This document shows positions 1 through 64,000 of a DNA stretch of 64,000 bases, in pieces. The notes under the pieces are model-generated. The model ran no database searches. It was not told the DNA's origin and saw nothing but the letters and a program-made list of their open reading frames with translations. Position numbers and translations under genes: made by a program. The number at the start of each line of letters is the position of its first letter. The first letter of the stretch is position 1. The DNA lies in the IMG/VR virus record IMGVR_UViG_3300023235_000008, positions 124,001 to 188,000 of that record; one strand, 5' to 3'.

Positions 1-74
1 TGTTGGACTGCTTTGACGAGTTGTATGAAAAGTTGGGCAAGTCAGTCGCCAAGGCGATGCGTCTGGAAAAGTAA
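1..74 (+). CDS. 3' end of a gene entering the window (…LDCFDELYEKLGKSVAKAMRLEK*), possibly the MoxR-like AAA ATPase partner of the vWA protein
   Basis: Frame open from nt 3 to TAA at 72-74 and followed by a terminator. Identity is inferred only from the C-terminal pattern and the vWA gene 2.3 kb downstream. Confidence 0.3.
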   Translation, partial: LDCFDELYEKLGKSVAKAMRLEK

Positions 75-92
75 TCAACAGCGACAAACTGG

Positions 93-120
93 GGCGGGGG
101 AAATCCCCCCGTCACTTTTT
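93..120 (+). terminator. Rho-independent terminator
   Basis: GGCGGGGG-AAAT-CCCCCCGTC hairpin followed by a T tract. Confidence 0.75.
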
Positions 121-131
121 CAAATGGAACC

Positions 132-160
132 TTGACAATGAATGATAAACCTCTTAATAT
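132..160 (+). promoter_or_regulatory. sigma70-type early promoter
   Basis: TTGACA-N17-TAATAT. Confidence 0.7.
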
Positions 161-174
161 AAACGAACTGATTA

Positions 175-846
175 ATGGCTACGGTTTTATCGAACTTGAT
201 ACCGATAGCTTTTGGAATACAACCGAAGAGGATGAAGACTATGAGCAAGACTAAATCAACCGAAGAAGTTGCCGATGATATCCGCAACAAAGTCAAAGAT
301 CACGTGACGCAAGCAACGCAATCAAATGACGAAGACGAGCGTGAGCCTCGTTTCAAAATCGCAATCACGGTATTAAATCCAGAAATGCTTCAAGAAGGTG
401 CCGAAACGGAAATGACCCAAACCGCACCAGACGAAGAAGGTGTCAAAAGTCTTTTACAGTCACTGAATAGTTATCGTGCCCGTGGTATTGATATTGAAAC
501 CGATATCGAAGATATGGAAGGCAATAAGTTTGAGCCTTGGGATTTTGGAATGCCAAAGCCAAGTGCATATCAGCGCCGTATCGCCAAAGCAATCGGCAAA
601 GCAATGGATAACCCAAGCCGTGATACATTCGAAACCCTATGCGAGATTATGGCTTCTAAGCAGTGGCAGACGTGGGATATCATCGAGTCGCTAGACGAAG
701 TGTTTGGTGAATGGAATGCCGATACTGGCACAATGGATAAGGCCGTTTATGATTTCAGCGACGAGAAAGTTGAAACGGCAATGACCAAAGACAAACTTTC
801 CAAAGAAGAGTTCTTGGAAGGTCTTTCGCAGAAGGTGAACAACTAA
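175..846 (+). CDS. Hypothetical acidic protein (start may be 232 or 241); ends in LSKEEFLEGL, resembling the FW tag
   Basis: 223-aa ORF coupled to the next gene by TAATG. Confidence 0.75.
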   Translation: MATVLSNLIPIAFGIQPKRMKTMSKTKSTEEVADDIRNKVKDHVTQATQSNDEDEREPRFKIAITVLNPEMLQEGAETEMTQTAPDEEGVKSLLQSLNSYRARGIDIETDIEDMEGNKFEPWDFGMPKPSAYQRRIAKAIGKAMDNPSRDTFETLCEIMASKQWQTWDIIESLDEVFGEWNADTGTMDKAVYDFSDEKVETAMTKDKLSKEEFLEGLSQKVNN

Positions 847-1043
847 TGGCAAGTTCTATTATGTTACATTGGCAAGAACGACTTGACCGTGATTTGGTTG
901 GTCGTGCTGAAGAGATTATGAACGATCTTGAACACGGCGTCATTGATGAAGACGAAGCATATGAAGAACTTATGTGCAACGAACTCACATGTGACGAAGC
1001 CGAAGACGCCGTTAATCAAGCTGTTTCTTGGAGGGATTCCTGA
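846..1043 (+). CDS. Hypothetical acidic microprotein
   Basis: Coupled stop/start at both ends. Confidence 0.65.
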   Translation: MASSIMLHWQERLDRDLVGRAEEIMNDLEHGVIDEDEAYEELMCNELTCDEAEDAVNQAVSWRDS

Positions 1044-1363
1044 TGCGAGAGAATCGTCGTAAAGTAACAATCCGTGAAGATGCCACTGGCATTTACTTTA
1101 ACGCCATGGGAGTTACGTGGCGTCCTGATCCTTGGTTCAAAAAGGATAGTGCATTTTGCAATGAAGCAAGAGAGTTTCGGAAAAGCCATGGCGGTATAGT
1201 CGAAGGGTCATATACCCCTGACTATCCAAATACGGGCGACAAAATCTTTGCTGAACCCGATCCAGCCAAAGGCTCTTCGATGGTCGAAGTTCCAATATTG
1301 ATCAATGGTGATGAAGGTTATAGCACCAATAACTGGTCAGATGAAACACTAAAGGATATTTGA
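1043..1363 (+). CDS. Hypothetical protein
   Basis: TGATG overlap with the upstream gene. Confidence 0.65.
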   Translation: MRENRRKVTIREDATGIYFNAMGVTWRPDPWFKKDSAFCNEAREFRKSHGGIVEGSYTPDYPNTGDKIFAEPDPAKGSSMVEVPILINGDEGYSTNNWSDETLKDI

Positions 1364-1635
1364 ATATGTTGATGCCGTATGAAGAGTTTGTCCAGTTGAT
1401 GGTGGACCGTGGCTTTGGCTACTCGTTTACCGATCACGATGGTAAACTACAGCTTGAGTTGGAATACCTGATGGTGTTGGCGCACGAAGATCACTACGAG
1501 TTATTCGTAACCCAAACCGCTGGTGACACCTATCTCATTAAAAAGTTGACGCAATCACTGAACGATATTGACGGTGTTGTAATTAACCAAACCCCTGCGG
1601 AACCTTTCACTCTTGAAGACGAATGGACTTTATGA
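1360..1635 (+). CDS. Hypothetical protein
   Basis: ORF within a coupled run. Confidence 0.6.
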   Translation: MNMLMPYEEFVQLMVDRGFGYSFTDHDGKLQLELEYLMVLAHEDHYELFVTQTAGDTYLIKKLTQSLNDIDGVVINQTPAEPFTLEDEWTL

Positions 1636-1999
1636 TGGACTTATCACTTTTTGACGTTTACCTGATTATGCAAGCCGATACTTTCAATGAGGGTATCACT
1701 GTATTATTGGTAATATTTGCCGCAGGAACGGTTGGTTCATTAATGCTTATGGGATTAGCGTCGTTCGATACAGATAATCCAGTTAAAAACCCGTGGGGTA
1801 CGCGACCAGCGTGGTTGATTGCAGTGGGGGTTTTCATTCTATTGAATATTACCTTCCCATCAACCAAAACATCCAGATTTCCAAAGACCTTGCCAATAAC
1901 GAGAACGTGCAAGAAATCGGCGGACTTGCTAACGACGCCCTTAAAAAGCTTCTGAAAGAATACATTGAAGAAGATAAATCAAACGAAGGAAACAAATAA
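1623..1999 (+). pseudogene. Two-TM membrane protein gene, frameshifted near 1870
   Basis: Frame 1 gives TM helices up to FPSTKT. The plausible helical C-terminus (LANNENVQEIGGLANDALKKLLKEY) is in another frame that ends in TAATG coupled to the gene at 1999. Confidence 0.6.
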
Positions 2000-2271
2000 T
2001 GCAAACGCTTAACGAAGATTTCGAAACGTGGTGGAAAATGGCTAAGTATCGTAAACGGGATATTGAAGCACGTGACAAATATGGCGAACTTGAAGTTATC
2101 GAACGGATTGCCGATAGTCGGTGTCGTGACTGGCCCGGAACAGAAACTGATGTCAAATACTTTGTTCGTCTTGAAAATCAGGTGTATGTAGGCTTTCGCG
2201 AGCCACGAACAGAAACAGGCCGTCGTGCAAAATATTGCGAGTTTCCGGTATTCGTTAAAGAAAACACTTGA
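1999..2271 (+). CDS. Hypothetical protein
   Basis: 90-aa ORF with AAGGA SD. Confidence 0.65.
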   Translation: MQTLNEDFETWWKMAKYRKRDIEARDKYGELEVIERIADSRCRDWPGTETDVKYFVRLENQVYVGFREPRTETGRRAKYCEFPVFVKENT

Positions 2272-2295
2272 CTTATACACCGACTAGTATATAAT
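2268..2295 (+). promoter_or_regulatory. sigma70-type promoter
   Basis: TTGACT-N16-TATAAT; AGGAG SD before 2324. Confidence 0.65.
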
Positions 2296-2323
2296 CAAAG
2301 AATAAATCAATAGGAGTTACCAA

Positions 2324-3655
2324 ATGTCAAACACAACTACCCAAGCCGATAAGAAAGATAAGCGTGTCGGTCTAGAAATCGATCCAGTGATTGATGCAGA
2401 CTCACGTGAACGACTTGTCGATGCAAAAGTAATGCTGCTTTTCAAATCGCCGTTTTTCGGTCAGCTTTGCTCACGTCTTGCGATTGTCAACGCCGATGCT
2501 TGGTGCCCGACAGCCGCCACCGATGGAAAGCATTTCTATTACAATAGCCGCTTTATCAAACTATTGACCGACGAAGAACTGGTGTTCTTGTTTGGTCACG
2601 AAGTGTTACACTGCGTCTATGATCACATGGGACGGACGAAAGATAACCAGTCTGATCCGCAACTTTCAAACATTGCACAGGATTATATCATTAATAGTGA
2701 TTTGATTGATCAGCGAGTTGGCGATAAAATCACAACCGTTCCTGTCTTGTATGATCCAAAGTTCAAGGGTTGGTCGTCGGAAGAAGTTTATGACTATCTT
2801 TACGAAAACGCCGATAAGATTGATATGCAGTCACTTATTGATCAGTTGCTTGATGAACACATGGATGGCGACGAAGACGACGGCGATGGCGATGGCGATA
2901 TGGAAACTGATGCCGATGGCAACAAAACTTCCAAGTCCAAGCCTAAAATGTCAGATGACGAACGCCAGAAAATCCGTGACGAAATCAAGAAAGCGGTTAT
3001 CAACGGTGCGAAAGCCGAAGGTTCAGCCGGTAACTTGCCAGCGGGTGTCCAGCGTATTCTCAAAGACCTGACCGAGCCTAAGTTGAACTGGCGTGAACTG
3101 ATCCAGCAGCAGATTCAAAGCACGATCAAGTCAGATTTTAGCTTTATGAAGCCTTCACGGAAAGCTTGGCACACAGGCGCTTGCTTGCCGGGTATGATCG
3201 TAGATACCACAATCGACGTGGTTGTTGCGATTGATTTGTCGGGTTCAATCGGCGAAGATCAAATGCGGGATTTCATCAGCGAAATCAAAGGCATCATGGA
3301 CTTGTATCCTTCATTCAAGTTGAAGTTGTTCACGTTTGATACAAACGTATATAACGATGAAGACTTTGACGAAATGAATGCCGATGACCTTTTCGAGTAT
3401 CCGTTTAAAGGTGGTGGCGGTACAGACTTTATGTGTTGCTGGGATCATATGAAAGAAACCGATTGTCAGCCTAAGAAGTTCATCATGTTCACGGATGGTT
3501 ATCCGTGCGGTTCTTGGGGCGATGAAATGTATTGCGATACAGTATTCGTTATCCATAACAACGGATACGGCGACAATCCAGTAGCACCTTGGGGCATTTC
3601 TTGCGACTATGATGAAATGACCAAGAGGCAGCATAAAAAAGATGGTGGGTGTTAG
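2324..3655 (+). CDS. Metallopeptidase-like (HExxH) plus vWA domain protein (DUF2201-type)
   Basis: TAATDG, GHEVLHC, acidic linker, MIDAS DLSGS, GGGGTDF, MFTDGY. Confidence 0.85.
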   Translation: MSNTTTQADKKDKRVGLEIDPVIDADSRERLVDAKVMLLFKSPFFGQLCSRLAIVNADAWCPTAATDGKHFYYNSRFIKLLTDEELVFLFGHEVLHCVYDHMGRTKDNQSDPQLSNIAQDYIINSDLIDQRVGDKITTVPVLYDPKFKGWSSEEVYDYLYENADKIDMQSLIDQLLDEHMDGDEDDGDGDGDMETDADGNKTSKSKPKMSDDERQKIRDEIKKAVINGAKAEGSAGNLPAGVQRILKDLTEPKLNWRELIQQQIQSTIKSDFSFMKPSRKAWHTGACLPGMIVDTTIDVVVAIDLSGSIGEDQMRDFISEIKGIMDLYPSFKLKLFTFDTNVYNDEDFDEMNADDLFEYPFKGGGGTDFMCCWDHMKETDCQPKKFIMFTDGYPCGSWGDEMYCDTVFVIHNNGYGDNPVAPWGISCDYDEMTKRQHKKDGGC

Positions 3656-3687
3656 CGCACTCACCATTTACTTTTAAGGAAAGTATA

Positions 3688-3957
3688 ATGGAAAAACCAA
3701 AACTTACAGTAACAGTAAAGCCTCGTCCACGTAACGATGTTGACGAACTTGAAAAGAAAGTAAATGATTATATCGGCGAGACAACGATGCAAAGCGATGA
3801 ACTTATTGTATTGCTTAGTGACTTCCTTTCAGATTATAATGCGATGAAGGAAGAAAATGTCAAAGTGAAAGAACTCCTACTTGGTATGCTTTCGAATCCG
3901 CTGATGGGCAGTGTTGTAGATAACGTGAAACAAAAATTGAAAGACCAGTTGAAATGA
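3688..3957 (+). CDS. Hypothetical coiled-coil protein
   Basis: AAGGA SD, ATG at 3688. Confidence 0.6.
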   Translation: MEKPKLTVTVKPRPRNDVDELEKKVNDYIGETTMQSDELIVLLSDFLSDYNAMKEENVKVKELLLGMLSNPLMGSVVDNVKQKLKDQLK

Positions 3958-4091
3958 TTTCAAAAGAGAAGATTCGGTCAGCAGCCGCTGATATGAAAAT
4001 GGCTGTAACTTCAATGGAGTTTTGGTTTATGATGTCGTTGGCTGGATTGTATTTCAGCCTGTGTATGTTGAAAGTAGCAGGGGCATTCTGA
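3954..4091 (+). CDS. Small membrane protein (45 aa, not in ORF track)
   Basis: ATGA overlap; hydrophobic C-terminal half FWFMMSLAGLYFSLCML. Confidence 0.5.
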   Translation: MISKEKIRSAAADMKMAVTSMEFWFMMSLAGLYFSLCMLKVAGAF

Positions 4092-4270
4092 TGACACAAC
4101 CTTGCCCGAAGATTTTGACGAAAGAAGAATGGATTGCTACACGATTAAAAGCATTTCCGAATGAAACCCGTTTTGAAGCAGAAAATCTTCATAACGATAT
4201 CCACCAGTTGATTCATAATCAAAGTAGTAGGCAGCAACTTCGTAAAATGATTAAAGATGGAGATTACTAA
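4091..4270 (+). CDS. Hypothetical microprotein (MTQPCPKILTKEEW…)
   Basis: TGATG and TAATG coupling. Confidence 0.55.
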   Translation: MTQPCPKILTKEEWIATRLKAFPNETRFEAENLHNDIHQLIHNQSSRQQLRKMIKDGDY

Positions 4271-4392
4271 TGGAAGTATATTGGGTAGTTGGGTTCGGGC
4301 TATTTGGACTTGCCGCTTTTGCGTGGGCTATCAAATGCACAGGCGACCAAGCGGTTGCTGAAATCAAAGAAATGAAAGAAGAAGATAAATGA
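4270..4392 (+). CDS. Small membrane protein (40 aa, not in ORF track)
   Basis: MEVYWVVGFGLFGLAAFAWAI…; GGAG SD; coupled at both ends. Confidence 0.55.
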   Translation: MEVYWVVGFGLFGLAAFAWAIKCTGDQAVAEIKEMKEEDK

Positions 4393-4607
4393 ATACAGTT
4401 TTATATATTGCCGGGATGATTATTTTGATTATACTCGTCCTTGCTGGATCGTTTTGGATGAGTAAGAACAACGTAGGTGCGTGGACAGCCGTTAATCCAT
4501 CGCAGTTGATTTATTCAAAAGATATTCGGACGGATATTTGTTATGCACAGGGTTCCAAACTGTTGGCAACGGTGCCGTGCGAAAAAGTTGAAAAATATTT
4601 AGAATAG
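4389..4607 (+). CDS. Small membrane-anchored protein with two Cys
   Basis: N-terminal TM helix; DIRTDICY…VPCEKV. Confidence 0.65.
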   Translation: MNTVLYIAGMIILIILVLAGSFWMSKNNVGAWTAVNPSQLIYSKDIRTDICYAQGSKLLATVPCEKVEKYLE

Positions 4608-4672
4608 CATTTACATACCCCTTCAACTATGATAGGGTTCACTTACTTAATATTAACAATGGAGAAAATACA

Positions 4673-5104
4673 ATGAAACGATTTATTACCGCTATCGCAG
4701 CCGTCGCAATGGTTGGATCACTGAGTGCTTGTTTCGACCAAGCCGCAGACGTGGCTTCAAAGAACCTATCCAAAGCTGCTGACAACTTCGAAGTGCCACG
4801 TCGCATTTCAGTCGTAAATGGTATCACGGACAAAATCGTGATGAAGATGGAAGGTTTCTGTTCCCTACAACAAAGTACAACGGCGGGACGTATCGCAGTT
4901 GTATGTAAGGAAGATGGTAAGTTTATCAAAAACTTCCTTGATAAAAGCGACAACGTATTTGTACTAACCGAACAGTTGGCGGCGGTTGACGTATCAACAT
5001 TCCATTATCGTGTTATGTTCCGTCCACAATCGCTTATTCCTGATATTGACTTTTCGGGCGATGCTGGCGAAGTTCTTCAAAACAGTAACACTGATTCAAA
5101 ATAA
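4673..5104 (+). CDS. Phage lipoprotein
   Basis: Signal peptide with lipobox LSAC; GGAG SD; upstream TTTACA-N17-TAGGGT. Confidence 0.75.
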   Translation: MKRFITAIAAVAMVGSLSACFDQAADVASKNLSKAADNFEVPRRISVVNGITDKIVMKMEGFCSLQQSTTAGRIAVVCKEDGKFIKNFLDKSDNVFVLTEQLAAVDVSTFHYRVMFRPQSLIPDIDFSGDAGEVLQNSNTDSK

Positions 5105-5373
5105 TGCAAACTATTAAAACAGTGTTTGCAGTCACGGCATTGTTCGCAGTGACTGCGTGTTCCAATACAATGCATGGTTTTATTGACGACTTTGCTGACA
5201 ACGGGCATAAGACGATTGAGTTTACCGGCGATGCTGTCATAAAGATTGTTGATTGGTCGGGAAATGCCGTAAGCACCATTGGCGAAGATGCAGTGAAATC
5301 AGGTTACGAGATTGGCAAAGATACTAAGCTACCCGATGTTCCAAATACGTCCAAAGGCAAGTCTACTTTATAA
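5104..5373 (+). CDS. Small lipoprotein (entericidin-like N-terminus)
   Basis: Lipobox VTAC followed by SNTMHG. Confidence 0.6.
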   Translation: MQTIKTVFAVTALFAVTACSNTMHGFIDDFADNGHKTIEFTGDAVIKIVDWSGNAVSTIGEDAVKSGYEIGKDTKLPDVPNTSKGKSTL

Positions 5374-5848
5374 AAGACTCAATAAGCCAGTCAGCTTTGT
5401 CAACGCATTGATTGACGAAACCAAATATAACATCAACATACTGCCCCCTCTTTTGACGGGGCAGTTTTTGTATTTCATCCCTATATCTATTTTTCCACAT
5501 AGCAAACATCATAGCTTCGTTCTGCATTATATTTGATTCGGACAATCCATTGTCACTAAAGAACTTCCGTACCACTGGCATTTTCGCTTCAATGGTTTCG
5601 AAATCTGCTTTCAACTTATTAATAATCATTACAATATCGGGGTCAGGCTTCTTCATCATAATGATTTGAATGTCAAGCGCATAAGCAAACTGACCGTGTA
5701 AAAAACTCAATGCCGCCTGACATTGATTCAAACTTCCCGTAATCACGGAATGTGTGTAAGCAGTTTTTCTTTCTTCGTCAGATAAAATATTTGCATGGGC
5801 TTGTGACATAATAAATAATGACAGAAAGAGGGATACTAATAGTTTCAT
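5363..5848 (-). CDS. Secreted hypothetical protein
   Basis: Signal peptide ending AHA; AAGGA SD. Confidence 0.7.
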   Translation of the reverse strand: MKLLVSLFLSLFIMSQAHANILSDEERKTAYTHSVITGSLNQCQAALSFLHGQFAYALDIQIIMMKKPDPDIVMIINKLKADFETIEAKMPVVRKFFSDNGLSESNIMQNEAMMFAMWKNRYRDEIQKLPRQKRGQYVDVIFGFVNQCVDKADWLIESFIK

Positions 5849-5877
5849 TTGTTTTCCTTAAAAATATTATATACACA

Positions 5878-5894
5878 TATTTATACTATAAATA
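5878..5894. promoter_or_regulatory. Back-to-back T4-type late promoters
   Basis: TATAAATA on the - strand (5885-5878) and + strand (5887-5894), between divergent genes. Confidence 0.7.
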
Positions 5895-5912
5895 TTAGTC
5901 AGGAGATTAGTA

Positions 5913-6149
5913 ATGACCGAAGAAGTTACACAAGAAGTAGAAGCACTAAACGTAGGTGACCTACAAGTTATGGTTCAAGTTATCGCAGCTGGTTCACAGC
6001 GTGGTGCATTTAAACCAGAAGAAATGGCAGTTGTTGGTGCAACATACAATAAACTAACCAATATCCTACAGGCACAAGGGGTAGAAACACCCGAGCAAAA
6101 GGCTCAAGCCGAAAAAGCACCAAAAGAAGAAGAAAAAGGTAAAAAATAA
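5913..6149 (+). CDS. Phage hypothetical protein (RGAFKPEEM motif)
   Basis: AGGAG SD, late promoter. Confidence 0.75.
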   Translation: MTEEVTQEVEALNVGDLQVMVQVIAAGSQRGAFKPEEMAVVGATYNKLTNILQAQGVETPEQKAQAEKAPKEEEKGKK

Positions 6150-6835
6150 TGATTAAACACATTGGACGACACAATAACGATAAGGTAATCTTGGTATTTC
6201 GCCAACTTCCTTCCCCACAAGAACATATGGCGTTGGTTCTGTATACAGGACGACTAGGCGCAGCCTATCACGATTCAATGATGAAGGTGCTAGAAAGTAA
6301 TGCTGGTCAAACGTCAAACGATTTCGCAGATGTTCTACACCGCAATCTATTCCCCGATGGTCGCAATATGCTTAATGCTTTGCACCACGAAGGATGGTTG
6401 AAAAAGGTTCCTACAAGCCAAGTGATTGTTGAAGCAAATGCTAAATCACACATTCGTTTGGATGAACTGAATAACATCATTAATGAAATGGCGACAGGCG
6501 CAGAGGCGCAAAAGCGTCTGGAAGACCTTGATACAAGTTCTGGTCTACAAACAGCACCACAGAAGAATATTCCACAAGAGCGTATTAGCGCAATGGATAT
6601 GGCAGCTGCTGCCGACCTTGGTATCGCAGATCAAAACCCTGTCGATGAGGTAGTTGTCGATGAGGCTATGGCTGGAGATGGCGTTCTAAGTGATGTTGAT
6701 ATTGCACAAAACACCATTAACCAAGCGGCGCAAATGGAAGCGGAAGCAACCCGACTCCGCGAAGAAGCATATGCAATGGCACCTTCACTGAAGCCTACCA
6801 CAAAAACAGCCGCAAAAAGGAAAAAAGTTGCATAA
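6149..6835 (+). CDS. Phage hypothetical protein
   Basis: 228-aa coupled ORF. Confidence 0.75.
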   Translation: MIKHIGRHNNDKVILVFRQLPSPQEHMALVLYTGRLGAAYHDSMMKVLESNAGQTSNDFADVLHRNLFPDGRNMLNALHHEGWLKKVPTSQVIVEANAKSHIRLDELNNIINEMATGAEAQKRLEDLDTSSGLQTAPQKNIPQERISAMDMAAAADLGIADQNPVDEVVVDEAMAGDGVLSDVDIAQNTINQAAQMEAEATRLREEAYAMAPSLKPTTKTAAKRKKVA

Positions 6836-7139
6836 TAAAAAATTCAGTAAAGAGTTCATTGAAAAATGGAGTCATTTAATTGAAGATATTGATATGGATG
6901 ATGTGCCGATTCAGTTCGTTGATCGTTTAGAGTTATACTTTAACAACGGACAGAATCCGGCGTTCATCGATATCACACTATTACTAGAAGATGAAAAGCC
7001 GCGGAAAGTTGAAAAGAGAATCACGATGGAGTTAGATGCCATCGATGATATTCTGGATCGGGTTGACTTTCATCTCAACTTAGAAAAAGTAGTCGAAACC
7101 GTAGACATAGCAACTAAAGATACCCTTAAAAAACTATAA
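6828..7139 (+). CDS. Hypothetical protein
   Basis: Coupled ORF, TTG start. Confidence 0.7.
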   Translation: MHNKKFSKEFIEKWSHLIEDIDMDDVPIQFVDRLELYFNNGQNPAFIDITLLLEDEKPRKVEKRITMELDAIDDILDRVDFHLNLEKVVETVDIATKDTLKKL

Positions 7140-7567
7140 TGGAAAATCGTTTTTATATATACATAGGGGATGGAAATACGGTAAAATATACTATACCAGC
7201 TTACGTATGGAAAGAACTATGTTATGTAAATGGATGTATAATGAACCAAAATACTGATTACACGGTTACGGGGAATACAGTAACCTTCGATACGGCACCC
7301 GCCGATGGCATGGAAGTGAGACTTGATATTTACGGATACGATGAAAAAGAACTGCACGGCATCGGATACGATGTAAGGCACGAATACGAAGTTCCAATAA
7401 ATAAGCACGGTGTCCCATTTTTTTACGTTACATGGTGCAGTGAAAACTGCAAAGAACCTTGGGGCTGGTATTTTAAAGACAATGATGACGATTTACCTAT
7501 TATGACATTCAAAAATGAAAAAGACGCATTTATGTTTTCAATCACACACGGAGTAGCACCAACTTGA
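7139..7567 (+). CDS. Chimeric protein: baseplate-type GDG-x-T beta module plus an FKNEKDAFMF C-terminal module
   Basis: N-terminal half resembles repeats in the 4367-aa protein of this window. Confidence 0.65.
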   Translation: MENRFYIYIGDGNTVKYTIPAYVWKELCYVNGCIMNQNTDYTVTGNTVTFDTAPADGMEVRLDIYGYDEKELHGIGYDVRHEYEVPINKHGVPFFYVTWCSENCKEPWGWYFKDNDDDLPIMTFKNEKDAFMFSITHGVAPT

Positions 7568-8013
7568 AGATTTTGATTATGGGTCTTGCTGGAACAGGCA
7601 AGACAACACTAGGACGCCGCCTACAAGAAAAACTAAAGGCAGCATATTTTAACGCAGACGAAGTTCGCACAATGTTTAACGATTGGGAGTTCAGCCCAAA
7701 GGCACGGGATCGCCAAGCAACACGCATGGCTGCATTAGCCACCATTGCAGAGAATGATTATGTGATTGCAGACTTTATTTGTCCTACTAAAAACACACGT
7801 GATCTTTTTGATCCTGATTATATCGTGTGGATGAATACTGAAAAAGAATCCAACTCAGCAAATGGTCCAGCAGCCGCAGGATCAACATTTAAACAAACAG
7901 ATAAAATGTTTGAAGCACCTACCGATTATGACGTAATGGTTACCGAAAAAGATGTTGACAAATGGACAGAGATTGTCTATACTGATGTATTGAATCAACT
8001 ACCGAGGTTCTAA
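7564..8013 (+). CDS. Adenylyl-sulfate kinase-like P-loop kinase
   Basis: GLAGTGKTT, NADEVR, ADFICP, FEAP. Confidence 0.8.
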   Translation: MKILIMGLAGTGKTTLGRRLQEKLKAAYFNADEVRTMFNDWEFSPKARDRQATRMAALATIAENDYVIADFICPTKNTRDLFDPDYIVWMNTEKESNSANGPAAAGSTFKQTDKMFEAPTDYDVMVTEKDVDKWTEIVYTDVLNQLPRF

Positions 8014-8930
8014 TGAAGATATTAATCGTAGGTATGGGCTTTATTGGTCAATATCTCGCCGTACATTTTTTAAAAGAAAATCATACAGTTGATGGTATTG
8101 ATAAAGATAATCGTGACCATAACTTTATTCATCCCTTAAAAGACTATCATAACTTCACTTTCAAAAGGACTTTCAAAAATGATGAAAATATATTTCTCGA
8201 TGAGAATAATCAGCGATATGACGTTATCATTTACACGGCAGCAATGTCGAATGCTCGGGAGTTTGCTATCAACTATTGTCCCGAATATGTATATACTATG
8301 ATGAACGGTCCAAGCGATATCATCGGTTCTCTATATACTGACGAAAAACCACACTTCATTTACCTAAGTTCAAGTATGGTATACGGAAACTTTGGCGAAT
8401 CCAATCCAAATGAAGAAACGTATTGTGCGCCGATTGAACCATACGGCATTACCAAGTTGGCTTCCGAAGGTATTTTAAAACACAAAGCGAAAAGTTATAA
8501 TATTCCACTGTCAATCGTTCGCCCAAGTGCAGTATATGGATTTGGCGATGGCATTGCAGGAATACAGCGGGTAATCGAAACATTTGTTAGCACGGCAAAA
8601 GATGGCGGTGTTTTGACTGTTAAGGGCAACAATAGGCTGGACTTCACATACATTGATGATATAGTAGATGGCATTGATCTTATCGTTAAAAATAAAGAAG
8701 CAGCAACCGATCAAACGTTTAATATAACTGGCGGAAACCCACGTTCATTGCTGGATGCGGCAGCTATCGCAGTTCGTACATATGGCGGCGAGATTGACAT
8801 TCAAGACCACGATGAACTATATCCAGTGCGGGGTGGATTAGATATAACCAAGGCACGTGACCTACTTGGGTATAATCCAAGATTTACACTTGAAAAAGGG
8901 ATTGAAGCGTATGCCAAAAGCATTGATTGA
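8013..8930 (+). CDS. NAD-dependent epimerase/dehydratase
   Basis: GMGFIG, SSSMVYG, YGITK, DFTYIDD. Confidence 0.9.
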   Translation: MKILIVGMGFIGQYLAVHFLKENHTVDGIDKDNRDHNFIHPLKDYHNFTFKRTFKNDENIFLDENNQRYDVIIYTAAMSNAREFAINYCPEYVYTMMNGPSDIIGSLYTDEKPHFIYLSSSMVYGNFGESNPNEETYCAPIEPYGITKLASEGILKHKAKSYNIPLSIVRPSAVYGFGDGIAGIQRVIETFVSTAKDGGVLTVKGNNRLDFTYIDDIVDGIDLIVKNKEAATDQTFNITGGNPRSLLDAAAIAVRTYGGEIDIQDHDELYPVRGGLDITKARDLLGYNPRFTLEKGIEAYAKSID

Positions 8931-10023
8931 TGTTCCATTCACTGGAAACAAAATACATTGGGATACACATAAAAACGAGTATCTTCAAGTATTTGATGAA
9001 GTGTTGTCTACAGGCAAGTGGCAAGGCAATGACACCAGCGAAGCCCTTGAGAGTGCCCTAGTATCGATCACAGGGCGTAACCACGCTATCTTAGTAGGTA
9101 GTGGCACCGAAGCATTATATTTGGCTACGAGGGCGCTTGACGATGGTAAACCAGACGTTATCCTTCCAGCATATAGTTTTTCAGCAACAGCATCGGCGGT
9201 AGTTAGGGCTGGTAAGAATCCTGTGTTTATTGACGTGAACTTGTACGGGTTGATGACTCCGCCACGTCCATCACAAATCAATAGCGACACCAGTATTATT
9301 ATGCCAGTACATATGTATGGTAGAAATACACAAGGAAACACTTATAATATCAACACGATTATTGATAATGCCCAAGGGTTTCGTCGCAATCAATACGCAT
9401 TTAAAAATGGCACCATACAATGCCTGAGTTTTGATCCAATGAAAACGCTGCCCGCATTTGGTAGTGCGGGTGCTATACTTTGTGACGATCCTGTGCTGGC
9501 ATTTTTGATTAAAGGTCTGCGAAACAATAGTCCGTATTCACCGTTGCCAAGCCAAAACAGCCAAGTTCCCGCAATCATTTCAGCAGGATTATTAGTATCC
9601 CTTAACAAATATTTCAATGAATGGAATGCACGTAGAGGAACTATTTCAAAAATGTATATTGATCATATTCCCCTTGCGTATCAAGATATGTATCCTGACT
9701 TAACATCATATCACAAGTTTCCTATCTATTCTTCTAATCGTGATGAAATGGCAGAATATTTAAAAGAACGTGGTATTGAAACAAAAGTCCATTACTCCTA
9801 TACCTTGCCAGAACTCGATCAGTTTGGCGGGATGCCAGCAGAAGAAGCGAAAGAAAAGTTTCCTAATGCGTATTTGTTATCACGTAACGAGTTGTCATTG
9901 CCGATTTATCCGCAAATGACGAATGAACAAGTATGGTATGTTATTGAATGCGTCAATGACTTTATGCGGCTAACGATTTCCGAAGATGTTCATCAACCCA
10001 ATCCCATTCGTAACTTAGTTTAA
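8911..10023 (+). CDS. DegT/DnrJ/EryC1/StrS sugar aminotransferase
   Basis: SGTEAL, PVHMYG, DNAQG, SFDPMKTL (PLP lysine), LSLPIYP. Confidence 0.9.
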   Translation: MPKALIDVPFTGNKIHWDTHKNEYLQVFDEVLSTGKWQGNDTSEALESALVSITGRNHAILVGSGTEALYLATRALDDGKPDVILPAYSFSATASAVVRAGKNPVFIDVNLYGLMTPPRPSQINSDTSIIMPVHMYGRNTQGNTYNINTIIDNAQGFRRNQYAFKNGTIQCLSFDPMKTLPAFGSAGAILCDDPVLAFLIKGLRNNSPYSPLPSQNSQVPAIISAGLLVSLNKYFNEWNARRGTISKMYIDHIPLAYQDMYPDLTSYHKFPIYSSNRDEMAEYLKERGIETKVHYSYTLPELDQFGGMPAEEAKEKFPNAYLLSRNELSLPIYPQMTNEQVWYVIECVNDFMRLTISEDVHQPNPIRNLV

Positions 10024-11290
10024 GCATTTCGGGGTCACCGTTTACTTCATTGTAAAAACGCACGGCTTCCTTTGCACCACTAACACTCATTTCACCGTTT
10101 TCCCCATTGCCAATCGTTGTCCAACAATGCAAACGATATTCTGTTTCTACAGTGTAGTTTGTATCCATTGCTTGCCGTAGTTTCAATGCTTCTCGGAATG
10201 CAGTACGCCAAGTTACTTCAGGTTCGGTATCGAAACGTGCTACACAACTTAACTCTGGAATCACCGCATGTGGGGCGGAAAGGGTAAAGTCAATACCAAT
10301 GGGATTAGGTGGATTCAGAACAAGATCACGATTATAGGCAATAACGCCCATATGCCCGTATTCAAGACCGTTAACTGGATTCTTTGCGTGAAAGATATAA
10401 TGCTTCGGCGCTTGCATATAATCAGGTTGCCAATCAAAATCAAAATCATCATCGATTTCACACTTAGCAAACACCGCAAAAAACCATGCGGTCGATGCAA
10501 GCGAAGCAGCACGTTGATATGCTTCTGTCCGTCCTTTTATTCCATCTATTCGCTGCAATGAGTTTCCACGAACCAATGCCTCTATGCGTAGCTTCTCGTA
10601 GTTTTCATCAGCAATCTTTTCGCCATTAGAAATAAAAACGATATCCAGCATTTCATCGCACTGTATGTTACTGTAACGATAATCGATATGGGGATAATCA
10701 TATATCTGTTCTTTGATTTTACCACGACATTGGCGGGGAACCAATAATACTGACCCGGATTTATTTAATGGATAAACATATTTCGCATCCCATAAAGTAG
10801 GCATTCCTTCGCCAAATCGGTGCGGCATTTCAGTAATAGAACTCACAACTGAATAGTAATCCGTGACTTCGTTGGCTACTGTAACAGGGTCACTCGTGTC
10901 AATACTACTCAATGGAAAACGTGACACGCCGGGATAATGATAATGAACGTCTTTAAACCATTCTAGCTTTTCTAATGGAACATCTTGTGCCAAAAACTCT
11001 CTCACTGGAATAAGAAATGTATCACCTTGTTGTTGTTCGCCCGATGCCCAGCAATGTATTTGGGAAGCTTCCCAAGGTGCGGAACGATAGTTAAAGTCAA
11101 AGAAAGAATAATCACACACAGACGAAACAATCCATACGTAGTCAGTTGTCGCCTTACTCACACAACGACGAATAGTTTCTAAATGTGTTCCAAAATATCG
11201 GGTGTGTGTCGAGTGCATAGGCACACCGTAGTTAAACATATCATTTCGCTGTTCTTGATTGCCAAAATCCATTACGAAAACGTCATACAT
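9962..11290 (-). CDS. Glycosyltransferase-like protein (two GT-A-like halves)
   Basis: DIVFISNGE…NPVNGLEYGH…WRTAFRE; paralogous to 24139..25053. Confidence 0.65.
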   Translation of the reverse strand: MYDVFVMDFGNQEQRNDMFNYGVPMHSTHTRYFGTHLETIRRCVSKATTDYVWIVSSVCDYSFFDFNYRSAPWEASQIHCWASGEQQQGDTFLIPVREFLAQDVPLEKLEWFKDVHYHYPGVSRFPLSSIDTSDPVTVANEVTDYYSVVSSITEMPHRFGEGMPTLWDAKYVYPLNKSGSVLLVPRQCRGKIKEQIYDYPHIDYRYSNIQCDEMLDIVFISNGEKIADENYEKLRIEALVRGNSLQRIDGIKGRTEAYQRAASLASTAWFFAVFAKCEIDDDFDFDWQPDYMQAPKHYIFHAKNPVNGLEYGHMGVIAYNRDLVLNPPNPIGIDFTLSAPHAVIPELSCVARFDTEPEVTWRTAFREALKLRQAMDTNYTVETEYRLHCWTTIGNGENGEMSVSGAKEAVRFYNEVNGDPEMLKLSYEWDWVDEHLRKSLAA

Positions 11291-12912
11291 TATAATACTC
11301 TTACACCATATTCTTTTTCAAAGCGGTCTGCATCATTTCGATCATTGACCATCGGTTCGCCTCTTATGTTCAATGAAGTATTTAGAAGCATAGGGCATCC
11401 ACCGCTATAAAAATACCATTGCTCTAATAACTGTCTGATACCAGACTTACAATCCTTCGGAACAGTTTGAACTCGTGCAGTGTTATCAACGTGCTGAATG
11501 GCAGGATAATCTGCATAATATTTAGGTTTAAGTTTAGATACGTATTGCATATACTCCGAACTACCGTATGCCATTTCAAAATACTCTTCTGCATATTCTT
11601 CAAGTATGACAGGGGCAAAAGGACGGAACTTCTGTCTGCGTTTGATTTCGTTTACTTTGTCTTTAATATCGATTCCACGTGGGTCTGCAAGCAATGAACG
11701 GTTACCAAGCGCACGTGGTCCGAACTCGGCTCGTCCATTAGCAATGCCCACTATTTTAGTTGACATCAACTCTTTTATAAGGTTAGCCACTGGATATTCA
11801 CCGGGGATATCTGTTCCTAAGAATGGGCTTTCCCATTTAAGCTTTTTACCAAGTGACAATGCAGCTGCGCCCAAACTGGAACCAGCATCGCCGGGATTTG
11901 GCATAATCCACAGATAGTCACACTCACGCTTCTCACCGTTATAAAAAGATCGCAGTTCAATGTCAAGAATGGAAGGATATATACGATTGTTGGCAACACA
12001 GTTTAGCGCAACGCCGCCCATATAAACAAAGTTGGCAGTTTTATACTTGGTAGCTAATACAACAGCATAATCGAATACTCGTCTAATAACACGTTCCACC
12101 ACATACTGACCAGCAGCAGCAATATCTTCAGATGCCATTGCATTTTTAACAATACCATCGGGCATCCCGATGTGAAAGTTATGTTCCGATTTGAAATGAA
12201 AATCATGACCGTGTATGGAAATATCTACCAACTCATCACTGAAAGTTTTATTCCAGTTACTGGGATTTCCGTATGCAGCCATTCCCATCGTAATGTATTC
12301 TTCTTCGTTAGGCTTTAACCCACACGCTTTAGTAATGGCTGAATAATATAATCCTAATGAATGTGGATATTTAACTGAATCAAGTTTAGTATATTTGATT
12401 TCCTGTCTTCCCATATGAAAACGGTCACACTCTGCCAACCAGAATGAAAAACAATCCCATTCGCCAATGGCATCAATCACTACACATATAGCACGGTCAA
12501 ATCCGCTTGTTTGGAAACCTGCGGCGGCATGTGATTTATGATGTGAATAAGTTTTAATTGGAATTTTATCAAAGTCGTTGCCTACATAATCACGTAAGTA
12601 TTTACGTGGACTGAAAGGCATACTGAATAAACTCTTTTCACCCGAATAGATTTGGCGGGTATGTTTAAGCAATGGCTTTTCATACCACGCAATCTCGGTA
12701 ATAGGTTCGTCGGTATACGAACATGCTTCGGCAAGCAACTCCATATTCAAATCGGGGTCGTTCTTTTTGCGTGAATATCGTTCTGCATGTCCTGCAAACA
12801 CGATTTCACCATCTTTGTTTACTACTGATGCAGATGCATCATGATATCCAGCACTAAGCCCTAAAATAGAAATATTTTTCTTCCCATTCTGGTATGTAAT
12901 CTCTGCGATCAA
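11290..12912 (-). CDS. O-carbamoyltransferase (NodU/CmcH family)
   Basis: YHDAS, ERYSRKKND, HHKSHAA, DAIGE, GGVALNC, EFGPRALGNRS, FRPFAP, LLNTSLN. Confidence 0.95.
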   Translation of the reverse strand: MIAEITYQNGKKNISILGLSAGYHDASASVVNKDGEIVFAGHAERYSRKKNDPDLNMELLAEACSYTDEPITEIAWYEKPLLKHTRQIYSGEKSLFSMPFSPRKYLRDYVGNDFDKIPIKTYSHHKSHAAAGFQTSGFDRAICVVIDAIGEWDCFSFWLAECDRFHMGRQEIKYTKLDSVKYPHSLGLYYSAITKACGLKPNEEEYITMGMAAYGNPSNWNKTFSDELVDISIHGHDFHFKSEHNFHIGMPDGIVKNAMASEDIAAAGQYVVERVIRRVFDYAVVLATKYKTANFVYMGGVALNCVANNRIYPSILDIELRSFYNGEKRECDYLWIMPNPGDAGSSLGAAALSLGKKLKWESPFLGTDIPGEYPVANLIKELMSTKIVGIANGRAEFGPRALGNRSLLADPRGIDIKDKVNEIKRRQKFRPFAPVILEEYAEEYFEMAYGSSEYMQYVSKLKPKYYADYPAIQHVDNTARVQTVPKDCKSGIRQLLEQWYFYSGGCPMLLNTSLNIRGEPMVNDRNDADRFEKEYGVRVL

Positions 12913-13012
12913 TACCTTTTAATTTATCTTGAAAATCAAGCTGATTGATTGTTTCGGCGGTAACTTCCCGCCCGTACCAAGGCTGTACACAAAATGTGTC
13001 AGAGTTTTTCAT
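12854..13012 (-). pseudogene. Internally deleted radical SAM gene remnant (52 aa)
   Basis: MKNSDTFCVQPW joined to QDKLKGIDRRDYIPEW, matching the N- and C-termini of the neighbouring rSAM paralogs with the core missing. Confidence 0.7.
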
Positions 13013-13628
13013 ACAGTTTCTCCGCTACCTTTAAATGTCCTTCTGGTCCGGGATGACCTTTCGGCATAAGCGGGGTTCCATATATCCACTCTACCATGCC
13101 TTCATCTGGCCACCCTAGAAATCGTGTAGTATTAATGTATTCATATTCAGGCAAATCGTATTTCTTTATAAGTTCCTGATTACCGAACCCATTTATCATA
13201 ATATACGGCATATTATAGTTTTCAAGAAAGCTTTGCAATGATATTACTTGCCATATCCATTTAGTAAAAGCAAACTGCTCATCCCACCATACCTTATAAT
13301 ATTCATCTATGAACTTTACACCCTGATTTGTCCAGCGTATGTTGGTCTGCAAAGGACCAGTGTAGTTTTTATAACCGGGCGTATTTACTGGTAAATTCGC
13401 ATGAAGTTCAAGTCTATTTGTCTCCGACCATTGGACAACTACCATATCTGGCTTATATATCAAACATTGTTCCATTGTCGTGCGTTGAATATAATCATTG
13501 CTCGCTCCCATCATTCCAGCATTGATGACTGCTTGTTTCATCATTAGACCAAGCTGCGATGGATAAGATTGGTGGCGATATTCAAGTTCTTCACCATACG
13601 TGAAGCTACATCCTGTGCATAAAATCAT
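12999..13628 (-). CDS. SGNH/GDSL-like hydrolase or acyltransferase
   Basis: GCSFTYG, GASND, QWS, HPGPEGH. Confidence 0.8.
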   Translation of the reverse strand: MILCTGCSFTYGEELEYRHQSYPSQLGLMMKQAVINAGMMGASNDYIQRTTMEQCLIYKPDMVVVQWSETNRLELHANLPVNTPGYKNYTGPLQTNIRWTNQGVKFIDEYYKVWWDEQFAFTKWIWQVISLQSFLENYNMPYIMINGFGNQELIKKYDLPEYEYINTTRFLGWPDEGMVEWIYGTPLMPKGHPGPEGHLKVAEKLYEKL

Positions 13629-13729
13629 TTATACAGGAAAGGATCACGACGTTTAAGCTCTTTTAAACGTTTACGATATCTGATTTCAAGCTTGATTTTA
13701 TTCCAAAGGTTTTTAAAAATGTTCATCAT
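13625..13729 (-). CDS. Basic 34-aa microprotein MMNIFKNLWNKIKLEIRYRKRLKELKRRDPFLYK (not in ORF track)
   Basis: ATGA overlap with the SGNH gene; ATAAATA immediately upstream. Confidence 0.7.
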   Translation of the reverse strand: MMNIFKNLWNKIKLEIRYRKRLKELKRRDPFLYK

Positions 13730-13733
13730 ATAT

Positions 13734-14756
13734 TTATTCCCAAGTATAATCGTATATATATTCTTTATCATCTACCGCAATCTTGTATACATCAAAATGA
13801 TTACCAATAGTATTCCATAAATCTTCAGGAGTTCCGCTATAATCTATTTTAGCGATAGGAAGATATCCTAAACTTAGTTTTGGGTCAGTATAAGATAAAT
13901 TGTTTTGTAGTATCCAAGATTTAAATCTATCAATTTCGCCAGTATGCCATTCGTGTTGTCCATAACGTACGTCACGACCAAATTCAATATCAAATTCACC
14001 TGAATAATATTCCAGTTGCGTGATAGCATCACATACCGTTTTGGTAAGTTCGGGGGCTTCTTCATCACGCCATACTTCAAATAATGTCTTGCCAATTTGT
14101 GCCCAATGCATATAAACATATCCAAATTTACGGTCGTAACCATTTTGAACAAATAACTTTCGGTGTTCATCGGTTAATTTATATCTTGGTGCATTTTTAA
14201 ACGATGTAATTTGGCTTGGTCTTATCCATTCGGGGCTTCTAATAGCTTTGCGTTGCGACAATACCAGACTTTCTACTTCATGACATAATAAATTTAATTG
14301 CTGTATAGCCCGTTTTGTTTTTTCTTGTGCTTCATTATATAACGGACTTATTTTACCCACTGTTCCTTGTAGGATTTCAAAATGATTATGTAAGCGATTC
14401 ATAATAAGATGTTTAATCGTAAGACCGAGCATCCATTCGCCCAACGGATACCCGTCATTAAAACGCACGGTGTCGGGCGTAAAGTAATCTTCGATTACAT
14501 AATCAATTGGATCGTTATTGATTGTTTGTATATGTGTGTTAAGCTCGTTACATAGATAATCCAAATCACGTGGCGTATTTGGGAATCCATGAAAACAAAA
14601 CCCTTTTTCAATACGATTCTTGTTTATCAATAGTTCTTTTAATGCGTGTTTCCAATCATGTGCCAATGGATTGTCCAATATAACAATAGGGAATGTTACT
14701 GTATTGCCATTGGATATATTCCTGTATGTTATTTCAATCATTTCTTCCATATCCAT
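13734..14756 (-). CDS. Hypothetical protein of the glycan-modification operon
   Basis: 340-aa ORF; LNLLCHEVE, YMHWAQIGKT. Confidence 0.75.
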   Translation of the reverse strand: MDMEEMIEITYRNISNGNTVTFPIVILDNPLAHDWKHALKELLINKNRIEKGFCFHGFPNTPRDLDYLCNELNTHIQTINNDPIDYVIEDYFTPDTVRFNDGYPLGEWMLGLTIKHLIMNRLHNHFEILQGTVGKISPLYNEAQEKTKRAIQQLNLLCHEVESLVLSQRKAIRSPEWIRPSQITSFKNAPRYKLTDEHRKLFVQNGYDRKFGYVYMHWAQIGKTLFEVWRDEEAPELTKTVCDAITQLEYYSGEFDIEFGRDVRYGQHEWHTGEIDRFKSWILQNNLSYTDPKLSLGYLPIAKIDYSGTPEDLWNTIGNHFDVYKIAVDDKEYIYDYTWE

Positions 14757-15049
14757 TTATCAGGTATTTCAGTTGCGCCATCTATCGGCGCTGGTTTATG
14801 GACTTTGCCAAACAATATCGGCGGCATAGCTGGATATTCTGCACCCCGCACCATTCCTGCGCAACGATAACCAAAACTTATGATATGTGGGCCTGCGTTT
14901 AACCCAACGCTTGAACCGTAGTAGTTATAATCTATCTTCGCAAATCGACAAGTTCGCTGCATATCGTCACGGGCACAGTTTTCGCACGTCCGATCCTTCA
15001 ACTCTGGTTGGGATAACATATCCCAAAACTCTTTTTTATTCTTTTTCAT
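14738..15049 (-). CDS. FW-tag microprotein, CxxC/WxW class
   Basis: NKKEFWDMLSQP…CENC…WIWKK. Confidence 0.75.
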   Translation of the reverse strand: MKKNKKEFWDMLSQPELKDRTCENCARDDMQRTCRFAKIDYNYYGSSVGLNAGPHIISFGYRCAGMVRGAEYPAMPPILFGKVHKPAPIDGATEIPDKWIWKK

Positions 15050-15611
15050 TAATCATATTAATACCTAAGATGGCTTGACCTCTTGCATCAGTTAATGCAG
15101 TGTGATCGTGTGGAAACTTTTCAAACCAATTCTTTGGGTAATTCCTCTTTGCACTTTTTCTATAATCTAGACCTAATTTACCCGCTGCATAGCTTTTTAG
15201 ATCAAGTCCAGAAAAACCACACGGGTCTTCGCCAGCATACTTTATCAAATACCAATGATGAAACATAAAATCAAAACACGCTGGATACCCCATAAAAATA
15301 GGACGCTTTGGTAATACTTTTAAAAACTCCAAATACAGCTTCATACCACCTTCTGGCGATACGATGTTATGTCGGTGATGCGCCCACGCCTCTGGTTGTG
15401 TATCATTCAAGAACCACTCAAATGTTCCATCTTCACTTTCAATAGCAGGACCATCTTCTCTATGTCGTTCGCCATTCAAGTACCAAACTTTGGTGCCAGA
15501 TGTATATTCAATAGCAGGACCATCTTCTCTATGTAGTTCGCCATTCAAGAACCATTGTTTGTTACCATTTGCATCGGTATGAATTCCATTTTTCATGATT
15601 TTAACTTCCAC
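15036..15611 (-). CDS. Fusion of HREDGPA repeats to an N-truncated DEDDh 3'-5' exonuclease-like domain
   Basis: Two NGE(L/R)HREDGPAIE repeats, then GYPACFDFMF, LDLKSY, HTALTDA; the N-terminal DxE motif is absent. Confidence 0.7.
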   Translation of the reverse strand: MEVKIMKNGIHTDANGNKQWFLNGELHREDGPAIEYTSGTKVWYLNGERHREDGPAIESEDGTFEWFLNDTQPEAWAHHRHNIVSPEGGMKLYLEFLKVLPKRPIFMGYPACFDFMFHHWYLIKYAGEDPCGFSGLDLKSYAAGKLGLDYRKSAKRNYPKNWFEKFPHDHTALTDARGQAILGINMINEKE

Positions 15612-15802
15612 CAGAACTGTTGTTCTTTAGTTAGCACATCTTCCATTTTTACTTTATTGTCATTCAAGTACCAATATTTGTCGCCATCTGCATATTCAAT
15701 CGCAGGACCATCTTCGCGATGTCGTTCGCCATTCATGTACCAATGTTTGTCGCCATCTGCATCGGTATGCATCCCATCTGTTCTCATGATTTCAAATCTC
15801 AT
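15593..15802 (-). CDS. HREDGPA-repeat microprotein with a C-terminal FW tag
   Basis: NGERHREDGPAIEY; ends LTKEQQFWWKLKS. Confidence 0.75.
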   Translation of the reverse strand: MRFEIMRTDGMHTDADGDKHWYMNGERHREDGPAIEYADGDKYWYLNDNKVKMEDVLTKEQQFWWKLKS

Positions 15803-16024
15803 CTATTGGTTTCCACATGGGTAGTGATAATCCCGCTCGGTTCGCATATAGAGGATCGTGTCCGGGATTTTCTATACGAAAATAGCAAGTAGCAGTTCTT
15901 TTATTACTCACATGATAGGGTTCACCACATAGCGCGGCATGATACATGCGCAATTATCACAAGTTCTATCCAATACAGGAATAGACTTTAATGCTTCCCA
16001 AAACTGTTCTTTATTTAATGTCAT
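15792..16024 (-). pseudogene. FW-tag CxxC microgene with a 2-bp frameshift
   Basis: MTLNKEQFWEALKSIPVLDRTCDNC; removing one GC at ~15948-15951 continues MYHAALC…C…MWKPIDEI*, coupled to the start at 15802. Confidence 0.7.
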
Positions 16025-17360
16025 TCCAAAAATCCAAGGCGGCATCGTTATGTTTACCGAATATTTCAATCATAGTGATGGGTTGCATGCGAATACTTTC
16101 AAGATACTCAATACGCTTCTTACCTTTTCTACGACCTTCTTCAAAATCGTCTGGATACTTATTTTCCATAGTATCACGAGCAAGGAGATTTGTCAACACG
16201 TCAATGAGTGGTTTTTGATTACGGTCGGCTAATGGGGTCAACTCGTCTATCAACTCGTGGAGTATAGGATGCAGAACATCTTTTGGCAACCATAATGGAC
16301 ACATTGCCACACTGCTATCAAACTCAAAACAGACTTTAGACAAGATTTGGGTGTTATATTTTTTGGATAGGTGAAACATATTACGAACCTCGAATAAGCC
16401 GGGTGTTGTTAATGTGAAATCCAGTCTCATTTGGTTTGGTTTTTGTTGTGAAGTCAATCCTTCTTCAAAGTGTTTAATGAACTTTTGGTAGTCAAGTCCT
16501 GTTCGTATATATTCACCAATGACTCCTGTACCATCAATGCTCGCACACACTTGCCAATCCCTAAATGATTTCAACACGGTGAACAATGAAGCGTTTTTCG
16601 ATATACCGTGTCCTGACTTATTATAAATCTCACTTAGATTAGTGTTATAACGGGCATACACCTTTGACGAATGACCTGTGCGGACAAGAATCTCCATTGT
16701 TTCCCAATGCTCTTTGAACATAAGCGGTTCGCCACCAACCCAGTATATTTCTTCTAATGATTTATTAACTATGGCGTCACGTAACTCACCATACATATCA
16801 GATTGATTGTTTGCTAACTCTTTTTTATATTTCATCCAAGGGTGAAACTGGCCAGCATACTCGTCATTTTTTTTAACTTCTGATTCCCAAGATGAACTAA
16901 GCATCGGTCCACACATACGACATTTGAAGTTGCATAAGTTGCTGAACCGATAGTCAAAGCTTACAGGCTGGCCGTTGTAGTGCCCGTCTGGGTCCGTGTT
17001 TGCAATAACCTCATCCCACTTATCACCAAACAGGTGCTCAAAGTAATCGCGGTATACACTTGTGTTTAGAAGCTTACCAGTGCACACTTCACACTCAGGC
17101 AGAACTTCGTTGTTCATCATACGAAGCCTCACGCTTTTCATATGATCACTATTCCAATGTTCTTTGAGACTAGGTATAGAGAAAGTTTGCTGCTTTTCAA
17201 AAAAAGCCATTACTTCTTCTTTGGATTTGTTCTCCATGCTATCGTTAGTATCTATGTATTGTTTAAAGTTAGTAGATGGTTCGCGACTAGCACAACAGAG
17301 TCTGCGTTCACCTTGCGGTGAACAATAGCTGTGTACCCACGGGGCAATGCATTTGGTCAT
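16011..17360 (-). CDS. Radical SAM enzyme with N-terminal twitch/SPASM-like Cys domain
   Basis: CIAPW…CC…CEVC; CNFKCRMC; GGEPL; SIDG; EYIR. Confidence 0.9.
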   Translation of the reverse strand: MTKCIAPWVHSYCSPQGERRLCCASREPSTNFKQYIDTNDSMENKSKEEVMAFFEKQQTFSIPSLKEHWNSDHMKSVRLRMMNNEVLPECEVCTGKLLNTSVYRDYFEHLFGDKWDEVIANTDPDGHYNGQPVSFDYRFSNLCNFKCRMCGPMLSSSWESEVKKNDEYAGQFHPWMKYKKELANNQSDMYGELRDAIVNKSLEEIYWVGGEPLMFKEHWETMEILVRTGHSSKVYARYNTNLSEIYNKSGHGISKNASLFTVLKSFRDWQVCASIDGTGVIGEYIRTGLDYQKFIKHFEEGLTSQQKPNQMRLDFTLTTPGLFEVRNMFHLSKKYNTQILSKVCFEFDSSVAMCPLWLPKDVLHPILHELIDELTPLADRNQKPLIDVLTNLLARDTMENKYPDDFEEGRRKGKKRIEYLESIRMQPITMIEIFGKHNDAALDFWNDIK

Positions 17361-17716
17361 AGATTTGCGACAATCCTTTTCAATTCTGCAATTTTAGGCT
17401 TATTCTTCTCTATCATGAAGTCGTGAAACCCATTATGAAACCACTTATAATTATTATAACATACATCGGTTACATTTTCCATACAAAGTTTTTGTATGCT
17501 ATCCAATATACCAATAAATCTTAAATCATCTTCGGTTTCTGATCGCAACTTACTTTCAAGGTCGCGGATTGGTACTATAAAATCGCCATCATAATCTGAT
17601 AACAGAATGCTTTCCCATCCCATCGCATACAGCATATTGCGGGTGGCGGTCGATGCAGATTTAGCTATCGGGACAACGCCAAGGTCTTTTTTCGGAGACA
17701 CTATTACTTCAATCAT
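17357..17716 (-). CDS. Sulfotransferase-family-like short protein (possibly truncated)
   Basis: PIAKSAST (5'-PSB-like) and IRDLESKLRS (3'-PB-like). Confidence 0.45.
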   Translation of the reverse strand: MIEVIVSPKKDLGVVPIAKSASTATRNMLYAMGWESILLSDYDGDFIVPIRDLESKLRSETEDDLRFIGILDSIQKLCMENVTDVCYNNYKWFHNGFHDFMIEKNKPKIAELKRIVANL

Positions 17717-17925
17717 ATCGGTTTTCTACTTGTGATTTTTTTCGCTATCAAAATGACCTCGTAATCTTCTGCTTCTTTTCTTCTTTTGAAATCTGCTGGG
17801 TCTTCACACAAACTATCAAAGAAATCTTTTTTATCACGGCATTCTATTTCTTCGGGGGTTATTTCTACCGCCGCTTCATCAATGCGTGTTAATAAATCTT
17901 TAAAAAAATCGCTATCGTCAGTCAT
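17713..17925 (-). CDS. Microprotein with two FF variants of the tag
   Basis: DSDFFKDLL and DKKDFFDSLCEDP. Confidence 0.55.
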   Translation of the reverse strand: MTDDSDFFKDLLTRIDEAAVEITPEEIECRDKKDFFDSLCEDPADFKRRKEAEDYEVILIAKKITSRKPI

Positions 17926-18121
17926 TATATTTCCATTCCCATTTACTTCCAAGTTGTTGAAGTTGAAGTTTACACATAGTTCTTGCGTATTTGTTATCCG
18001 TTATCGGAAAGTCACAGTGCGACAAGTCATATGGATTGCCGTCCTCGGGCAAATACTTGCAACTTTCGCAAGACTTTACGCCATCCCATTCCAAGGCTTT
18101 CCAAAACTTATCTTTATTCAT
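17918..18121 (-). CDS. FW-tag microprotein, CxxC/WxW class
   Basis: MNKDKFWKAL…CESC…C…C…WEWKYND. Confidence 0.8.
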   Translation of the reverse strand: MNKDKFWKALEWDGVKSCESCKYLPEDGNPYDLSHCDFPITDNKYARTMCKLQLQQLGSKWEWKYND

Positions 18122-19298
18122 ATCCCATCGCTTTTGCTATGTGTGGATAAATGTCCGCAAAATCTTGCTTGCGTAATCTATCAGTTGCCTTCATATAGTT
18201 ACAAAATACTTTACCATCGCTGCCCGAACCTGCCTCAATGAAGTTAATAAGTTGTTGCCAGTTTTCATTGTATTGTGGCATGATATGCATACAATGATAC
18301 TTAATGTTATCAACCACTAGCCGTTTGCATTCCGGTGTCATATACTGGACATTCATATGCCATGGGTCGTGCAAATAGTTCCAATGGATTGAATCAAACT
18401 TACCCTCTTCTTCTGCCCACATCAATAACTGGTCAAGATAGAATACGTTTTGTATATTTATAGTGAAACAAAGTTGTCTGGTAAAAGTTGTGCTGTTAAT
18501 CCATGCTTTTTTAATAATAAATGAACGCACTTCATCCCATTTGGCACCATACCGTTCGTATTCAAATCGCTCACCAATATTATCAACAGAATATGCAAAC
18601 TCTACACTCTTAAAATCATATAGAAAATCATAATGGTGGACTTGTGTGCCATTAGTATTATAGTGCAACTCAATCGTATTTTTTACTTCGGTAGGAATAT
18701 TTGACAAGAAATCAATATGTTCTTTAATCATAAATGGTTCACCGCCAGTGAACTCAATGTACTTGATTTGTTCTACCTCAGTCATATTAATAAGGTTATC
18801 CCAAAAATGATGATTATCTTCTGGCCAGCGTCCTAGCTGAAGTTGCTTATATGCTAGATGTTCTTTGCCGCCGCCGTCACGTTCCATTTCTTCTTTAGCC
18901 CATTTCGAACTTGACCAAGAACCACAAATACGACATTTTAGATTACATTTGTTTCCAAGTTTCAAATCAAGAAACCACAAGCTATCGGGTTCAATGTCAG
19001 TGTAATCAATCTTATCCATAAGATGTTTTAGGCGAAATTGGGTATTCATACGCTTAGACATTTTGCCAGCAGATTCTTCTTCCCAACATCTCGAACACGT
19101 TTCGGGTTTCTCGCCATTCAAAAACTGTTGGCGTAGGTCTTTCATATAATCAGATTTATATGCGTCTTCGATAGTGTGTTTACGTAGGTCAATCCCCGGC
19201 ACTTCGTCACGAGCAAGACAGCACGGACGGCATCCGCCCATCGGCGTTGTTTCCATACTAATCCACGGTAACGGGCAAATATTTGGTAGTTTATTCAT
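18114..19298 (-). CDS. Radical SAM enzyme with N-terminal twitch/SPASM-like domain
   Basis: CPLPW…PCC…CSRC; CNLKCRIC; GGEPF. Confidence 0.9.
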   Translation of the reverse strand: MNKLPNICPLPWISMETTPMGGCRPCCLARDEVPGIDLRKHTIEDAYKSDYMKDLRQQFLNGEKPETCSRCWEEESAGKMSKRMNTQFRLKHLMDKIDYTDIEPDSLWFLDLKLGNKCNLKCRICGSWSSSKWAKEEMERDGGGKEHLAYKQLQLGRWPEDNHHFWDNLINMTEVEQIKYIEFTGGEPFMIKEHIDFLSNIPTEVKNTIELHYNTNGTQVHHYDFLYDFKSVEFAYSVDNIGERFEYERYGAKWDEVRSFIIKKAWINSTTFTRQLCFTINIQNVFYLDQLLMWAEEEGKFDSIHWNYLHDPWHMNVQYMTPECKRLVVDNIKYHCMHIMPQYNENWQQLINFIEAGSGSDGKVFCNYMKATDRLRKQDFADIYPHIAKAMGYE

Positions 19299-19531
19299 TT
19301 ATTAAGGTATCCCAAAACGCTGCCTTCTTTGATTTCTTCTTGCGGTCTATGTATATTTTTTTCATAAAAAATCTTCCTGCATTCACAACACGCTATTTCT
19401 TGTTCAATAATCATATATGGTTCTGAATCTTTGATTTTGACTTCTTTGGTTTCTCGGTTTACAACGAAACCGGCACCGCACCCACATCGCAACGGATTAC
19501 TTAAAGCATTCCAAAACTCGTCTTTATTTAT
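19295..19531 (-). CDS. FW-tag zinc-ribbon microprotein with ATA at the expected start
   Basis: ATA-NKDEFWNALSNPLRCGCG…CCEC. Confidence 0.65.
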   Translation of the reverse strand: MNKDEFWNALSNPLRCGCGAGFVVNRETKEVKIKDSEPYMIIEQEIACCECRKIFYEKNIHRPQEEIKEGSVLGYLNK

Positions 19532-20838
19532 TTCCAGTCTTTTAATCTCATTAACTCAGGAAACACATCATAAAAGTGTTCATTTCTTAGTGTATCTAGT
19601 TTACCAATCGTTTCGTTAAACTTGGGGATTAAATATGTATTATCTGTCCCATTCATAAAGTTCAATGCCGATTTAAAACCATTTGTCGCACGATGAAAAT
19701 CATCGCTCGGCTCAATGAATGCGATATGTTCATTGTATATTTCTTCGACTTCCTTCTTCATATCCTGTGGCAAAATATCCATACGGTATTCGTCTGGACC
19801 TTGTAGTATATTGACGTTCCAATCCTTGCCACGTACCAATCCAAGTTTAATCCACTCTCGATGAAAATCAGGAATATGATATGCGTTCATAACACTCATT
19901 GTCGAACTAACATAAAAATCCACATCAGGACAAACCCGCATCATTTCCTCACGATTAAGAACAACCTGTTTCCATTTTGTACCATACCGCATAAGCTCGC
20001 CTCGTTCATACGAAGCATCAAGACTTGCTCCAATACTCACACTGTCAAACTCTTTCCACATTTCAAGAACGTTTTCGCTCTTGTATTTCAACTCAGTAAA
20101 GTTAGTATTATATGATAGTTTAACATCATTTCGCCCTTGGCGCAATAGTTCTTTTAACACCTTATAATGTTCTTCCATCATTAGGGGTTCGCCACCAGCA
20201 AAATATACCTCCTGAATATACGGAATATGTGGCAATAGTTGTTCCCACGCATCGGTTTGATATCGACCAGCGTAAGTAACATTTTCCGCATCCTTTGGCA
20301 ACCAGTTATATTTCTTCTTTTCTTTAACCCATTTCGAACTAAAGATATCACCACACGAACGACATGCTAAGTTACATAGATTTGAAAATCGTATGTCATA
20401 ATAGCGTAGTTTAAAATCACCCGTCGTCCCATCGTTATTAATATCAACGTCTTTAATATTATGACCGAATGACTGATTGGCTGTATTGCGCATACTAAAG
20501 AAACCATTGCGTTCTTGTTCGTAGCATTTAGTGCATTCGTCGCATGATTTTTCATTTACCATATTGCTCCGAATGGTATTCATTTTATCATTATGGAAAA
20601 TCTCTTCCATTGTATTATCTCGCATTGAACCAACAGGGTTTTCGTATGTTGCTAGACAACAAGGATAAGCCTTACCATCTGGATATGCGTGTAGGTGTAC
20701 CCATGGCAACATACAAAACGTCTTACTATCCATAAGTAGCTCACGCTCGGTATCGGTTAACTCTTCTATTTTTATGTTAATAGGGGCACGATTACCATAA
20801 TCGTATTTTGTGTAATAATCGTCCTCGTCTTTACTCAT
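19528..20838 (-). CDS. Radical SAM enzyme with N-terminal twitch/SPASM-like domain
   Basis: FCMLPW…PCC…CTKC; CNLACRSC; GGEPL. Confidence 0.9.
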   Translation of the reverse strand: MSKDEDDYYTKYDYGNRAPINIKIEELTDTERELLMDSKTFCMLPWVHLHAYPDGKAYPCCLATYENPVGSMRDNTMEEIFHNDKMNTIRSNMVNEKSCDECTKCYEQERNGFFSMRNTANQSFGHNIKDVDINNDGTTGDFKLRYYDIRFSNLCNLACRSCGDIFSSKWVKEKKKYNWLPKDAENVTYAGRYQTDAWEQLLPHIPYIQEVYFAGGEPLMMEEHYKVLKELLRQGRNDVKLSYNTNFTELKYKSENVLEMWKEFDSVSIGASLDASYERGELMRYGTKWKQVVLNREEMMRVCPDVDFYVSSTMSVMNAYHIPDFHREWIKLGLVRGKDWNVNILQGPDEYRMDILPQDMKKEVEEIYNEHIAFIEPSDDFHRATNGFKSALNFMNGTDNTYLIPKFNETIGKLDTLRNEHFYDVFPELMRLKDWK

Positions 20839-21113
20839 CTAAACTTTCCATTTATTCTAAACTTATAATCATTATACCATTTACTCCCACACCGCTCACA
20901 TGTTGGCTGAAGGGTGCCCATGTCAGGTTGTTTTTGATGCCACGTCCAATCATTCGGGTATTTTGGTTGTGCTTTGTATACAGTATACGGAAAAGTAAAT
21001 ATCGGATGACCGTTTTCGCACTCAGCCGTTTCACCACCATACGCATATACCTTACTATGGTCTATTGACAATGCTTCAATAAAAGATTCTTTGCTTATAG
21101 CGTTTTGTACCAC
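20835..21113 (-). CDS. Tag-variant zinc-ribbon microprotein (start GTG 21113 or ATA 21098)
   Basis: SKESFIEAL…CENGH…CERCG. Confidence 0.65.
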   Translation of the reverse strand: MVQNAISKESFIEALSIDHSKVYAYGGETAECENGHPIFTFPYTVYKAQPKYPNDWTWHQKQPDMGTLQPTCERCGSKWYNDYKFRINGKFR

Positions 21114-22432
21114 GTGACAAGTTCCTCTGGAAATGTTTCTTCAAATAGTTTACCGCGGCGAATGTCATACTGTGTATAAAACTGTTTGAAATCGTGCTGC
21201 CTTGCTTCTACATCAATGGGGGCTGGTTCTCGTAGATAATCAATCAATCGTTCAATGTGATCTATTTCATGTGCGTGTAATAGTTTTGGGTCTTGTTTCA
21301 TTAACCATCCACCAAGGGCTGCACGGCGGGTTGAACGGATTTCTTCGGGAAGAACCAAGCAAGATTGAAAGCTCGGGAATCTAAGTATATTTAGTGTAAA
21401 ACTAGGTTGTTTACCCACAATCCAATGCTTTTGTCTTAACATAATAAGATGGTCAAGCATATCAGTTAGTGTCCACAAACACAATGCATTAACCGTGCAC
21501 ATAACACTGACATCATTGAATGTGCCATCGGCAAGAAGCGCATCCAAGCGTGATGTCCACTGATCGTAATCCAATCCATCACGAATATATTCGGCGTGTG
21601 CGTCTGTCGCTTCGCAACTAGTATACAATGTGCCGAAGTTAATAACATAATCATTGATAAGTCTATTAAATAATACGTCCGAACATCCAAGGTTTGAGTT
21701 CATTGAAATAGGTGGATACTTGAAAACGCTATCAGCACTATTTTTATAATCAGCATAAATCATATCAAGCAGTTTCCAAAAGTCCTGCGACATGGTTGGT
21801 TCACCGCCCGTAATACGCAACTCCTGCAACGATCCCTTTAAGTCGCTTTCCCACCACTTAAAGAACGCATCGACATATTGATTTGGTTCACCTACCTTGA
21901 AAGGTTGTGAAGCAGCATGTGTATGCGTAAAGTGATTGCGTCCGTCAGTTACTAAGCCTTCGTATGGACCGTTTTCTTTGATATCTTTTGCCCACGTTGT
22001 AGAAAACGCAGGGTTACAATACGAACAAGCAAAGTTACAAGTACGATCAAATGATATCTCTAGCGTCTTTAAGTCAACGTCTTGTTGTGGATTTGTTTTG
22101 TATGCAGTAAGGTTTTCCGACCAATCATAAATCTTTGATTTGTATACACGGTCAGGAACAGCATCAGTTTCCATATCCATCACTTTCCAACAGTAGTCGC
22201 AACCTTTAGGACGTTCACCACGCACCATTAACTCACGGTCGTGTTTCTTTTCCTTGGTGTTATGTAATAGCTTTGGATTGTTTACAACATCGTCAGATAT
22301 TTGATGTGCAGGGGGATGGTGACACGATGTAGTTTGACCGCTGCCTAACCATATAGTAGCGTTATACCATTTCGCCGAACAAAAGCTTGGCGATAGTTTA
22401 TCCAATACTTTTTTGTAATCTTTATCGTTCAC
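21095..22432 (-). CDS. Radical SAM enzyme with N-terminal twitch/SPASM-like domain
   Basis: FCSAKW…SCHHP…CDYCW; CNFACSYC; GGEPT. Confidence 0.9.
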   Translation of the reverse strand: MNDKDYKKVLDKLSPSFCSAKWYNATIWLGSGQTTSCHHPPAHQISDDVVNNPKLLHNTKEKKHDRELMVRGERPKGCDYCWKVMDMETDAVPDRVYKSKIYDWSENLTAYKTNPQQDVDLKTLEISFDRTCNFACSYCNPAFSTTWAKDIKENGPYEGLVTDGRNHFTHTHAASQPFKVGEPNQYVDAFFKWWESDLKGSLQELRITGGEPTMSQDFWKLLDMIYADYKNSADSVFKYPPISMNSNLGCSDVLFNRLINDYVINFGTLYTSCEATDAHAEYIRDGLDYDQWTSRLDALLADGTFNDVSVMCTVNALCLWTLTDMLDHLIMLRQKHWIVGKQPSFTLNILRFPSFQSCLVLPEEIRSTRRAALGGWLMKQDPKLLHAHEIDHIERLIDYLREPAPIDVEARQHDFKQFYTQYDIRRGKLFEETFPEELVTWYKTL

Positions 22433-22679
22433 TGAACATTATTCCAATCCGTTTCTGTTCTTTTTTGTATTGTAGAACGCTATGAAAATGGCTTTTCCAC
22501 GATTCTTGTTTTTCAGGATCGCTTACAATCTCGTCACAATCCTTACAAACTTCACATAACTTATAAATCATATACAGCTTTTTTTGTTTGCCTACCGTAA
22601 CTGTTGTGTTGGCGGCTTTGATGAGGATTGTAGGATGAATGCATTTAGTCAAACCATTCCAAAACTGTTCCTTATCCAT
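22422..22679 (-). CDS. FW-tag Cys-containing microprotein
   Basis: MDKEQFWNGLTKCIH…CEVCKDC. Confidence 0.75.
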   Translation of the reverse strand: MDKEQFWNGLTKCIHPTILIKAANTTVTVGKQKKLYMIYKLCEVCKDCDEIVSDPEKQESWKSHFHSVLQYKKEQKRIGIMFSER

Positions 22680-22788
22680 AAGGTTCCCATTCTTCACCAG
22701 TGAAAATCAACAATCCTTTTTCTTCGTCGTGGATTATTTCACCTTCAAATGGCACTACTGGCGGTGGCGAGGGCGTATCATCTGTCAT
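22672..22788 (-). CDS. 38-aa microprotein consisting of one tail-fibre-type motif (not in ORF track)
   Basis: MTDDTPSPPPVVPFEGEIIHDEEKGLLIFTGEEWEPYG; overlaps both neighbours. Confidence 0.65.
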   Translation of the reverse strand: MTDDTPSPPPVVPFEGEIIHDEEKGLLIFTGEEWEPYG

Positions 22789-24142
22789 ATTTGTTGCTCC
22801 TATACATACAATCATCCCAGAACTCAATCATCTCTGGAAACGTTTCTAAGAAGTTAGTGCCCCTACGGTTATCGTGTTCATTGAAGAATCGATAGAAGTT
22901 AACACGTGCTTCATTTAAATCTTTCTCGCCCATAGGAGTTTTCATATGGTCAAGGTTTCTCACCATCTTGGCAGCTTCGTAATCCTTGAATCCATCATAA
23001 CAAGTAGGACAAGACTCTGGACTATTACCTAAGTATTTTACCATATTTTCAAGCTGAAATCTATATGATTCGGGCAATATTTGAATCGATTGCCATACTG
23101 GATCAGTAAGAACTGGGATGTCAAACCACACACGCTGATAATCGTTGCTGTAAATCTTACGAAGACCAAGGATAGCGGTAAACAACTCAGGGAGACTAGT
23201 GATACTAAGGTTATTTAGGGTAATAATAAATGTAACACTATTCCTATGTGGAATGTCGTGTAAGAATGTATTGACGTTATCCCATAAACGATTGAAGTCA
23301 AGCCCGTGTCGAATATACTCAGCCTTTGAACCAAATGCATCCAATGAAACAAACTGCATAAAATGTTCTACATTCTCGCCGTCGCAAATACGTTTCGTAT
23401 AATCCATATACTTGTCAAAGATTTTAGGCTCTACACTAAAGTTGCTCGTTACGTTTAAGTGAAGGTCTGGTTTTGGATTTTCTAAAACATAGTCAAATAC
23501 TTTATAGGTGTTCGGGTCCATTAATGGTTCACCTCCTGTCATTCTGAAATGACGCAATGTTGGATACATTGCTGCCCAATCTTCCCAAAACTTTTCTACA
23601 TATGGATTATGTTCACGTTGTGGGATTGGGCGACGGTCACCAGCAAAATGCGCAGGATGGTTGTGCGGGGTAATGGTTGGCCACGCACCTTGTGATTTTG
23701 TTTCTGCCATCCATGATGAACTATATTGTGGCGAACAATAGCTACACTTTAAGTTACAGGCGTTATTAAAGTTCACCTCAACATACGATGGATTGACAAC
23801 GCCGCCCGCAACAACCTTATCAAAGTTATCCATTGCCCAAGGCTCACCACTACGATAGTGACGGTCTGACAGATTTCCTTGGTCTTCCATCTTCCAGCAA
23901 TAATCACAACCAGTAGGTCGCTTACCCGCAACCATCATTTGCTTTTGGATATCTTTTTCGGATGTTTCGTTTAACGTTTCACGTTTCAAATCCATCTTGT
24001 GCGGTGGCGGATGATAACATGAGTTAGTATGACCTGTTGTTAGGTGAAGGCTGGTTTGTAACCATTTAGCCAAGCAGAATGTTTCGGAAACATCGTCCAG
24101 TTTCTTCTTGGCGTGTAATGCATCGTCGTTATAGTTACTCAC
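22778..24142 (-). CDS. Radical SAM enzyme with N-terminal twitch/SPASM-like domain
   Basis: FCLAKW…SCYHP…CDYCW; CNLKCSYC; GGEPL. Confidence 0.9.
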   Translation of the reverse strand: MSNYNDDALHAKKKLDDVSETFCLAKWLQTSLHLTTGHTNSCYHPPPHKMDLKRETLNETSEKDIQKQMMVAGKRPTGCDYCWKMEDQGNLSDRHYRSGEPWAMDNFDKVVAGGVVNPSYVEVNFNNACNLKCSYCSPQYSSSWMAETKSQGAWPTITPHNHPAHFAGDRRPIPQREHNPYVEKFWEDWAAMYPTLRHFRMTGGEPLMDPNTYKVFDYVLENPKPDLHLNVTSNFSVEPKIFDKYMDYTKRICDGENVEHFMQFVSLDAFGSKAEYIRHGLDFNRLWDNVNTFLHDIPHRNSVTFIITLNNLSITSLPELFTAILGLRKIYSNDYQRVWFDIPVLTDPVWQSIQILPESYRFQLENMVKYLGNSPESCPTCYDGFKDYEAAKMVRNLDHMKTPMGEKDLNEARVNFYRFFNEHDNRRGTNFLETFPEMIEFWDDCMYRSNKYDR

Positions 24143-25053
24143 CAGTTCTCCCGCTTTCTGATTATATCAATCTCGGTTGTCATAAAGTCTTCCTGTACGT
24201 GATTCTTTTTATAGAAGTGTTTAAAAAACTTTGATTGGTCACTATCATATCGCACCAATGGGATATTCAATCGTGACTTAACAATATCAATGGTTGCTTT
24301 GATATATCTATCATCGTTATTATTCGCATAACCATCGTATTGCATTTTCAATACGTCGAAGTCTTGAACGCCCGTATAATCCCAATCGGTTAGCATAACG
24401 GCGTGTAATCCGAATAAAGCACCATCCATTGCTGAAACACCAAACTCGGCGTCGGCTCCTGTATTCAACCATACCATAAGATTATCAAGGTTCTTATCGT
24501 GAACCATTTGCTCAAACTCTGGTAGTGTAGGACGAACACCTTTATTCAGACACATCTTTACGCCTTCACGAAACCCTGCTCTCCAAGCATTGAACTCACT
24601 TTGATTGGGATGCGTAGTTCCGTAAACATTCCACATAGCGTGATAGTTAGGGTCATAGCAAAACTCTACGTTGTTTTCATCTGACCCATCACTATTTTCG
24701 TGCGTTCGCATATTCATAATGAAATCACGATGCCAAATACTAATACCGCCGTTGCCGTATCTCAATCCATTTATTGCATTGATTGCCTTCCAACGATATG
24801 CACTTGGTACATCAGGTGCTTCAAATGTTTGATTAAAGAAGTTTGGATCAGGCATATGGTCACCATCAATCAACACAAACCATTCGGTTTCACTGATTTC
24901 AGCTGCCGCTTTGTGTGCGGAATCACTGCCTTTTACACCATCGACACGATTTGCCCATGGCACCATATTCTGGATTTCTACCCAAAACTCTTCTTTTTTT
25001 GGTTCGTCAAATGTTAGATAGACCACATCAAGGTCTGCAACATCAATCTTCAT
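24139..25053 (-). CDS. GT-A fold glycosyltransferase-like protein
   Basis: GVKGSDSAHKAAA, DxD motif IDGD, NGLRYGNGG, AWRAGFREGVKM. Confidence 0.7.
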   Translation of the reverse strand: MKIDVADLDVVYLTFDEPKKEEFWVEIQNMVPWANRVDGVKGSDSAHKAAAEISETEWFVLIDGDHMPDPNFFNQTFEAPDVPSAYRWKAINAINGLRYGNGGISIWHRDFIMNMRTHENSDGSDENNVEFCYDPNYHAMWNVYGTTHPNQSEFNAWRAGFREGVKMCLNKGVRPTLPEFEQMVHDKNLDNLMVWLNTGADAEFGVSAMDGALFGLHAVMLTDWDYTGVQDFDVLKMQYDGYANNNDDRYIKATIDIVKSRLNIPLVRYDSDQSKFFKHFYKKNHVQEDFMTTEIDIIRKRENW

Positions 25054-25222
25054 ATTCTACCCAAAAGTCTTTTTCAAAATCAAACGTATATTGAATGTCG
25101 GTAGTAGTATCTCGGTATACGTGAATACCAATGCCGATATTCTTGTCTGCCTGTAAATAACTCTTATTAGGCTGCGGTGGCATTTGTAATACTTGCCAAA
25201 ACTTATCTCTGCTTATGTTCAA
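25043..25222 (-). CDS. FW-tag microprotein (PPQP class)
   Basis: SRDKFWQVLQMPPQP…FEKDFWVE; TTG start assumed. Confidence 0.7.
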   Translation of the reverse strand: MNISRDKFWQVLQMPPQPNKSYLQADKNIGIGIHVYRDTTTDIQYTFDFEKDFWVEYED

Positions 25223-25400
25223 TCCATTTATCCTTTTCATAATTAAAAACCCATTTTAAACCCGTCTGTATATCTACCCAAATAGTAACCATAGGAAGTT
25301 CTTTATTATATATACCGAGCTGATATACCGTCAACATACTTTCTTCGCTCGGCTGTGGGGGTTCGCCTAACCCTTCCCAAAAATCTTCTTTACTTAACAC
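25203..25400 (-). CDS. FW-tag microprotein (PPQP class)
   Basis: GTG-LSKEDFWEGLGEPPQP…YEKDKWIE. Confidence 0.7.
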   Translation of the reverse strand: MLSKEDFWEGLGEPPQPSEESMLTVYQLGIYNKELPMVTIWVDIQTGLKWVFNYEKDKWIEHKQR

Positions 25401-25539
25401 AAATCCATTCTTTTCCATTCCAAATCTCCAATCCACCTGTGTCGTTGTTATAAAATACGGAACCCACTGGGCGGGTCGGCGGTGGTGCCTTCAATGCTTC
25501 CCAAAAATCTTCTTTATTCAAAGTCTTTTCGGTATTCAT
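25390..25539 (-). CDS. FW-tag microprotein carrying a tail-fibre-type motif
   Basis: LNKEDFWEALKAPPPTRPVGSVFYNNDTGGLEIWNGKEW. Confidence 0.75.
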   Translation of the reverse strand: MNTEKTLNKEDFWEALKAPPPTRPVGSVFYNNDTGGLEIWNGKEWICVK

Positions 25540-25861
25540 AGAAGTCTTCGGTGCCGATGAAGTATGGGTTATTTTTTCTAGTGCCATACATTCCAGTCTC
25601 CGATTTGACAAGGTTGTATGTTTGTGGCTTAGATGGCGTTTTAATCTCGCCATCAATGATTTTATTATCACTTCTTATACTTTCCCATACGCTGCGCTCA
25701 ACGATAATGAAATCACCTTCGGGTGGTTCAACATTGTATTCAATAGCGACTTGTTTAAGGATATCGCCAGTTTCCTTGTTATAGTATAACCTATATTCAG
25801 GCGTAAAGTCAATAACTGGTTCAGCATCAAATAGAACTAATCCTTCTAAAAAGTTACTCAA
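25514..25861 (-). CDS. Hypothetical protein (EYRLYYNKETG motif)
   Basis: ORF in operon; TTG start at 25861 assumed from overlap. Confidence 0.65.
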   Translation of the reverse strand: MSNFLEGLVLFDAEPVIDFTPEYRLYYNKETGDILKQVAIEYNVEPPEGDFIIVERSVWESIRSDNKIIDGEIKTPSKPQTYNLVKSETGMYGTRKNNPYFIGTEDFYEYRKDFE

Positions 25862-25997
25862 AATCTTCCTCTCTATATTCTTCTCCAAATATCTCTTTTA
25901 ATCCCGGCATTAACTGTCGCAATACAGCAGCACGGCGAATAGCCTCTTTACTTTTCACTGGATTTTTTAAAGTTTTCCAAAACTCATGTTTATTCAT
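25854..25997 (-). CDS. FW-tag microprotein carrying a capsid-N-terminus-like peptide (47 aa, not in ORF track)
   Basis: MNKHEFWKTLKNPVKSKEAIRRAAVLRQLMPGLKEIFGEEYREEDFE. Confidence 0.75.
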   Translation of the reverse strand: MNKHEFWKTLKNPVKSKEAIRRAAVLRQLMPGLKEIFGEEYREEDFE

Positions 25998-26185
25998 TTC
26001 TTGTTCCATTCCCAGTGCTTACGATCTCCCGTTGCACTCACTAATATACTCACACAATCCACGTGTCCCGGCGCTGTTGCGTGTTTACAACTAAAACACG
26101 TTTTATCGTTTCCTAATAGAAACCAAAACTAGTTATCGTTTCCTAATAGAAACCAAAACTCTTCTTTACTACAATCGTTGTTCGT
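25994..26185 (-). pseudogene. Inactivated FW-tag CxxC/WxW microgene
   Basis: ACG-NNDCSKEEFWFLLGNDN*FWFLLGNDKTCFSCKH…C…WEWNKK; ACG at the start position and a TAG created by a duplication. Confidence 0.75.
26103..26160. repeat. 28-bp exact tandem duplication (period 30)
   Basis: ttatcgtttcctaatagaaaccaaaact at 26103-26130 and 26133-26160. Confidence 0.95.
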
Positions 26186-27020
26186 ATCGTCTGATGAGTT
26201 CGTCACTGCAAAAATCCTTCTGTTGATAATGGAATGGAAACATTTGATAGTATCCTCCCACAATAAAATCCATATCTTCCGTCAACGCCCAACTCACCAT
26301 ATCCGTCCACTGATTGGAATGAAAGCCCTGTAGTTCTGGCTTCATATGAACAAAGGTCGGTTGAACACCCGGCATATAACAACGTTCTTCACCAATCATC
26401 AATGCAGCTAACGCATATACTTCATCGGTTGTTGGGCGTTCAATACGGCAGTTCTTTAAAATATTATCCCGATACATTGACCAGTTCTCAAATATTTCTT
26501 TAGCCGCCATAAAAAAGTCAGCCATTGTCTTTGAATATCTGAAATAACTAAAACCATTATATGTATTTAGAAGGCTGTTATCATCGAATACTTTTCGGAA
26601 TCGGCGGTCAGTAATAAGGTTGCCACGATAATCAACTACGTCCGTAGTTATACAAATATCCTTGGCTCTCATATGATCCCACCAATGTGAAACATCACGT
26701 GTGAAAATCATATCAACATCAAGGTTAACTGTCTCTTTAAATGGCGTAGCGTGGTACAGTTTCCAAGCATTAGCCAACTTCCATTCATCGCCAGCAGCGG
26801 CGTCACCGAAAGGTATATCAACAATGTAATCAAATACTTTGCGATGTTTATCGGTGATTTGCGCTTTAGTCTTTTCATCAACGGCGATAGCATACTTGTT
26901 AATGCGTTGTGTTGCCTTGATAGAAAGGGCTTGTAAATATGCTATACGCAAGTAATCAACATCGCTGTTCTGAACAAAAGCAAAATATCCTTGCTGGTCT
27001 TTGAACTGTTCTTTATTCAT
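26169..27020 (-). CDS. GT8-like glycosyltransferase
   Basis: TPFKETVNLDVDMIF (DxD), TTDEVYALA, FVHMK, FHYQQK. Confidence 0.75.
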   Translation of the reverse strand: MNKEQFKDQQGYFAFVQNSDVDYLRIAYLQALSIKATQRINKYAIAVDEKTKAQITDKHRKVFDYIVDIPFGDAAAGDEWKLANAWKLYHATPFKETVNLDVDMIFTRDVSHWWDHMRAKDICITTDVVDYRGNLITDRRFRKVFDDNSLLNTYNGFSYFRYSKTMADFFMAAKEIFENWSMYRDNILKNCRIERPTTDEVYALAALMIGEERCYMPGVQPTFVHMKPELQGFHSNQWTDMVSWALTEDMDFIVGGYYQMFPFHYQQKDFCSDELIRRYEQRL

Positions 27021-27216
27021 TGTTCCATTCCCATTTATCATTGCCGCCAGCTTGACGTTGATCTACCATACCGCATCTAGTGCATCTATCGCACACGTCA
27101 AGATCATTGTAGTCCGCATCCCTCCCGATAATATGCAAAGTATCTTCCCATTTACAGTTGCCGCATACTCTTTCAGCAGGTTCACATAAAGTTTTCCAAA
27201 ACTCCTGTTTATTCAT
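27013..27216 (-). CDS. FW-tag microprotein, CxxC/WxW class
   Basis: MNKQEFWKTLCEP…CGNC…CDRCTRC…WEWNNE. Confidence 0.8.
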   Translation of the reverse strand: MNKQEFWKTLCEPAERVCGNCKWEDTLHIIGRDADYNDLDVCDRCTRCGMVDQRQAGGNDKWEWNNE

Positions 27217-27424
27217 TTTCACCATCCCAATGCCAATGGTCAGCTGCTCGTCTGATTTCCCGCGGGGGTATACCCGATATAGCACGAACGCAAGTATACT
27301 TAACGTGTAGACTACATTCCATGCCAAGGCTAGGTCCAGCGTCCATCATATGCGAACAGTTATTACACGTATGTGTCGATGGTTCACGCAGTGTGTCCCA
27401 AAACTTTTCTTTATCTTTATTCAT
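27209..27424 (-). CDS. FW-tag microprotein, CxxC/WxW class
   Basis: MNKDKEKFWDTLREP…CNNC…C…C…WHWDGENE. Confidence 0.8.
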   Translation of the reverse strand: MNKDKEKFWDTLREPSTHTCNNCSHMMDAGPSLGMECSLHVKYTCVRAISGIPPREIRRAADHWHWDGENE

Positions 27425-27632
27425 ATTTTCCATTCCATTCATATATACTATAATGACGGACGTATGTGTAATCGCCGTTTTCTTTTTCTCGTTTTAACGC
27501 CATCATAGCATCATTAAAGTTACAGGAAAAACAAGGTGACGGTGCATTTTTTGATTTTCCTTCATGAATACAAGTGTTACAACTCGGCTTTGGGCTTTTT
27601 AATGTTTCCCAAAACTTTTCTTTATCGTTCAT
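27417..27632 (-). CDS. FW-tag microprotein, CxxC/WxW class
   Basis: MNDKEKFWETLKSP…CNTC…CFSC…YEWNGKYE. Confidence 0.8.
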   Translation of the reverse strand: MNDKEKFWETLKSPKPSCNTCIHEGKSKNAPSPCFSCNFNDAMMALKREKENGDYTYVRHYSIYEWNGKYE

Positions 27633-27819
27633 CGACACCATTCCATTCCCAATAATCTTCAGTAATAAAGAAACCTTCAGTAAAGAAACGAAACCTACGA
27701 TGCTTAATACAATCTGCGTCCAGTGAACACCCTTGGTCTACCAAATGAATACAGTTTCGGCAGTTATGGTGTGTTGGTTCACGCAATGCTTTCCAAAACT
27801 TTTCTTTATCTTTATTCAT
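27622..27819 (-). CDS. FW-tag microprotein, CxxC/WxW class
   Basis: MNKDKEKFWKALREP…CRNC…C…C…WEWNGVDER. Confidence 0.8.
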   Translation of the reverse strand: MNKDKEKFWKALREPTHHNCRNCIHLVDQGCSLDADCIKHRRFRFFTEGFFITEDYWEWNGVDER

Positions 27820-27825
27820 ATAAGA

Positions 27826-28086
27826 TTATGGAAAGACAGGCAGGGGTTCATCGTCGTCGGTGTCGTCTTTGCCATTCCATTTCCAATAACTGTATTCGCC
27901 GTGCTGTTCACTCACGTGTGCGCTTTTACAACGACCACAAAATGCACTACCATTCACATTACCAAAATCGTGATACGAATATCTTTCGGGAGAATAGAAA
28001 CCGGGACGTGTACAAGTACCACATGATTTTGCAGGTGTTTTTAAATCTTGCCAGAACTTTTCTTTATCATCGAGGTTTTTATACAT
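27826..28086 (-). CDS. FW-tag microprotein, CxxC/WxW class
   Basis: DDKEKFWQDLKTP…CGTC…CGRC…WKWNGK. Confidence 0.8.
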   Translation of the reverse strand: MYKNLDDKEKFWQDLKTPAKSCGTCTRPGFYSPERYSYHDFGNVNGSAFCGRCKSAHVSEQHGEYSYWKWNGKDDTDDDEPLPVFP

Positions 28087-28088
28087 TA

Positions 28089-28970
28089 TTATTTTTTCTT
28101 TCCGGTGCCTGATAACTGCGTCGGTATATATGGACAGTAATAAAATCCTTCATCCATCACTTCCGTTTTACCACGTAACCCATCCCAAAACAGTTTCTTT
28201 CTATTAAGAATATCAATCTGTTTTATAAGCGAAGGTTTATTCATAACGTGTAAATCAAGACCATTTACTTTGGTTTGATATTCCTTGCCATTATTATCAT
28301 ATTCAATGACGACCGTGCCATCCTGCCTAATATCTACCACTTCTTCTTGTGTTCCGACCGAAGCCAATGGAAACGTGAAATGGTTTTCTGTATCATTATA
28401 TCCCGAAAGCAACTGTAATGCAATACTTAATGCAAAATCATTTCGATATGGGGTGGGTCTGAAGTTGAATAAATGCCCGTAATAATGATAGTTTTGGCGA
28501 ACTTCTTGCATCATATCAAATACCGACTTGGAAAACTCAGTCTTTTTAAAATAGATACACGTTGCCCAACGCATAGGAAAACTTGTCTTGCTCATCATTC
28601 TATCAGATGCAAATGTATTTGTGCCCGTAACGTCATATACCTTATCGGCGCATTGAAACTCATGCGCTGAACCGAAATATTTCTTCAAGTTATCTGACAT
28701 AATCAAATAGTCAGCATCAAGTAATAATGTTTCATCATACGGCGAAAGGGAATATGCGGTCATGCGATCCGTATTATGCCAATCCACTTGTTCATACGTA
28801 TTATCACGCCATATAAATGTTCGACTGTTAGCGTTTGTCGGATTTCCAGTGATAATCGTGGTCGGAATATTCAAATGATGAAGTATTAGCTGGCGATTAA
28901 ACTCGGCAATCTTTTCATAATCAATCTGATCATTATTGTAAGCGAAGATTAATGCGCCCTTTGTTGTCAT
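28089..28970 (-). CDS. GT8-like glycosyltransferase with a fused FW-tag/capsid-like C-terminal tail
   Basis: SPYDETLLLDADY (DxD), YRNDFALSIA, DLHVMNK; tail RKKLFWDGLRGKTEVMDEGFYYCPYIPTQL. Confidence 0.75.
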   Translation of the reverse strand: MTTKGALIFAYNNDQIDYEKIAEFNRQLILHHLNIPTTIITGNPTNANSRTFIWRDNTYEQVDWHNTDRMTAYSLSPYDETLLLDADYLIMSDNLKKYFGSAHEFQCADKVYDVTGTNTFASDRMMSKTSFPMRWATCIYFKKTEFSKSVFDMMQEVRQNYHYYGHLFNFRPTPYRNDFALSIALQLLSGYNDTENHFTFPLASVGTQEEVVDIRQDGTVVIEYDNNGKEYQTKVNGLDLHVMNKPSLIKQIDILNRKKLFWDGLRGKTEVMDEGFYYCPYIPTQLSGTGKKK

Positions 28971-29191
28971 TGTTTATGCTCAATCATAGATTTATGATAT
29001 TTGTGAGACATATTGAAAAAGAATAAATCCTTTTCACTCTTGAACTTTAAATAATACATTCCGCCCCAATGACCTTCAATATCAAATGACCATTTAAAAC
29101 GATCAAACGTTTGAAGGTTCACAAGCGTTATGTGCCACTCGTCTATATCGTTAAGGGCTGAAAAGAACTCAAGTTTATGCCATTTGCTCAT
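28967..29191 (-). CDS. Microprotein with C-terminal FKSEKDLFFF module
   Basis: ATGA-coupled at both ends. Confidence 0.65.
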   Translation of the reverse strand: MSKWHKLEFFSALNDIDEWHITLVNLQTFDRFKWSFDIEGHWGGMYYLKFKSEKDLFFFNMSHKYHKSMIEHKQ

Positions 29192-29490
29192 TTAGGAAAG
29201 TTCCTTAAAATGTTCGCCATATCTTTAATCGTGTCGTGTTTTTCTTTTGCCTCTACTTCTTCGGGACGAATGATACGATAGGTTTCAAGCTGAATACGAT
29301 AATATTCTAAGACTTCACTGTTTGAATATCGCCCCGAATAGTCGTAACCATCGGGGTCCAGCTTTTCAAGTTCGGCAATATGCTTTAGAATATTTTCTTT
29401 TGCTCGTTCTTCAATCAACGAATAAGGCGGTGGCAATGGACACTGTAATGCATTCCAGAACTCTTCTTTAGATAAATCATCTTCAATCAT
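29188..29490 (-). CDS. FW-tag microprotein, helical payload
   Basis: LSKEEFWNALQCP. Confidence 0.7.
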   Translation of the reverse strand: MIEDDLSKEEFWNALQCPLPPPYSLIEERAKENILKHIAELEKLDPDGYDYSGRYSNSEVLEYYRIQLETYRIIRPEEVEAKEKHDTIKDMANILRNFPK

Positions 29491-29822
29491 AGTTGGTCAG
29501 TCTTTCGAATCTTACGTAGTTGTTCGTATTCGTTATGCCAATCGTTCATTACTTCATTGTATTTTGTGATTAAACCATGAAGAAAATGGTGGACATCATC
29601 TATTTTGATTGGGTTGTTGTACGAATCTTTTAGAAAATATTCATCTGGGTAGGTTCCAGTATATTCATCAAACCGCATTAATGTCTCAGCGAATGATATC
29701 AACTCAGGGGTGACTTTGAATAAGCCGCCATTATACGCAAGCGTAAGAGCTTGTTCTGCTCTTTCCGCTGCGGTTTGTTTTAATACTTTATGATCTAGAT
29801 GTTTCTTAGCAATACTTTCCAT
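29487..29822 (-). CDS. Hypothetical protein, first gene after a consensus promoter
   Basis: YNGGLFKVTPELISF, DSYNNPIKI. Confidence 0.75.
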   Translation of the reverse strand: MESIAKKHLDHKVLKQTAAERAEQALTLAYNGGLFKVTPELISFAETLMRFDEYTGTYPDEYFLKDSYNNPIKIDDVHHFLHGLITKYNEVMNDWHNEYEQLRKIRKTDQL

Positions 29823-29827
29823 AGGTG

Positions 29828-29856
29828 ATTATATCACGTATTGGAATATATGTCAA
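29828..29856 (-). promoter_or_regulatory. Perfect sigma70 promoter
   Basis: TTGACA-N17-TATAAT with extended TG; ATG only 5 nt downstream. Confidence 0.85.
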
Positions 29857-29858
29857 TA

Positions 29859-30812
29859 TTAAATACCAGATGTTTGTGCAGCACCGACTGGTGTTACTAC
29901 TGCGGTTCCCCAAACAGGAGTTCCCCAAGTATTTGTAAGATATGTGGTTTCCGGTGGATAATACGAGAATGTGGTGGTTGTTGTTCCAGTCACGTTATCT
30001 TCAAGCGTGTATACCTGTTTATTGAAGGCTTGGTCGGCTGCATCATCCTGAAGCAAAACGGTAATGGTAATAACCGTTCCGTTGTTTCCAAGACCATCGG
30101 TAGCGTCATCCGTGTTTGATTGCATACTAACACGGTAATAGTTTGCTGTATATGGTGCGGTATCCGCAGCTTGCTGGAACATTATCGTATCCGAGTTATC
30201 TAATAAATCATAATAACCAGTGGCAGTAAGGTTGGTTACAGGTGTACCGGTTCCGCCAGACTTTCCGCCAGATTGTGCGTTCAATAGATAGTTTGCTGCC
30301 TTCGTGCAAAGGTCGTTCCATTCGTTGTCTTTTGCATTACCAGCACCATGAACCGTCGAAATATCGATATATCCACCAGCGTTGAAGAAATAACGAGCTT
30401 CGTTTCCGCCAGCAAATGTAAGAGTATTTGAGATTGTAAGTGATGTAATCCAATCGGTGGTATTGGCACCAGTTGAGCTAGATACAGTGCCATTCGATAC
30501 TTTATTAAGACGACTAGCACCGATAGATGTAATGTTACCCGACAGTGCGGCATAAGCAGCGATAGGGTCAGTTGCAACAGGACTAGTAATAGCAGTAATA
30601 CCAGTGGCTTGATGACTAGCAGAACTTGATATTCTTGCTAATAATGTTGACCATTGCGTAGCGGTAACCGTATTTCCAGCCGTGACAGATGATAAAGTCG
30701 TTGATTGACCATAACCAGTGTCGCCAGTTCCTGTTCCCCATACGCTATTAACATCGGTTGCAAACCCATTATAATGAGTGTCTAGAATAACGTCGCCTGA
30801 AGTATATGCCAT
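29859..30812 (-). CDS. Virion structural protein (Thr/Gly-rich, tail-associated)
   Basis: MAYTSG…GYGQ…ARYFFNAGG; located in the structural module. Confidence 0.7.
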   Translation of the reverse strand: MAYTSGDVILDTHYNGFATDVNSVWGTGTGDTGYGQSTTLSSVTAGNTVTATQWSTLLARISSSASHQATGITAITSPVATDPIAAYAALSGNITSIGASRLNKVSNGTVSSSTGANTTDWITSLTISNTLTFAGGNEARYFFNAGGYIDISTVHGAGNAKDNEWNDLCTKAANYLLNAQSGGKSGGTGTPVTNLTATGYYDLLDNSDTIMFQQAADTAPYTANYYRVSMQSNTDDATDGLGNNGTVITITVLLQDDAADQAFNKQVYTLEDNVTGTTTTTFSYYPPETTYLTNTWGTPVWGTAVVTPVGAAQTSGI

Positions 30813-30837
30813 GTTTAGTAAGTTCCTTTTCTTTTAT

Positions 30838-32169
30838 TTAGTTTACAGTAACGAAGGCTTCAATATTTCCATCAGCGCCATCTTCTAGTGCACGTCCAAC
30901 CACATTGAATGCAGTTGCTTCACCCGCCTGTGCGGCACGTGCAACGCCATTACCAGCAGAAACCAAACGGTCACCTTTACGAACTTGTCCAACTACACAT
31001 ACTGGGCAACGTCCTGTTAACGCTACGGCTGTTCCGCCTTCTAATCCAGCGTTCATAAGGTGGGCTGGGTTTGTTGAAACAACACCAAATACCGTATCTG
31101 AAAGTTCTTCATTCGCTAATGTAATCTCGTCAATGCCGCCGAGAGCAACCAATGTTCCCGGAGCATATACTGAATCAGCGGCGAAGTTTTCCGCAACGTC
31201 GGCGTATTGTGCCTGTGTTGATGTTCCGTTAAATGTCGTCGCATAAATCGTAGCGAATACATTACCAGAAGCACCAATGTTATGTGTATTTGTTGTTCCC
31301 GGCAAGATTGCCGAGGTAGCACCGTCAATAAGTGCAACAGTAGTGTTAACACCGCCGTCATTAATATTGAACTTGAGGTCACCATCTAGTGTCGTGTTAC
31401 GAACTGTTACATCCGATCCAGCAACACCAATCGTTAAATCACTGTCTGCGCCGATAGTAATACCGCTATCATTTAGAACACCAAATGTGCCCGATGTGGT
31501 ATCAGCTTCGTCAGAACGTAAAAACTGCGTTGAGTTGATTGTGTCTAATGTGTCTGCGTTTGATACGGTTCCGATGAACTGTGCACCAGCAACTGTCGTG
31601 CTTAGATTGTAACCCGGCTTAACCGTAGCAAATCCTGAGATAGCAACCTGTGGAGTGAATTCGCTATCTTTAGAAATGATTGCTACAATAGCATCAGATA
31701 CAAACATCTTAACAACAACGTGGTCCGATGCAAGGGAGTCGGTAATAGTATCAATGACTGGTCCAGACTGACCCGTGCCTGTTGTAAACGCTGGTCCAAT
31801 AAGTGTGAATGACGTGCCGTTATAAACTTTCAACTGGCTGTTCGTCGTATCCCACCAAAGGTCACCAGTAACAACTGGCGTTGGCTCAGTTGCAGATGAT
31901 GTTGAACTTGAAATCGTTTTCCAAGCCGTTCCGGTGTAAACTTGCATCAAACTTGATGTAGTATTCCAGAATAACTGACCCGCAATAGGTGCACTTGGTG
32001 CTGATGTATTCGCAAAGTTTTCAAGAAGCTTAACGAAATCTTCGTTTAGAATCTCCCCATAACCTGCGTAGTTCTTACCGATAAGTGTAATATCAGTCGT
32101 TGTATCAATAGTACCGTCTGCGACTGTAGTTAGCACGGCACCTGTTGTTTTATTTATTGTGTAGGCGAT
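30838..32169 (-). CDS. Tail fibre/baseplate-associated protein with apparent ATC start
   Basis: GGAGA SD 6 nt before ATC-AYTINKTTG; LIGKNYAGYGE, LLENFA, GQLFWN/GDLWWD repeats, AQYADVAE, VALTGRCPV. Confidence 0.8.
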   Translation of the reverse strand: MAYTINKTTGAVLTTVADGTIDTTTDITLIGKNYAGYGEILNEDFVKLLENFANTSAPSAPIAGQLFWNTTSSLMQVYTGTAWKTISSSTSSATEPTPVVTGDLWWDTTNSQLKVYNGTSFTLIGPAFTTGTGQSGPVIDTITDSLASDHVVVKMFVSDAIVAIISKDSEFTPQVAISGFATVKPGYNLSTTVAGAQFIGTVSNADTLDTINSTQFLRSDEADTTSGTFGVLNDSGITIGADSDLTIGVAGSDVTVRNTTLDGDLKFNINDGGVNTTVALIDGATSAILPGTTNTHNIGASGNVFATIYATTFNGTSTQAQYADVAENFAADSVYAPGTLVALGGIDEITLANEELSDTVFGVVSTNPAHLMNAGLEGGTAVALTGRCPVCVVGQVRKGDRLVSAGNGVARAAQAGEATAFNVVGRALEDGADGNIEAFVTVN

Positions 32170-32250
32170 TGTTTTTCTCCACTATGCATATACACCTCTC
32201 AGCACATACGACTTATCATTTCTTATATATGTATTTATGCTTGTTGATTA

Positions 32251-32258
32251 TATTTATA
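32251..32258 (-). promoter_or_regulatory. T4-type late promoter
   Basis: TATAAATA in intergenic space; related TAAATA boxes precede starts at 32937, 49550 and 49987. Confidence 0.65.
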
Positions 32259-32268
32259 CATAATGTTT

Positions 32269-32937
32269 TTATATACTCGTTAATGCTGTCAAAGTTTGAA
32301 CACGAATCGTGTAATCGATACGAATCAATCTGTTCAATGATTTTTGAACTGGGTGAAACACAACGTGGGTAAGTAGTTTTCCCGTATTAACTGTTCCATT
32401 CCAAGCTTTCAAACCTAGTTCATCAAAAACATATGTTCCATCAAAGTTCTCAGTGTTATCAAATGCTTGCTGTCCACTTGGTTCACCATAATCAAGTAAG
32501 CATGAAATAACGATATCCGTGTATACTTGTCCAGTCGTATGTCTAATCTCCATATCATTTCGGGTAGAATCCGTATTCAATGATGAGTTGTCATCTACCA
32601 CTTTATAATATGTCTGGTTGTACAATGCTGCGTTAACGCCACTGCTGTTTGCTGGCAAATAAGTGATAACACCAGTCGGGTCAACGGATGTTCCGCCGTT
32701 TCCAAAAGCCATTTCGTGAATAAAACCTGTCGTCTTATTACCAACACTAAGTGCTAATGCTTCACTGAAATTTTCGAAATGGATAGCATTACGCTTGTTA
32801 ACGTAATCTTCGCCCGTTTCTGGGTCATATATACGAATGTGCCCTTCAAGCATAAGACGCCCCTCGTCTTTAATAGCGGATTCTCGTCTTTCTTCAACAG
32901 GTTTTTGATCGTCGTTCATTGGTTGATCCTTATTCAT
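32269..32937 (-). CDS. Virion structural (baseplate/tail-associated) protein
   Basis: NAIHFENFS, FGNGGT, FDELGL, THVVFHPVQKSLNR. Confidence 0.7.
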   Translation of the reverse strand: MNKDQPMNDDQKPVEERRESAIKDEGRLMLEGHIRIYDPETGEDYVNKRNAIHFENFSEALALSVGNKTTGFIHEMAFGNGGTSVDPTGVITYLPANSSGVNAALYNQTYYKVVDDNSSLNTDSTRNDMEIRHTTGQVYTDIVISCLLDYGEPSGQQAFDNTENFDGTYVFDELGLKAWNGTVNTGKLLTHVVFHPVQKSLNRLIRIDYTIRVQTLTALTSI

Positions 32938-32955
32938 TTGTAGTATTTATCATTC

Positions 32956-35900
32956 TTATTCCGCTAACAAAGTTCTTTTAGCAACAAGATATTGTGCCTG
33001 AAGCGTGCTGCTATTCTGTAATCCCTGACCGTCAGCTGCTGTGCCGTCACCACTTGTATACCATACTTGGGTATGGGTATTGCCGGGGATTTGCTGTCCA
33101 CTTACGTCAAAAACATTGCTACCTAATGCGTGAACGCTTTTAGCACCAGTTCCTTGTGTTCCACGACGAAGGCGACTGACTGTATTCGCATCAGTATCTC
33201 TTTCCCAATACGTAATACGCTCACCCGCAATCATTAAGAAACCGGGAACGCCAGAATCAGTATCAGGTGGTGCAAGACTTGTGGCATTTTCCACATAAAT
33301 CACATCATCTTCAAGTGTAAACTCTTGAACAAGGGTAGTTGTATTGTCTTGTGTGATACGATAATATTCAGTGTTACCAAGCATATCGTTGAAAATACGG
33401 AAGCCTGTTGACGGCTGTGATATTTTTTCACTAAATCCAGACACTACGATAATACTACTTGCGGTTAACGTTGTTGAATCGGCGATGATAATCTCACTAC
33501 CAAGAACACTGTAATCTACCGCACTATGCAGCTTTGTCCCGTCCACTGTAACCCATAGGTAATCGGTGTTAGTAACTGGACGGTCTAGAGTAAAGCGTTG
33601 TTCTGTGCCGACACCCTTAAACACATTGGTTTGAATACGCTGTGGATCGTGATTTGCAAACTGAACAATACGAATAATATCATCTGCCGCAAGTGTAACG
33701 CCAGCATCAATAGTAAGGGTTGTTCCATCACTGCTTACAGTATATTCTGCATCGGTAGTAATGCCGATAACAACCGTATCCTGCGTGGTTGGTGTTCTAG
33801 CCGCAGAATCATCGCCGATAAAGGTTATTGAACGAATAGAACTGCCATCATATGCATTGGTTGTATAATCCTGCCCAGCCACCAAGTTTCTATATTGATC
33901 TACAGATTGGTCATATATGCCAACAATGATATCACTATTTTGAACCAAAGCTTGAGTTTCTTGTGCGGATGTAGGAACATTAAACGTAATGGTGTTACCA
34001 TCGCCGCTATAATAAACCGCATTTGCTGGCCGCAATCTCGAACCATTTACTTCAACAATCATATTTGCTTCAAATGGTTTTGCATACAGTGAAGTATTAT
34101 CAAGAGTAATAACTCGGGTTGAACCGTCGCTTGTTTCAAGCTGTTCAGTAACTTCGGAGAATGCCTGACGTACATCAGGATCAACATCATATAGAACAAT
34201 ATGAACGTGCTGACCTGCTGTCGGGGTAGATGAAAGAACAACGTCAATAAAGTTTCCATTGACAACGATATTCGGGTTAAGACTTCTAACGCCATCTACC
34301 AGAACATATCCCTGTTCTACAACATCGGGATCAATAGGAACCGTAAAGGTATCCGTTATGCCATCTGCGGTAAAGCTTTTTTCAGCTACTGGATTTTCAC
34401 CCGTGTTACTAAACGAATATATATAAATAGTGTCATTTGATACGGGCACTGACACGAAGGTAACAATGCCGTTCGTGTAATCCACCGTAAAGTCGATGTC
34501 TTGGTATTGAACGCCACCAAGCGCAGTCCACACAAATATATTATCAACATCTTCAACCGATGAGCTGCCTTTGTAACCAAATGAGGCTGTTGAACCGTCA
34601 CTCACGTGAAATTCTGTATATATACGGGCTGCATTGCCGTCAAATTCTTGATCTTGCCCCGGTAACGTAAACACTTTAAGGTCGAGCGTATCGAACATTA
34701 TGCCCGGAACAAATTCCTCTGGAGAGTGTGAGTTATATACATCGATGTATTTTCCACCAACAATATCAATATCTTCTGGCGCAACACCCAATGCTGCATC
34801 GGAATAAGTTGAACGGATAATACTATCAATTGAACTTGCGCCACTGATAACGGCAATACCATTCTCGTCAATTTCAAATGCGTCAAATTCCTCAACATCA
34901 AATGCCCCCACATCAAAACCGGGATTTGCATTGAAATCTGGACCATATACTCGGACACCGGGGTAGTCTGTTCCGATTTGTAGCTGGGTTATATCGTTGC
35001 CGATCATTCCTTCAGTCGGTGTGTAATAAGCGGCTATTCTATCTGCTGCGCTAGTAAAGTCGCCATCTGCATAAACCGTGAGATTAGATGCATCGAAAGT
35101 GGCACTACTTGTGTAATCAGCAACAACTTCATACGCTTCACCAAGATAAGAAATAATCTGTGCGGCAGTATAAGCAGTATTTGCTTCCCATTCGACGATA
35201 TCGGATGAATATGCAATTCGATCAAACTTCAATATTGAATCAAATTCACGTACTTTGCCGTTAGTTAGTTGCAGATATATTTCAAGCCCTGTGCCCACGC
35301 CATCTATTTCAACGGTAGGAGTAGTTGTATACCCATTACCCTCATTGATAACTGTTAGCTGCGTAATCACACTGCCGTTGGTTTTTGCTTCAATTATAGC
35401 ACCTGAACCGCCGCCGCCAGTAACTGTTAATACGGGCGGAATTGTATACCCAATACCACTATTAAGAAGGATTGTAGACCCGACTGAATACCCATAGTTA
35501 TCGCCCCAAGGAACATTAAGACCTTGTTCCCAAAGTGCAAAATCGCTTGCTTTTTCACCAGATGGTTTGCGATAATAACCAAGGTCTGAATCGAAATAAC
35601 TGTGTACGTCGAAATCTGTCACATCACCATTCCACGGATCATCCTTGGTATATTCTAAAATATATTCACGAACATTTGTACGATACGGTTTGGCTTCGGC
35701 AATATAATCACTGATGTAATCTTGGTTATCACGCTGATAACTAGGATATTGATCAAGACCACGCAGTTTTTGCACAACCTTGATAAACGATGTCTTGATT
35801 AACCAGTCAGCATAAGGCTGTTCGGTTAGTAGATATTCAACCATAGTGAACCACAGACGATTCCATTCAACACGAATGTCTTCAACGAAGATATCGTTTT

Positions 35901-38900
35901 TAACTGCCTCAACTATTTGTCTAATCTCAGTGGTAGGTAGTTTATCAAACAATGAATTATCGAACGCCGAATTGTCAAAACCGATAACTTCAACCGTATT
36001 ATCATATAGTGAAGGAAGAAATTCAATAGTTCCATCTTCAACGACAACTTCTTCAAAACTTCCGTCTTCGTTAAATTGCACGATGCTTTCAACGCCCAGA
36101 TCGTTACTCTTAATCTTTACTAGCTCTCCCGCACTTAAAGTATCGGAAATAGCATTTAAGTCTTGTTCAGTCTCGACCGCAAATGTTACCACGGTGTTTT
36201 CATTAAATCCATCTGCATACCAAGTCGTTTTCTGCCAATAATTGTTGGTATCATATGCCTGAATGCGAGTTAAAATCCATGTATTATCGCTTTGTTTTTC
36301 ATATATTGACCATAAGTTATCATAATTTTCATCGCCCAAGACGAGAACCTTATATCCATTTGCGTAAATTGCAGGATTTAAATATGATAACTCAGCAAAA
36401 GTATCAACGCTTTCTGCCCAAGCACCACTGCGTTCACCGGGAATAGGGTCAGCCGATTCAATTCGGGATAGATCAAATTGATTAGCAATCTGATATTTTC
36501 CGAATACTTCATTACAGAATGTAACAAATAATTCCAATGCAGTGGTTCTATCAACAAACATTGTTTGGCGTGGACGATATAGAACACCATAGCGTTCAGC
36601 CACACTCAAGCCTCGCTGCGGCACTGAATCGCCATTGGAGTTCGTTGCTGCAAGACTGTCAACAAATTTGTTATAAATTTTATCAGCGATAACACTGGTC
36701 GAATCGCCTTCAGCCACTAACTGATATTCACTATGCAGAACGTTGCTGTTCTTAATAACATCATAATTTATATGGAGAACAGTGTTATTGTCTTCAATAT
36801 TTTCAGCGAGGTTATATGCAATAATTGAATTGCTTTTAATAACTGAAAGGAATTTTAACCCGTAAGTTTTTGGATTATCAATAATACGTGCGACTGTAGA
36901 AGAATCCAACTTGCGGAACCCAACATTAGGCGCACTTGTTTTATCTTTTACCCAGAAATAATATTTAGTTGTAGCAATTCCCGTGTTATTATTAAATGAC
37001 ACTCTTTCAGTATAACTAGAGTCATCTGCAAATTTAGGTGTTCCGTCGCCCGAATACACGCTCGGTAATGTGTTACTTTCTACCCATTCATAAACATCGG
37101 TCGATGAGCCGGGGAATTTAGCGGCCCATTGAGATGCACGATAGTCTAACTCACCTTGCTCATAATCTACGTATCGAACAGTAGATACATCCCACCATAG
37201 CTTACCAACGTGATTAATGCCCCAAGGTGAACGAGTATTAAGAATATTAGTCGTGATTGTATTAACATTATATGATGCGGGATCACGCTCGGTAGTATAT
37301 GCTAATTCTTGTTGAGCCAATCCAGATACCTTACCCTTTGCAGGATCAATCCAGTCAAGATACTCAATAATTTCGTTGTTTCGGCGACTATAAATGAATG
37401 CTTTGTTAAACAAACTTACATCAATCTTATCATCCTCGCCTCGAATATCTACCCATCCCTTATTAAGTGTTGGGTTTTCATACTCGTAAAATATACCAGA
37501 GTTTGTTAAGGTTGCTGTGTCATATTTCGGCGAACCGACAATAATCTTAGTATCACGTATATGAACAGAAGTGCCGAACTCATCGAACGATTCAATCGTT
37601 TCAGATTGTAACTGTTGCGTAAATCCAAACTGCGATGGATTATCGATGGTTTCATTCCAACTTGCCAATAAGTCATAAACATAAACCGCACCGCTTTGAA
37701 GTTCACGATCAAAGAAATACGTGCTATTATTATCAAACACTGTTGTCGCCAAATCATCAGCATCAACATCGAAACGTAATGTATTAATAGTAGATGCAAT
37801 CTTTGACCCAACAACAAGTGTATCACCAGCAGCATTTAAGTCTATTGCTAAACCAAAAGTTTCATTTTCTGCATTACGTGGATGTGAAATCTCCTGAATC
37901 TTAGTATAAGGCTCGATGCCAAGAGTTCCATACGTATTTCCCGTAAGTGGCATAACACGTAGTTTGTTATTTTCTATTTTACTTTCGGATACAATGGTTA
38001 ACCCATTGGTATCGGCAGCGGTAATGCCAGAAATACCTGCGTTATTAATATCAGAAACCAATGTGGTTAAGGTTGTTCCGGTCGTAGTAACCACAATGTC
38101 ATTGATTCTAATCTTGTCACCCGACGATATTGTTGGGCTTGATGTGCCTGTTACTGTTCCAAACTTCTTAGAACGATCCAAATACACAAAAACTGATCCC
38201 GTATTTGTCGTCACTCGGTCTTCGCCGGGGGAACCAATGGCAATCCAGTTGCCAGTAGTGTCGCTATTTATAACAACACTCGAACCATACAAATCAGAGT
38301 CGGTAGGATCGGTGCTTTGTAGTCGCTGAACTTGGACAAAGTTATTAACATCTATTTTCACAATAACATTTTCACTCGGTGCATTTCTAAACTCTACCGT
38401 ATTTCCAGTCAATGTATATTGACCGAACTGGGAATCATCCGATGTTAACGTCAAATCCACAGTATACGTTTGTATTTCATTATCAATATACACGCTTAAT
38501 GTGTTAACAGGCGGCAATGTTCCGCTAGGCGTAAATGTATCAGTCGTTCCGTCGCCGATGAAACTTTCTTTTGTTCTTTCGAATATATATGCAGCACCAG
38601 CGTTTGATAACACTGCGCTATCTGTGCCAAAGTATCTGCGATTAGGTGCGCCCGTCACTATAATAGTTCCGTCGCCATTCGTATCAATATTAGTTCCCAT
38701 AGCATCAGCCGCACGATCTTCGACATCAGCATTTCGTTCAATCGTTGAAATGTGGCGATACATTGGTATACGGCGCATAACATAATCGACACTATTTGTT
38801 AGTGTGAATGTGAAGTTTACTGTATTGCCAGAAACTGTAAAGTCTACATACGGAACAAGAATGCGTCCGTTACTATCAATAATTTGTAGATTGTCTTCGC

Positions 38901-41900
38901 TTTCTGGGAACCAGAATATAGACGCACTAGTTTTAATACCATCTCCGGCTTCAGTCTGAACAACTTCGTTTGATGATATAACGTCTTGCAGATTGTAAGC
39001 ATATATTTCACTACTGCCAGAAGCTCCGATATAAATCCATTTTTCGTCATTGCTAATAGCAACTGACTGACCGAACTTATCACCAGATGTTATGTTACTC
39101 GGACGCAATACCTGATTGATACTGAAAACGTTTCCAGTGCCTTTCTTATAGATAACCGCCATGCCTGTTTCAGAACTGGACAATGGCGCACCAACAACAA
39201 TATATTGCTCATCGCCAACATCCACACTTGTTCCAAAGCCATTAATACCAGTGACATCACTTGGATCAAATAATGCATTTTCAGTGAGGTCGTCGGTCGC
39301 TGTCTTAACGCAGTTTATTGCTTTACCTGTGCCGCTATTCGGAAGTCCTGCTACCGCCCATAGATTTTTTTCAGACGATGCAAAGCTTGTGCCGAGATTG
39401 TCATTACCAGATACGCCACCGTATGTAATATTATTACTGAAATCCCACGGAGATTGCTTCTCTAAGACTTGCCATTTACCATCGGCGTCATTTTCAAGCC
39501 ACACTTTTTCTTTAGTCTGCCATCCGTATATTGGATTAAATGATGCGATATCTTTCGGCTCATCATATTTAATAGATTCAAGCGTGAACAATAGTCCATC
39601 AATATTTTCTAAGTCTATTCCGCTTGCATCTACCGTAACAACAAATTCCACATTCGATACAATACTGTCTACACGATAGAATCCATCTACCGAAGAAGTA
39701 TTACGCATTACAACAAAATCATTCGTTGTTAAGTTGTGTGATTTTGATGTTGTTACTTTAATCTGGTTATCCAGAATATCGATCACATTAGTAACCCTAT
39801 TAGCTGTTTCGGAAACACGATAAACATCCCATACACCAGCGGTATTTCGGGCGGTCCATATCGTATATCCAGAACCGACAAACTCCGCATTCAAATCAGC
39901 AACATTGGCGATATCGAAAATGGTTACATCAATGTCTGAAAGACGAGGGAATCCAGCATACGTTATATCTTTCTTAGTATCAGTGCTGCCTGAACGGGTC
40001 GTAAACATATCCTTCGAATATTCATTAGGGGTTTTGTATAAGTCGTCTTCAATATAACTAATGTGCTGCGGGCGTGTATCACCATTGTCTAAAAATTCAA
40101 TAAGTTCTGGGTTAGAAACAAACTCATTCTCGTTAAGTTCAATTTCAATAACTTGGTTGGCATCAATCGCACCATATTCACCAACACGAAATCCCCATTC
40201 TTCGAAGAAATTAATATCGGAATCTTGGTTGTCAAGCTGGGCACGAATTAGTTTATCGATAGATGACGCCGTTCCTTTTTGTTTAATCATTCCCTGATAA
40301 AACTTAACCTGTGAAACATCATCGAGTTCTAGATTTTCAAGATAGTCTCGTTTTTGGTATCCGATAAGACCCTTACCGTATCTATCAAAGATTCCTTCGT
40401 TGTTAACGGAATCCATATTATAAAAATCACCAAAAATAGATGCAGCCGTATCAAGGTTAGGTCTTAACCCAGTCTTTATATTATCAGCAATGCGCCAAAA
40501 CTCTTGTTCAAATGTCTGTCTAGCATCTTGTGCCTTGATAGCAACCCACGTTTTCTTACGGAAGATTGCGAAATCGCCTCGCTTATAATCAACGCCCGGT
40601 GACCACGTTTTAGTAACAGGTTGATTGAAAATATATCCCGGTGCCTGAAATGATCCATCCCAGTTACTCGTCTTTGTACCGATAAGCTTTAAACGGAATT
40701 GACGTGAACCCAACTCTGGAAGATAGATAATGTCATTGAATACTGTGCGATTATTGAAAACAATCGTGTGTTCATATTGGACAGGATTAACTTCAAGTAA
40801 GTAAATAGGTCCAGCCGTATCGGTTGCTTGAACTGTAAATAAGTTATCAATACGCGATACTTTAAGTTGGGTGAATCGAATAGGCTTCAAGTTTTGATTC
40901 AATACTTTATACTGAAGTCCATCGCCGGCAAGATCATCAGGAACTGTTCCGAATAAATTAAACGTCACTTTATCGGATACGGGGTTAAGCGTAATAGTTG
41001 CACCGTTTTCCCAACCCTGCGATTGCCAGAAAAGGTATTCTTTTGCAGACAAAATCCAGTCTTTGGATAATGCACCATTCGTTTCTTCTAGTTGTTCATT
41101 AAATACAAACCCACGTAATTCTAAATATCGCTGATACGATACAAAGAAATCAACTACCTGCTGTGTGTTAGTAAATTCTGTGTTGTACGGTACACGAATT
41201 ACTTCATTGCGGAAATCGTTATAAACGATGGCTCGCACACCGCCGGTATTAATCTGATAGTTATTATCGGTAATGCTACTCGGAATAATATCAAAGTATG
41301 GATTCTCGATATCGTAGCCACGAACTGCCCAACCGTTATTTGTTTTTTCAATGATAACACCGCTCAATGATACCCTCGCTATCGGGGCAGATTTTGTCAG
41401 TTCAATATCGAAGTCATCGTCTGGCACAAATATGCCTTTGTTTGTTGAAGTCGGCGAAACCTGTTCAGCCAGAACTTTCAAGAAACGCTTGTCAGTATAT
41501 CCACCCACTCGATAAACAAGCTGAAGTTCAAGTGCACGAATAACTTTAATAATGTTATCTAACGAAACGTTTTTATGTCTTGCCCAATCTGATACAAACT
41601 GCGAAATACCATTCACTCGATTGACAGTTCCATTAGTTTCTGTTCCGTGAAGAACGATATCTGAACTAGTAATGCGCTTCAATGTATGACGATCAACAAT
41701 CTGATCAAGCGATTTATCACGAACAATATTACCAGAATCGAAACGGGTGGCTGCAAATTTACTTGGTCGTGTCAATGCAGATAGTTTCATTATCGCATAT
41801 GGATACTCACTTGATCTTCTCCAAGCCGCTTCGGCTGGACCAACATCGCCAAATACAAAGCTTTCCTCGACATAGGTGGTATTGTATGCACCTACGACTG

Positions 41901-44900
41901 ATTGTAACGGATCGGCAAGATTACCAGTGGCATCTACGGGTATAAAGCTTTTCAAATCAGGTCGGACGAAATCTGCTAAAATAGTAAAGTCGGTGCCCGC
42001 AACATCTTGATATAGCTTTCCATCACGTAGGTCTTCCCACATAACTTCGTTGCCCTTTGTGTAAGGCGCAATACCGTAACGATCATCCCACCAAGTAGGC
42101 TTTTCGCTTTGCCCCAGCATTTCCCAAGGGTGACTATGTGGGCGGTCAGTATCGTAGAAATAACGATAAATTCCACGCCAGTGACCCGGTAACAAATCAC
42201 CATCTATTTTATCTTGAAAATTAGACCAATTCCACGTAAACTTGTCAGCAACGTCAAATCCAATTTGTGCCGAGTAATCAACCTTATTGACAATCGCCCA
42301 ATTTAAGAAACCAAGACTTAAAATACTATCAACTTCTTCACGAGTATAATCACTGTCACGGAATTTACCGGGAAGAAGTTCATTGACATCGAATACATCT
42401 GTGGTATAAGTTGTCTTAATATTGTTATAAATTCTTTTTTCAAATTCAAGTATAATGTCGTCGCGACTATCGTTGAATGCCACAAAAATACTACCATCGT
42501 GTCCTTGGATAACTGTCTTCGGCGTGCGGTATGTATCGTCAGTGTAAATCTCTGGTCTAAACTTCGGATATAACCCCATTTTTGTAGGCGTAGGCGGAAT
42601 AAAACTTCCGTCCGTATTTGAATAATCAATAATCTCAATGATATCGTCTACTGCCAACACAAATCCATCATCAAAGGTAATATTTGCGCCAACGGTATCA
42701 AATACAAAATCCGTGCCAACATAAATCTGAACACCGTTATGATATACTAATACAGAGCGATTGCTGATATCATTGATATCAAAGAATAGTCCGTAGTCAT
42801 ATGTTCTAATATCTGGGTTCTCGATTGCATATATAGCAGTCGCGGCATCTTCACCATATCCAAGCATATCACTATAAAAGAACGGGAATGTTTCCGATTT
42901 GCCAATTTTTAGTTCATTGATAACTGCATCCAGTGCGGCGGGGATATCATCAAAATTTAAATCCATCGTGCTAATAGCATCATATAATTTTTGTTTATAC
43001 TTACTATATTCACGGCGGGAATAATCAATTGATCTGATTATACTCGAATCATGAACGTGGGTATTGTTATCCTTATTAATACTGCCGTTGTTTAGCAGAA
43101 ATGCGCCTAAATGTGCGCCCGCACTATGCTGAAGAATATTACCAGCATAACTTTTTAAATTAGTAACATCACGCAGATTACTATTACCCGGCGAATTACC
43201 AAAGAATGTAGTTGAGTTATTACTAGCGATGGTAATGTGATTGCGGATTTGTCCAAGTGTAAGCGTAGTAAACTCGGTGTTTGTTGCGTTATTTTCCAAG
43301 TTTGATGGAATTTCATAGTAACCGAAATCAGGCTGAACATCAGAATATGCACGAATAACAATGTAATCATCCACGTCAGCCGGTGCAGCTAATACAACAA
43401 AAAAGTTCCCATCCTGCTCCAACGTAGTATATTCAGGTTCAATAAAGTTAGTGACATTTTGTGTAGTATCACGTTTCAGTAGTTTGCTATTTTTATATAC
43501 GAATAGATTAACCACATCGTTCTCATTCTTAGGAATGGTGGGTGATTGAAATACCTGTGTCTCATCGGCAGTTACGAGGTATTCCTGAATAGAGAACTGG
43601 CGGGTATTTCTATTAACTTTCGTCCAGTCGTTCTTGATTTCATCCGTATCTCTGTCAATAATTTTATGAACAAAGCCATCATTAATCTTGGTTGTTTCAA
43701 TAATATTGCTTGGTGAATAAGTGAACGCATCACGAACGTAGTTGTTTTCAAAAATTATATCGCCGACATTTTCGAAGTTTTTGTAGCTTAATCCAAATCC
43801 AAGAACAGGGTCTTCCACTGCGGCTGGCTGTTGCTGATAGCTAAACAATCTAGTTCCAGTGAAACCTGTTCCAAAATATACGCTTTCATCACCAAAACTA
43901 TTTCCAGACGTATCGAAAATATCGAAATATGGGGTTTGATTAATATTGGTTTTTTGCTGGGATTCTAACCACACATCATCATTATAATAAAACACAATAC
44001 CCTGTCTTGTGGCACCATTGGAAATAAGAATAACATCGTCGTTGGTGGCATCACCAACTTCTGTCAAATGAAGTTGAAATTCATCGTCTGAATCAGTATC
44101 AATAAAGGATACCTCATATATTTTACTACGCACCAATGGATCACGGTCAGCACCAAAGATAACGGTTGTTCCACCTAATAACGGAATACCATCCACGAAG
44201 TAACCTGACTGACCTTCAACATTTGACAATGCATCAATCTGCGTTTCGTCAAATACATTAACAACTCGATTAAAAATCTTACCATAGTTGAATAGTTGTA
44301 AATCTGGTTCAAATTCAATGATAGGACGATTAGCTCGTTTGTCTTGATCGACAATAAAATTAAAGTCATTATATGCAGCTGTTTTTTCAATCACATCAAT
44401 GTGGAACCAACGGTTTGAACGTGACCAAGCATTGCGGTCAACGGATGAACGATTTATTGTGAAATAATCAACCTCTAGTGGCGCATTAGCAGAGCCAGCC
44501 CAACCAGCACTGTCAAACGTTTCTGTATCAAATCCTTCTTCTTCGGTGGTCGTAAACGGCTCTGGAACAACCAAATCATCCACTGATACTAATCGAATGC
44601 CTCCTGTTTGACCGACTCCTTCTACGTAATATTCGTTACCCGCATATGAAACTGGGGTGACATCACTATTAAAATCAATCTTCATTCCATTCGTAAGTTC
44701 TACAGCATTTGGTGAAATATACTCGTTGCGTCCAATGATATCTTCGTCCACATTAATCGCAGGGACTTCATCCTGCTCAACCACATCAATAATACCGAAA
44801 CGCAACGGGTCAATGCCATCAGCATAAAAGAAGCGGGTTAATGGCGCAGTGATTACGGGAACAAGTTCAAGTTGCTGAACTGCATTTTTCCAAAGTTCTT

Positions 44901-46059
44901 TATTGCCAAATTCGCTACCTTTAAGAATAAAAATCTTTTCATCCTGCGGTATATTCAGAACACGAACAACAGTCATAATATCATTGGCATCAATGCTTAT
45001 TCTGTAAACGTCGTGTCGGTCTTCTAGGGAAATCGTATTTGTAGGATCAAAGGTACTTCCGTTAGCATCAAAGCCAACACCCTGCGTATCAAATAGTCCG
45101 CCCGCTTCCCAAATCTCTTCGTTTTGGTTTTCGTCAACATTATAAAAAACGATAGTAGCATTTTCAATTTCACGCTGATCAGTAATACCGTCAATACCAT
45201 CAGGATTATTAGCAATGAACGTAGTGAATACTTGGTTATGTATTTCTGTATAAGAAAAGCGAGTTGCAAAATCAACGTCATCGGTTTTTGTCATTCCAAT
45301 CCATTTATTTTGCGCATTTGCTGCTGGTACATTAAACGTTACTACGCCCACATCCTCGCCATTATTTTCAATACCTAGAATGTCACGGGTCGAAATGTTA
45401 TCTTGGATGTCTTTAAGACCATCTAATCCCGGCTCAGTCTGAATATAAAATGGAAACCCAAGTTGATCTACTGTGAACGTATATGAACCACCACGTGCAA
45501 TCTTAATAGTAGGGTTATTAACCGAGTTGCGATCATTTATAAAATACGAAGGTTCAATATCCACACGAGTTATGTCAAAATTTTCTTCGGAATCAATAAC
45601 GGAACTGAATACAGGAATAGAATCGGGTCCATTTGGTAACCAATAATATTGTGAAAAGTTAACAAACTTATCAAAATCAAAGAATGAAGACCAAGAATAA
45701 TATTCATTTTCAAATAGACGGTCGTGATTATTAGTATCACCGCCTTCTGCCTCAATGGCGTTGACCATATCAACATAATTTGTCAAAAACTCAACACGAT
45801 CACCACTCGTACCAGTTTCTGGAATTTCTTTAAATACTACACCCGGCTCAAGTTGATAATTCTGACGAGTATCAGATACTTCATTTACGTATTGGTCACC
45901 CGCAGAGAAAGACGGTGCAAATTTTCTACCGACAAAGGCATTAATCTTTTCTTGAACACTAGGTGTTACAAGTTGGTCAATGGTTGCATTAAGAAATTTC
46001 TCGTTTTTTTCAGTTCTGAAAATCTCAGGTAATAATCCGATGGTTTTACGCAAAGCCAT
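32956..46059 (-). CDS. Giant (4367 aa) baseplate wedge/tail-associated structural protein
   Basis: RQNYQLEP, DKFVNFSQYYW, FG-x-SV propeller-like repeats, GDG-x-T-x-x-F repeats, KPYRT, LRRGTQGT; follows the gp6-like gene. Confidence 0.8.
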   Translation of the reverse strand: MALRKTIGLLPEIFRTEKNEKFLNATIDQLVTPSVQEKINAFVGRKFAPSFSAGDQYVNEVSDTRQNYQLEPGVVFKEIPETGTSGDRVEFLTNYVDMVNAIEAEGGDTNNHDRLFENEYYSWSSFFDFDKFVNFSQYYWLPNGPDSIPVFSSVIDSEENFDITRVDIEPSYFINDRNSVNNPTIKIARGGSYTFTVDQLGFPFYIQTEPGLDGLKDIQDNISTRDILGIENNGEDVGVVTFNVPAANAQNKWIGMTKTDDVDFATRFSYTEIHNQVFTTFIANNPDGIDGITDQREIENATIVFYNVDENQNEEIWEAGGLFDTQGVGFDANGSTFDPTNTISLEDRHDVYRISIDANDIMTVVRVLNIPQDEKIFILKGSEFGNKELWKNAVQQLELVPVITAPLTRFFYADGIDPLRFGIIDVVEQDEVPAINVDEDIIGRNEYISPNAVELTNGMKIDFNSDVTPVSYAGNEYYVEGVGQTGGIRLVSVDDLVVPEPFTTTEEEGFDTETFDSAGWAGSANAPLEVDYFTINRSSVDRNAWSRSNRWFHIDVIEKTAAYNDFNFIVDQDKRANRPIIEFEPDLQLFNYGKIFNRVVNVFDETQIDALSNVEGQSGYFVDGIPLLGGTTVIFGADRDPLVRSKIYEVSFIDTDSDDEFQLHLTEVGDATNDDVILISNGATRQGIVFYYNDDVWLESQQKTNINQTPYFDIFDTSGNSFGDESVYFGTGFTGTRLFSYQQQPAAVEDPVLGFGLSYKNFENVGDIIFENNYVRDAFTYSPSNIIETTKINDGFVHKIIDRDTDEIKNDWTKVNRNTRQFSIQEYLVTADETQVFQSPTIPKNENDVVNLFVYKNSKLLKRDTTQNVTNFIEPEYTTLEQDGNFFVVLAAPADVDDYIVIRAYSDVQPDFGYYEIPSNLENNATNTEFTTLTLGQIRNHITIASNNSTTFFGNSPGNSNLRDVTNLKSYAGNILQHSAGAHLGAFLLNNGSINKDNNTHVHDSSIIRSIDYSRREYSKYKQKLYDAISTMDLNFDDIPAALDAVINELKIGKSETFPFFYSDMLGYGEDAATAIYAIENPDIRTYDYGLFFDINDISNRSVLVYHNGVQIYVGTDFVFDTVGANITFDDGFVLAVDDIIEIIDYSNTDGSFIPPTPTKMGLYPKFRPEIYTDDTYRTPKTVIQGHDGSIFVAFNDSRDDIILEFEKRIYNNIKTTYTTDVFDVNELLPGKFRDSDYTREEVDSILSLGFLNWAIVNKVDYSAQIGFDVADKFTWNWSNFQDKIDGDLLPGHWRGIYRYFYDTDRPHSHPWEMLGQSEKPTWWDDRYGIAPYTKGNEVMWEDLRDGKLYQDVAGTDFTILADFVRPDLKSFIPVDATGNLADPLQSVVGAYNTTYVEESFVFGDVGPAEAAWRRSSEYPYAIMKLSALTRPSKFAATRFDSGNIVRDKSLDQIVDRHTLKRITSSDIVLHGTETNGTVNRVNGISQFVSDWARHKNVSLDNIIKVIRALELQLVYRVGGYTDKRFLKVLAEQVSPTSTNKGIFVPDDDFDIELTKSAPIARVSLSGVIIEKTNNGWAVRGYDIENPYFDIIPSSITDNNYQINTGGVRAIVYNDFRNEVIRVPYNTEFTNTQQVVDFFVSYQRYLELRGFVFNEQLEETNGALSKDWILSAKEYLFWQSQGWENGATITLNPVSDKVTFNLFGTVPDDLAGDGLQYKVLNQNLKPIRFTQLKVSRIDNLFTVQATDTAGPIYLLEVNPVQYEHTIVFNNRTVFNDIIYLPELGSRQFRLKLIGTKTSNWDGSFQAPGYIFNQPVTKTWSPGVDYKRGDFAIFRKKTWVAIKAQDARQTFEQEFWRIADNIKTGLRPNLDTAASIFGDFYNMDSVNNEGIFDRYGKGLIGYQKRDYLENLELDDVSQVKFYQGMIKQKGTASSIDKLIRAQLDNQDSDINFFEEWGFRVGEYGAIDANQVIEIELNENEFVSNPELIEFLDNGDTRPQHISYIEDDLYKTPNEYSKDMFTTRSGSTDTKKDITYAGFPRLSDIDVTIFDIANVADLNAEFVGSGYTIWTARNTAGVWDVYRVSETANRVTNVIDILDNQIKVTTSKSHNLTTNDFVVMRNTSSVDGFYRVDSIVSNVEFVVTVDASGIDLENIDGLLFTLESIKYDEPKDIASFNPIYGWQTKEKVWLENDADGKWQVLEKQSPWDFSNNITYGGVSGNDNLGTSFASSEKNLWAVAGLPNSGTGKAINCVKTATDDLTENALFDPSDVTGINGFGTSVDVGDEQYIVVGAPLSSSETGMAVIYKKGTGNVFSINQVLRPSNITSGDKFGQSVAISNDEKWIYIGASGSSEIYAYNLQDVISSNEVVQTEAGDGIKTSASIFWFPESEDNLQIIDSNGRILVPYVDFTVSGNTVNFTFTLTNSVDYVMRRIPMYRHISTIERNADVEDRAADAMGTNIDTNGDGTIIVTGAPNRRYFGTDSAVLSNAGAAYIFERTKESFIGDGTTDTFTPSGTLPPVNTLSVYIDNEIQTYTVDLTLTSDDSQFGQYTLTGNTVEFRNAPSENVIVKIDVNNFVQVQRLQSTDPTDSDLYGSSVVINSDTTGNWIAIGSPGEDRVTTNTGSVFVYLDRSKKFGTVTGTSSPTISSGDKIRINDIVVTTTGTTLTTLVSDINNAGISGITAADTNGLTIVSESKIENNKLRVMPLTGNTYGTLGIEPYTKIQEISHPRNAENETFGLAIDLNAAGDTLVVGSKIASTINTLRFDVDADDLATTVFDNNSTYFFDRELQSGAVYVYDLLASWNETIDNPSQFGFTQQLQSETIESFDEFGTSVHIRDTKIIVGSPKYDTATLTNSGIFYEYENPTLNKGWVDIRGEDDKIDVSLFNKAFIYSRRNNEIIEYLDWIDPAKGKVSGLAQQELAYTTERDPASYNVNTITTNILNTRSPWGINHVGKLWWDVSTVRYVDYEQGELDYRASQWAAKFPGSSTDVYEWVESNTLPSVYSGDGTPKFADDSSYTERVSFNNNTGIATTKYYFWVKDKTSAPNVGFRKLDSSTVARIIDNPKTYGLKFLSVIKSNSIIAYNLAENIEDNNTVLHINYDVIKNSNVLHSEYQLVAEGDSTSVIADKIYNKFVDSLAATNSNGDSVPQRGLSVAERYGVLYRPRQTMFVDRTTALELFVTFCNEVFGKYQIANQFDLSRIESADPIPGERSGAWAESVDTFAELSYLNPAIYANGYKVLVLGDENYDNLWSIYEKQSDNTWILTRIQAYDTNNYWQKTTWYADGFNENTVVTFAVETEQDLNAISDTLSAGELVKIKSNDLGVESIVQFNEDGSFEEVVVEDGTIEFLPSLYDNTVEVIGFDNSAFDNSLFDKLPTTEIRQIVEAVKNDIFVEDIRVEWNRLWFTMVEYLLTEQPYADWLIKTSFIKVVQKLRGLDQYPSYQRDNQDYISDYIAEAKPYRTNVREYILEYTKDDPWNGDVTDFDVHSYFDSDLGYYRKPSGEKASDFALWEQGLNVPWGDNYGYSVGSTILLNSGIGYTIPPVLTVTGGGGSGAIIEAKTNGSVITQLTVINEGNGYTTTPTVEIDGVGTGLEIYLQLTNGKVREFDSILKFDRIAYSSDIVEWEANTAYTAAQIISYLGEAYEVVADYTSSATFDASNLTVYADGDFTSAADRIAAYYTPTEGMIGNDITQLQIGTDYPGVRVYGPDFNANPGFDVGAFDVEEFDAFEIDENGIAVISGASSIDSIIRSTYSDAALGVAPEDIDIVGGKYIDVYNSHSPEEFVPGIMFDTLDLKVFTLPGQDQEFDGNAARIYTEFHVSDGSTASFGYKGSSSVEDVDNIFVWTALGGVQYQDIDFTVDYTNGIVTFVSVPVSNDTIYIYSFSNTGENPVAEKSFTADGITDTFTVPIDPDVVEQGYVLVDGVRSLNPNIVVNGNFIDVVLSSTPTAGQHVHIVLYDVDPDVRQAFSEVTEQLETSDGSTRVITLDNTSLYAKPFEANMIVEVNGSRLRPANAVYYSGDGNTITFNVPTSAQETQALVQNSDIIVGIYDQSVDQYRNLVAGQDYTTNAYDGSSIRSITFIGDDSAARTPTTQDTVVIGITTDAEYTVSSDGTTLTIDAGVTLAADDIIRIVQFANHDPQRIQTNVFKGVGTEQRFTLDRPVTNTDYLWVTVDGTKLHSAVDYSVLGSEIIIADSTTLTASSIIVVSGFSEKISQPSTGFRIFNDMLGNTEYYRITQDNTTTLVQEFTLEDDVIYVENATSLAPPDTDSGVPGFLMIAGERITYWERDTDANTVSRLRRGTQGTGAKSVHALGSNVFDVSGQQIPGNTHTQVWYTSGDGTAADGQGLQNSSTLQAQYLVAKRTLLAE

Positions 46060-49000
46060 TAACTTGTACTCCCTACATTAGTATTTTCGATAGTGGTAGT
46101 AGTGGCGAATGAACTAGTGATTGTATCGTCGGTGGAAGAGGACGATACTACATTGCCGCTTGCTTTTAGTCTACTTGCCGTAATTCCGTCAATAATATCA
46201 ACATCACTTACTGTTGCTGACGATATAAAGATTTCATCACGCTGGGCAGTGATTTGAAATAACGATCCAAATACTTGGTCGCCGCTATTAGGAACAATCA
46301 ATACCGTTTCGATATCAGGCACAAGCTCTTGGTGAATATATCCTGCAAGTTCACTGAAGAAGAATGTGTCACCAAAATCCCAGTTATCCACTGCAAAGAA
46401 TTCATTAATTGCATTAATAACACGAACGTTTATTTCACTATCAGTTTTTAGTGTTGCTGAATTTTTGATAACCTTGAAGGTTGACTGCAATGATGGATCG
46501 GATTTTTCACCAAATAATGGTCTATATTTGACACTGTTGAAAATAATCGTATCGCTGATTGCCTTAAATGCTTCCAGACCACCAAAACTATTACGTAATT
46601 CAAAACTGGTTGGCTTAGTCGGCTCAGTCAATGTGTTGGTAGTATCAGCAATATATGCACGATAATCCTCATCGTATGCACGTGTTAACAAGAACATATC
46701 AACGAAGTTCGAAGGCGATGGGTCAATACGGCGGCCGTTCGGACTGTTGTGCGTGTACTGGAAGTTAAGTAGGTCACGTCCAATACGAACACGATATTCT
46801 GTAGATTCGGCGACAGTACGTGTTCCTGCCGAACTAATGCTCATCACAAAGAATTTTTCTTCGGTCGTGGCATAAAATATCTGACCATCATTATACAATG
46901 ATAAATCTTGACTTATATCAATTTCTGCGGCATAATCAACATTAACAGTGGTGGATGAAATAGGACGATATCTTTCAAAGTTATCAACATCCAATACTTT
47001 TTCAAAAAATACCAATTTAGTTGTTACATTTGTTTCAGGGGCAACCACAATATCAAAAATCTCGGGGTTATCTGGAATACCGTCATCATCACGATCAGGA
47101 TAGGTCACTTTAATTTTAGTGCTATCAACATATCCATCACTTTCCTGAACATTCGCATACACAGAAAGATTATAGTTTGACGGGAAAGCCTCGTTTGCAT
47201 CAGGCTGGGCATTGATTTTTAAAATATTGATATTATCTTTGATTGTTTGTCCTGTACGTGGATCAAATATTTTCTGACCCGGCTCAAAGTAGAAGCGAGT
47301 TTGCAATGTGCTTTCAAAGAAATAATCCAATGAACGATACTTCACGGTATATGTTTCGCCATCTGTCTCAAACATAATAAACCAACTATTGTCTATGCCA
47401 GTTGAAGACGTGTCGCCCGCATTGCCAAGATTGAACGTTTCTGATTTATCCAAATCAACCCCATCGATAACAACCCATTCCTGCGTTTCTTGATCAAAGC
47501 GCAATCCAAACTCTTTAAATAGTTTAACACGTGAAATAATATCGCTTTCTACAACCGCAGGGAAATCATTCGTAAATGGAACAATAATCTCAGTGGGGAT
47601 TGCGGCACTTGGAAGTATATCATTCAATGATACCGGACCCGTGCCATCAGTCAATGCACCCGTTCCTTGATTCGAACCATCATCCACCACGTTAGTGACG
47701 GCGCTCCATATAAAATCACGGGTTCCCGGCGCACCACTTGTTCCTGCCTCAAGCGTTCCATTTTCACGGAAAAAGAAACCATCGGGGGCAACAAACTTAA
47801 CAAGCGAACTTGTTTTTAAAAACTTCAGGTTGGATGTTACAAAACTACCAATACTTAATGGATCACCGGATGCGTTAGCAAAATATCCAGTTGTTAGGTT
47901 GGTTCCTGTTGTTAACTGAATCCACTGAACGTCATTAACAGTAATATCATATGGTGAATAATTCTTAAAGTAGAAATGCAACGCTGGTTTATCAGCAATA
48001 ATAGGTTCCAATGTATTAATAACAACGTTCAAAATGTCGTTATCATTGATAAACTCAAAGGTAAAGGTTTCAATGCTTTCAAACTCATACAATAATCCGT
48101 CATCGGCAAAGATATTGGTTGAACTATACTTACCAGTGGTATCACGAACATCCAAGTATCGTGAAATACCAGAACTTGCTCGGTTCACACTCTTAACTTT
48201 CAAGATATCATTGTATTGCGTTAACGGAAATGCATTATAATCTTCACCATTTATCATTCTATTTTGCGAATAGTAACTCAATGGTGCATTTGCACGAACA
48301 CTGTTTATGCTTTCACGAGAAGACGCATTTGAAACCGTTGCTTCAAGGCTCAACTCAAGTGATACTGTCTCCAACTGATTGTTACGACTTAGATACGGAA
48401 TATCAACAACAATACCTTGCATATTATCTGGTGTTATTTTATAATCAAGCGCATTACCAGCACGGAAAATTACCCGAAAGTCGCCAACTGGAATATCTGA
48501 AAATACACCATCACCAAATGCAATATCAATCTGATCATTAGTACGACTATTCACCGAATAAAGTGTACGGGTGCTTGCCGCAAGATCGTTGTAAATAATG
48601 TTTGTACCTGAAATCGCAGGAACTTTAGTCCACTCGCTTTCCACATTGCCATCTGCATCCAATTTGTAAAGCCATACATCAGTATTATCAACATTCGAAA
48701 CATTAATAGATACAATGCGGTTTTCAATAGATTCATCAATAGTAAAATCAGCCTGTTGAACCACGCCCTGCTTAAAGTACGTAAAGAAACCAGTGTTATT
48801 TGAACCGTTACCACGTCCATCATTGCGATAGATTAGATTAAACCCACTGCCCGGAACAGGTGGTTGCTCATATACATAACTTTGTCCAGAAAATGAACCA
48901 TTCACCAATTCAAAGTTCATATCGATGCCGTTCACGTTATTACTGAAAGAATAGATAGGAACGGTGTTCGGCACCAAGTTCAATGTATATTCTTCAACCT

Positions 49001-49550
49001 TAATACCGTTTATGTCGCCCGCATACGCTGGCTTGCCAAATCGCTGCGAACGTTGTAATGACGCATTCATAACAATAGTAAACTGTTCTAAGAAATCGCT
49101 GTTGGTATTGTCGTCCCAAATAATAGGGGTATCAGCAAGATTAAAACCGTTGCTGTCAAAAATGTTTTCAGTAGTAGAAATAGATTGAATCTTTAAAAAA
49201 CCACGTGCAGTAGAACTACGCTTCGGATGATAGTTAAGCATACGTGCAAGTTGCAATACGCTGTCACGGCGTTCTGCTGTTTCAAGAAAGTTTTCACGTG
49301 CATTCATATCGGTGCGGAACGCAAGGCTCTGTCCCATAAACGCAATCAAATCAATAAGTGCAATATATTCGGAGGATTCAATGAAATCGTTGAAATCTTC
49401 AGGATAATAAATCCGAAGATAATCAATCATCGTCTTTCTTAATGTCTCGTAATCATATGACTGGAAGTCCGCTTCACGAAATGTTTCATAAACTTTCTTC
49501 CAATCCTCATTGATAAATAAATTAAACCCACGTGTTGATGTTGCTGTCAT
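46059..49550 (-). CDS. Baseplate wedge protein (T4 gp6-like)
   Basis: NARENFLETAERRDSV, FGDGVF, QNRMINGEDY. Confidence 0.85.
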   Translation of the reverse strand: MTATSTRGFNLFINEDWKKVYETFREADFQSYDYETLRKTMIDYLRIYYPEDFNDFIESSEYIALIDLIAFMGQSLAFRTDMNARENFLETAERRDSVLQLARMLNYHPKRSSTARGFLKIQSISTTENIFDSNGFNLADTPIIWDDNTNSDFLEQFTIVMNASLQRSQRFGKPAYAGDINGIKVEEYTLNLVPNTVPIYSFSNNVNGIDMNFELVNGSFSGQSYVYEQPPVPGSGFNLIYRNDGRGNGSNNTGFFTYFKQGVVQQADFTIDESIENRIVSINVSNVDNTDVWLYKLDADGNVESEWTKVPAISGTNIIYNDLAASTRTLYSVNSRTNDQIDIAFGDGVFSDIPVGDFRVIFRAGNALDYKITPDNMQGIVVDIPYLSRNNQLETVSLELSLEATVSNASSRESINSVRANAPLSYYSQNRMINGEDYNAFPLTQYNDILKVKSVNRASSGISRYLDVRDTTGKYSSTNIFADDGLLYEFESIETFTFEFINDNDILNVVINTLEPIIADKPALHFYFKNYSPYDITVNDVQWIQLTTGTNLTTGYFANASGDPLSIGSFVTSNLKFLKTSSLVKFVAPDGFFFRENGTLEAGTSGAPGTRDFIWSAVTNVVDDGSNQGTGALTDGTGPVSLNDILPSAAIPTEIIVPFTNDFPAVVESDIISRVKLFKEFGLRFDQETQEWVVIDGVDLDKSETFNLGNAGDTSSTGIDNSWFIMFETDGETYTVKYRSLDYFFESTLQTRFYFEPGQKIFDPRTGQTIKDNINILKINAQPDANEAFPSNYNLSVYANVQESDGYVDSTKIKVTYPDRDDDGIPDNPEIFDIVVAPETNVTTKLVFFEKVLDVDNFERYRPISSTTVNVDYAAEIDISQDLSLYNDGQIFYATTEEKFFVMSISSAGTRTVAESTEYRVRIGRDLLNFQYTHNSPNGRRIDPSPSNFVDMFLLTRAYDEDYRAYIADTTNTLTEPTKPTSFELRNSFGGLEAFKAISDTIIFNSVKYRPLFGEKSDPSLQSTFKVIKNSATLKTDSEINVRVINAINEFFAVDNWDFGDTFFFSELAGYIHQELVPDIETVLIVPNSGDQVFGSLFQITAQRDEIFISSATVSDVDIIDGITASRLKASGNVVSSSSTDDTITSSFATTTTIENTNVGSTS

Positions 49551-49603
49551 ACTATTTGAATCCTACTGTTAATGTATTTATGATTTATAATAAAGTGTGC
49601 ATA

Positions 49604-49987
49604 TTATAGTATTGACGTACTGATTTGCTGTGTTTCGCCGTTAAACTGCAATAATAACTCTTCAGAAAGGTCTAACTCACGATAAAATAACTCTACTTCT
49701 ACTTGTAACCCAAGCTCATATTCCGTTAGGATTACATTCGATACTTGTGTTCGTGGGTCGCTGTTGACAATAGTGGTTACATCGTCTACTATAGATTGCT
49801 TGACATCTTCGGTCATGGGATCGTATATATGATCCCAAATGATTGTGCCGAAATCAGGACGCATTAACTTCTCGCCTTTACGGATTTGAAAATGATTAAG
49901 TAAATCACGCTTGATTAACTCTTTATCTTCCAAACGGGTTGACCCAAAGACCGTATCGACCGTGTTATAACCTCTATAAAAACTCAT
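49604..49987 (-). CDS. Baseplate gp25-like protein
   Basis: RKGEKLMRPDFGT, DPR. Confidence 0.85.
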   Translation of the reverse strand: MSFYRGYNTVDTVFGSTRLEDKELIKRDLLNHFQIRKGEKLMRPDFGTIIWDHIYDPMTEDVKQSIVDDVTTIVNSDPRTQVSNVILTEYELGLQVEVELFYRELDLSEELLLQFNGETQQISTSIL

Positions 49988-50015
49988 ATTATTATCTCCT
50001 TGTGGTATTTAGTCG

Positions 50016-50044
50016 TTGACAATAGGCAATGCTTAATGTATATT
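50016..50044 (+). promoter_or_regulatory. sigma70-type early promoter
   Basis: TTGACA-N17-TATATT; GGAG SD before 50069. Confidence 0.7.
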
Positions 50045-50068
50045 GAACGAAATAGATGGAGAAATACG

Positions 50069-50230
50069 ATGGCTAAGAAAGTCTACAAGTTTGTAAATCA
50101 CGACGAGATTCCAGCAATCACCGCCGAATATGTATTAAGCGTTGCTGATGCTGATAGCATCTGGTCCATACCTATTGACGAAATCAATGAGTTCCTTAAC
50201 GACTTGGAAGAATATGATGGATTATCGTAA
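50069..50230 (+). CDS. Acidic microprotein MAKKVYKFVNHDEIP…
   Basis: Promoter plus GGAG SD. Confidence 0.65.
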   Translation: MAKKVYKFVNHDEIPAITAEYVLSVADADSIWSIPIDEINEFLNDLEEYDGLS

Positions 50231-50744
50231 AAGTGGGTCAACATGTACGCATTCCAATTGGGATGGTAAATGGTATAGTTCGTCACATACAGTAAGTATT
50301 GACAAACTGCGGAATCACCAAGGGGATACTCTACCAGATTGGGAACGCCTTATCATAATGAAAGAAGTTCTATCACCAGAACAATATGAGTTCAATAAAA
50401 ATTTCGACGGATTTGCCCATTTAACAGATACAGAAATGCGTAATATATCTATGCGTTCGTTCCCAACATTACGTTCTGAAGTATTTCAATGGTTGCGTGA
50501 AAATGTTGCGGATTCAACCGATATCAATCGCAAAGACCGACCAGAAGGATGGTGCATTGGTTCAGCCGAATATCGTGTAAGTGGCGCATCGGGTTACCTA
50601 ACCATCTGGTTTTTACGGCGTCTTGATGCAATGAAGTTTATCAAAAAGTGGAGTGTTTACAATCAGCCAGAAGAATACTCGAATGATGACGGTATGTGGA
50701 AACGTCTTATTGACGGCATACTTGTAGATGTAGAGCAAAACTGA
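50214..50744 (+). CDS. Hypothetical protein, paralog A
   Basis: WFLRRLDAMKFIKKWS; paralog of the next gene. Confidence 0.75.
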   Translation: MMDYRKSGSTCTHSNWDGKWYSSSHTVSIDKLRNHQGDTLPDWERLIIMKEVLSPEQYEFNKNFDGFAHLTDTEMRNISMRSFPTLRSEVFQWLRENVADSTDINRKDRPEGWCIGSAEYRVSGASGYLTIWFLRRLDAMKFIKKWSVYNQPEEYSNDDGMWKRLIDGILVDVEQN

Positions 50745-51081
50745 TGAGATATTTAAAAGGTTGGTATTTTTGTAGCGATTCGAATTGGGGCACTTCATTT
50801 GACTCAGGACATAGGGTGTCAGTTGAAACGCATGAAGATTTTAAGCATGGTTCAGTTGAGTGCGATGATTGGAAACGTCTAATCATTATGAAAAGCGCCA
50901 TTAATAAAGTAAGATATGATATGTATGCACGTTTGAACCCCGAATGGACCGATTCTGAGTTAATAAGGTTAGCAGTAGAAGAGTTCCCAACATTACGTTC
51001 TGAAGTATTTCAATGGTTGCGTGAAAATGTTGCGGATTCAACCGATATCAATCGCAAAGACCGACCAGAAGGATGGTGCAT
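50459..51081. repeat. 99-bp exact direct repeat between paralogs
   Basis: 50459-50557 is identical to 50983-51081. Confidence 0.9.
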
Positions 51082-51259
51082 CGGAGATACACAACGCCGC
51101 ATGAAAGAAATGGTTGAGTTAAATATATGGTTTTTACGGCGGCGGGACGCACTGAAGTTTATCAAAACGTGGAGTGTTCACAAACAACCAACCGAAACCT
51201 TCAGCGACGACATAAAGAAGGTGTTGATTGATGGAAAACTTGTAGAAATAGAACGATAG
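50744..51259 (+). CDS. Hypothetical protein, paralog B
   Basis: WFLRRRDALKFIKTWS. Confidence 0.75.
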   Translation: MRYLKGWYFCSDSNWGTSFDSGHRVSVETHEDFKHGSVECDDWKRLIIMKSAINKVRYDMYARLNPEWTDSELIRLAVEEFPTLRSEVFQWLRENVADSTDINRKDRPEGWCIGDTQRRMKEMVELNIWFLRRRDALKFIKTWSVHKQPTETFSDDIKKVLIDGKLVEIER

Positions 51260-51269
51260 GAAAAAGTTC

Positions 51270-51539
51270 ATGAATGAAGAAAAAGAGTATTACAGTCACT
51301 ATCCAGACCGTTACGTATGTAGTGTGATTGACGAAATGCGGAAGTGTCATGAAACCCGCAACTATGCCATTCTACCTAGTCTCATTGAAGAAATGCAGAC
51401 GATGGTTAATCGTATGGAAGCCGGTCTTAGTGAACAAAAAAGTATGAATAAACTTAGCGAAGATTTCAAGAAACTGCGTGTAGAATATAACGAACTTGTT
51501 ACCGAATACAACGACCTCAATGATAAAGGTAAGAAATAA
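51270..51539 (+). CDS. Coiled-coil hypothetical protein
   Basis: 89-aa ORF with AGGA SD. Confidence 0.7.
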   Translation: MNEEKEYYSHYPDRYVCSVIDEMRKCHETRNYAILPSLIEEMQTMVNRMEAGLSEQKSMNKLSEDFKKLRVEYNELVTEYNDLNDKGKK

Positions 51540-51871
51540 TGTTCGGATTTAAGAAAGTTATTGATGAAACTATTTCCCGTGAAGAGTTCTGGGAAACGTT
51601 ATCAACCGACCACGGCATCAAGGCGGGCGATATTGTCCAGACACGAGATATCAGCCGTGGAAGCAAGTTAGTTTCTGGTGGATGGTCGTATGATTGTGCG
51701 GTTGTAATGTCAGTAAATCCTTTTATTATGGTTTCTGAAGAAACTGATATGAAATGGTCGTGTGCAAAAGCAGAAGATTTTGAACCAGTCGGTGTTCGGG
51801 CTTCGCAACGGTGGTTCAAACACTGTTGGAAAAAACGTATGGACGGTAAACCCCCAAAATATAGGAGATAA
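51539..51871 (+). CDS. Hypothetical protein with FW tag near the N-terminus
   Basis: ISREEFWETL. Confidence 0.7.
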   Translation: MFGFKKVIDETISREEFWETLSTDHGIKAGDIVQTRDISRGSKLVSGGWSYDCAVVMSVNPFIMVSEETDMKWSCAKAEDFEPVGVRASQRWFKHCWKKRMDGKPPKYRR

Positions 51872-51872
51872 T

Positions 51873-52619
51873 ATGAGAATTCACAGTAAGTTTCAAGACT
51901 ATTACGACTCTGCACTCGGATTTGGTATTGACGAACAATGCCATTATTCCCGACAGACTGAATACATCAATGATAATCCGCTTAATGGATTGAAGCAGAT
52001 CGGGTTCTATGAAGAACTGTTCGAAAGTATACCCCACGAACATGGTACTTGGACAACTAGCTTTGATGGTGTGAAAACTCATATCTTTTTGTTCTGTGGT
52101 AAGATGTATATTTGTATTCAATTCACAATTGAAGAAGAACAGCAATACAAAGATATATGGTGTTACTCGCCCGATGATATTGCTGAAGTGATTAACGAAT
52201 ACGGTTCCGATAATGATAAAAGTCGTTGGAATAGGAAAAAATACGACAAGGAAAAGCGGCGCATCGGTTTCCGTTATAGTATAACCAATAAGCGGCACAT
52301 GGAAGAAATGTTCACAAAATATAGCGGCGTTGAGCGTGATGATATCGATGACTTCCATCACGAGACTGGCATTCCTGTTATAGTTATTAAGCCCTCTAGA
52401 ATGGCAAATGGCGATGTGTTGACTTACAATCCAGTCCTAAAGGATTATCAATTCTACAAAGTATTGGATGCCTTTACTGCCTTTCAAGAATTGAGCATGT
52501 ATATTTCTGGTGTGCTTGGTGGTCATTCACCAAAGATGATAGAAGTAAGTAACGAAGTCAAAATCCACAAAGCTGGGTTTGACAAGTTTTCATTCAGAAA
52601 AGATAAGGAAGAGAAATAA
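51873..52619 (+). CDS. Phage hypothetical protein (MRIHSKFQDYYD…)
   Basis: AGGAG SD; NPVLKDYQFYK, AFQELSMYI. Confidence 0.75.
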   Translation: MRIHSKFQDYYDSALGFGIDEQCHYSRQTEYINDNPLNGLKQIGFYEELFESIPHEHGTWTTSFDGVKTHIFLFCGKMYICIQFTIEEEQQYKDIWCYSPDDIAEVINEYGSDNDKSRWNRKKYDKEKRRIGFRYSITNKRHMEEMFTKYSGVERDDIDDFHHETGIPVIVIKPSRMANGDVLTYNPVLKDYQFYKVLDAFTAFQELSMYISGVLGGHSPKMIEVSNEVKIHKAGFDKFSFRKDKEEK

Positions 52620-52804
52620 TGGATAAAATCACGTTGATAGAAAAAGACTATTGTTCAGAAGAACTATGCGACCTTGACCGTGACGTGTCGGAATGTTTAG
52701 ACCCGTTATTCACGCCCGGTGCAAAACATATACCAGTCGATGAACATGGATTTCATCCCGGCGTATTCAAAGTGTCGATTACATGGGTGAATGATAATGG
52801 TTAA
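52619..52804 (+). CDS. Hypothetical microprotein
   Basis: TAATG coupling. Confidence 0.6.
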   Translation: MDKITLIEKDYCSEELCDLDRDVSECLDPLFTPGAKHIPVDEHGFHPGVFKVSITWVNDNG

Positions 52805-53033
52805 AAAACCCACACCTAAAAAAGCTGTGCCTAAAAAAGCTGCACCAGTAAAGAAAGCACCACCTAAAAAGGTCAAGAATACTGACCCATTCGAAATACC
52901 AAGGTTTTTGAATCGGTGGATTGGTAAGACTGAAATCGTAAAACTTATTAGCGATGACAAAGGCAATCTTATCAAAGTTGACAAAAAAGGTAATAAGTAT
53001 GATGCTGCAACCGATAAAGTAATAAAAAAATGA
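52791..53033 (+). CDS. Lys/Pro/Ala-rich basic protein (histone-H1-like N-terminus)
   Basis: KKPTPKKAVPKKAAPVKKAPPKK. Confidence 0.6.
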   Translation: MIMVKKPTPKKAVPKKAAPVKKAPPKKVKNTDPFEIPRFLNRWIGKTEIVKLISDDKGNLIKVDKKGNKYDAATDKVIKK

Positions 53034-53656
53034 TGCCGGATTTTAAATATAATATAAGCCGTGTGTGGTCCACCGCCGAAGCAAAGGCGAAGCCGTGGTC
53101 AACCGCAGGGTATATTGCGGTAATTATTGTTAGTTTTTTTGCGTACGTATTATTTGTTAATGTATGGTTATTTACACTCAGTGATATGATGTGGTACGGC
53201 GATGCATCTTTTGGTCCGCATCCTATGGACGAAAGGTTTCAGGTGTTCACTGCGATTTTGTCTACGGTGTCATTCGTGGTGTTCTGTGCAACATGGATGT
53301 TTACAACAGATAGAGCAAAATTCATCGTTAATCGATTTTCGGCATTTGCAGTCCATTACGGAAAACGGGCAATGAAAGATATCAAAAAGGAATGCACGGT
53401 GGGTTATGCTAATAACACATTTACATCTCATCATAATCCCCTTTTAGAAAAAATGGCAGGTATTACAAACATCAACTGCCACCTATTACTTACTCATAAT
53501 AATACATCACACATGACTATTTTTAAGAAAGATGCGGTTGACGATTATATGATATACGGATTTCCAATCGATGGTAAGCTAGAGTTTTGTGTAGAAGGTG
53601 AAAAAAATATGTTCTTTTTACAACTTTCCAGTGATATTTTCATTGACAATGGCTAA
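53030..53656 (+). CDS. Two-TM membrane protein with C-terminal EKNMFFLQL tag variant
   Basis: Two hydrophobic segments. Confidence 0.7.
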   Translation: MMPDFKYNISRVWSTAEAKAKPWSTAGYIAVIIVSFFAYVLFVNVWLFTLSDMMWYGDASFGPHPMDERFQVFTAILSTVSFVVFCATWMFTTDRAKFIVNRFSAFAVHYGKRAMKDIKKECTVGYANNTFTSHHNPLLEKMAGITNINCHLLLTHNNTSHMTIFKKDAVDDYMIYGFPIDGKLEFCVEGEKNMFFLQLSSDIFIDNG

Positions 53657-53677
53657 TATTATGATATTATATAAATA
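53643..53677 (+). promoter_or_regulatory. Overlapping sigma70-type and late promoters
   Basis: TTGACA-N16-TATTAT and TATAAATA (53670-53677). Confidence 0.7.
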
Positions 53678-53697
53678 TCAAACATTGGAGAAGAACT

Positions 53698-53868
53698 ATG
53701 GCAAAGAAAACAATCAAGTATGTATCGAAAGACGAAATCCCTACACTACGTAGCGGAATCAATCTTGGCTTGCCTATGTTCCGTAAACGTGTTGAAGCCA
53801 AAAAAACTGGCAAAGCAAGCTACACCCGCAATACTAAACATAAGGGTGATGGCAGAAATGGCGTTTGA
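53698..53868 (+). CDS. arfA: Alternative ribosome-rescue factor A homolog (56 aa, not in ORF track)
   Basis: PMFRKRVEAKKTGKASYTRNTKH matches the ArfA core as recalled for E. coli ([23 protein letters not shown]); GGAG SD and its own promoters. Confidence 0.85.
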   Translation: MAKKTIKYVSKDEIPTLRSGINLGLPMFRKRVEAKKTGKASYTRNTKHKGDGRNGV

Positions 53869-54034
53869 AAAAGAAGACTTTTGGAAAGCGTTATGCCAAC
53901 CCGAAAAACGAACGTGCTTTAACTGCATAAACAAAGAACAATATTCGGCACGTAGAGCGCCGTGTAATGGTTGTATGAAACAATACCCGAAAACCGTGTT
54001 GTGGGAATGGGATGGAAAAACCCATGACATTTAA
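53858..54034 (+). CDS. FW-tag microprotein, CxxC/WxW class
   Basis: MAFEKEDFWKALCQP…CFNC…CNGC…WEWDGK. Confidence 0.8.
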   Translation: MAFEKEDFWKALCQPEKRTCFNCINKEQYSARRAPCNGCMKQYPKTVLWEWDGKTHDI

Positions 54035-54359
54035 ACCATCAAAGGCAATAATCAAAAAAGAAGCAGCGTATATGAATACGGTGCTTTTTGCCGACGAAAT
54101 ACCCAAGTTCGATATTACAATAAAATACTTGACAGGCGCTTGGGCATATTGTATAAAGTATACAGATAATACATTCGAGATAGAAATGAATAACAGTTTT
54201 CCTACGAAAGAGTTATTCGCAAATGTTCTCGGACATGAAATGGTGCACATATATCAAATGACAAACGGCGATTCTGGTAATCACAATAGTTTGTTTTATT
54301 CGTTCCGTGATGCATTTTCTGAAAATGGATACCAACTGAAAAGAGTTTACAATGAGTAA
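54012..54359 (+). CDS. SprT-like zinc metalloprotease domain protein
   Basis: LGHEMVHIYQ…H…F. Confidence 0.75.
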   Translation: MEKPMTFKPSKAIIKKEAAYMNTVLFADEIPKFDITIKYLTGAWAYCIKYTDNTFEIEMNNSFPTKELFANVLGHEMVHIYQMTNGDSGNHNSLFYSFRDAFSENGYQLKRVYNE

Positions 54360-54750
54360 TACGTTTGGCGTCGATACAAAAGCTGTTATGTCCGGTATGC
54401 GCTTTGTTCGTGCATTGAATAGTGCATATGGTCCTGACCGTGGCATGGAAGTTTTTGATAAAATCCGTGAAGTGATGGGCGAAGATGTTGCCCGTGCCAT
54501 TTTCTTTGCACAACTTTCCTCAAATGTTGGCAACGATATTCGTATCACTAATCCCGGTCGAGAAAAAATCCAACTTATTAAAGAACTTCGCAACACACTC
54601 GGGTGTGGATTGAAAGATGCCAAAGATTATAGTGAAGGCACGAATCGTATCTTGGAATCATATTACGAAAAATATGTGGATATGGACAAAGTTATCAATA
54701 TTCTTGAAACAGCCGCCGACAGTTGGGGCGTCGAGTTCGAATACATATAA
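54352..54750 (+). CDS. Protein with ribosomal L7/L12 C-terminal-like domain
   Basis: KIQLIKELRNTLGCGLKDAKDYSE. Confidence 0.7.
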   Translation: MSNTFGVDTKAVMSGMRFVRALNSAYGPDRGMEVFDKIREVMGEDVARAIFFAQLSSNVGNDIRITNPGREKIQLIKELRNTLGCGLKDAKDYSEGTNRILESYYEKYVDMDKVINILETAADSWGVEFEYI

Positions 54751-54756
54751 TAAGCA

Positions 54757-54784
54757 TTGACAAACAAAATGATTGGTGTATAAT
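54757..54784 (+). promoter_or_regulatory. sigma70 promoter, probably leaderless transcript
   Basis: TTGACA-N16-TATAAT; ATG 6 nt later; no SD. Confidence 0.75.
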
Positions 54785-54790
54785 ACTCCT

Positions 54791-55504
54791 ATGATCAAGT
54801 TTACAGACATTCCAAATACAACGTTTAAAGGTTTCCGAGTATTCGGTGACGTGCATGGCGAGTTCGACGATATGGTTGAAATCGTTACAGGCGCACTTAA
54901 CGAAGACTTGTTTCCGATTGGACTAGGCGACTTTACTGATCGTGGTCCAGAATCAGACAAAGTTATGGCTTATGTATTGATGATGGCACGTAACGGTTTG
55001 TTCGCCAGCATCATTGGTAACCACGACGACAAGTTGTGGCGGGCTTTGAACGGCAACAATGTTAAAATCAACAACGGGTTGGAATTGACATTAGAGCAGT
55101 TGAACAACAACGATGACCGTGAAGGCATCGTTAATGAGTGGTTAACTGCAATGCCCAATATGCCATTGTTTGCTACATTTGACAAATATACTTTTGTTCA
55201 CGGTTCATTTCATCCTGCGATGTTGACGGCTGACGAGTTGGCATACAAAGATAAAAAAGGATGGGGCAAAGTTGTTTCCCGTGCAATGTATGGTCAAGTT
55301 GATGGATTTCAAGAAAACGGTTACCCTAATCGTATCCACGATTGGGTTGATACTATTCCCGCTGGACATACAGTGTTCGTCGGTCACGAGGTTGTAGGCG
55401 ATGTGCCAATAACCAAAACAGGTGCCTTGGGTGGCACGGCGCACTTCTTGGACACTGGTTCGGGCAAGGGCGGTTCAATCTCATTTATGGACGTGGAGTT
55501 TTAA
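54791..55504 (+). CDS. Calcineurin-like metallophosphoesterase (Pnkp-phosphatase-like)
   Basis: GDVHG, GDFTDRGP, GNHD, FVHG, GH, LDTG. Confidence 0.9.
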   Translation: MIKFTDIPNTTFKGFRVFGDVHGEFDDMVEIVTGALNEDLFPIGLGDFTDRGPESDKVMAYVLMMARNGLFASIIGNHDDKLWRALNGNNVKINNGLELTLEQLNNNDDREGIVNEWLTAMPNMPLFATFDKYTFVHGSFHPAMLTADELAYKDKKGWGKVVSRAMYGQVDGFQENGYPNRIHDWVDTIPAGHTVFVGHEVVGDVPITKTGALGGTAHFLDTGSGKGGSISFMDVEF

Positions 55505-55509
55505 AAACA

Positions 55510-55707
55510 ATGAAAGACAACTATAGCGGAGAACTTGCTTTCTTAGGATTGATTGCTTTCGCATTCGTAATCCTTGCAGTCGCTGGGTGGTTCACACACT
55601 TGTATGTGTGCTTTACCACGGCGGCTTGGGGCTTCCTTATCGCAGGGGCAATCTTCTTTCCAATCGGGGTATTCCACGGTTGGGGTAGTTGGTTCGGAAT
55701 CTGGTAA
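55510..55707 (+). CDS. Small membrane protein
   Basis: Two hydrophobic segments. Confidence 0.7.
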   Translation: MKDNYSGELAFLGLIAFAFVILAVAGWFTHLYVCFTTAAWGFLIAGAIFFPIGVFHGWGSWFGIW

Positions 55708-56111
55708 TGGCAATAATACATTTCTTTTTCGTATGGGGTATTCTATATGCCGCATCAAACAACTACTACGACAATCCCGAGAACTACTATATGTATGTAG
55801 CAGTATTGGGTGCGTATGCTATCTCAATGATCGGCATATATATATGGCGTATCATTAAGCCGCAGGATATAACCGAAATCAAAGAAAAGTTGGTTACGAT
55901 TACAATTGAGACAAATAATGATATGTTTATGCCCGAACTCTTTAAATGGATGACTACATTTATTACTGTTCATCACGCTGCGGTTATAATGGCGACGGTG
56001 TATTTGTTGCCCGAACCAAACGTAATCCTTGCCATGTTGTTTATGGCGGCATATACACTTTGTGGTATTATTACCGACAAAACATTAGACCGTCTTTACC
56101 AAAAAGGATAA
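55707..56111 (+). CDS. Multi-pass membrane protein
   Basis: Four hydrophobic segments; TAATG coupling. Confidence 0.65.
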   Translation: MAIIHFFFVWGILYAASNNYYDNPENYYMYVAVLGAYAISMIGIYIWRIIKPQDITEIKEKLVTITIETNNDMFMPELFKWMTTFITVHHAAVIMATVYLLPEPNVILAMLFMAAYTLCGIITDKTLDRLYQKG

Positions 56112-56120
56112 CCAATATAT

Positions 56121-56306
56121 ATGTTAATATCATCAGATTCCGACCAAACCCAAGAAACATCAGAAAAACTCGAAGGTTATATTCTCGGATATATACAGCT
56201 TGGGTTTGGCGAAGATGCAGCTGCGCAGTGGCGAGTCAGTCGCATAACATTCTGTACTAACGACGAGTTTGAAAAATATATGTTTTGGCAACAACTTTCT
56301 GCTTGA
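56121..56306 (+). CDS. Microprotein (or fragment) with C-terminal FW tag
   Basis: Ends FEKYMFWQQLSA. Confidence 0.55.
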   Translation: MLISSDSDQTQETSEKLEGYILGYIQLGFGEDAAAQWRVSRITFCTNDEFEKYMFWQQLSA

Positions 56307-56330
56307 CATTCATCTAACTTAGGGTATAAT
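56303..56330 (+). promoter_or_regulatory. sigma70 promoter, probably leaderless transcript
   Basis: TTGACA-N16-TATAAT; ATG 7 nt later; no SD. Confidence 0.75.
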
Positions 56331-56337
56331 ACTTATT

Positions 56338-57543
56338 ATGAAATATAACTTTCCACATATCAATCACATCAATGATGTCCTTCCACATATCGAAGGTCGT
56401 AAAGAGTTCGTTGTGGCAGAACGAGATGGATTTACGGTTATCAACTATGTCGTAATGACGCCTGACCTGTTCCCACCAGTTGTTACTGAAGCAGATGCAA
56501 TACTGCGTGAATGTCGTGGCATCACTTTCTGCAATGAAACGGGCAAAGTCGTAGCTCGAAAGTTTCACAAGTTCTTTAACGTTGGCGAACGCATGGAAAC
56601 CGAGTTCCGTAAACTGGATTTAAGTCAGCCACACGTTATTCTTGAAAAGCTTGATGGCTCAATGATTACGCCGTATCTGCGTGATGGTAAAGTTGAATGG
56701 CATACCAAAATGGGCAAGACTGATGTTGCCGATATGGTTATTCCTTTCGTTGAAGCAAATCCACAGTATGCTGAACTGGCAGATTTCATATTGCGTAATA
56801 ATAACGCTACGCCAATATTTGAGTTCTGTTCACGCAAGAATCGTGTTGTGATTGACCATCCAGAAGACCGTATGGTATTACTGGCGGTGCGTGATAACGT
56901 AACTGGAAAGTATTGGGAATACGAGCTTGGTCTTGAAATCCCAGCTGTAGAATTTAATGTCGAGTTGGTCGGACAGCATAAAGCAACGTTTGACAAGGAT
57001 TTCCTTGAATATGTTCGTGGCTTGGTCGGAACTGAAGGGTTCGTTGTGCGCTTTGATGATGGGCATATGTTGAAAATCAAAGCAGAGGATTACTTACAGT
57101 TACATCGTGCCAAAGAAGGTATCTCTCATGAGAAGAATGTTTGGTCAATGGTCCTCAATGAGTCAGTAGATGATTTGAAGTCATTCTTAGATGATGATGA
57201 CCGTATGCGTGTTGAAGATTTTGAAGTGAAGTTATGGCGTGAAGTTGATTACGCTGTTCAGCACTTGGAAATGTTCTTCGGATTTGCAATGGATGATTTG
57301 AACAAGCGTGACCTATCAATGTTTGAAGATGCTGACCGTGAACGTAAGAAGATGTTTGCCATGGAATACGCTAATAACTACCGTAAAGAGTTCAAAGGTG
57401 TCTTGTTCAGCATGTTTGATGGTGGCGATGTGCGTGACTTGGTTATACAGTTCATTAAGAGCAACGTATCAACTGGAACTAAGTTGGATGGAATACGTCC
57501 GTTGTTTAACAACATTCAGTTTGATGAAAGGGAGTATGAATAA
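56338..57543 (+). CDS. RNA ligase, T4 Rnl1 family
   Basis: ECRG, KFFNVGE, motif I EKLDGS, FEF, EGFVV, LKIK. Confidence 0.9.
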   Translation: MKYNFPHINHINDVLPHIEGRKEFVVAERDGFTVINYVVMTPDLFPPVVTEADAILRECRGITFCNETGKVVARKFHKFFNVGERMETEFRKLDLSQPHVILEKLDGSMITPYLRDGKVEWHTKMGKTDVADMVIPFVEANPQYAELADFILRNNNATPIFEFCSRKNRVVIDHPEDRMVLLAVRDNVTGKYWEYELGLEIPAVEFNVELVGQHKATFDKDFLEYVRGLVGTEGFVVRFDDGHMLKIKAEDYLQLHRAKEGISHEKNVWSMVLNESVDDLKSFLDDDDRMRVEDFEVKLWREVDYAVQHLEMFFGFAMDDLNKRDLSMFEDADRERKKMFAMEYANNYRKEFKGVLFSMFDGGDVRDLVIQFIKSNVSTGTKLDGIRPLFNNIQFDEREYE

Positions 57544-57749
57544 TGGCAATACTAATATGTAATGATTGTCGCTTTCATTTTGAAGATAAATGGTCCACAA
57601 ATCATAAGTGTTGTATTGAACCACAAACGACAGACAGGTTTCCTAGTATGACAGCGTGTCATAGGTTTGAACCAGAGTTTTGTTCAGACCCAGAACTGAA
57701 AAAACAATACGACAAGTTTATGTTTGGCATACACTTGCAAAAGGAGTAG
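57543..57749 (+). CDS. Cys-rich microprotein with C-terminal DKFMFGIHL
   Basis: CNDC…CC…C. Confidence 0.6.
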   Translation: MAILICNDCRFHFEDKWSTNHKCCIEPQTTDRFPSMTACHRFEPEFCSDPELKKQYDKFMFGIHLQKE

Positions 57750-57755
57750 AGACAG

Positions 57756-58055
57756 ATGTTTAAAATAATAGAAAAAGCCGAATCATATGGAAAACGGCTA
57801 GATGAGAAGATAGAAGCAAATAAGTTAACTAGCGAAAGTCAATCCCATTTCTGTCTTTACTATATCCTAAACCAGATTTCCTTTGAAATGTGTTTTAGCG
57901 TAGGAACGATGCTAGGATTCATATTCGCAGCGATTGTGCTAATCGGTTTGATTAGCTTCTTCCCATGGTTGCTTATCGTTATTGCGGTAGCACTAGGTTG
58001 GGCGATTAAACAACACTGTAATAAAAACTGGAAGAAACACAATGCCAAACAATGA
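57756..58055 (+). CDS. Membrane protein
   Basis: AAGGAG SD; hydrophobic C-terminal half. Confidence 0.65.
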   Translation: MFKIIEKAESYGKRLDEKIEANKLTSESQSHFCLYYILNQISFEMCFSVGTMLGFIFAAIVLIGLISFFPWLLIVIAVALGWAIKQHCNKNWKKHNAKQ

Positions 58056-58230
58056 AGATCGAGTTCCTACTACTGCACCCTATGGCGGGATAACTGACGG
58101 AAGTGTCTACTGTACTCGATGTGGCGAAGAGAGAACAGGGTGCAGTATGTGTGCTGGTGAACTCAGGAGTTTGAAAGCAGGGCGATCAACCGCCTACAGA
58201 TTTTGTATAGGAGATGAAAATGCTAAATAA
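58042..58230 (+). CDS. Zinc-finger-like microprotein
   Basis: CTRC…CSMC. Confidence 0.5.
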   Translation: MPNNEDRVPTTAPYGGITDGSVYCTRCGEERTGCSMCAGELRSLKAGRSTAYRFCIGDENAK

Positions 58231-58654
58231 ATTGAAAGATGATGCGTTACAAGCGAGGAAAGATCGTGATCTTTTTGCTAGTTCACTCAACACGCTTTTG
58301 TCTGAAGTAAAGATGAGAGCAAAGAACGATGGCAACCGTGAGCCTAACGACGAAGATGTGTATAAGATAGCACAGACTACAATGGCTTCGTTGCTCGGTA
58401 ATCGTGACCTATTGGACACTGCAGGACGTGACACGACTGAAGTAGAACAAGAGATGAAAGTGATTTCTGCTTACGTTCCTACTGTTATGCCGAAGGAAGA
58501 AGTCGAAGGTAAAGTTCAACTTGCTATGCATGAAATCAAACCAGAAGGCATGCAAGATATGGGCAAAGTGATGTCATGGCTTAAAGAAAAGTATGGAGCT
58601 CGTATTGATATGAAACTGGCCTCTCAGCTTTTCCGGGAGCGATTGAATGGATAA
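58214..58654 (+). CDS. GatB/YqeY domain protein
   Basis: LLSEVK, AYVP, QDMGKVMSWLK…DMKLASQ. Confidence 0.85.
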   Translation: MKMLNKLKDDALQARKDRDLFASSLNTLLSEVKMRAKNDGNREPNDEDVYKIAQTTMASLLGNRDLLDTAGRDTTEVEQEMKVISAYVPTVMPKEEVEGKVQLAMHEIKPEGMQDMGKVMSWLKEKYGARIDMKLASQLFRERLNG

Positions 58655-58916
58655 CATTGCCCAATCAGAGGATGAACTGATCGAAGACTTTGCTGGAATC
58701 ATCGGCAAAATCATTGTCGCCCGAAAAGCATGTGATGATTATCTGGAATCTGGAACAGCATCAACCTTCCGCGGTGATGTTGTGGTTGAAACCGACGCAA
58801 AGATTGCGGCACTATCACGTGAAGCCGATGTCATTATTGCAATGATTGATGATATTGCAGAAAACAAAGGCTTTGTGAACCGTATGAAAAAAATGTATAA
58901 GGAGTTAATGGAATGA
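58647..58916 (+). CDS. Hypothetical protein
   Basis: Coupled ORF. Confidence 0.6.
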   Translation: MDNIAQSEDELIEDFAGIIGKIIVARKACDDYLESGTASTFRGDVVVETDAKIAALSREADVIIAMIDDIAENKGFVNRMKKMYKELME

Positions 58917-59167
58917 CGAATGAAACGTGGAAAGAAGCTATTACCGACACATTAGGCGATCTTGGCGATACAATCGTGTTGGCTACATTGGTTGAAGCTT
59001 ACGTTGCAAATGAGCGTGACATTTACAATCTCGAAAGCAACGAAGAACTCGAAGATTATCAAACAGAGGATTTAGAATATAATAAGAAGCTTCGTGAATC
59101 TGTAAAGTTTGTAATCAAATATTATTCAACAGATTCTGAACGTGTAAGATTGGGATTGGATTTTTAA
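58913..59167 (+). CDS. Hypothetical protein
   Basis: AAGGAG SD, ATGA overlap. Confidence 0.65.
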   Translation: MTNETWKEAITDTLGDLGDTIVLATLVEAYVANERDIYNLESNEELEDYQTEDLEYNKKLRESVKFVIKYYSTDSERVRLGLDF

Positions 59168-59626
59168 ATGCCTATGTTATATATGCTAATCGGTGTTCCA
59201 GCAAGCGGCAAGTCAACTTGGCTTGAACAAAATGCTGATAGTGGTGTAGTTTTAAGCACGGACGCACATATTGACAATGTTGCCGCACAACAGGGCAAGT
59301 CATATAACGATGTGTTTGGCGATGCGATTAAAAAAGCCACTGTGAAAATGAATAACGATTTAAAGCAAGCGGTTAATCGTGGCGAAGATATCCATTGGGA
59401 TCAAACCAATCTTACGGTTAAATCTCGTCGTGGCAAGCTACAGAAGGTGCCTGATACGTATGAAAAGATTGCGGTAGTATTTCCAACACCCGATGCCGAC
59501 GAACATCAGCGGCGACTGGATTCACGCCCCGGCAAAACTATTCCACCACATATTTTGAAGAATATGATGGCAACTTTCCAAATGCCTACCACCGATGAAG
59601 GATTTGATAGGATAGTAGTAATATGA
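59168..59626 (+). CDS. Polynucleotide-kinase-like P-loop kinase
   Basis: GVPASGKST, LSTD, DQTN, R…R lid, EGFD. Confidence 0.85.
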   Translation: MPMLYMLIGVPASGKSTWLEQNADSGVVLSTDAHIDNVAAQQGKSYNDVFGDAIKKATVKMNNDLKQAVNRGEDIHWDQTNLTVKSRRGKLQKVPDTYEKIAVVFPTPDADEHQRRLDSRPGKTIPPHILKNMMATFQMPTTDEGFDRIVVI

Positions 59627-59943
59627 AAACACCAGACAACTGGGTTGTAATCTTCTTTAATAGTGATGATCCTCATTATCGTGTCTTGGCTGGTTGGTCC
59701 GGTGGATATACCACAGGCGATGGCTGGCAGATGAACAGTGGCATCACTCGCATCGAACAAGACGAAGATTATTATAACGTGCATGGTTCATCGGGCAGCG
59801 TTTATCGTTGTCACAAAGATTCATATTGCCTACGGATGAACAATGGGCATATATGGAACCAGTTGAAAGAACTCCATGGCGATAAAGTCCAAATGATGGA
59901 CGAAGACACAAACTGGTTAGAAATGGATTGGATAATTGAGTAG
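59623..59943 (+). CDS. Phage hypothetical protein (WSGGY…NSGIT)
   Basis: ATGA overlap. Confidence 0.75.
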   Translation: MKTPDNWVVIFFNSDDPHYRVLAGWSGGYTTGDGWQMNSGITRIEQDEDYYNVHGSSGSVYRCHKDSYCLRMNNGHIWNQLKELHGDKVQMMDEDTNWLEMDWIIE

Positions 59944-60310
59944 CAATATAGTTCAACTTGGGGCGGCGGCACGTTTAAAAACACCGATGTCTCAATCGGA
60001 ATATGAAGATTTTTCCGAAGAAGCCGATGATATGGGTTTCAATATCGGTGCGGGTTATATTAATGAAACCATTGATATGATTTTTATCAGGGAAGAAAGT
60101 TTTGATATTTTCGAACAGTTTCACGAACACGATATCACTGGTGTATTCGCATCAGCACGTGAAAGTCTAATCGAGATGGTTGAACATTTTAAACTTGATG
60201 CCGACCTTGACGATATCCGAGACTTTATGGATATGTATTATAATGGGGCAGACGATACCATGTCGTATGCCAGTTGGGAAAACTTCGGAACAGGAAAGGG
60301 CGCATTATGA
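59936..60310 (+). CDS. Hypothetical acidic protein
   Basis: Coupled ORF. Confidence 0.65.
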   Translation: MSSNIVQLGAAARLKTPMSQSEYEDFSEEADDMGFNIGAGYINETIDMIFIREESFDIFEQFHEHDITGVFASARESLIEMVEHFKLDADLDDIRDFMDMYYNGADDTMSYASWENFGTGKGAL

Positions 60311-60618
60311 ATGATAAAGATTATGTTGTGGTTACGTGTGTTTCGTCTTATCGTATGCGGTATGTTATGCATAAAGATGACCTACAAAAACTCAACACAG
60401 AAAAACCAGTTAATCCGATTGAGTGGGCTAACGACATCGTAACATTGGACCAATGCGAAGAGTTTTCACAAGAGCATATGGGTGAATATATCCTAGACAC
60501 GGTTGAAATGGCAGAAGATGATGTCATTGAACTATTCGATAAAGATAATGATTATCTTAGTTCATGGACGAAAGAGCAAAAGATTGAATCTATTAGAAAA
60601 TCATTAGATGATGAATGA
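60307..60618 (+). CDS. Phage hypothetical protein (EFSQEHMGE)
   Basis: ATGA overlap. Confidence 0.7.
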   Translation: MNDKDYVVVTCVSSYRMRYVMHKDDLQKLNTEKPVNPIEWANDIVTLDQCEEFSQEHMGEYILDTVEMAEDDVIELFDKDNDYLSSWTKEQKIESIRKSLDDE

Positions 60619-60754
60619 ACGTCTACAAAAGAGTATAATAAGGCTTATCAAATTTGCATCAACGTAGATACAAATGGACCAACGGATGTATACCTAAACG
60701 ATGCCGAGGTAAATGCAGTATTAAAAACTTTTTTATAAAAAATGCAAAAAAGGC

Positions 60755-60792
60755 TTGACTTATTAATATATATGTGATAGAATGTATAAATA
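60755..60792 (+). promoter_or_regulatory. Tandem sigma70 and late promoters
   Basis: TTGACT-N17-TAGAAT (extended TG), then TATAAATA at 60785-60792. Confidence 0.8.
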
Positions 60793-60839
60793 GAATAACA
60801 GCACAGAATACTTCAGTGCACAATATAGAAAGAGATACA

Positions 60840-61034
60840 ATGACTTCAACACTTTTAACACAACCAATAACACTCAGCTTATCAGATTATCGACCGATTA
60901 TCCGTGCGTGTATTGCCGTGCTTAAAGGTTGGGGTAGTATTCAATCAGAACATACAGCGCTACCCGTATATACACGATTTAATATGGATAAAAGCGCAAC
61001 GAGGGTTCAAGGAGATGGTGGAAGTTCATTCTAA
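60840..61034 (+). CDS. Putative leader peptide (64 aa) of the tRNA array
   Basis: Lies between promoters and a terminator; GAAAGAGA before the ATG; contains a complement of the terminator 5' arm. Confidence 0.55.
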   Translation: MTSTLLTQPITLSLSDYRPIIRACIAVLKGWGSIQSEHTALPVYTRFNMDKSATRVQGDGGSSF

Positions 61035-61063
61035 CACAAAATCTTAAAAACGAAAGTTTTACG

Positions 61064-61096
61064 AACCCTCTAAACCGCAAGTTTAGGGGGTTTTTT
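61064..61096 (+). terminator. Rho-independent terminator (candidate attenuator)
   Basis: AACCCTCTAAAC-CGCAA-GTTTAGGGGGTT followed by a T tract. Confidence 0.85.
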
Positions 61097-61115
61097 AATG
61101 AGCGTAAAAAAGATG

Positions 61116-61144
61116 TTGACAAAAAGATATAGGTAGAGTAATCT
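61116..61144 (+). promoter_or_regulatory. Possible sigma70 promoter
   Basis: TTGACA-N17-TAATCT. Confidence 0.5.
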
Positions 61145-61209
61145 ACTGAAGATAAGCAGTCAAGACCGGCGAACAACAAAGGTTGTTCAGATATATGGTA
61201 AGGCTGGCA

Positions 61210-61282
61210 CAGTAAAGAATAGCCCGTAAGGATACTAACTTTACTGCAGTAAAGAATAGCCCGTAAGGATACTAACTTTACT
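61210..61282. repeat. 36-bp exact tandem duplication of a hairpin
   Basis: cagtaaagaatagcccgtaaggatactaactttact at 61210-61245 and 61247-61282. Confidence 0.95.
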
Positions 61283-61341
61283 AAGCAGAGGTTCGAAGCG
61301 TTTACGTGGATTGCCAATCTAAAATGTTATGTGTGTTTTGT

Positions 61342-61416
61342 CAGGGTGTAGCTCAGTCTGGCCAGAGTGTCGGTCTTGGAGTCCGAAAGTCGCAGGTTCG
61401 AGTCCTGCCACCCTGA
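61342..61416 (+). tRNA. tRNA-Pro(TGG)
   Basis: Cloverleaf CAGGGTG/CACCCTG, TTCGAGT T-loop; no encoded CCA. Confidence 0.9.
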
Positions 61417-61435
61417 CAGAATACATATAGAGAGA

Positions 61436-61658
61436 ATATGGGCGGGTACGCAACACCGTAAGTCCCAGAGATTACGTGAGTTAACGGTCCACGCTGACAA
61501 TCGGGTTCACAGCATGAAATAGGGCAATCGGAATCAACCGTTATCGTCTTTATCTGTTATATTATAATAAATGTGAAGACCAATGGAAATCGGTATCACA
61601 GATAATATTGCAATAAACTTAATAGTTTCCCAATCGAAGGTGACGATAATATCCATAT
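61436..61658 (+). ncRNA. Unknown structured RNA, copy 1
   Basis: Closing stem ATATGGG/TCCATAT; 18-nt motif shared with copy 2. Confidence 0.45.
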
Positions 61659-61667
61659 AGATATTTA

Positions 61668-61833
61668 TACTAGGGGCAGCTTAAAGCGTAAGTCCCAGAG
61701 ATTAGTTACCCCGGTGGTCCTACGGTACGTTGTTTAACCGCTTCGTTATCATGGTCTAGCGTGGTCGCTAGGGTGAAACAGGCTGGGTAGTAAAATAGTG
61801 TGGTAACTATTTGAACCCCGTCCCTAGTAGCCA
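61668..61833 (+). ncRNA. Unknown structured RNA, copy 2, with GCCA 3' end
   Basis: Closing stem TACTAGGGG/TCCCTAGTA followed by GCCA. Confidence 0.55.
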
Positions 61834-61841
61834 AAAGTTTA

Positions 61842-61974
61842 GGATTGGTAGCTGAGAGGCACAGCGGCACCTTAATGGGTGTGTCGAAACATAAGCACGT
61901 AACAAACTCGCCGAGGACGCTCGAACGATAAGGTTACGCCTGTTACGTTGGTTCAAATCCAACCCAATCCACCA
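61842..61974 (+). ncRNA. tRNA-like RNA with ~64-nt variable region (Leu-TAA-like loop)
   Basis: GGATTGG/CCAATCC-ACCA, D arm, GTTGG-TTCAAAT-CCAAC T arm. Confidence 0.7.
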
Positions 61975-62058
61975 TTTCGCCAAGCGTATCTCGATACTGT
62001 CCGAATGCAGTACATAAGCAACGAATGTCGTTGATATTGGGACCGCTACTTTTTTTAA

Positions 62059-62134
62059 TCCCTACGGGCGAGCAAGCGAACGCACTGGTCTGTTAAACCA
62101 GCATTGCCTCGGGCGGTACGAGGGTAGGGAGCCA
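62059..62134 (+). tRNA. tRNA-Asn(GTT), atypical T-loop
   Basis: TCCCTAC/GTAGGGA-GCCA; CTGGT-CTGTTAA-ACCAG; T-loop GGCGGTA. Confidence 0.8.
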
Positions 62135-62344
62135 ATATATATTATCGTGGATGTCAGAAGCGTTTAAGCTTCGGGTATATTACAACTTTCGTCCCATGGG
62201 ATGGGTGCCGAAGTGATATATCTGCTGGTGTAAGCCCAGTGCCCACGCCTATTTAGTGACCGTTACAGACAGGTTTTGGCAACCTCTCATAAGCAATACT
62301 AGTAAAAGCTTTGGATGGGGAAACACCAAACGGCACTAATCCAG

Positions 62345-62476
62345 TTTGCGATAGCTTAATAACTCTTGGATAAGCGCACTAAGAGTAAAGCGTCTGGTAT
62401 TTCGCCAGAAGATGGTAAACGAAAGGAATAATGCATTATTCCAAGTAGTTGCGGCACTGACCACCTCGCAAAGCCA
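62345..62476 (+). ncRNA. tRNA-like RNA with hairpin insertions in the D- and T-loops
   Basis: TTTGCGA/TCGCAAA-GCCA; TCTGG-TATTTCG-CCAGA arm. Confidence 0.6.
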
Positions 62477-62641
62477 AACTTAGGGTAGAAGCAGCATTAT
62501 GCTCCCCTCCTTTATTAGCGTGAAAAACGGAGGTATTGCAGTTCGATTCTGCTGATCTTGTTCGTAAGAAAAATAGTGGTCTGTTGTGGGTAGCACCCAG
62601 CCTATGGTTTCGAATCCTTCACGCTATAGTAAATACCCACA

Positions 62642-62729
62642 CCAGAAGTTGGGCAGGTGGTGAGCCTCGGGGATTGTAAATCCCTCGCGTATGTATGCTT
62701 TAGAAGTTCGATTCTTCTCTTCTGGACCA
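62642..62729 (+). tRNA. tRNA-Tyr(GTA)
   Basis: CCAGAAG/CTTCTGG-ACCA; long variable arm. Confidence 0.9.
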
Positions 62730-62757
62730 ATTTTATTTAACAGACTAATTCAAATAA

Positions 62758-62835
62758 CTTCCCATCGTCTAGTCTGGTTTAGGACGCTGCCCTTTCAAGG
62801 CGGAAACACGAGTTCAAATCTCGTTGGGAAGACCA
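62758..62835 (+). tRNA. tRNA-Glu(TTC)
   Basis: CTTCCCA/TGGGAAG-ACCA; CTGCC-CTTTCAA-GGCGG. Confidence 0.9.
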
Positions 62836-62840
62836 ATTAA

Positions 62841-62920
62841 GGGGGCAGTGGTCTAAGTCAGGTTCAAGACGCCGGTATTCCATCATCGGAAACAGTGGTT
62901 CAAATCCACTCACCCCGCCA
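62841..62920 (+). tRNA. Degenerate or atypical tRNA (8-nt anticodon loop ATTCCATC, imperfect acceptor stem)
   Basis: D arm, AGTGG-TTCAAAT-CCACT T arm, GCCA end. Confidence 0.55.
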
Positions 62921-62996
62921 TATTTTGCGGAGCGTTTCCGTGTACCCGCTCCATTTTATATAGAGTTTCTTTGATTGTTTGTGATATAATCAAAGT

Positions 62997-63613
62997 ATGA
63001 ACACATGTAAAATATGCAATACACAGTTTATCAATAAACCTAAAACAACAGGTCTATACTGTTCAATCTCCTGTGGAAATCGCAGTAGAGGAAATAAACT
63101 AAGAGAACAAAATAAGACAATCTATGTTCCGTCATCTTGCAAACGCTGCGGTGATGACATTCCATATGAAAAAAGACGCAACACATTTTGCTCTAGTAAA
63201 TGTGCTGCTACAGGAAATACAAACAGAAGGTATCTTCATACATCATATGCAAAGAATGCAACGAGGCATACAAACCAAGACATTCGGTTTCATACTTTTG
63301 TAGCAAGGCATGTGAGATTGAGAATAGGCGAGGGGCTACTGAAAAGAAAATTAAAAAAGGGGCAGTCAGAGGTCGCCCGACATTAAAAAGATATCTTCTA
63401 CGAAAGAATGGACACTGCTGTGAAATGTGCAACGGGACGGAATGGATGGGCGAACCTATTCCACTCGAACTTGACCATATTAATGGCGATGCGGGTAACA
63501 ATATGCCCGACAACTTGCGATTATTATGCCCTAACTGCCATACTATAACACCATACTCAAATGGAAAAAATAGAGGCAATGGTAGAAAATCTCGTGGTGT
63601 CCCGCTAAACTAA
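62997..63613 (+). pseudogene. HNH homing-endonuclease-like gene split by a frameshift near 63220-63240
   Basis: CxxC/FCSxxC repeats in frame 1 continue in frame 2 into LELDHINGD…NLRLLCPNCH. Confidence 0.75.
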
Positions 63614-63617
63614 TAAA

Positions 63618-63692
63618 GCCTCGGTAGCTCAATGGTAGAGCGATGGTGTGAAGTACCATGCGTAGGGAGTTCGATTCTCTTTCGAGGCACCA
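63618..63692 (+). tRNA. tRNA-Phe(GAA)
   Basis: GCCTCGG/TCGAGGC-ACCA; loop GTGAAGT. Confidence 0.9.
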
Positions 63693-63714
63693 TTTCAAAA
63701 CTATGTTCTTAGGT

Positions 63715-63787
63715 GTGGTCGAAGGCAAACTGGTGAGCCGACAGATTGTGGTTCTGTTGTTATTGGATTCGAGTTCCAGCGGCCACC
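63715..63787 (+). tRNA. tRNA-His(GTG)
   Basis: GTGGTCG/CGGCCAC-C; ACAGA-TTGTGGT-TCTGT. Confidence 0.85.
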
Positions 63788-63802
63788 CCTAATAACATAT
63801 AT

Positions 63803-63879
63803 GCATAGGTGGCGGAAATAGGTACGCACAAGATTGCAAATCTTGACAGATGCTGGTGCAAGTCCAGTCCTATGCTCCA
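63803..63879 (+). tRNA. tRNA-Cys(GCA)
   Basis: GCATAGG/CCTATGC-TCCA; CAAGA-TTGCAAA-TCTTG. Confidence 0.9.
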
Positions 63880-63928
63880 AAAATTTATCTTGTTGCCGGA
63901 ACTGGTATACTTGGTATAATAATAATAA

Positions 63929-64000
63929 GGGTATGTAGCTCAAAGGAAGAGCGCCGCTCTGTCGAAGCGGAGGTTGGGATATCGTAATTCCTCATACTCG
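63929..64000 (+). tRNA. tRNA-Asp(GTC), at the window edge
   Basis: GGGTATG/CATACTC-G; CCGCT-CTGTCGA-AGCGG. Confidence 0.85.

What the first reader, a model, noticed from the sequence alone, without database searches (positions are those of the whole stretch)
14738..29490. Candidate new system: ~20 microgenes sharing an FW tag fused to variable payloads
Seen: a motif [NSD]-K-[ED]-x-F-W-x-x-L-x-x-P begins ORFs starting at 15049, 16024, 18121, 19531, 22679, 25222, 25400, 25539, 25997, 26185, 27216, 27424, 27632, 27819, 28086 and 29490. Variants occur at 17925 and 21098, one copy is fused to the tail of the GT at 28089, and two lie far away on the + strand (51539, 53858). After the tag the sequences diverge. 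About ten are CxxC…C…C…W-x-W mini-domains of variable length; others are zinc ribbons, helical segments or virion-protein fragments. Every gap between the five rSAM genes holds at least one, all overlapped with their neighbours, and several were missed by the ORF track. Inference: a modular library in which a constant amphipathic helix docks on one common partner (protease or chaperone such as a MoxR-vWA pair, a scaffold, or a packaging site) while the payload supplies target specificity, as expected for a rapidly turning-over anti-defence or anti-competitor arsenal.
Basis: partly seen in the sequence, partly recalled or inferred. Interest (0 to 1): 0.92.

Follow-up and report, generated by a model that had tools for sequence, protein, structure and literature searches.

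The report
Expanded four-cysteine small-protein family in jumbo phage
A large uncultured phage carries at least 37 copies of a previously unnamed family of tiny four-cysteine proteins that share a conserved starting helix, sit between its larger genes and turn over fast, which looks like a diversified toolkit against the host but has no proven function.

Summary
The motif [KR]-[ED..]-x-F-W-x-x-L occurs 19 times in the window, 17 of them on the minus strand between 15040 and 29472, almost always 1-10 residues after a start codon. Shuffled windows give 0-0.2 hits.

Conservation is at the amino-acid level. Leu uses six codons and Pro all four.

The motif is not mainly a tag on random payloads. 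It is the N-terminal helix of an unnamed protein family of 55-100 aa: helix, P-x(4)-C-x-[NT]-C-K-aromatic, two more Cys at variable spacing, then W-E-W-[DN]-G. The family forms 179 metagenomic clusters and has no Pfam, PHROG, NCBIfam, PADLOC or cultured-phage match.

The host contig is a 230-kb relative of Rak2/Atu_ph07-type jumbo phages. It carries at least 37 copies in head-to-tail overlapping arrays.

Turnover is fast:
- A syntenic relative has its copies at different junctions.
- Copies are mosaic.
- Three copies in the region are broken.

The helix also heads at least five unrelated payloads and has diverged there while keeping F, W and L, so it probably has a function of its own.

A link to the radical SAM genes is not supported, because each occurs without the other. 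The function (an early-expressed binder or anti-host library) is inferred, not shown.

The parts
29828..29856 (-). Consensus sigma-70-type promoter (TTGACA, 17 nt, TG-n-TATAAT) at the head of the whole minus-strand block. Its -10 element ends 5 nt before the ATG at 29822.
   Evidence: 12 of 12 matches plus the extended -10 TG. Sequence read.
29188..29490 (-). FW helix plus an 82-aa helical payload (100 aa). Non-canonical, no Cys domain. Its start overlaps the stop of the upstream ORF by 4 nt.
   Evidence: 16.9 bits on the tag HMM. No homolog outside this phage lineage.
28089..28970 (-).
   Evidence: regex hit. Below 8 bits on the tag HMM. No Pfam or NCBIfam hit.
27826..28086 (-). Canonical family member (86 aa; C-x2-C, C-x2-C, W-K-W-N-G).
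   Evidence: Family HMM 50.6 bits.
27622..27819 (-). Canonical family member (65 aa).
   Evidence: Family HMM 62.4 bits.
27417..27632 (-). Canonical family member (71 aa). Its start region is the other-frame reading of the upstream copy's W-E-W-N-G.
   Evidence: Family HMM 47.4 bits.
27209..27424 (-). Canonical family member (71 aa). Used for structure model 2.
   Evidence: Family HMM 66.2 bits. AlphaFold2: helix at residues 3-13 with pLDDT 80-84, the rest 55-72.
27013..27216 (-). Canonical family member (67 aa). Mosaic with a copy on contig L093.
   Evidence: Family HMM 57.8 bits. The central ~95 nt are about 97% identical to L093:14033, while the flanks have diverged.
25994..26206 (-). Broken canonical copy. 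A perfect 30-bp tandem duplication (26103-26160) creates an in-frame TAG. Piece 1 carries the tag; piece 2 carries C-x2-C through W-E-W-N.
   Evidence: period 30, 1.9 copies, 100% match; piece 2, 15.9 bits.
25854..25997 (-). FW helix plus a 34-aa helical tail (47 aa). Non-canonical.
   Evidence: 24.1 bits on the tag HMM.
25390..25539 (-). FW helix plus a 30-aa segment resembling the N-terminal motif of virion or tail-fibre-like proteins.
   Evidence: Weak PHROG hits (2803, 1325, 8309; E 0.006-0.016). The same PHROGs hit the structural ORF 30838-32136.
25043..25418 (-). Two paralogous ORFs (starts 25222/25240 and 25400/25418): FW helix, P-P-Q-P, then a beta-rich segment ending E-K-D-x-W.
22422..22679 (-). 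FW helix plus a 72-aa payload with C-x2-C-x2-C, lying between rSAM5 and rSAM4.
   Evidence: 16.7 bits on the tag HMM.
20835..21113 (-). Variant-tag ORF (S-K-E-S-F-I-E-A-L) with a zinc-ribbon-like body, between rSAM4 and rSAM3. Conserved at the same junction in L091.
   Evidence: phmmer E 1e-10 to L091 5167-5484, which carries an S-K-E-E-L-W tag.
19295..19531 (-). FW ORF with no ATG, GTG or TTG start. The motif begins at the stop codon of rSAM3. Either non-canonically initiated or dead.
   Evidence: tag HMM 21.4 bits.
17918..18121 (-). Canonical family member (67 aa), directly after rSAM2.
   Evidence: Family HMM 34.3 bits.
17713..17952 (-). 79-aa ORF with two F-F variants of the tag.
   Evidence: tag HMM 9.5 bits for the second variant.
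15792..16024 (-). Truncated canonical copy (38 aa, stop included at 15908). The rest of the domain appears in another frame (ORF 15792-15953). Likely frameshifted.
   Evidence: family HMM 33.7 bits covering profile positions 5-30 only.
14738..15049 (-). Canonical family member with a long insert (103 aa).
   Evidence: Family HMM 35.7 bits.
16011..24142 (-). Five radical SAM genes of the NCBIfam type with an N-terminal twitch domain: 16011-17360, 18114-19298, 19528-20838, 21095-22432, 22778-24142. They are neighbours of the family, not demonstrated partners.
   Evidence: NF033640: 261-392 bits against a cutoff of 170. Syntenic orthologs at 61-67% identity in L091.
51539..51871 (+). FW helix 12 residues after the ATG, plus a payload matching the C-terminal part of PHROG 17597.
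   Evidence: E 3.9e-8; residues 38-87 against profile positions 179-229 of 243.
53858..54034 (+). Compact canonical member (58 aa; C-x2-C, C-x2-C). Used for structure model 1. A sigma-70-like promoter lies at 53643-53670.
   Evidence: Family HMM 57.0 bits. AlphaFold2 pLDDT 69.7. Promoter matches 11 of 12 with TG.

Best explanation
SHOWN. The region holds 17 members, derivatives or wrecks of one unnamed family of small phage proteins. Two more lie elsewhere in the window. The roughly 100 kb of the 230-kb contig that I could read holds at least 37.

The canonical protein is a single domain of 55-100 aa with these parts:
- an N-terminal amphipathic helix, K-E-x-F-W-x-x-L-x-x-P;
- 12-14 residues after the Phe, a knuckle C-x-[NT]-C-K-[HYWF];
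- two further Cys at very variable spacing (four Cys in all in 77% of members);
- a C-terminal W-E-W-[DN]-G.

The genes sit head to tail. The W-E-W-[DN]-G codons of one gene, read in another frame, give G-N-G-M, which is the ribosome-binding region and ATG of the next gene.

The arrays fill junctions between larger genes: radical SAM enzymes here, and sugar or amino-acid-modifying enzymes elsewhere in the genome. They turn over quickly:
- A syntenic relative has its copies at different junctions.
- Copies are recombinant mosaics.
- Three copies in this region are broken.
- The helix has been joined to at least five unrelated payloads, where it has diverged in DNA but kept its key residues.

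INFERRED:
- The four Cys bind a metal, most simply zinc, which holds together a mini-scaffold whose inter-cysteine loops are free to vary.
- The helix and the Trp-rich C-terminus form the constant part. The helix additionally serves as a shared recognition surface.
- The block is transcribed early from a consensus sigma-70 promoter.
- The family acts as a diversified set of small binders against host proteins, for takeover or counter-defence.
For: - Motif statistics and start-proximal position.
- Amino-acid-level constraint with all synonymous Leu and Pro codons in use.
- The one nucleotide oddity, N-A-G before the Phe codon, is a genome-wide effect of AATT avoidance (138 seen, 517 expected).
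- Family breadth: a profile of 25 members finds 179 clusters at E <= 1e-3 among 1.84 billion representatives. All but one of the 150 listed hits are 54-166 aa, and the matches are mostly end to end.
- Cys pattern: 105 of 137 members have exactly four Cys, and 128 of 137 have C-x2-C first.
- Predicted helix at residues 3-13 with pLDDT about 80 in two models.
- Copy number in the home contig: 37 unique hits, 27 of them near full length.
- Overlapping arrays and the G-N-G-M alternative frame.
- Synteny with different junction occupancy in L091.
- Mosaicism.
- Broken copies.
- Tags on foreign payloads are 64-86% identical in DNA to the nearest other tag.
- Promoters.
- Phage-only contexts, next to T4-type gp13, gp15, sheath, terminase, UvsX-like and DnaB genes.
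Against: - No experiment or database annotation bears on function.
- The structure models are only moderately confident outside the helix (pLDDT 55-72) and match nothing in PDB or BFVD. Metal binding and the fold are therefore unproven.
- The second Cys pair is C-x2-C in only 27 of 105 members, which is unusual for a classical zinc ribbon.
- The non-canonical payloads have no homologs elsewhere, so some may not be functional proteins at all.
- Early expression rests on promoter consensus alone.
- Several contigs with arrays come from the same lake samples and could be parts of one larger genome. Clearly independent contexts number about four (L088, L091, L092, L096).
Confidence: 0.55

Rival explanations
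1. RiPP system. The FW proteins are precursor peptides, the conserved helix is the leader, and the adjacent radical SAM enzymes cross-link or otherwise modify the Cys-rich cores.
For: - The layout is a conserved N-terminus, variable Cys-rich remainder, and one small gene in every gap between five radical SAM genes.
- The same interleaving is seen in the syntenic relative L091.
Against: - The two gene sets are not co-distributed. FW arrays occur without any radical SAM gene in L088, L092, L093/94, L095, L096/97 and in the home-contig clusters L046 and L059.
- L002 has at least 8 paralogs of these radical SAM genes and no FW gene.
- In L091 the rSAM2/rSAM1 junction is empty, while 7 or more copies pile up at one other junction.
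- The C-terminus is conserved as strongly as the 'leader'.
- Four conserved Cys and a fold-like profile fit a folded metal-binding domain.
- The enzymes carry an N-terminal twitch/SPASM domain, and Pfam and NCBIfam detected no peptide-recognition domain.
Confidence: 0.08
2. Virion address label. [quoted passage not shown] It routes many different small proteins into the prohead, from which they are injected with the DNA as a counter-defence arsenal.
For: - A short conserved N-terminal helix sits on otherwise diverse small proteins, including non-homologous payloads.
- The phage is a distant T4-type myovirus.
- One array lies among T4-type neck and tail genes.
Against: - Most copies share the whole domain, not just the leader.
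- The residue where a T4-type prohead protease would cut (Glu two residues after the conserved Leu) is the commonest residue there but is found in only 14 of 68 tags, and it is followed by Pro.
- The only strong promoters found are the sigma-70 (early) type. The T4 late-promoter consensus is not enriched (9 seen, 6.6 expected).
- No virion proteomics exist for this uncultured phage.
Confidence: 0.15
3. Small iron-sulfur proteins. The four Cys hold a [4Fe-4S] cluster (HiPIP-like), and the proteins supply electrons or clusters to the neighbouring radical SAM enzymes and other metalloenzymes.
For: - HiPIP entries account for two of the eight, all non-significant, PDB profile matches (E 0.6), and the P-x4-C-x-N-C-x-aromatic knuckle aligns with theirs.
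- Both of the only two Foldseek PDB hits for model 2 are HiPIPs.
- The size, the four Cys and the aromatic-rich composition are similar.
- The copies lie next to Fe-S enzymes.
Against: - None of these matches is significant (E 0.6; Foldseek E 6.8-9, probability 0.04).
- None of 108 members hits the Pfam HiPIP model or any Fe-S family.
- The contexts of the third and fourth Cys are not conserved.
- At least 37 hypervariable paralogs per genome is not what a redox carrier needs.
- Arrays occur far from any Fe-S enzyme.
Confidence: 0.07
4. Junction cassette with little protein function. The conserved ends persist mainly because they carry the translational-coupling signals (start-proximal A-rich codons; a 3' end that encodes the next gene's ribosome-binding site and ATG). 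They also give homology for recombination, so the elements spread between genes as nearly neutral or selfish filler.
For: - The W-E-W-[DN]-G codons double as G-N-G-M of the next ORF in many family members.
- Genes overlap by 4-29 nt.
- Copies are mosaic with breakpoints inside the ORF.
- Many copies are truncated or broken.
- Junction occupancy is variable.
Against: - Conserved residues use all synonymous codons.
- The four Cys and the knuckle lie outside any junction signal, yet are near-invariant.
- The C-terminal W-E-W is kept in a single copy that has no overlapping downstream gene (L092).
- The family is maintained across at least 179 clusters at 50% identity.
Confidence: 0.1

Closest known systems
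T4 internal proteins (IPI, IPII, IPIII and their variants) with the capsid targeting sequence
   Same: Short conserved N-terminal segment heading small proteins that are otherwise diverse. The loci are hypervariable between related phages. A counter-defence role is known for IPI* (PMC3012670).
   Different: - Here most copies share a whole four-Cys domain and a conserved C-terminus.
- No conserved protease site follows the helix.
- Copy number is more than ten times higher.
- Packaging is untested.
- No sequence comparison with the T4 leader was made.
RiPP precursor plus radical SAM/SPASM maturase clusters (for example SCIFF/ranthipeptides, sactipeptides)
   Same: Small Cys-rich ORFs with a conserved N-terminus lie next to radical SAM enzymes that carry an auxiliary-cluster domain.
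   Different: - The two gene sets are not co-distributed.
- The twitch/SPASM domain is N-terminal (NF033640).
- No peptide-recognition domain, protease or exporter was seen.
- The C-terminal motif is conserved, and the products are of folded-domain size (55-100 aa).
Zinc-ribbon and small one-domain zinc-finger proteins (for example ribosomal L37ae and L36, RNA polymerase subunit E''; from my own knowledge, the many C-P-x-C-G micro-proteins of haloarchaea)
   Same: Four Cys in a protein of about 60 aa, beginning with a C-x2-C knuckle. Single members give weak hits to L37ae, RpoE'' and L36. The family is multi-copy within one genome.
   Different: - The second pair is C-x2-C in only 27 of 105 members.
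- The knuckle is C-x-N-C-K-aromatic rather than C-P-x-C-G.
- The FW helix and W-E-W-[DN]-G have no counterpart.
- No significant profile or fold match was found.
Hyperplastic regions of T4-type genomes, where small early ORFs are shuffled between conserved genes (promoter-early stem-loop cassettes; from my own knowledge of the T4 literature)
   Same: Small, fast-turning-over ORFs sit between conserved genes. They are driven by sigma-70-type early promoters, and their content differs between close relatives.
   Different: - Here the shuffled units are paralogs of one family.
- They overlap one another instead of being separated by intergenic promoter/stem-loop repeats.
- The conserved sequence is coding.
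High-potential iron-sulfur proteins (HiPIP)
   Same: Similar size, four Cys, a P-x4-C-x-N-C-x-aromatic knuckle and aromatic-rich composition. HiPIPs recur among the weak PDB hits and are the only Foldseek hits for model 2.
   Different: - All matches are non-significant.
- No Pfam HiPIP hit in 108 members.
- Spacing and context of the third and fourth Cys are not conserved.
- The setting is cytoplasmic and phage-encoded, with dozens of paralogs.

Membership tests
RiPP precursor / radical SAM maturase system | Precursor gene and maturase gene co-occur across related loci | tested here: not met
   FW arrays occur without a radical SAM gene in L088, L092, L093/94, L095, L096/97, L046 and L059. 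The radical SAM cluster in L002 (at least 8 paralogs) has no FW gene.
RiPP precursor / radical SAM maturase system | Maturase carries a leader-recognition (RRE-type) domain and a C-terminal SPASM/twitch domain | tested here: not met
   Pfam and NCBIfam show only Radical_SAM plus an N-terminal SPASM/twitch domain (NF033640). No RRE-type domain was detected.
RiPP precursor / radical SAM maturase system | Post-translational modification of the core peptide | not testable with these tools
   Needs co-expression and mass spectrometry.
T4-type capsid-targeted internal proteins | Short conserved N-terminal leader on otherwise unrelated small proteins | tested here: inconclusive
   True for about 8 non-canonical ORFs. 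However, most copies are homologous over their full length.
T4-type capsid-targeted internal proteins | Prohead-protease cleavage site (Leu/Ile-x-Glu) at the end of the leader | tested here: not met
   Glu two residues after the conserved Leu occurs in only 14 of 68 distinct tags, and the next residue is Pro in 55 of 68.
T4-type capsid-targeted internal proteins | Presence of the proteins in the virion | not testable with these tools
   The phage is uncultured and no proteome exists.
Classical zinc ribbon | Two C-x2(-4)-C knuckles | tested here: inconclusive
   The first pair is C-x2-C in 128 of 137 members. The second pair is C-x2-C in 27 of 105 and otherwise spaced 1-32 residues apart.
HiPIP (Pfam PF01355) | Significant match to the family model or fold | tested here: not met
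   No Pfam hit in 108 members. PDB profile E 0.6. Foldseek E 6.8-9.
NF033640 radical SAM protein with N-terminal twitch domain (the five large neighbours) | Score above the NCBIfam cutoff (170 bits) over the full model | tested here: met
   260.9-391.7 bits, covering about positions 1-397 of 398.
Any curated protein family (Pfam-A, PHROGs v4, NCBIfam 20, PADLOC 2.0) | Significant hit for the FW proteins | tested here: not met
   Searches give only scattered single hits, none significant or recurrent. tblastn against 50,697 phage records gives no match.

The most novel reading that the evidence does not exclude
The FW helix is a portable address label. A jumbo phage uses it to route more than 40 different small proteins to one common partner, either the prohead core (for injection) or a phage-encoded chaperone or hub. 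Most of these proteins are built on a hypervariable four-Cys scaffold and some on unrelated payloads. Together they would form a rapidly diversifying, recombining arsenal against host defences, a phage counterpart of a variable-binder repertoire.
Probability: 0.2. Interest if true: 0.85.

Novelty: new variant of a known kind. Interest (0 to 1): 0.62.

Why it matters
Phage genomes rarely carry dozens of paralogs of one gene. This family has no name in any library I could search, yet it forms 179 clusters in public metagenomes and reaches about one copy per 3 kb of the roughly 100 kb of this 230-kb contig that I could read.

Its architecture is a constant helix, a metal-type knuckle, hypervariable loops and a constant Trp-rich end. 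Combined with visible recombination and gene death, this is the signature expected of proteins in an arms race.

If the proteins bind host factors, the family would be a rich source of small natural inhibitors, and a model for how phages diversify counter-measures. If the helix is a routing signal, it would be a second example, independent of T4's, of a packaging or recruitment label, and potentially a useful tool.

Even on the most conservative reading, the family deserves a model in Pfam or PHROGs. That would improve annotation of the small 'hypothetical' ORFs that crowd jumbo-phage genomes.

Tried and rejected
1. Nucleotide-level repeat or regulatory element. Rejected. Synonymous codons vary freely at the conserved residues. 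The one odd bias, N-A-G before the Phe codon, is genome-wide and follows from strong AATT avoidance.
2. Known-family searches. Pfam, PHROGs, NCBIfam and PADLOC were run on window members, and Pfam and NCBIfam also on 108 family members. Nothing was found.
3. Cultured phages. megablast of the region and tblastn of two members against 50,697 phage records gave no match.
4. Cellular genomes. The pattern M-N-K-E-E-F-W in 185,579 species-representative genomes gave 25 chance stretches and no relative. Sensitivity was limited to that exact start.
5. Fold comparison. Two AlphaFold2 models (pLDDT 68-70) gave no significant Foldseek match in PDB or BFVD. A profile search of PDB sequences gave only E 0.4-0.8 hits.
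6. The search for related loci with broad family alignments failed because no stretch was conserved enough.
7. Homologs of the non-canonical payloads. A local phmmer search against all fetched loci and one database search for the 100-aa ORF found only the same phage lineage.
8. T4 late-promoter consensus is not enriched.
9. MoxR/vWA or another obvious partner in the window was not found among the ORFs scanned.
10. Literature. No paper mentions the sample ids, and no paper was found on the function of the NF033640 family.
11. The tag-like stretch inside the 293-aa ORF is treated as doubtful (below 8 bits).

Full report
**What is there.** The window is part of IMG/VR contig 3300023235_000008, which is 230,059 bp long. 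Its baseplate wedge protein is about 35% identical to those of Atu_ph07, SCTP-2, GAP32 and other Rak2-type jumbo myoviruses. Other genes include an RnlA-like ligase, sugar-nucleotide enzymes and a carbamoyltransferase. From 29822 down to 13734 the minus strand is one tightly packed block of genes. Neighbours overlap by 4-29 nt or are 6 nt or less apart. A perfect sigma-70 consensus promoter (TTGACA, 17 nt, TG-n-TATAAT) lies at 29856-29828 at the head of the block.

- A six-frame scan finds x-[KR]-[EDQHK]-x-F-W-x-x-L 19 times. Seventeen hits are on the minus strand between 15040 and 29472, and two are on the plus strand at 51575 and 53867.
- In 16 of 19 cases the motif lies 1-10 residues after an ATG.
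- A tag HMM built from relatives outside the window gives 17 hits of 10 bits or more in the window and none in ten shuffles.
- Among 68 distinct tag DNAs from the window and relatives, Leu uses six codons, Pro uses four and Phe uses two. The constraint is therefore on the protein.
- The one nucleotide peculiarity is that the codon before Phe ends in G in 16 of 19 copies. This is a genome-wide codon-pair effect. AATT is strongly avoided (138 found, 517 expected), and E, K and Q codons before Phe are G-ending about 70% of the time in all long genes.

**It is a family, not just a tag.**
- Eight window ORFs align over their whole length: helix, C-x2-C, further Cys, then W-x-W-[ND]-G.
- A DNA pattern search of IMG/VR showed further clusters elsewhere on the same contig (L046, L059, L054, L019, L079) and on near-identical sibling contigs.
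- A profile of 25 members, searched against 1.84 billion representative proteins, found 179 clusters at E <= 1e-3. All but one of the 150 listed hits are 54-166 aa, and the matches are mostly end to end.
- The consensus is M-[ND]-K-[ED]-x-F-W-x-x-L-x-x-P-x(4)-C-x-[NT]-C-K-[HYWF] ... C ... C ... W-E-W-[DN]-G.
- Exactly four Cys occur in 105 of 137 members. The first pair is C-x2-C in 128 of 137. The other two spacings range from 1 to 32 residues.
- Two AlphaFold2 models place a helix at residues 3-13 (pLDDT about 80). The rest is modelled less confidently (55-72).
- Neither model has a significant match in PDB or BFVD.
- No Pfam, PHROG, NCBIfam or PADLOC model matches.
- No cultured phage record matches.
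- A search for the exact start M-N-K-E-E-F-W in 185,579 species-representative genomes found no relative.

**Expansion and array structure.**
- In the roughly 100 kb of the home contig that I could read there are 37 unique family hits, 27 of them near full length.
- The copies sit head to tail. Many predicted proteins in the database begin with G-N-G-M before the tag. That is the other-frame reading of the upstream copy's W-E-W-[DN]-G codons.
- The 3' end of one gene therefore encodes the ribosome-binding region and ATG of the next.
- W-E-W is also kept in a single copy with no overlapping downstream gene (L092). It is therefore not only a junction signal.

**Turnover.**
- Locus L091, from an unrelated sequencing run, is syntenic with the window. 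Its order is a 310-aa gene, rSAM5, rSAM4, rSAM3, rSAM2, rSAM1, then a 375-aa gene, at 56-67% identity except the last gene, which is 34% identical.
- L091 carries 13 family copies at different junctions. Seven or more lie between rSAM3 and rSAM2, and none lies between rSAM2 and rSAM1, where the window has three small ORFs.
- The copy at 27013-27216 shares a central stretch of about 95 nt at about 97% identity with a copy on L093, while both flanks have diverged. This is a recombinant mosaic.
- Three copies in the region are damaged:
  - A perfect 30-bp tandem duplication at 26103-26160 creates a stop codon.
  - The copy at 16024 stops after the first knuckle and continues in another frame.
  - The copy at 19531 has no canonical start.
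- Truncated copies are also common in L093 and L095.

**The helix on other payloads.**
- About eight ORFs carry the helix without the four-Cys body:
  - helical tails (29490, 25997);
  - a P-P-Q-P beta class (25400, 25222);
  - a fragment resembling a virion protein (25539, weak PHROG hits);
  - a fragment matching the C-terminal part of PHROG 17597 (51539, E 4e-8);
  - two Cys-containing oddities (22679, 19531).
- Their tag DNA is only 64-86% identical to the nearest other tag, yet K, F, W and L are kept.
- These payloads have no homologs outside this phage lineage. Whether all of them are functional proteins is open.

**Relation to the radical SAM genes.**
- All five belong to NCBIfam NF033640, radical SAM with an N-terminal twitch domain (261-392 bits against a cutoff of 170).
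- The interleaving invites a RiPP reading, but the two gene sets are not co-distributed.
- FW arrays lie next to DnaB and an exonuclease (L088); next to T4-type gp13, gp15 and sheath genes (L093/94); next to terminase and a RecA-like gene (L095); next to a 5'-3' exonuclease (L096); and next to unrelated enzymes on the home contig (L046).
- L002 has at least eight paralogs of these radical SAM genes and no FW gene.
- I therefore regard the radical SAM genes as neighbours in a gene-dense variable region, not as partners.

**Most likely mechanism (inferred).** The canonical protein is a metal-stabilised mini-domain. Its constant parts (helix, first knuckle, Trp-rich end) hold variable loops. The family is expressed early from host-type promoters. 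It probably acts as a diversified set of small binders of host proteins. The helix probably also provides a common interaction surface, which would explain its retention on foreign payloads.

**Rivals:**
- a T4-like capsid-targeting label (concept from PMC3012670; no conserved cleavage site here);
- RiPP precursors;
- HiPIP-like Fe-S proteins (recurrent but non-significant matches);
- nearly neutral junction cassettes.

**Novelty.** The family itself is unnamed and absent from curated libraries and from cultured phages. The kinds of thing it resembles are known: small Cys-rich early phage proteins, leader-plus-variable-body families, and hyperplastic regions of T4-type genomes. I rate it a new variant of a known kind. 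Interest is moderate to high because of the extreme copy number and the clear signs of an arms-race mode of evolution.

Noticed in passing
whole window: The tetranucleotide AATT is strongly under-represented (138 found, 517 expected from base composition). GATC is also low (122 against 230). This suggests restriction-site avoidance, and it shapes codon pairs: E, K and Q codons before Phe are mostly G-ending.
   Followed up: partly
window 29822-29856 (-): The -10 element of the perfect sigma-70 promoter ends only 5 nt before the ATG of the first ORF (29487-29822). The transcript may therefore be leaderless, or the true start codon lies further downstream.
   Followed up: no
window 15036-15611 and 15593-15802 (-); L059, L073: MORN-type repeat proteins (W-[FY]-L-N-G-x-x-H-R-E-D-G-P-A repeats) sit inside the arrays. 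Several end with a tag-like C-terminal helix, K-E-Q-F-W-W-K-L. They could be unrelated, or a candidate partner or relative of the FW helix.
   Followed up: no
L046:7215-7505 (home contig, outside the window): One family member has a doubled tag: an F-F version followed 19 residues later by a normal F-W version. The 79-aa ORF at window 17713-17952 also has two F-F tag variants. Tag duplication therefore seems to recur.
   Followed up: no
window 32956-46059 (-): A giant 4,367-aa ORF lies between tail-fibre-like genes and the 1,163-aa baseplate wedge gene. It is presumably a structural or fibre protein. I did not examine it.
   Followed up: no
L002 (IMGVR_UViG_3300024346_004143): A 39-kb viral contig carries at least eight tandem or divergent paralogs of the radical SAM genes with an N-terminal twitch domain, plus two copies of the 304-aa neighbour gene, with no FW genes. 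This radical SAM expansion is a feature in its own right, and its substrate is unknown.
   Followed up: partly
window 53670-53677 (+): A T4 late-promoter-like TATAAATA overlaps the end of a sigma-70-like promoter (53643-53670) upstream of the FW gene at 53858. Overall the motif is not enriched in the window (9 found, 6.6 expected).
   Followed up: partly
L046 4-636, 692-1507 and 1504-2025 (home contig): The ORFs on either side of a 271-aa ORF rich in C-x2-C pairs (possibly endonuclease-like) look as if they could be two parts of one interrupted enzyme gene (an intein or a homing-endonuclease insertion?). This is a guess from the ORF translations alone; no family search or alignment was run on these ORFs.
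   Followed up: no

What the first reader, a model, noticed from the sequence alone, without database searches (positions are those of the whole stretch)
18114..27819. Cassette boundaries share an ATGAATAA start/stop octamer
Seen on the - strand: ATGAATAA forms the gene start at 18121, 19298, 25997, 27020, 27216, 27424 and 27819, usually also holding the upstream stop. ATGAACGATAA occurs at 27632 and GTGAACGATAA at 22432. Consecutive cassettes are thus flanked by the same short direct repeat, and the resident GT at 27020 itself begins MNKEQF. The starts at 27424 and 27819 share ATGAATAAAGATAAAGAAAAGTTTTGG…TGCGTGAACCA. Inference: cassettes are gained, lost and shuffled by microhomology recombination at coupling junctions without polar effects, an integrase-free array. 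The tag might even derive from a resident gene start.
Basis: partly seen in the sequence, partly recalled or inferred. Interest (0 to 1): 0.6.

Follow-up and report, generated by a model that had tools for sequence, protein, structure and literature searches.

The report
Shared start of repeated phage genes
The repeated eight-letter start/stop junction is the conserved beginning (Met-Asn-Lys) of a large family of small cysteine-rich genes packed head to tail in an uncultured salt-lake jumbo phage; it is not a special recombination tag, although the gene array itself does gain and lose members.

Summary
ATGAATAA sits at all seven named minus-strand gene starts: 14 copies in the window against 6.8 expected, 7 of them in 9.7 kb.

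The octamer is not an independent tag. Five of the seven starts belong to one paralogous family of small (about 55-100 aa) Cys-rich proteins. Their N-terminus reads M-N-K-x-K-E-x-F-W-x-x-L-x-x-P...CxxC and their C-terminus W-E-W-N/D-G. I count 39 ORFs of this family in the 230-kb viral record.

An MNK start spelled ATGAATAA carries TGA and TAA in the two other frames. In a genome where 51% of same-strand neighbours overlap, it therefore closes the upstream gene automatically.

Eight-base overlaps are common here (35), but they use many different octamers. The six that use ATGAATAA all touch a family member.

Relatives carry 0 to 5 family genes between the same two glycosyltransferase-like genes, so cassettes are gained and lost, and no integrase was found. 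However, relatives use other junctions (ATGAGTGA, ATGACTAA, 17-base overlaps). The exchange tracts I could resolve run across a junction or end inside genes. Orthologues of the "resident GT" begin MKRT/MS, so its MNK start is derived.

Verdict: ordinary coupling architecture plus an uncharacterised, fast-evolving multigene family. The microhomology-tag mechanism is not supported.

The parts
27826..28086 (-). Family member 1 of the tandem array (86 aa, MYKNLDDKEKFW...WKWNG...). It starts 2 bases after the stop of the upstream GT-like gene.
   Evidence: hmmsearch E 4e-17; gene model.
27622..27819 (-). Family member 2 (65 aa, MNKDKEKFW...WEWNGVDER). Octamer start at 27819, 6 bases after the upstream stop.
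   Evidence: The exact protein is found on 19 public contigs.
27417..27632 (-). Family member 3 (71 aa, MNDKEKFW...YEWNGKYE). Its start, ATGAACGATAA, overlaps the upstream gene by 11 bases.
   Evidence: Orthologue in L010 at 53% aa identity.
27209..27424 (-). Family member 4 (71 aa, MNKDKEKFW...WHWDGENE). Octamer start with an 8-base overlap.
   Evidence: Orthologue in L010 (48% aa) behind the same ATGAATAA junction.
27013..27216 (-). Family member 5 (67 aa, MNKQEFW...WEWNNE). Octamer start with an 8-base overlap. It has no counterpart at this place in L010. Its nearest paralogue lies next to the gp13 gene on another contig of the same population.
26169..27020 (-). The 'resident GT': a 283-aa GT-A fold, GT8-like (glycogenin/UGGT-like) protein. 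Its octamer start overlaps member 5 by 8 bases.
   Evidence: AlphaFold pLDDT 94. Foldseek matches to glycogenin, E 6e-7. No Pfam match. Orthologue N-termini.
28089..28970 (-). Paralogous GT-like gene (293 aa) that bounds the array upstream. It contains an in-frame internal ATGAATAA at 28237-28244.
   Evidence: The L007 orthologue abuts the second GT directly.
25998..26168 (-). Decayed family member with no start codon of its own. An in-frame TAG was created by an exact 28-base tandem duplication (26103-26130 and 26133-26160). It ends ...HWEWNKK with its TGA inside the octamer at 25997.
   Evidence: Sequence; the repeat finder D6.
25854..25997 (-). 47-aa gene with the family N-terminus (MNKHEFWKTLKNP) but no Cys-rich body. 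It is a truncated or chimeric member.
   Evidence: It shares 32 bases at 97% identity with the start of 27013-27216.
17918..18121 (-). Family member (67 aa, MNKDKFW...WEWKYND). Its octamer start overlaps the radical SAM gene upstream by 8 bases.
18114..19298 (-). N-terminal-twitch radical SAM gene (394 aa) that begins MNKLPNI with the octamer. It is not a family member.
   Evidence: NF033640, E 3e-94.
22422..22679 (-). 85-aa gene with the family N-terminus (MDKEQFW). Its stop lies in GTGAACGATAA, the start of the next radical SAM gene (21095-22432).
   Evidence: Absent from L007.
14738..15049 (-). Outlying family member (103 aa, MKKNKKEFW...KWIWKK).
   Evidence: E 7e-13.
25043..25521 (-). Three small overlapping genes (59, 71 and 43 aa) that carry only the N-terminal K-D/E-x-F-W-x-x-L...P module on unrelated bodies. 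One of them starts TTGAATAA.
29828..29856 (-). Perfect sigma-70 consensus promoter-like site (TTGACA, 17-base spacer, TATAAT, with TG) upstream of the gene string that contains the array. No such site lies at any cassette boundary.
   Evidence: pattern match only.

Best explanation
ATGAATAA is a by-product of two ordinary things.

(1) A lineage-specific multigene family. The window comes from a 230-kb fragment (CheckV 65%) of an uncultured salt-lake jumbo myovirus, distantly related to the Atu_ph07/GAP32 group. The record carries at least 39 ORFs for small Cys-rich proteins. Their conserved N-terminus is M-(N/D)-K-(D)-K-E-x-F-W-x-x-L-x-x-P-x3-C-x-x-C, and MNK is the commonest start. The C-terminus is W-E-W-N/D-G followed by 2-4 residues, and the middle is hypervariable.

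(2) Extreme gene packing with overlapping, presumably translationally coupled genes. MNK spelled ATG AAT AAA contains TGA in frame +1 and TAA in frame +2. Any upstream gene that runs up to it in another frame must therefore end inside the octamer. Family genes usually follow family genes, whose tails end ...WEWNGxxE. The same junction therefore recurs by descent (tandem paralogues) and by dual-coding constraint.

Shown: the family, the counts, the overlaps, the variable copy number in relatives, and the mosaic patches between paralogues.

Inferred: translational coupling, and that arrays grow and shrink by ordinary homologous or unequal recombination over the 30-90-base conserved gene ends rather than at the 8-mer.
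For: Family:
- Iterated hmmsearch over all ORFs of the record finds 39 members. 34 of 383 modelled genes are members.
- The alignments show invariant F, W, L, P, CxxC and WxW.
- 209 representative clusters exist in 1.84 billion proteins. MNK is the commonest start among them (25 of 90), followed by MDK with 11.

Octamer tied to the family:
- 21 modelled genes start with the octamer, and 15 of them are family members.
- The genome-wide excess (46 against about 27) matches that number.

Packing:
- 175 of 340 same-strand neighbour pairs overlap: 50 by 4 bases, 41 by 1, 35 by 8 and 10 by 11.
- The 35 eight-base overlaps use about 20 different octamers. The 6 that use ATGAATAA all have a family gene on at least one side.
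- Of the 21 octamer starts, 12 hold the upstream stop (6 TAA, 6 TGA), as the frame logic predicts.
- Overlapping starts carry a Shine-Dalgarno core less often (34%) than non-overlapping ones (52-59%). Random positions score 4%.

Protein-level conservation: at the conserved residues the synonymous codons are mixed. P is CCA 11 / CCT 9 / CCG 6; G is GGC 7 / GGA 7 / GGT 5; K is AAA 24 / AAG 7.

Junction by descent: the closest relative, L010, keeps ATGAATAA between the orthologues of 27417-27632 and 27209-27424, although those proteins are only about 50% identical.

The GT's MNK is derived.
Against: - The conserved L uses TTA/TTG in 30 of 32 members, against 47% genome-wide. Some constraint at DNA level, or shared ancestry, is therefore not excluded.
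- Two octamer starts (the radical SAM gene at 19298 and the GT at 27020) are not family genes, so the family alone does not explain all seven. MNK is, however, also the commonest N-terminus among non-family genes (14 genes).
- Gene starts come from my own simple gene model, not from experiment.
- Translational coupling is inferred from geometry only.
Confidence: 0.85

Rival explanations
1. The 8-base octamer itself is a microhomology crossover site. Cassettes are excised, inserted and shuffled octamer to octamer, forming an integrase-free array.
For: - Cassettes 27209-27424 and 27013-27216 are each bracketed by exact ATGAATAAA (9-10 bases).
- Copy number in the slot varies from 0 to 5 among relatives.
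- No integrase was found.
- Relative to L010, the window has one extra cassette (27013-27216) lying between two octamers.
Against: - At the corresponding empty site L010 has ATGAGTGA and one codon fewer, not the predicted ATGAATAA join.
- Other relatives use ATGACTAA or 17-base overlaps.
- The tract shared by cassette 27013-27216 and its gp13-locus paralogue spans the junction (window 27239-27075) and ends inside the gene. The octamer differs within that tract.
- The 60-base 98% patch between 27750-27809 and record 33917-33976 starts after the octamer.
- Four contigs that cross the whole array in other samples show no cassette variant.
- All contig 'joints' found are cross-matches to paralogues.
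Confidence: 0.06
2. A coding analogue of PeSL shuffling. The longer conserved gene ends act as portable homology for the phage's own recombination machinery. These ends are about 30-90 bases spanning the W-E-W-N-G codons, the stop/start overlap and the MNKxKExFW..L..P codons. They drive tandem duplication, deletion, ectopic conversion and chimera formation. This adds to the best explanation rather than excluding it.
For: - Direct repeats of 31-86 bases at 68-84% identity sit at every cassette boundary (D1-D5).
- A 33-base exact repeat brackets the gp13-locus paralogue.
- Patches of 60 bases (98%) and about 67 bases (100%) are shared by otherwise diverged paralogues at distant loci.
- Record 22286-22713 and 23048-23703 share 46 bases at 96% across a junction and then diverge into unrelated bodies.
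- At least 7 proteins carry only the N-terminal module on other bodies.
- In L007, inserted blocks are bracketed by 68-base and 47-base repeats of junction sequence.
Against: - The module could recur because the N-terminal peptide is functionally selected, not because it recombines.
- No recombination event was observed directly.
- The one contig that joins two loci (L022) may be an assembly chimera through the 67-base exact repeat.
Confidence: 0.4
3. The conserved start is a nucleotide-level translation signal. An A-rich, unstructured initiation region that also places stops in both other frames would be selected for efficient termination-reinitiation.
For: - MNK is also the commonest N-terminus of non-family genes (14 genes).
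- Overlapping starts depend less on a Shine-Dalgarno core.
- Gene 27622-27819 has no recognisable Shine-Dalgarno core and starts 6 bases after a stop.
Against: - Only 15 of 34 family genes use the octamer. D (GAT) is as frequent as N at position 2 of the motif.
- Most 8-base overlaps use other octamers.
Confidence: 0.2
4. The small Cys-rich proteins are precursor peptides (conserved leader, hypervariable Cys-rich core) modified by the five neighbouring N-terminal-twitch radical SAM enzymes. This would be a phage RiPP-like system.
For: - Five N_Twi_rSAM paralogues lie in the same gene string.
- Four of them are followed by a small gene bearing the FW motif or a relative of it.
- A conserved N-terminus with a hypervariable Cys-rich middle resembles precursor families.
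Against: - About 25 of the 34 called members lie more than 80 kb from the radical SAM genes.
- The C-terminus is conserved as well, and the four near-invariant Cys with F/W and WxW look like a small metal-stabilised fold.
- L007 keeps the radical SAM genes but has no family gene in the GT slot.
- Nothing was tested for binding. I did not run a complex prediction because I make no binding claim.
Confidence: 0.05

Closest known systems
Overlapping, translationally coupled genes of phages and bacteria (ATGA, TAATG, and 8-base overlaps of the ATGnnTAA type)
   Same: Genes on the same strand, with the start codon inside or beside the upstream stop. The overlap lengths 1, 4, 8 and 11 dominate. Overlapping starts depend less on a Shine-Dalgarno core.
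   Different: Nothing essential differs. The only peculiarity is that one spelling recurs, because one gene family supplies many of the starts.
PeSL-mediated modular shuffling in T4-type phages (Arbiol et al. 2010, PMC2839356; Comeau et al. 2014, PMC4122927)
   Same: Integrase-free gain, loss and replacement of small ORFan genes in hyperplastic regions, attributed to recombination between short repeated sequences at gene boundaries. The window region behaves as such a hyperplastic region among relatives.
   Different: PeSLs are intergenic promoter plus stem-loop cassettes, and their mini-circles were demonstrated. Here the genes overlap, there are no promoters or terminators at the boundaries, the repeats are coding sequence of one protein family, and no circles or recombinants have been shown.
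Integron gene-cassette arrays
   Same: A co-oriented string of small, promoterless genes of variable number.
   Different: No IntI-type integrase, no attC inverted repeats, and a phage structural-region context.
T-even internal-protein loci with a shared N-terminal capsid-targeting leader (recalled from Repoila et al. 1994, EMBO J; not re-read here)
   Same: Small, fast-evolving phage proteins that share a short conserved N-terminal peptide on diverse bodies, located in polymorphic loci.
   Different: There is no evidence here of packaging or cleavage. The residue before the conserved P is E in only about a quarter of members. The family also has a conserved C-terminus and conserved Cys.
Expanded paralogous small-protein families of large phages and giant viruses (a generic kind)
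   Same: Dozens of copies per genome, tandem clusters, and rapid divergence. Orthologues are about 50% identical where the neighbouring GT is 89% identical.
   Different: This family matches no Pfam, PHROG or NCBIfam model and no isolated phage. It is known only from metagenomes.

Membership tests
Integron-like cassette array | Tyrosine-recombinase integrase (IntI) next to the array | tested here: not met
   PF00589 search of the whole 230-kb record found no match, while the controls were positive. The record is only about 65% complete.
Integron-like cassette array | attC-type imperfect inverted repeat at each cassette's 3' end | tested here: not met
   The repeat finder on 25800-28300 finds no inverted repeats at the boundaries, only direct repeats of coding sequence.
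PeSL-type modular shuffling (T4-like phages) | Intergenic early promoter plus stem-loop terminator motif flanking the shuffled ORFs | tested here: not met
   Array genes overlap by 8-11 bases or lie 2-6 bases apart. The promoter/terminator scan finds none at the junctions.
PeSL-type modular shuffling (T4-like phages) | Indels between close relatives bounded by the repeated motif; mini-circles detectable | tested here: inconclusive
   Relatives are either 100% identical or at most 82% identical in DNA, so breakpoints cannot be placed to the base. Only contigs were available, not raw reads.
Translationally coupled overlapping gene pairs | Same strand, with the downstream start codon overlapping or within a few bases of the upstream stop | tested here: met
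   Overlaps of 8 bases at 18121, 27020, 27216 and 27424, 11 bases at 27632 and 22432, and a 6-base gap at 27819.
Translationally coupled overlapping gene pairs | Downstream translation depends on upstream translation | not testable with these tools
   This needs reporter fusions or ribosome profiling. The only indirect sign is the lower Shine-Dalgarno frequency at overlapping starts (34% against 52-59%).
The FW...CxxC...WEWNG small-protein family (defined here) | N-terminal K-E-x-F-W-x-x-L-x-x-P, then CxxC, further Cys, and a C-terminal W-x-W-N/D-G; 55-105 aa | tested here: met
   Met for 17918-18121, 27013-27216, 27209-27424, 27417-27632, 27622-27819, 27826-28086 and 14738-15049. Not met for the GT (26169-27020) or the radical SAM gene (18114-19298). 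Only the N-terminal part is met for 25854-25997 and 22422-22679.
N-terminal-twitch radical SAM (NCBIfam NF033640) | Full-length match above the curated cut-off (170 bits) | tested here: met
   All five genes score 261-392 bits.
   The fold criterion is met: pLDDT 94 and Foldseek probability 1.0 with E 6e-7 to glycogenin, TM 0.4-0.5. There is no sequence-family match. Catalytic residues were not checked.

The most novel reading that the evidence does not exclude
The conserved ends of this hypervariable small-protein family (about 30-90 bases spanning the W-E-W-N-G codons, the stop/start overlap and the MNKxKExFW..L..P codons) serve two roles. They are a protein module and also portable homology. 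The phage's own recombination system would use them to duplicate, delete, convert and graft cassettes anywhere in the genome without an integrase. This would be a coding-sequence counterpart of PeSL shuffling, and it would generate a repertoire of at least 39 variable-loop proteins, perhaps for host takeover or counter-defence.
Probability: 0.25. Interest if true: 0.6.

Novelty: new member of a known kind. Interest (0 to 1): 0.3.

Why it matters
As stated, the finding would have meant a new, integrase-free cassette system based on an 8-base tag. The evidence reduces it to a familiar picture: overlapping coupled genes plus a tandemly expanded paralogue family, whose shared start spells the octamer.

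Three things remain of moderate interest:
- The family itself is uncharacterised and metagenome-only. It makes up about 9% of the genes of a jumbo phage and evolves far faster than its neighbours.
- Its N-terminal module appears on unrelated proteins.
- There are clear traces of ectopic exchange between copies.

The practical lesson for genome scans is that a recurring start/stop string in a packed phage genome should first be tested for paralogy of the flanking genes.

Tried and rejected
- Megablast of the region against isolated phages gave no match. tblastn of a family member against them also gave no match.
- The search for related loci in IMG/VR with the GT and with a radical SAM gene found nothing.
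- Pfam, PHROGs and NCBIfam gave nothing credible for the small proteins. The ESM Atlas returned only unnamed viral clusters.
- The AlphaFold model of a family member from a 132-sequence alignment was poor (pLDDT 65, only an N-terminal helix), so I made no fold search on it.
- Reads test: all 17 runs that hold the DNA (salt-lake metagenomes) are kept as contigs only. Coverage is 3-6x and the pieces are 100% identical. The three 'joints' (27229 to 27075, 27440 to 27750, 29564 to 29710) have short sides. The first two are explained by the gp13-locus paralogue and by the paralogue at record 33913-34152. This says nothing about rare variants.
- Contig L022 joins the array to the gp13 locus, with the break at window 27075, and contig L020 ends at that same base. 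Because the two loci share about 67 identical bases there, I cannot tell a true recombinant from an assembly chimera.
- I considered that the GT's MNKEQF start is a graft of a family 5' end through the shared GAACAGTT. The closest orthologue already has EQF, so only MNK against MS differs, which is too little to call.
- I considered an L-x-E prohead-protease site in the leader. E is present in only about a quarter of members, so I rejected it as a defining feature.
- I did not run a complex prediction of a radical SAM enzyme with a peptide, because the report makes no binding claim.

Full report
WHAT THE WINDOW IS

The window is bases 124001-188000 of a 230,059-base IMG/VR virus record that CheckV rates 65% complete. 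A 1163-aa baseplate wedge protein (46059-49550) is 34-36% identical to those of Agrobacterium phage Atu_ph07, Salicola phage SCTP-2, Cronobacter phage GAP32 and related jumbo myoviruses. No isolated phage matches at the DNA level. Public runs that hold the DNA are salt-lake metagenomes.

On the minus strand, downstream of the baseplate and fibre genes, lies a long co-oriented gene string. It contains:
- five paralogous radical SAM genes, all matching NCBIfam NF033640, "twitch domain-containing radical SAM protein", at 261-392 bits;
- a NodU-like carbamoyltransferase;
- two paralogous proteins of about 290 aa;
- many small genes.

I modelled the 283-aa one of the two paralogues (26169-27020, pLDDT 94). 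Its fold matches glycogenin and UGGT, that is GT-A/GT8-like.

THE OBSERVATION

ATGAATAA occurs 14 times in the window, against 6.8 +/- 2.2 in shuffles. Seven copies lie on the minus strand at exactly the named places. I built a simple gene model for the whole record, using codon log-odds, chain optimisation and a start-context matrix. It gives 383 genes and places gene starts at all seven.

The TAA of the octamer is the upstream stop at 18121, 27020, 27216 and 27424. The TGA is the stop of a weak 65-aa ORF at 19298 and of a decayed gene frame at 25997. At 27819 the upstream stop lies 6 bases before the ATG. The two 11-base variants and the 27-base identical start of 27424 and 27819 are also as described.

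WHAT THE OCTAMER BELONGS TO

Translating the array shows that the small genes are paralogues. They begin M-N-K-(D)-K-E-x-F-W-x-x-L-x-x-P, continue with C-x-x-C and a variable, Cys-containing middle, and end W-E-W-N/D-G plus two to four residues.

A profile built from six window members and iterated over all ORFs of the record converges on 39 ORFs. 34 of them are in my gene set, about 9% of genes. 23 of these 34 lie on the plus strand between 1 and 55 kb of the record, nine lie in the window's minus-strand string, and two lie elsewhere.

In 1.84 billion representative proteins the profile finds 209 clusters at E <= 0.001. All are short proteins, and MNK is their commonest start (25 of 90), followed by MDK. 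No Pfam, PHROG or NCBIfam model and no isolated phage matches. The family is real, uncharacterised and known only from metagenomes.

Genome-wide, 15 of the 21 genes that start with the octamer are members. The genome-wide excess of the octamer (46 against about 27 expected) is about that size.

WHY IT "HOLDS THE UPSTREAM STOP"

ATG AAT AAA read one base later gives TGA. Read two bases later, it gives TAA at positions 6-8. A gene that runs up to an MNK start in either other frame must therefore end inside the octamer.

This genome is packed. 175 of 340 same-strand neighbour pairs overlap: 50 by 4 bases, 41 by 1, 35 by 8 and 10 by 11. The 35 eight-base overlaps use about twenty spellings (ATGACTGA, ATGAGTAA, ATGGATAA and others). 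Only six use ATGAATAA, and each of those has a family gene on one or both sides. Of the 21 octamer starts, 12 hold the upstream stop (six TAA, six TGA).

Overlapping starts carry a Shine-Dalgarno core less often (34%) than others (52-59%; random positions 4%). That fits termination-reinitiation, but it is only indirect evidence.

The octamer is not the general junction of this genome. It is specific to one gene family, because it is that family's first eight bases.

IS THE CONSERVATION IN DNA OR IN PROTEIN?

At the conserved residues the synonymous codons are mixed: P is CCA 11, CCT 9, CCG 6; G is GGC 7, GGA 7, GGT 5; K is AAA 24, AAG 7; F is TTT 27, TTC 6. This is close to genome usage. The exception is L, which is almost always TTA or TTG. 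Position 2 is N in 11 members and D in 11.

The repeats that the repeat finder reports at the cassette boundaries are 31-86 bases long at 68-84% identity, which is ordinary diverged coding homology. There are no inverted repeats, promoters or terminators at the boundaries. The one perfect sigma-70-like site lies upstream of the whole string, at 29856-29828.

RELATIVES: IS THE ARRAY DYNAMIC, AND WHERE ARE THE BREAKS?

The GT-like protein has hundreds of metagenomic homologues. I fetched the contigs of six of them. The number of family genes between the two GT-like genes is:
- 5 in the window;
- at least 4 in L010 (GT 89% identical);
- 3 in L013;
- 2, together with a MORN-like gene and a further small gene, in L009;
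- 1 in L011, which has another member just downstream of the GT;
- at least 1 in L012;
- 0 in L007, where the two GT genes overlap by ATGA.

Gain and loss are therefore real, and other slots of the string also differ between the window and L007. In the window these variable slots are mostly filled by genes with the FW N-terminus.

The junctions themselves differ:
- L010 keeps ATGAATAA between the orthologues of 27417-27632 and 27209-27424.
- L010 has ATGAGTGA before its GT.
- L011 has ATGAATAA after its first GT, but a 17-base overlap before the second.
- L013 starts its members from an ATG inside the W-E-W-D-E codons.
- The gp13-locus copies use ATGACTAA.

DNA identity to these relatives is 66-83%, so breakpoints cannot be placed to the base. 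Homology to the GT simply begins 9-20 bases after its ATG and ends at its stop. The window's extra cassette relative to L010 (27013-27216) does lie between two octamers. However, L010's empty site is not the predicted octamer join. I rate that comparison inconclusive.

POPULATION COPIES AND RESOLVED EXCHANGE TRACTS

The exact 65-aa protein of 27622-27819 is on 19 public contigs. The ten I fetched are 100% identical to the window where they overlap, apart from one mismatch in L020 and the insertion in L014. Four of them cross the whole array without any cassette difference. One variant (L014) has a 21-base tandem duplication at about 17689, unrelated to the octamer.

Contig L022 follows the window from 27928 to 27075 and then continues into a locus next to a gp13 neck gene. 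That locus is not in the 230-kb record but is on other contigs from the same samples. The alignment shows why. A paralogue at the gp13 locus shares window 27239-27075 at 84% identity, and the last 67 or so bases are identical, while the 3' ends are unrelated.

That tract begins 23 bases upstream of the ATG, runs across the junction (where the octamer differs: ATGAATAA against ATGACTAA) and ends inside the gene. L022 itself may be an assembly chimera through the identical stretch. The two parental arrangements, though, are each supported by several contigs.

A second patch, 60 bases at 98%, links 27750-27809 to record 33917-33976 in a gene that is otherwise different. Contig "joints" in four further runs are cross-matches to these paralogues. 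Exchange between copies clearly happens, but in both resolved cases its edges are not at the octamer.

THE "RESIDENT GT" START

Of the 40 orthologues listed, 39 begin differently. The nearer ones begin M-(K/R)-R-T-x-E-F-(Q/K)-D-Q-Q-G-Y-F, and the closest begins MSEQFKDQQ. The F and the EQ of the window's MNKEQF are native to the GT, and only MNK is new. The tag therefore does not derive from the GT. If anything, the GT start was reshaped to sit in an 8-base overlap behind a family gene.

HOW IT MOST LIKELY WORKS

Shown:
- a large paralogous family, with tandem members that overlap by 8-11 bases;
- variable copy number among relatives;
- mosaic patches between copies;
- a decayed copy (25998-26168) and N-terminal-only chimeras (25854-25997; 25043-25521; 29188-29490; record 23215-23703).

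Inferred:
- The string is transcribed from upstream and translated by coupling.
- Arrays expand and contract by unequal or ectopic homologous recombination over the conserved gene ends, with selection keeping only in-frame, coupled outcomes.
- The family diversifies fast. Orthologues are 48-54% identical where the GT is 89% identical.

The protein's function is unknown. The near-invariant F-W, L, P, four Cys and W-x-W, together with a predicted N-terminal helix, suggest a small metal-stabilised scaffold with a variable loop. I would guess a host-takeover or counter-defence role, with low confidence.

COMPARISON WITH KNOWN SYSTEMS

- The junction is standard overlapping-gene coupling.
- The region behaves like the hyperplastic regions of T4-type phages, where PeSL repeats mediate integrase-free shuffling and mini-circles (PMC2839356; PMC4122927). 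The PeSL features (intergenic promoter plus stem-loop) are absent here.
- Integron features (IntI, attC) are absent.
- A resemblance to T-even internal-protein loci with a shared N-terminal leader is recalled from memory and was not tested.

VERDICT

Its core claim, an 8-base recombination tag possibly born from the GT start, is not supported. I rate the novelty as a new member of a known kind, and the interest as modest.

Noticed in passing
window 26103-26160 (-), within 25998-26168: An exact 28-base tandem duplication (spacing 30) inside a family gene that has lost its start. The duplication creates an in-frame TAG, so this is a decaying copy lying between the GT-like gene and the 47-aa gene.
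   Followed up: partly
window 16011-24142 (-): Five paralogous N-terminal-twitch radical SAM genes (NF033640). They lie with a NodU-like carbamoyltransferase (11290-12912) and two GT8-like proteins, directly downstream of baseplate and fibre genes. This may be a sugar- or surface-modification island. Relatives carry different numbers of these genes.
   Followed up: partly
L007 12601-12647 / 14222-14268 and 14143-14210 / 15887-15954: Relative to the window, L007 has about 3.3 kb inserted exactly at the junction of the 298/304-aa gene and a radical SAM gene. The two inserted blocks are bracketed by 47-base (81%) and 68-base (88%) direct repeats of the junction's two sides. A 34-aa chimeric ORF (radical SAM 5' end fused to the 298-aa gene's 3' end) sits between them. 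It looks like a scar from stacking two alternative cassettes.
   Followed up: partly
window 25043-25521, 29188-29490 (-); record 34136-34345, 175539-175871: The N-terminal K-D/E-x-F-W-x-x-L...P module occurs on at least seven small proteins with unrelated, Cys-poor bodies. 34 genes have it in the first 30 residues. Beyond residue 30 it occurs only 16 times in 57,970 residues. It may be a functional N-terminal tag.
   Followed up: partly
window 27075-27239 against L024 7030-7200; window 27750-27809 against record 33917-33976: Short patches of 98-100% identity (60-67 bases) inside otherwise diverged paralogues at distant loci. This suggests recent ectopic conversion. Several contigs end or switch exactly at 27075.
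   Followed up: yes
window about 17689 (gene 17357-17716, -): Population variant L014 carries an in-frame 21-base tandem duplication here. It is otherwise identical over 20 kb.
   Followed up: no
window 32956-46059 (-): A single 4367-aa ORF lies between the baseplate wedge gene and the fibre-like genes. The public annotation lists only faint CBM_5_12 and FG-GAP hits.
   Followed up: no
window 15036-15787 (-); record 3727-4062 (+): A second small paralogue set beginning M-x-N-G-(I/M)-H-T-D-A-N-G..., which looks MORN-like. A similar gene in L009 has a faint MORN_2 hit. One copy also starts with ATGAATAA.
   Followed up: no
window 29828-29856 (-): A perfect 12-of-12 sigma-70 consensus promoter-like site with an extended -10 TG, 6 bases upstream of the 111-aa gene that heads the string containing the array.
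   Followed up: no
L007 7583-7717; contig of P0008 (no DNA held): Relatives carry an HNH-like 44-aa fragment and a SegE-type GIY-YIG gene in neighbouring slots. Homing endonucleases are therefore another source of local variability in this region.
   Followed up: no

What the first reader, a model, noticed from the sequence alone, without database searches (positions are those of the whole stretch)
22672..25539. Isolated tail-fibre motifs expressed as microproteins
Seen: PVGSVFYNNDTGGLEIWNGKEW (25390..25539, FW-tagged) and PFEGEIIHDEEKGLLIFTGEEW (22672..22788, untagged) match the motif repeated in this phage's own fibre-like protein 30838..32169 (PIAGQLFWNTTSSLMQVYTGTAW, VVTGDLWWDTTNSQLKVYNGTSF). 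The two PPQP cassettes at 25043-25400 look like more distant versions. Inference: single-module mimics of a virion domain, acting as decoys for host sensors of structural proteins, as assembly modulators, or as acceptor mimics for the neighbouring glycosyltransferases.
Basis: partly seen in the sequence, partly recalled or inferred. Interest (0 to 1): 0.7.

Follow-up and report, generated by a model that had tools for sequence, protein, structure and literature searches.

The report
Stand-alone tail-fibre repeat units as microproteins
Two tiny genes of an uncultured salt-lake jumbo phage each encode one unit of a small beta-sheet repeat that normally builds the base of phage tail fibres. One unit is certain and one probable, their job is untested, and a decoy or mimic role remains a guess.

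Summary
Both ORFs exist on the minus strand.

**hp49 (25390-25539, 49 aa):** this is a genuine single unit of a widespread tail-fibre repeat of about 30 residues, consensus PxxPxxG-dlwYnT-turn-LyvWnGtaW. An exhaustive HMMER search found 87 proteins, all 161-3752 aa, each with 2-15 tandem copies of the unit. A profile built only from foreign fibres ranks hp49 second of 4946 genome ORFs, after the phage's own fibre. AlphaFold2 gives the same three-strand meander in hp49 and in both fibre units.

**hp38 (22672-22788, 38 aa):** a probable, very acidic, divergent unit (single-test P about 0.001-0.005).

**PPQP cassettes:** they share only the tag and proline stretch with hp49. Likeness to the fibre unit is not significant.

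**Origin:** hp49 is not a copy of this phage's own fibre units. It resembles foreign units more.

**Context:** the "FW tag" marks a family of about 43 small proteins specific to this phage. These are inserted, together with the two units, into a conserved backbone of glycosyltransferase-like and radical-SAM genes behind a perfect sigma-70-type promoter. Three syntenic relatives lack both tags and free units.

**Function:** most likely a minimal oligomerisation or fibre-docking module. This is inferred. The decoy or mimic idea is untested.

The parts
25390..25539 (-). hp49: a 49-aa microprotein gene (43 aa if translation starts at TTG 25521). It consists of an FW-tag helix, a PPP linker and one fibre-repeat unit.
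   Evidence: ORF and sequence. Homology. AF2 gives helix 9-17 and strands 28-31, 36-40 and 45-48. It is not called in public gene sets because a 77-aa call from GTG 25436 overlaps it.
25489..25518 (-). FW tag of hp49 (residues 8-17, NKEDFWEALK).
   Evidence: A tag profile built without hp49 scores it 21.6 bits, inside the 43-member family. Predicted helix.
25396..25485 (-). Fibre-repeat unit of hp49 (residues 19-48).
   Evidence: Aligned over 27 of 29 profile positions at 30-32 bits. Matches 10 of 12 key positions, equalled only by the fibre.
22672..22788 (-). hp38: a 38-aa untagged, very acidic microprotein (10 D/E against 1 K/R). It is a probable divergent single unit, residues 10-37 = 22678-22761.
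   Evidence: AGGAG 8 nt before the ATG, with start and stop overlapping the neighbouring genes. Called as a gene on 7 contigs. Statistics. Charge.
25203..25418 (-). PPQP cassette 1, an FW-tagged protein of about 71 aa. Its relation to the unit is unproven.
25043..25240 (-). PPQP cassette 2, an FW-tagged 65-aa protein. Its relation to the unit is unproven.
30838..32169 (-). Tail fibre gene. Two repeat units lie at 31912-31998 and 31798-31884, and a Peptidase_G2 / intramolecular-chaperone region lies at the C-terminus.
   Evidence: Pfam PF11962, E=5.8e-6. 6115 homologues of the N-terminal region. AF2 strands 55-58/63-67/72-74 and 93-96/101-105/110-112. An ATC stands where homologues have the start ATG.
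29828..29856 (-). Perfect sigma-70-type promoter (TTGACA, 17 nt, TG-extended TATAAT) at the head of the accessory block that holds both microproteins.
   Evidence: It is one of only two near-consensus sites on the minus strand of this block.
25305..25334 (-). Second near-consensus sigma-70-type promoter (11 of 12), between hp49 and hp38.
16083..24142 (-). Five tandem N_Twi radical-SAM paralogues interleaved with hp38 and FW-tagged small ORFs.
   Evidence: NF033640 at 261-392 bits against a cut-off of 170. FW ORFs.
24139..25053 (-). Glycosyltransferase-like gene (DxD-type motif, no family match), immediately downstream of the PPQP cassettes.
   Evidence: ORF. No Pfam or NCBIfam hit. A homologue is present in relatives.

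Best explanation
hp49 certainly, and hp38 probably, encodes one isolated unit of the roughly 30-residue three-strand beta-meander repeat that forms the particle-proximal N-terminal part of many phage tail fibres. This repeat overlaps Pfam DUF7360, PTL_trimer, Mtd_N and the end of DUF2793. The phage's own fibre has two such units.

The two units are not recent copies of that fibre. Together with about 43 'FW-tagged' small genes, they were inserted as cassettes into a conserved backbone of glycosyltransferase-like and radical-SAM genes that follows the fibre genes. That backbone is headed by a perfect sigma-70-type promoter, so they are probably made before the late fibre proteins.

hp49 is a chimera of the family's N-terminal FW helix, a proline linker and the unit.

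How they work is inferred, not shown. A 30-residue sheet cannot bury its conserved aromatic face alone. In fibres, by analogy with Mtd_N and PTL_trimer (not shown for this repeat), that face would pack against the same unit of the two sister chains. A free unit should therefore either self-associate, as the T4 fibritin foldon does, or dock by the same surface onto fibre-type units or their docking site. That would make it a minimal oligomerisation or capping module. In hp49 the amphipathic FW helix may instead cover that face.
For: Identity of hp49:
- searches support it by profile.
- PHROG hits fall on the same profile columns as the fibre.
- tblastn hits fall in annotated tail or tail-fibre proteins of Streptomyces, Campylobacter and Synechococcus phages.

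Same predicted fold and strand spacing:
- hp49 and both fibre units agree.
- Shape searches return phage fibre proteins and PTL_trimer clusters, with TM by query 0.52-0.59 over residues 17-49. BFVD hits have probability 0.97-1.00, though E is only 0.02-0.16.

Role of the domain in fibres: DUF2793 is described as the conserved N-terminal domain that likely attaches fibres to the particle, and sometimes occurs with Peptidase_G2 (PMC5026251; bioRxiv 10.1101/150227). The fibre N-terminus weakly matches the end of DUF2793.

hp38:
- The structural positions are kept while the exposed positions are turned acidic.
- It has a strong ribosome-binding site.

Cassette insertion: three syntenic relatives have the backbone but neither tags nor free units.

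Promoters.

Precedent: S-SM1 proteins of 76 and 82 aa and an ACG-2014b protein of 124 aa end right after one unit.
Against: - There is no evidence of expression. No RNA run was listed, and hp49 is not even called as a gene in public sets.
- There is no sequence variation or conservation outside this one phage population.
- The trimer prediction gave no answer, with pLDDT 44.
- No solved structure matches significantly.
- hp49 matches its own fibre units worse than the median foreign unit, which does not favour co-assembly with that fibre.
- A sigma-70-type early context is odd for an assembly factor.
- hp38 is not significant genome-wide by profile alone.
Confidence: 0.5

Rival explanations
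1. The FW tag is the working part. hp49 is simply one of about 43 early small proteins of a family specific to this phage, involved in host takeover, counter-defence or exclusion. In that family the C-terminal module is an interchangeable compact scaffold, and the fibre unit was borrowed only because it folds small.
For: - The tag profile separates 43 ORFs cleanly.
- The C-terminal modules vary: cysteine-rich, helical, PPQP or the unit.
- Most members lie in regions rich in sigma-70-type promoters.
- The family is absent from Pfam, PHROGs and GenBank phages, and from syntenic relatives.
- A mosaic variant, P0211, shows shuffling.
Against: hp38 has the unit without the tag. The unit of hp49 keeps 10 of 12 family key positions, which suggests the unit's own surface is under constraint. 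No function of the tag is known.
Confidence: 0.22
2. The two ORFs are recombination debris in a hypervariable island: leftover fragments of fibre genes with no function.
For: - They are found only in this population.
- Relatives lack them.
- The same block holds a broken FW gene.
- A relative holds a 34-aa chimeric scar.
- hp49 has a weak ribosome-binding site.
Against: - Both are intact units with their own start and stop, packed in overlap with neighbours like the surrounding genes.
- hp49 is an in-frame fusion of two independently conserved modules.
- hp38 keeps the structural positions while its surface has changed, and it has AGGAG at ideal spacing.
- Neither is similar enough to the phage's own fibre to be a recent fragment of it.
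Confidence: 0.13
3. FW-tagged small proteins, hp49 among them, are substrates of the interleaved radical-SAM and glycosyltransferase-like enzymes, with the tag acting as a leader in the manner of ribosomally made modified peptides.
For: - Five radical-SAM paralogues alternate with small tagged ORFs.
- Tagged ORFs fill the gaps between three glycosyltransferase-like genes.
- The pattern is a conserved N-terminal tag with variable cores, many of them cysteine- and tryptophan-rich.
Against: - The enzymes belong to N_Twi_rSAM, and peptide-maturase models score far below their cut-offs.
- Relatives keep the enzymes without any tagged ORFs.
- About 30 tagged genes lie far from the enzymes.
- The cores are long for such peptides.
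- hp38 has no tag.
Confidence: 0.08
4. The free units soak up a host defence sensor that recognises fibre-type structural proteins.
For: The predicted early promoter context would place them in the cell before the late fibre appears. The acidic, altered surface of hp38 is compatible with a binding decoy.
Against: No sensor, host or defence system is known for this uncultured phage. The units are unlike its own fibre units. Nothing was or could be tested here.
Confidence: 0.05

Closest known systems
Tail-fibre N-terminal beta repeat (Pfam DUF7360 PF24059, PTL_trimer PF26696, Mtd_N PF18454, C-terminal part of DUF2793 PF10983)
   Same: The sequence signature, unit length and predicted three-strand meander are the same. 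The multi-unit proteins found with hp49 carry these Pfam families. Shape search returns PTL_trimer clusters.
   Different: hp49 and hp38 are single units with no fibre shaft or distal domain. They do not reach any curated Pfam model. hp49 carries a foreign N-terminal tag and hp38 is strongly acidic.
Small single-unit proteins in cyanophage fibre clusters (S-SM1 SSM1_045 and SSM1_046; ACG-2014b 'sericin-like' protein)
   Same: They are short proteins that end a few residues after one unit. Their function is also unknown.
   Different: They are 76-124 aa and keep a fibre-like N-terminal segment of 40-90 residues. They sit among the fibre genes, not behind a sigma-70-type promoter, and they have no FW tag.
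T4 fibritin foldon (27-residue trimerising beta-hairpin; from my own knowledge)
   Same: It works like a minimal, proline-preceded beta unit whose only known job is to bring three chains together.
   Different: No sequence match appears, even though foldon fusions abound in the PDB. The foldon is part of a long protein. Trimerisation of hp49 is unshown.
Hypervariable host-recognition cluster of marine T4-type myophages (PMC7029224)
   Same: A giant structural protein is followed by fibres, glycosyltransferases and radical-SAM cassettes, and the island varies between relatives.
   Different: This phage's giant protein resembles those of the PA5oct, Rak2-like and Atu_ph07 jumbo phages. That description does not mention tagged microprotein cassettes.

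Membership tests
Tail-fibre beta-meander repeat (DUF7360 / PTL_trimer / Mtd_N / DUF2793 end) | Sequence signature scored with profiles built from family members only | tested here: met
   For hp49: E=0.0021 and rank 2 of 4946; 30-32 bits against a 337-unit profile; hhalign P=3.8e-5; 87 multi-unit hits; 10 of 12 key positions.
Tail-fibre beta-meander repeat (DUF7360 / PTL_trimer / Mtd_N / DUF2793 end) | The same signature in hp38 | tested here: inconclusive
   Single-test P=0.003-0.005. It matches 8 of 12 key positions, among the top 7 of 4946 ORFs. It is the reciprocal best hit of hp49. It is not in the genome-wide top list of the profile.
Tail-fibre beta-meander repeat (DUF7360 / PTL_trimer / Mtd_N / DUF2793 end) | The same signature in the two PPQP cassettes | tested here: not met
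   hhalign P=0.17 and 0.025. HMM P=0.015-0.12. The short aligned pieces are in the expected register, but that is not evidence.
Tail-fibre beta-meander repeat (DUF7360 / PTL_trimer / Mtd_N / DUF2793 end) | Three-strand antiparallel meander with 4-residue turns | tested here: met
   This is a prediction only. hp49 strands are 28-31, 36-40 and 45-48 at pLDDT 80-86. The same layout appears in both fibre units at pLDDT 74-81.
Tail-fibre beta-meander repeat (DUF7360 / PTL_trimer / Mtd_N / DUF2793 end) | Score above the gathering threshold of a curated Pfam model | tested here: not met
   No Pfam family for hp49 or hp38 even at E up to 10. The fibre itself reaches only E=0.1 for DUF2793.
Tail-fibre beta-meander repeat (DUF7360 / PTL_trimer / Mtd_N / DUF2793 end) | Part of a long, trimeric fibre protein, usually in tandem | tested here: not met
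   These are stand-alone ORFs of 38 and 49 aa. All 87 significant relatives are 161-3752 aa with 2-15 units.
Tail-fibre beta-meander repeat (DUF7360 / PTL_trimer / Mtd_N / DUF2793 end) | Forms trimers | tested here: inconclusive
   The three-copy prediction gave 'no answer', with score 0.00 and pLDDT 44.
FW-tag small-protein family of this genome | N-terminal M-[DN]-K-E-[EK]-F-W-x-[AT]-L-x-x-P | tested here: met
   hp49 scores 21.6 bits against a profile built without it, and 43 ORFs exceed 15 bits. hp38 has no tag.
Ribosomally made, enzyme-modified peptide precursors | Adjacent maturase of a known peptide-modifying family | tested here: not met
   Adjacency is present. However, the radical-SAM genes are N_Twi_rSAM, and peptide-maturase models score 15-23 bits against cut-offs of 380-650.
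Ribosomally made, enzyme-modified peptide precursors | Post-translational modification of the core | not testable with these tools
   This needs mass spectrometry of co-expressed proteins.
T4 internal proteins with capsid-targeting sequence | N-terminal tag ending in a (L/I)-x-E cleavage site | tested here: not met
   The residue two after the conserved L is E in only 7 of 40 tags, and a conserved P follows.

The most novel reading that the evidence does not exclude
The FW tag is a recognition leader, and this phage carries a library of about 43 tagged small proteins that its five radical-SAM paralogues and three glycosyltransferase-like enzymes modify. hp49 would then be a fibre-type unit fed into that pathway. 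That would make this a phage-borne, tag-directed protein-modification system with dozens of substrates.
Probability: 0.08. Interest if true: 0.85.

Novelty: new variant of a known kind. Interest (0 to 1): 0.5.

Why it matters
It shows that the smallest building block of a common tail-fibre stalk can exist as a free gene product of 38-49 residues, in one case fused to an unrelated family tag.

If such units self-associate or cap fibre-type proteins, two things follow. They would be natural minimal trimerisation or blocking modules, useful for protein engineering. They would also be a possible route by which a phage tunes, or sabotages, fibre assembly.

The surrounding tagged family, interleaved with radical-SAM and glycosyltransferase-like genes, is the larger open question that this locus makes testable.

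Tried and rejected
- **Close homologues of hp49.** None were found by word search, in IMG/VR or in GenBank phages. The exhaustive search cannot detect single-unit proteins, because one unit gives about 30 bits. Absence of microprotein hits therefore means little.
- **Solved structures.** Nothing significant appeared by sequence or by Foldseek. The same weak hits recur for both models: CBA120 tailspike 3, roseophage R4C baseplate chain 8gtc_T, and collagen XV/XVIII trimerisation domains. I do not count them.
- **Foldon homology.** Rejected on sequence.
- **FW tag as a copy of the fibre's own helix (EDFVKLL).** It looked tempting by eye, but the tag profile does not score it: rank 349 and at another place.
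- **FW tag as a T4-type capsid-targeting sequence.** Rejected.
- **Trimer prediction.** No answer.
- **Expression.** No RNA run was listed.
- **Strain variation.** Contigs from other samples are either identical or match only the enzyme genes.
- **A wasted search.** The first paper search was lost to a term that matched 'mtDNA'.
- **A regex not used as a test.** My first regex was made after seeing the four sites, so I do not use it as a test.
Full report
**What the window is.** The window is bases 124001-188000 of a single 230,059-bp virus contig. CheckV estimates the contig at 65% complete. It is held letter for letter by several salt-lake metagenomes. It has no near relative among GenBank phages. 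Its 4367-aa structural protein (32956-46059, minus strand) resembles those of the PA5oct, Rak2-like and Atu_ph07 jumbo myophages. Next on the minus strand come a 222-aa gene and then the fibre (30838-32169). The fibre has a Peptidase_G2 / intramolecular-chaperone region and a TATAAATA late-type motif upstream. A 317-aa fibre-like gene follows. After it comes a block of small ORFs, three glycosyltransferase-like genes and five radical-SAM genes. This layout recalls the hypervariable host-recognition cluster described for marine T4-type myophages, which also holds glycosyltransferases and radical-SAM cassettes (PMC7029224).

**The observation.**
- hp38 (22672-22788) has AGGAG 8 nt before its ATG. 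It overlaps the stop of the upstream radical-SAM gene and the start of the downstream gene.
- hp49 (25390-25539) has a weak ribosome-binding site and overlaps both neighbours. A TTG at 25521 would give the family-typical start MNKEDFW.
- Public gene calls miss hp49, because a 77-aa call from GTG 25436 runs over it.

**Is the likeness to the fibre real?** Pairwise BLASTP is weak. hp38 ORF against the fibre gives E=0.009. The 93-aa hp49 ORF against the fibre gives nothing. hp38 ORF against that ORF gives 1e-5. Profiles decide it.
- The fibre N-terminus has 6115 metagenomic homologues.
- From 38 units of those homologues and of two cyanophage proteins, and from none of the window's own sequences, I built a profile and searched all 4946 six-frame ORFs of the genome. 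The fibre came first, the hp49 ORF second (E=0.0021) and the next ORF had E=1.1.
- hhalign of the two microproteins against foreign units gives P=3.8e-5 over the whole unit.
- hp49 hits four PHROG families at the same profile columns as the fibre, and also families annotated as tail fibre, minor tail and virion structural protein.
- An exhaustive phmmer search of 1.84 billion representatives found 87 proteins at E up to 0.001, best 4.7e-23. All are 161-3752 aa, each with 2-15 stretches matching hp49 residues 18-48 or so.
- The foreign fibre profile recognises 337 units in 78 of those 87 proteins.
- Those proteins carry Pfam DUF7360, DUF2793, Mtd_N, DUF6087 and DUF2510.

The beta part of hp49 is therefore one unit of a widespread tandem repeat of tail-fibre-type proteins.

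**Structure.** Without an alignment, AlphaFold2 gives hp49 a helix at 9-17 (the FW tag) and strands at 28-31, 36-40 and 45-48, with pLDDT 80-86 in the sheet. With 30 homologues, the fibre N-terminus gives the same strand-turn-strand-turn-strand layout twice, at pLDDT 74-81. Shape searches with the hp49 model return phage fibre, baseplate and collar proteins and clusters carrying PTL_trimer. Several of these are small proteins of 40-85 aa. No solved structure matches significantly.

**hp38 and the PPQP cassettes.** hp38 keeps the prolines, the glycines, the hydrophobic and aromatic positions and the final tryptophan. Its exposed positions are acidic: 10 D/E against 1 K/R.
- Its single-test P is 0.003-0.005.
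- It matches 8 of 12 key positions chosen objectively from the 337 foreign units. It shares that score with four other ORFs of 4946. Only the fibre and hp49 score 10.
- It and hp49 are each other's best hit in the genome.

I rate hp38 as a probable unit. The PPQP cassettes match hp49 through the tag and prolines. They do not match the unit significantly.

**Not a copy of the phage's own fibre.** hp49 shares 7 identities with either of the phage's fibre units, below its median score against foreign units. It shares up to 15 of 26 with foreign units. The word 'mimic of this phage's own virion domain' is therefore not earned.

**The tag and the context.** The FW tag (M-[DN]-K-E-[EK]-F-W-x-[AT]-L-x-x-P) marks 43 ORFs in this genome.
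- Most have a CxxC...CxxC core and end in W-E-W-[DN]-G.
- The family is absent from Pfam, PHROGs and GenBank phages.
- Outside this phage I found only a mosaic variant.
- Three syntenic relatives have the same backbone: fibre, fibre-like gene, a gene of about 110 aa, glycosyltransferase-like genes, a gene of about 114 aa and radical-SAM genes. None of the three has a tag or a free unit.

The tagged genes and the two units are therefore insertions specific to this lineage. The block starts with a perfect TG-extended sigma-70-type promoter at 29828-29856, just after the fibre-like gene. The genome has 50 such near-consensus sites, far above chance, and only two of them lie on the minus strand of this block. 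The microproteins are therefore predicted to be made from host-type promoters, unlike the fibre.

**Mechanism.** This part is inferred. Published work on DUF2793 proteins holds that the conserved N-terminus attaches the fibre to the particle. From my own knowledge, Mtd_N is a trimeric beta-prism. A free 30-residue unit that keeps the conserved aromatic face should self-associate or dock on fibre-type units. In hp49 the amphipathic tag helix may cover that face. The trimer prediction gave no answer. No RNA evidence could be had.

The rivals are as follows:
- The tag is the working part, and the unit is only a scaffold.
- The ORFs are recombination debris.
- The tagged proteins are substrates of the neighbouring enzymes.

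**Comparison and verdict.** Short proteins that end in one unit already exist in cultured cyanophages: S-SM1 proteins of 76 and 82 aa and an ACG-2014b protein of 124 aa. hp49 and hp38 are shorter, lie outside the fibre cluster proper, and one carries a foreign tag. I file them as a new variant of a known kind. The tagged family interleaved with five radical-SAM paralogues is the more surprising feature of the locus.

Noticed in passing
whole genome; in the window e.g. 14738-15049, 17918-18121, 27013-28086, 29188-29490 (-), 53849-54034 (+): A family of about 43 small ORFs shares the N-terminal FW tag. Most have a CxxC...CxxC core and end in W-E-W-[DN]-G. The family is absent from Pfam, PHROGs, GenBank phages and three syntenic relatives.
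   Followed up: partly
window 16083-24142 (-): Five tandem paralogues of the N_Twi radical-SAM family (NF033640) alternate with small FW-tagged ORFs and hp38.
   Followed up: partly
window 32167-32169 (-): Where homologues have the start ATG, the fibre gene has ATC, with GGAG 7 nt upstream. This is a likely non-canonical start.
   Followed up: partly
window 25996-26281 (-): An FW-family gene is broken by an in-frame stop inside a tandem duplication of about 27 nt that encodes FWFLLGND. The rest of the gene, ending HWEWNKK, follows in the same frame.
   Followed up: partly
window 15593-15802 (-) and seven more places in the genome: MORN-type repeat proteins end in DPKEQFWWKLKS. This is an FW-like motif at the C-terminus instead of the N-terminus.
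   Followed up: no
window 25400-25420, 27200-27230, 27620-27645 (-): The start ATG of the downstream gene sits inside the W-N-G or W-D-G codons (TGG AAT GG) of the upstream gene. The conserved C-terminal and N-terminal motifs of neighbouring cassettes therefore overlap in the DNA. 58-nt DNA repeats lie at 27370-27426 and 27765-27821.
   Followed up: partly
window 29820-29856 (-): The perfect sigma-70-type promoter ends 5 nt before the ATG of the 111-aa gene. That would give a leaderless or nearly leaderless message. The genome has 13 perfect and 50 near-consensus such promoters.
   Followed up: partly
L003:17920-18024: In the closest relative, a 34-aa ORF joins the N-terminal residues of a radical-SAM gene to the C-terminal residues of a glycosyltransferase-like gene. 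It looks like a recombination scar. A 44-aa HNH remnant follows the fibre in the same relative.
   Followed up: no
window 25514-25888 (-): The 124-aa gene upstream of hp49 begins with a degenerate tag (SNFLEGL). Its homologue in relative L003 begins MTNFWEGL.
   Followed up: no
L010:4600-5075 (Synechococcus phage S-SM1): Two adjacent genes of 76 and 82 aa in the tail-fibre cluster each end just after a single repeat unit. Longer paralogues with the same N-terminus follow them.
   Followed up: partly
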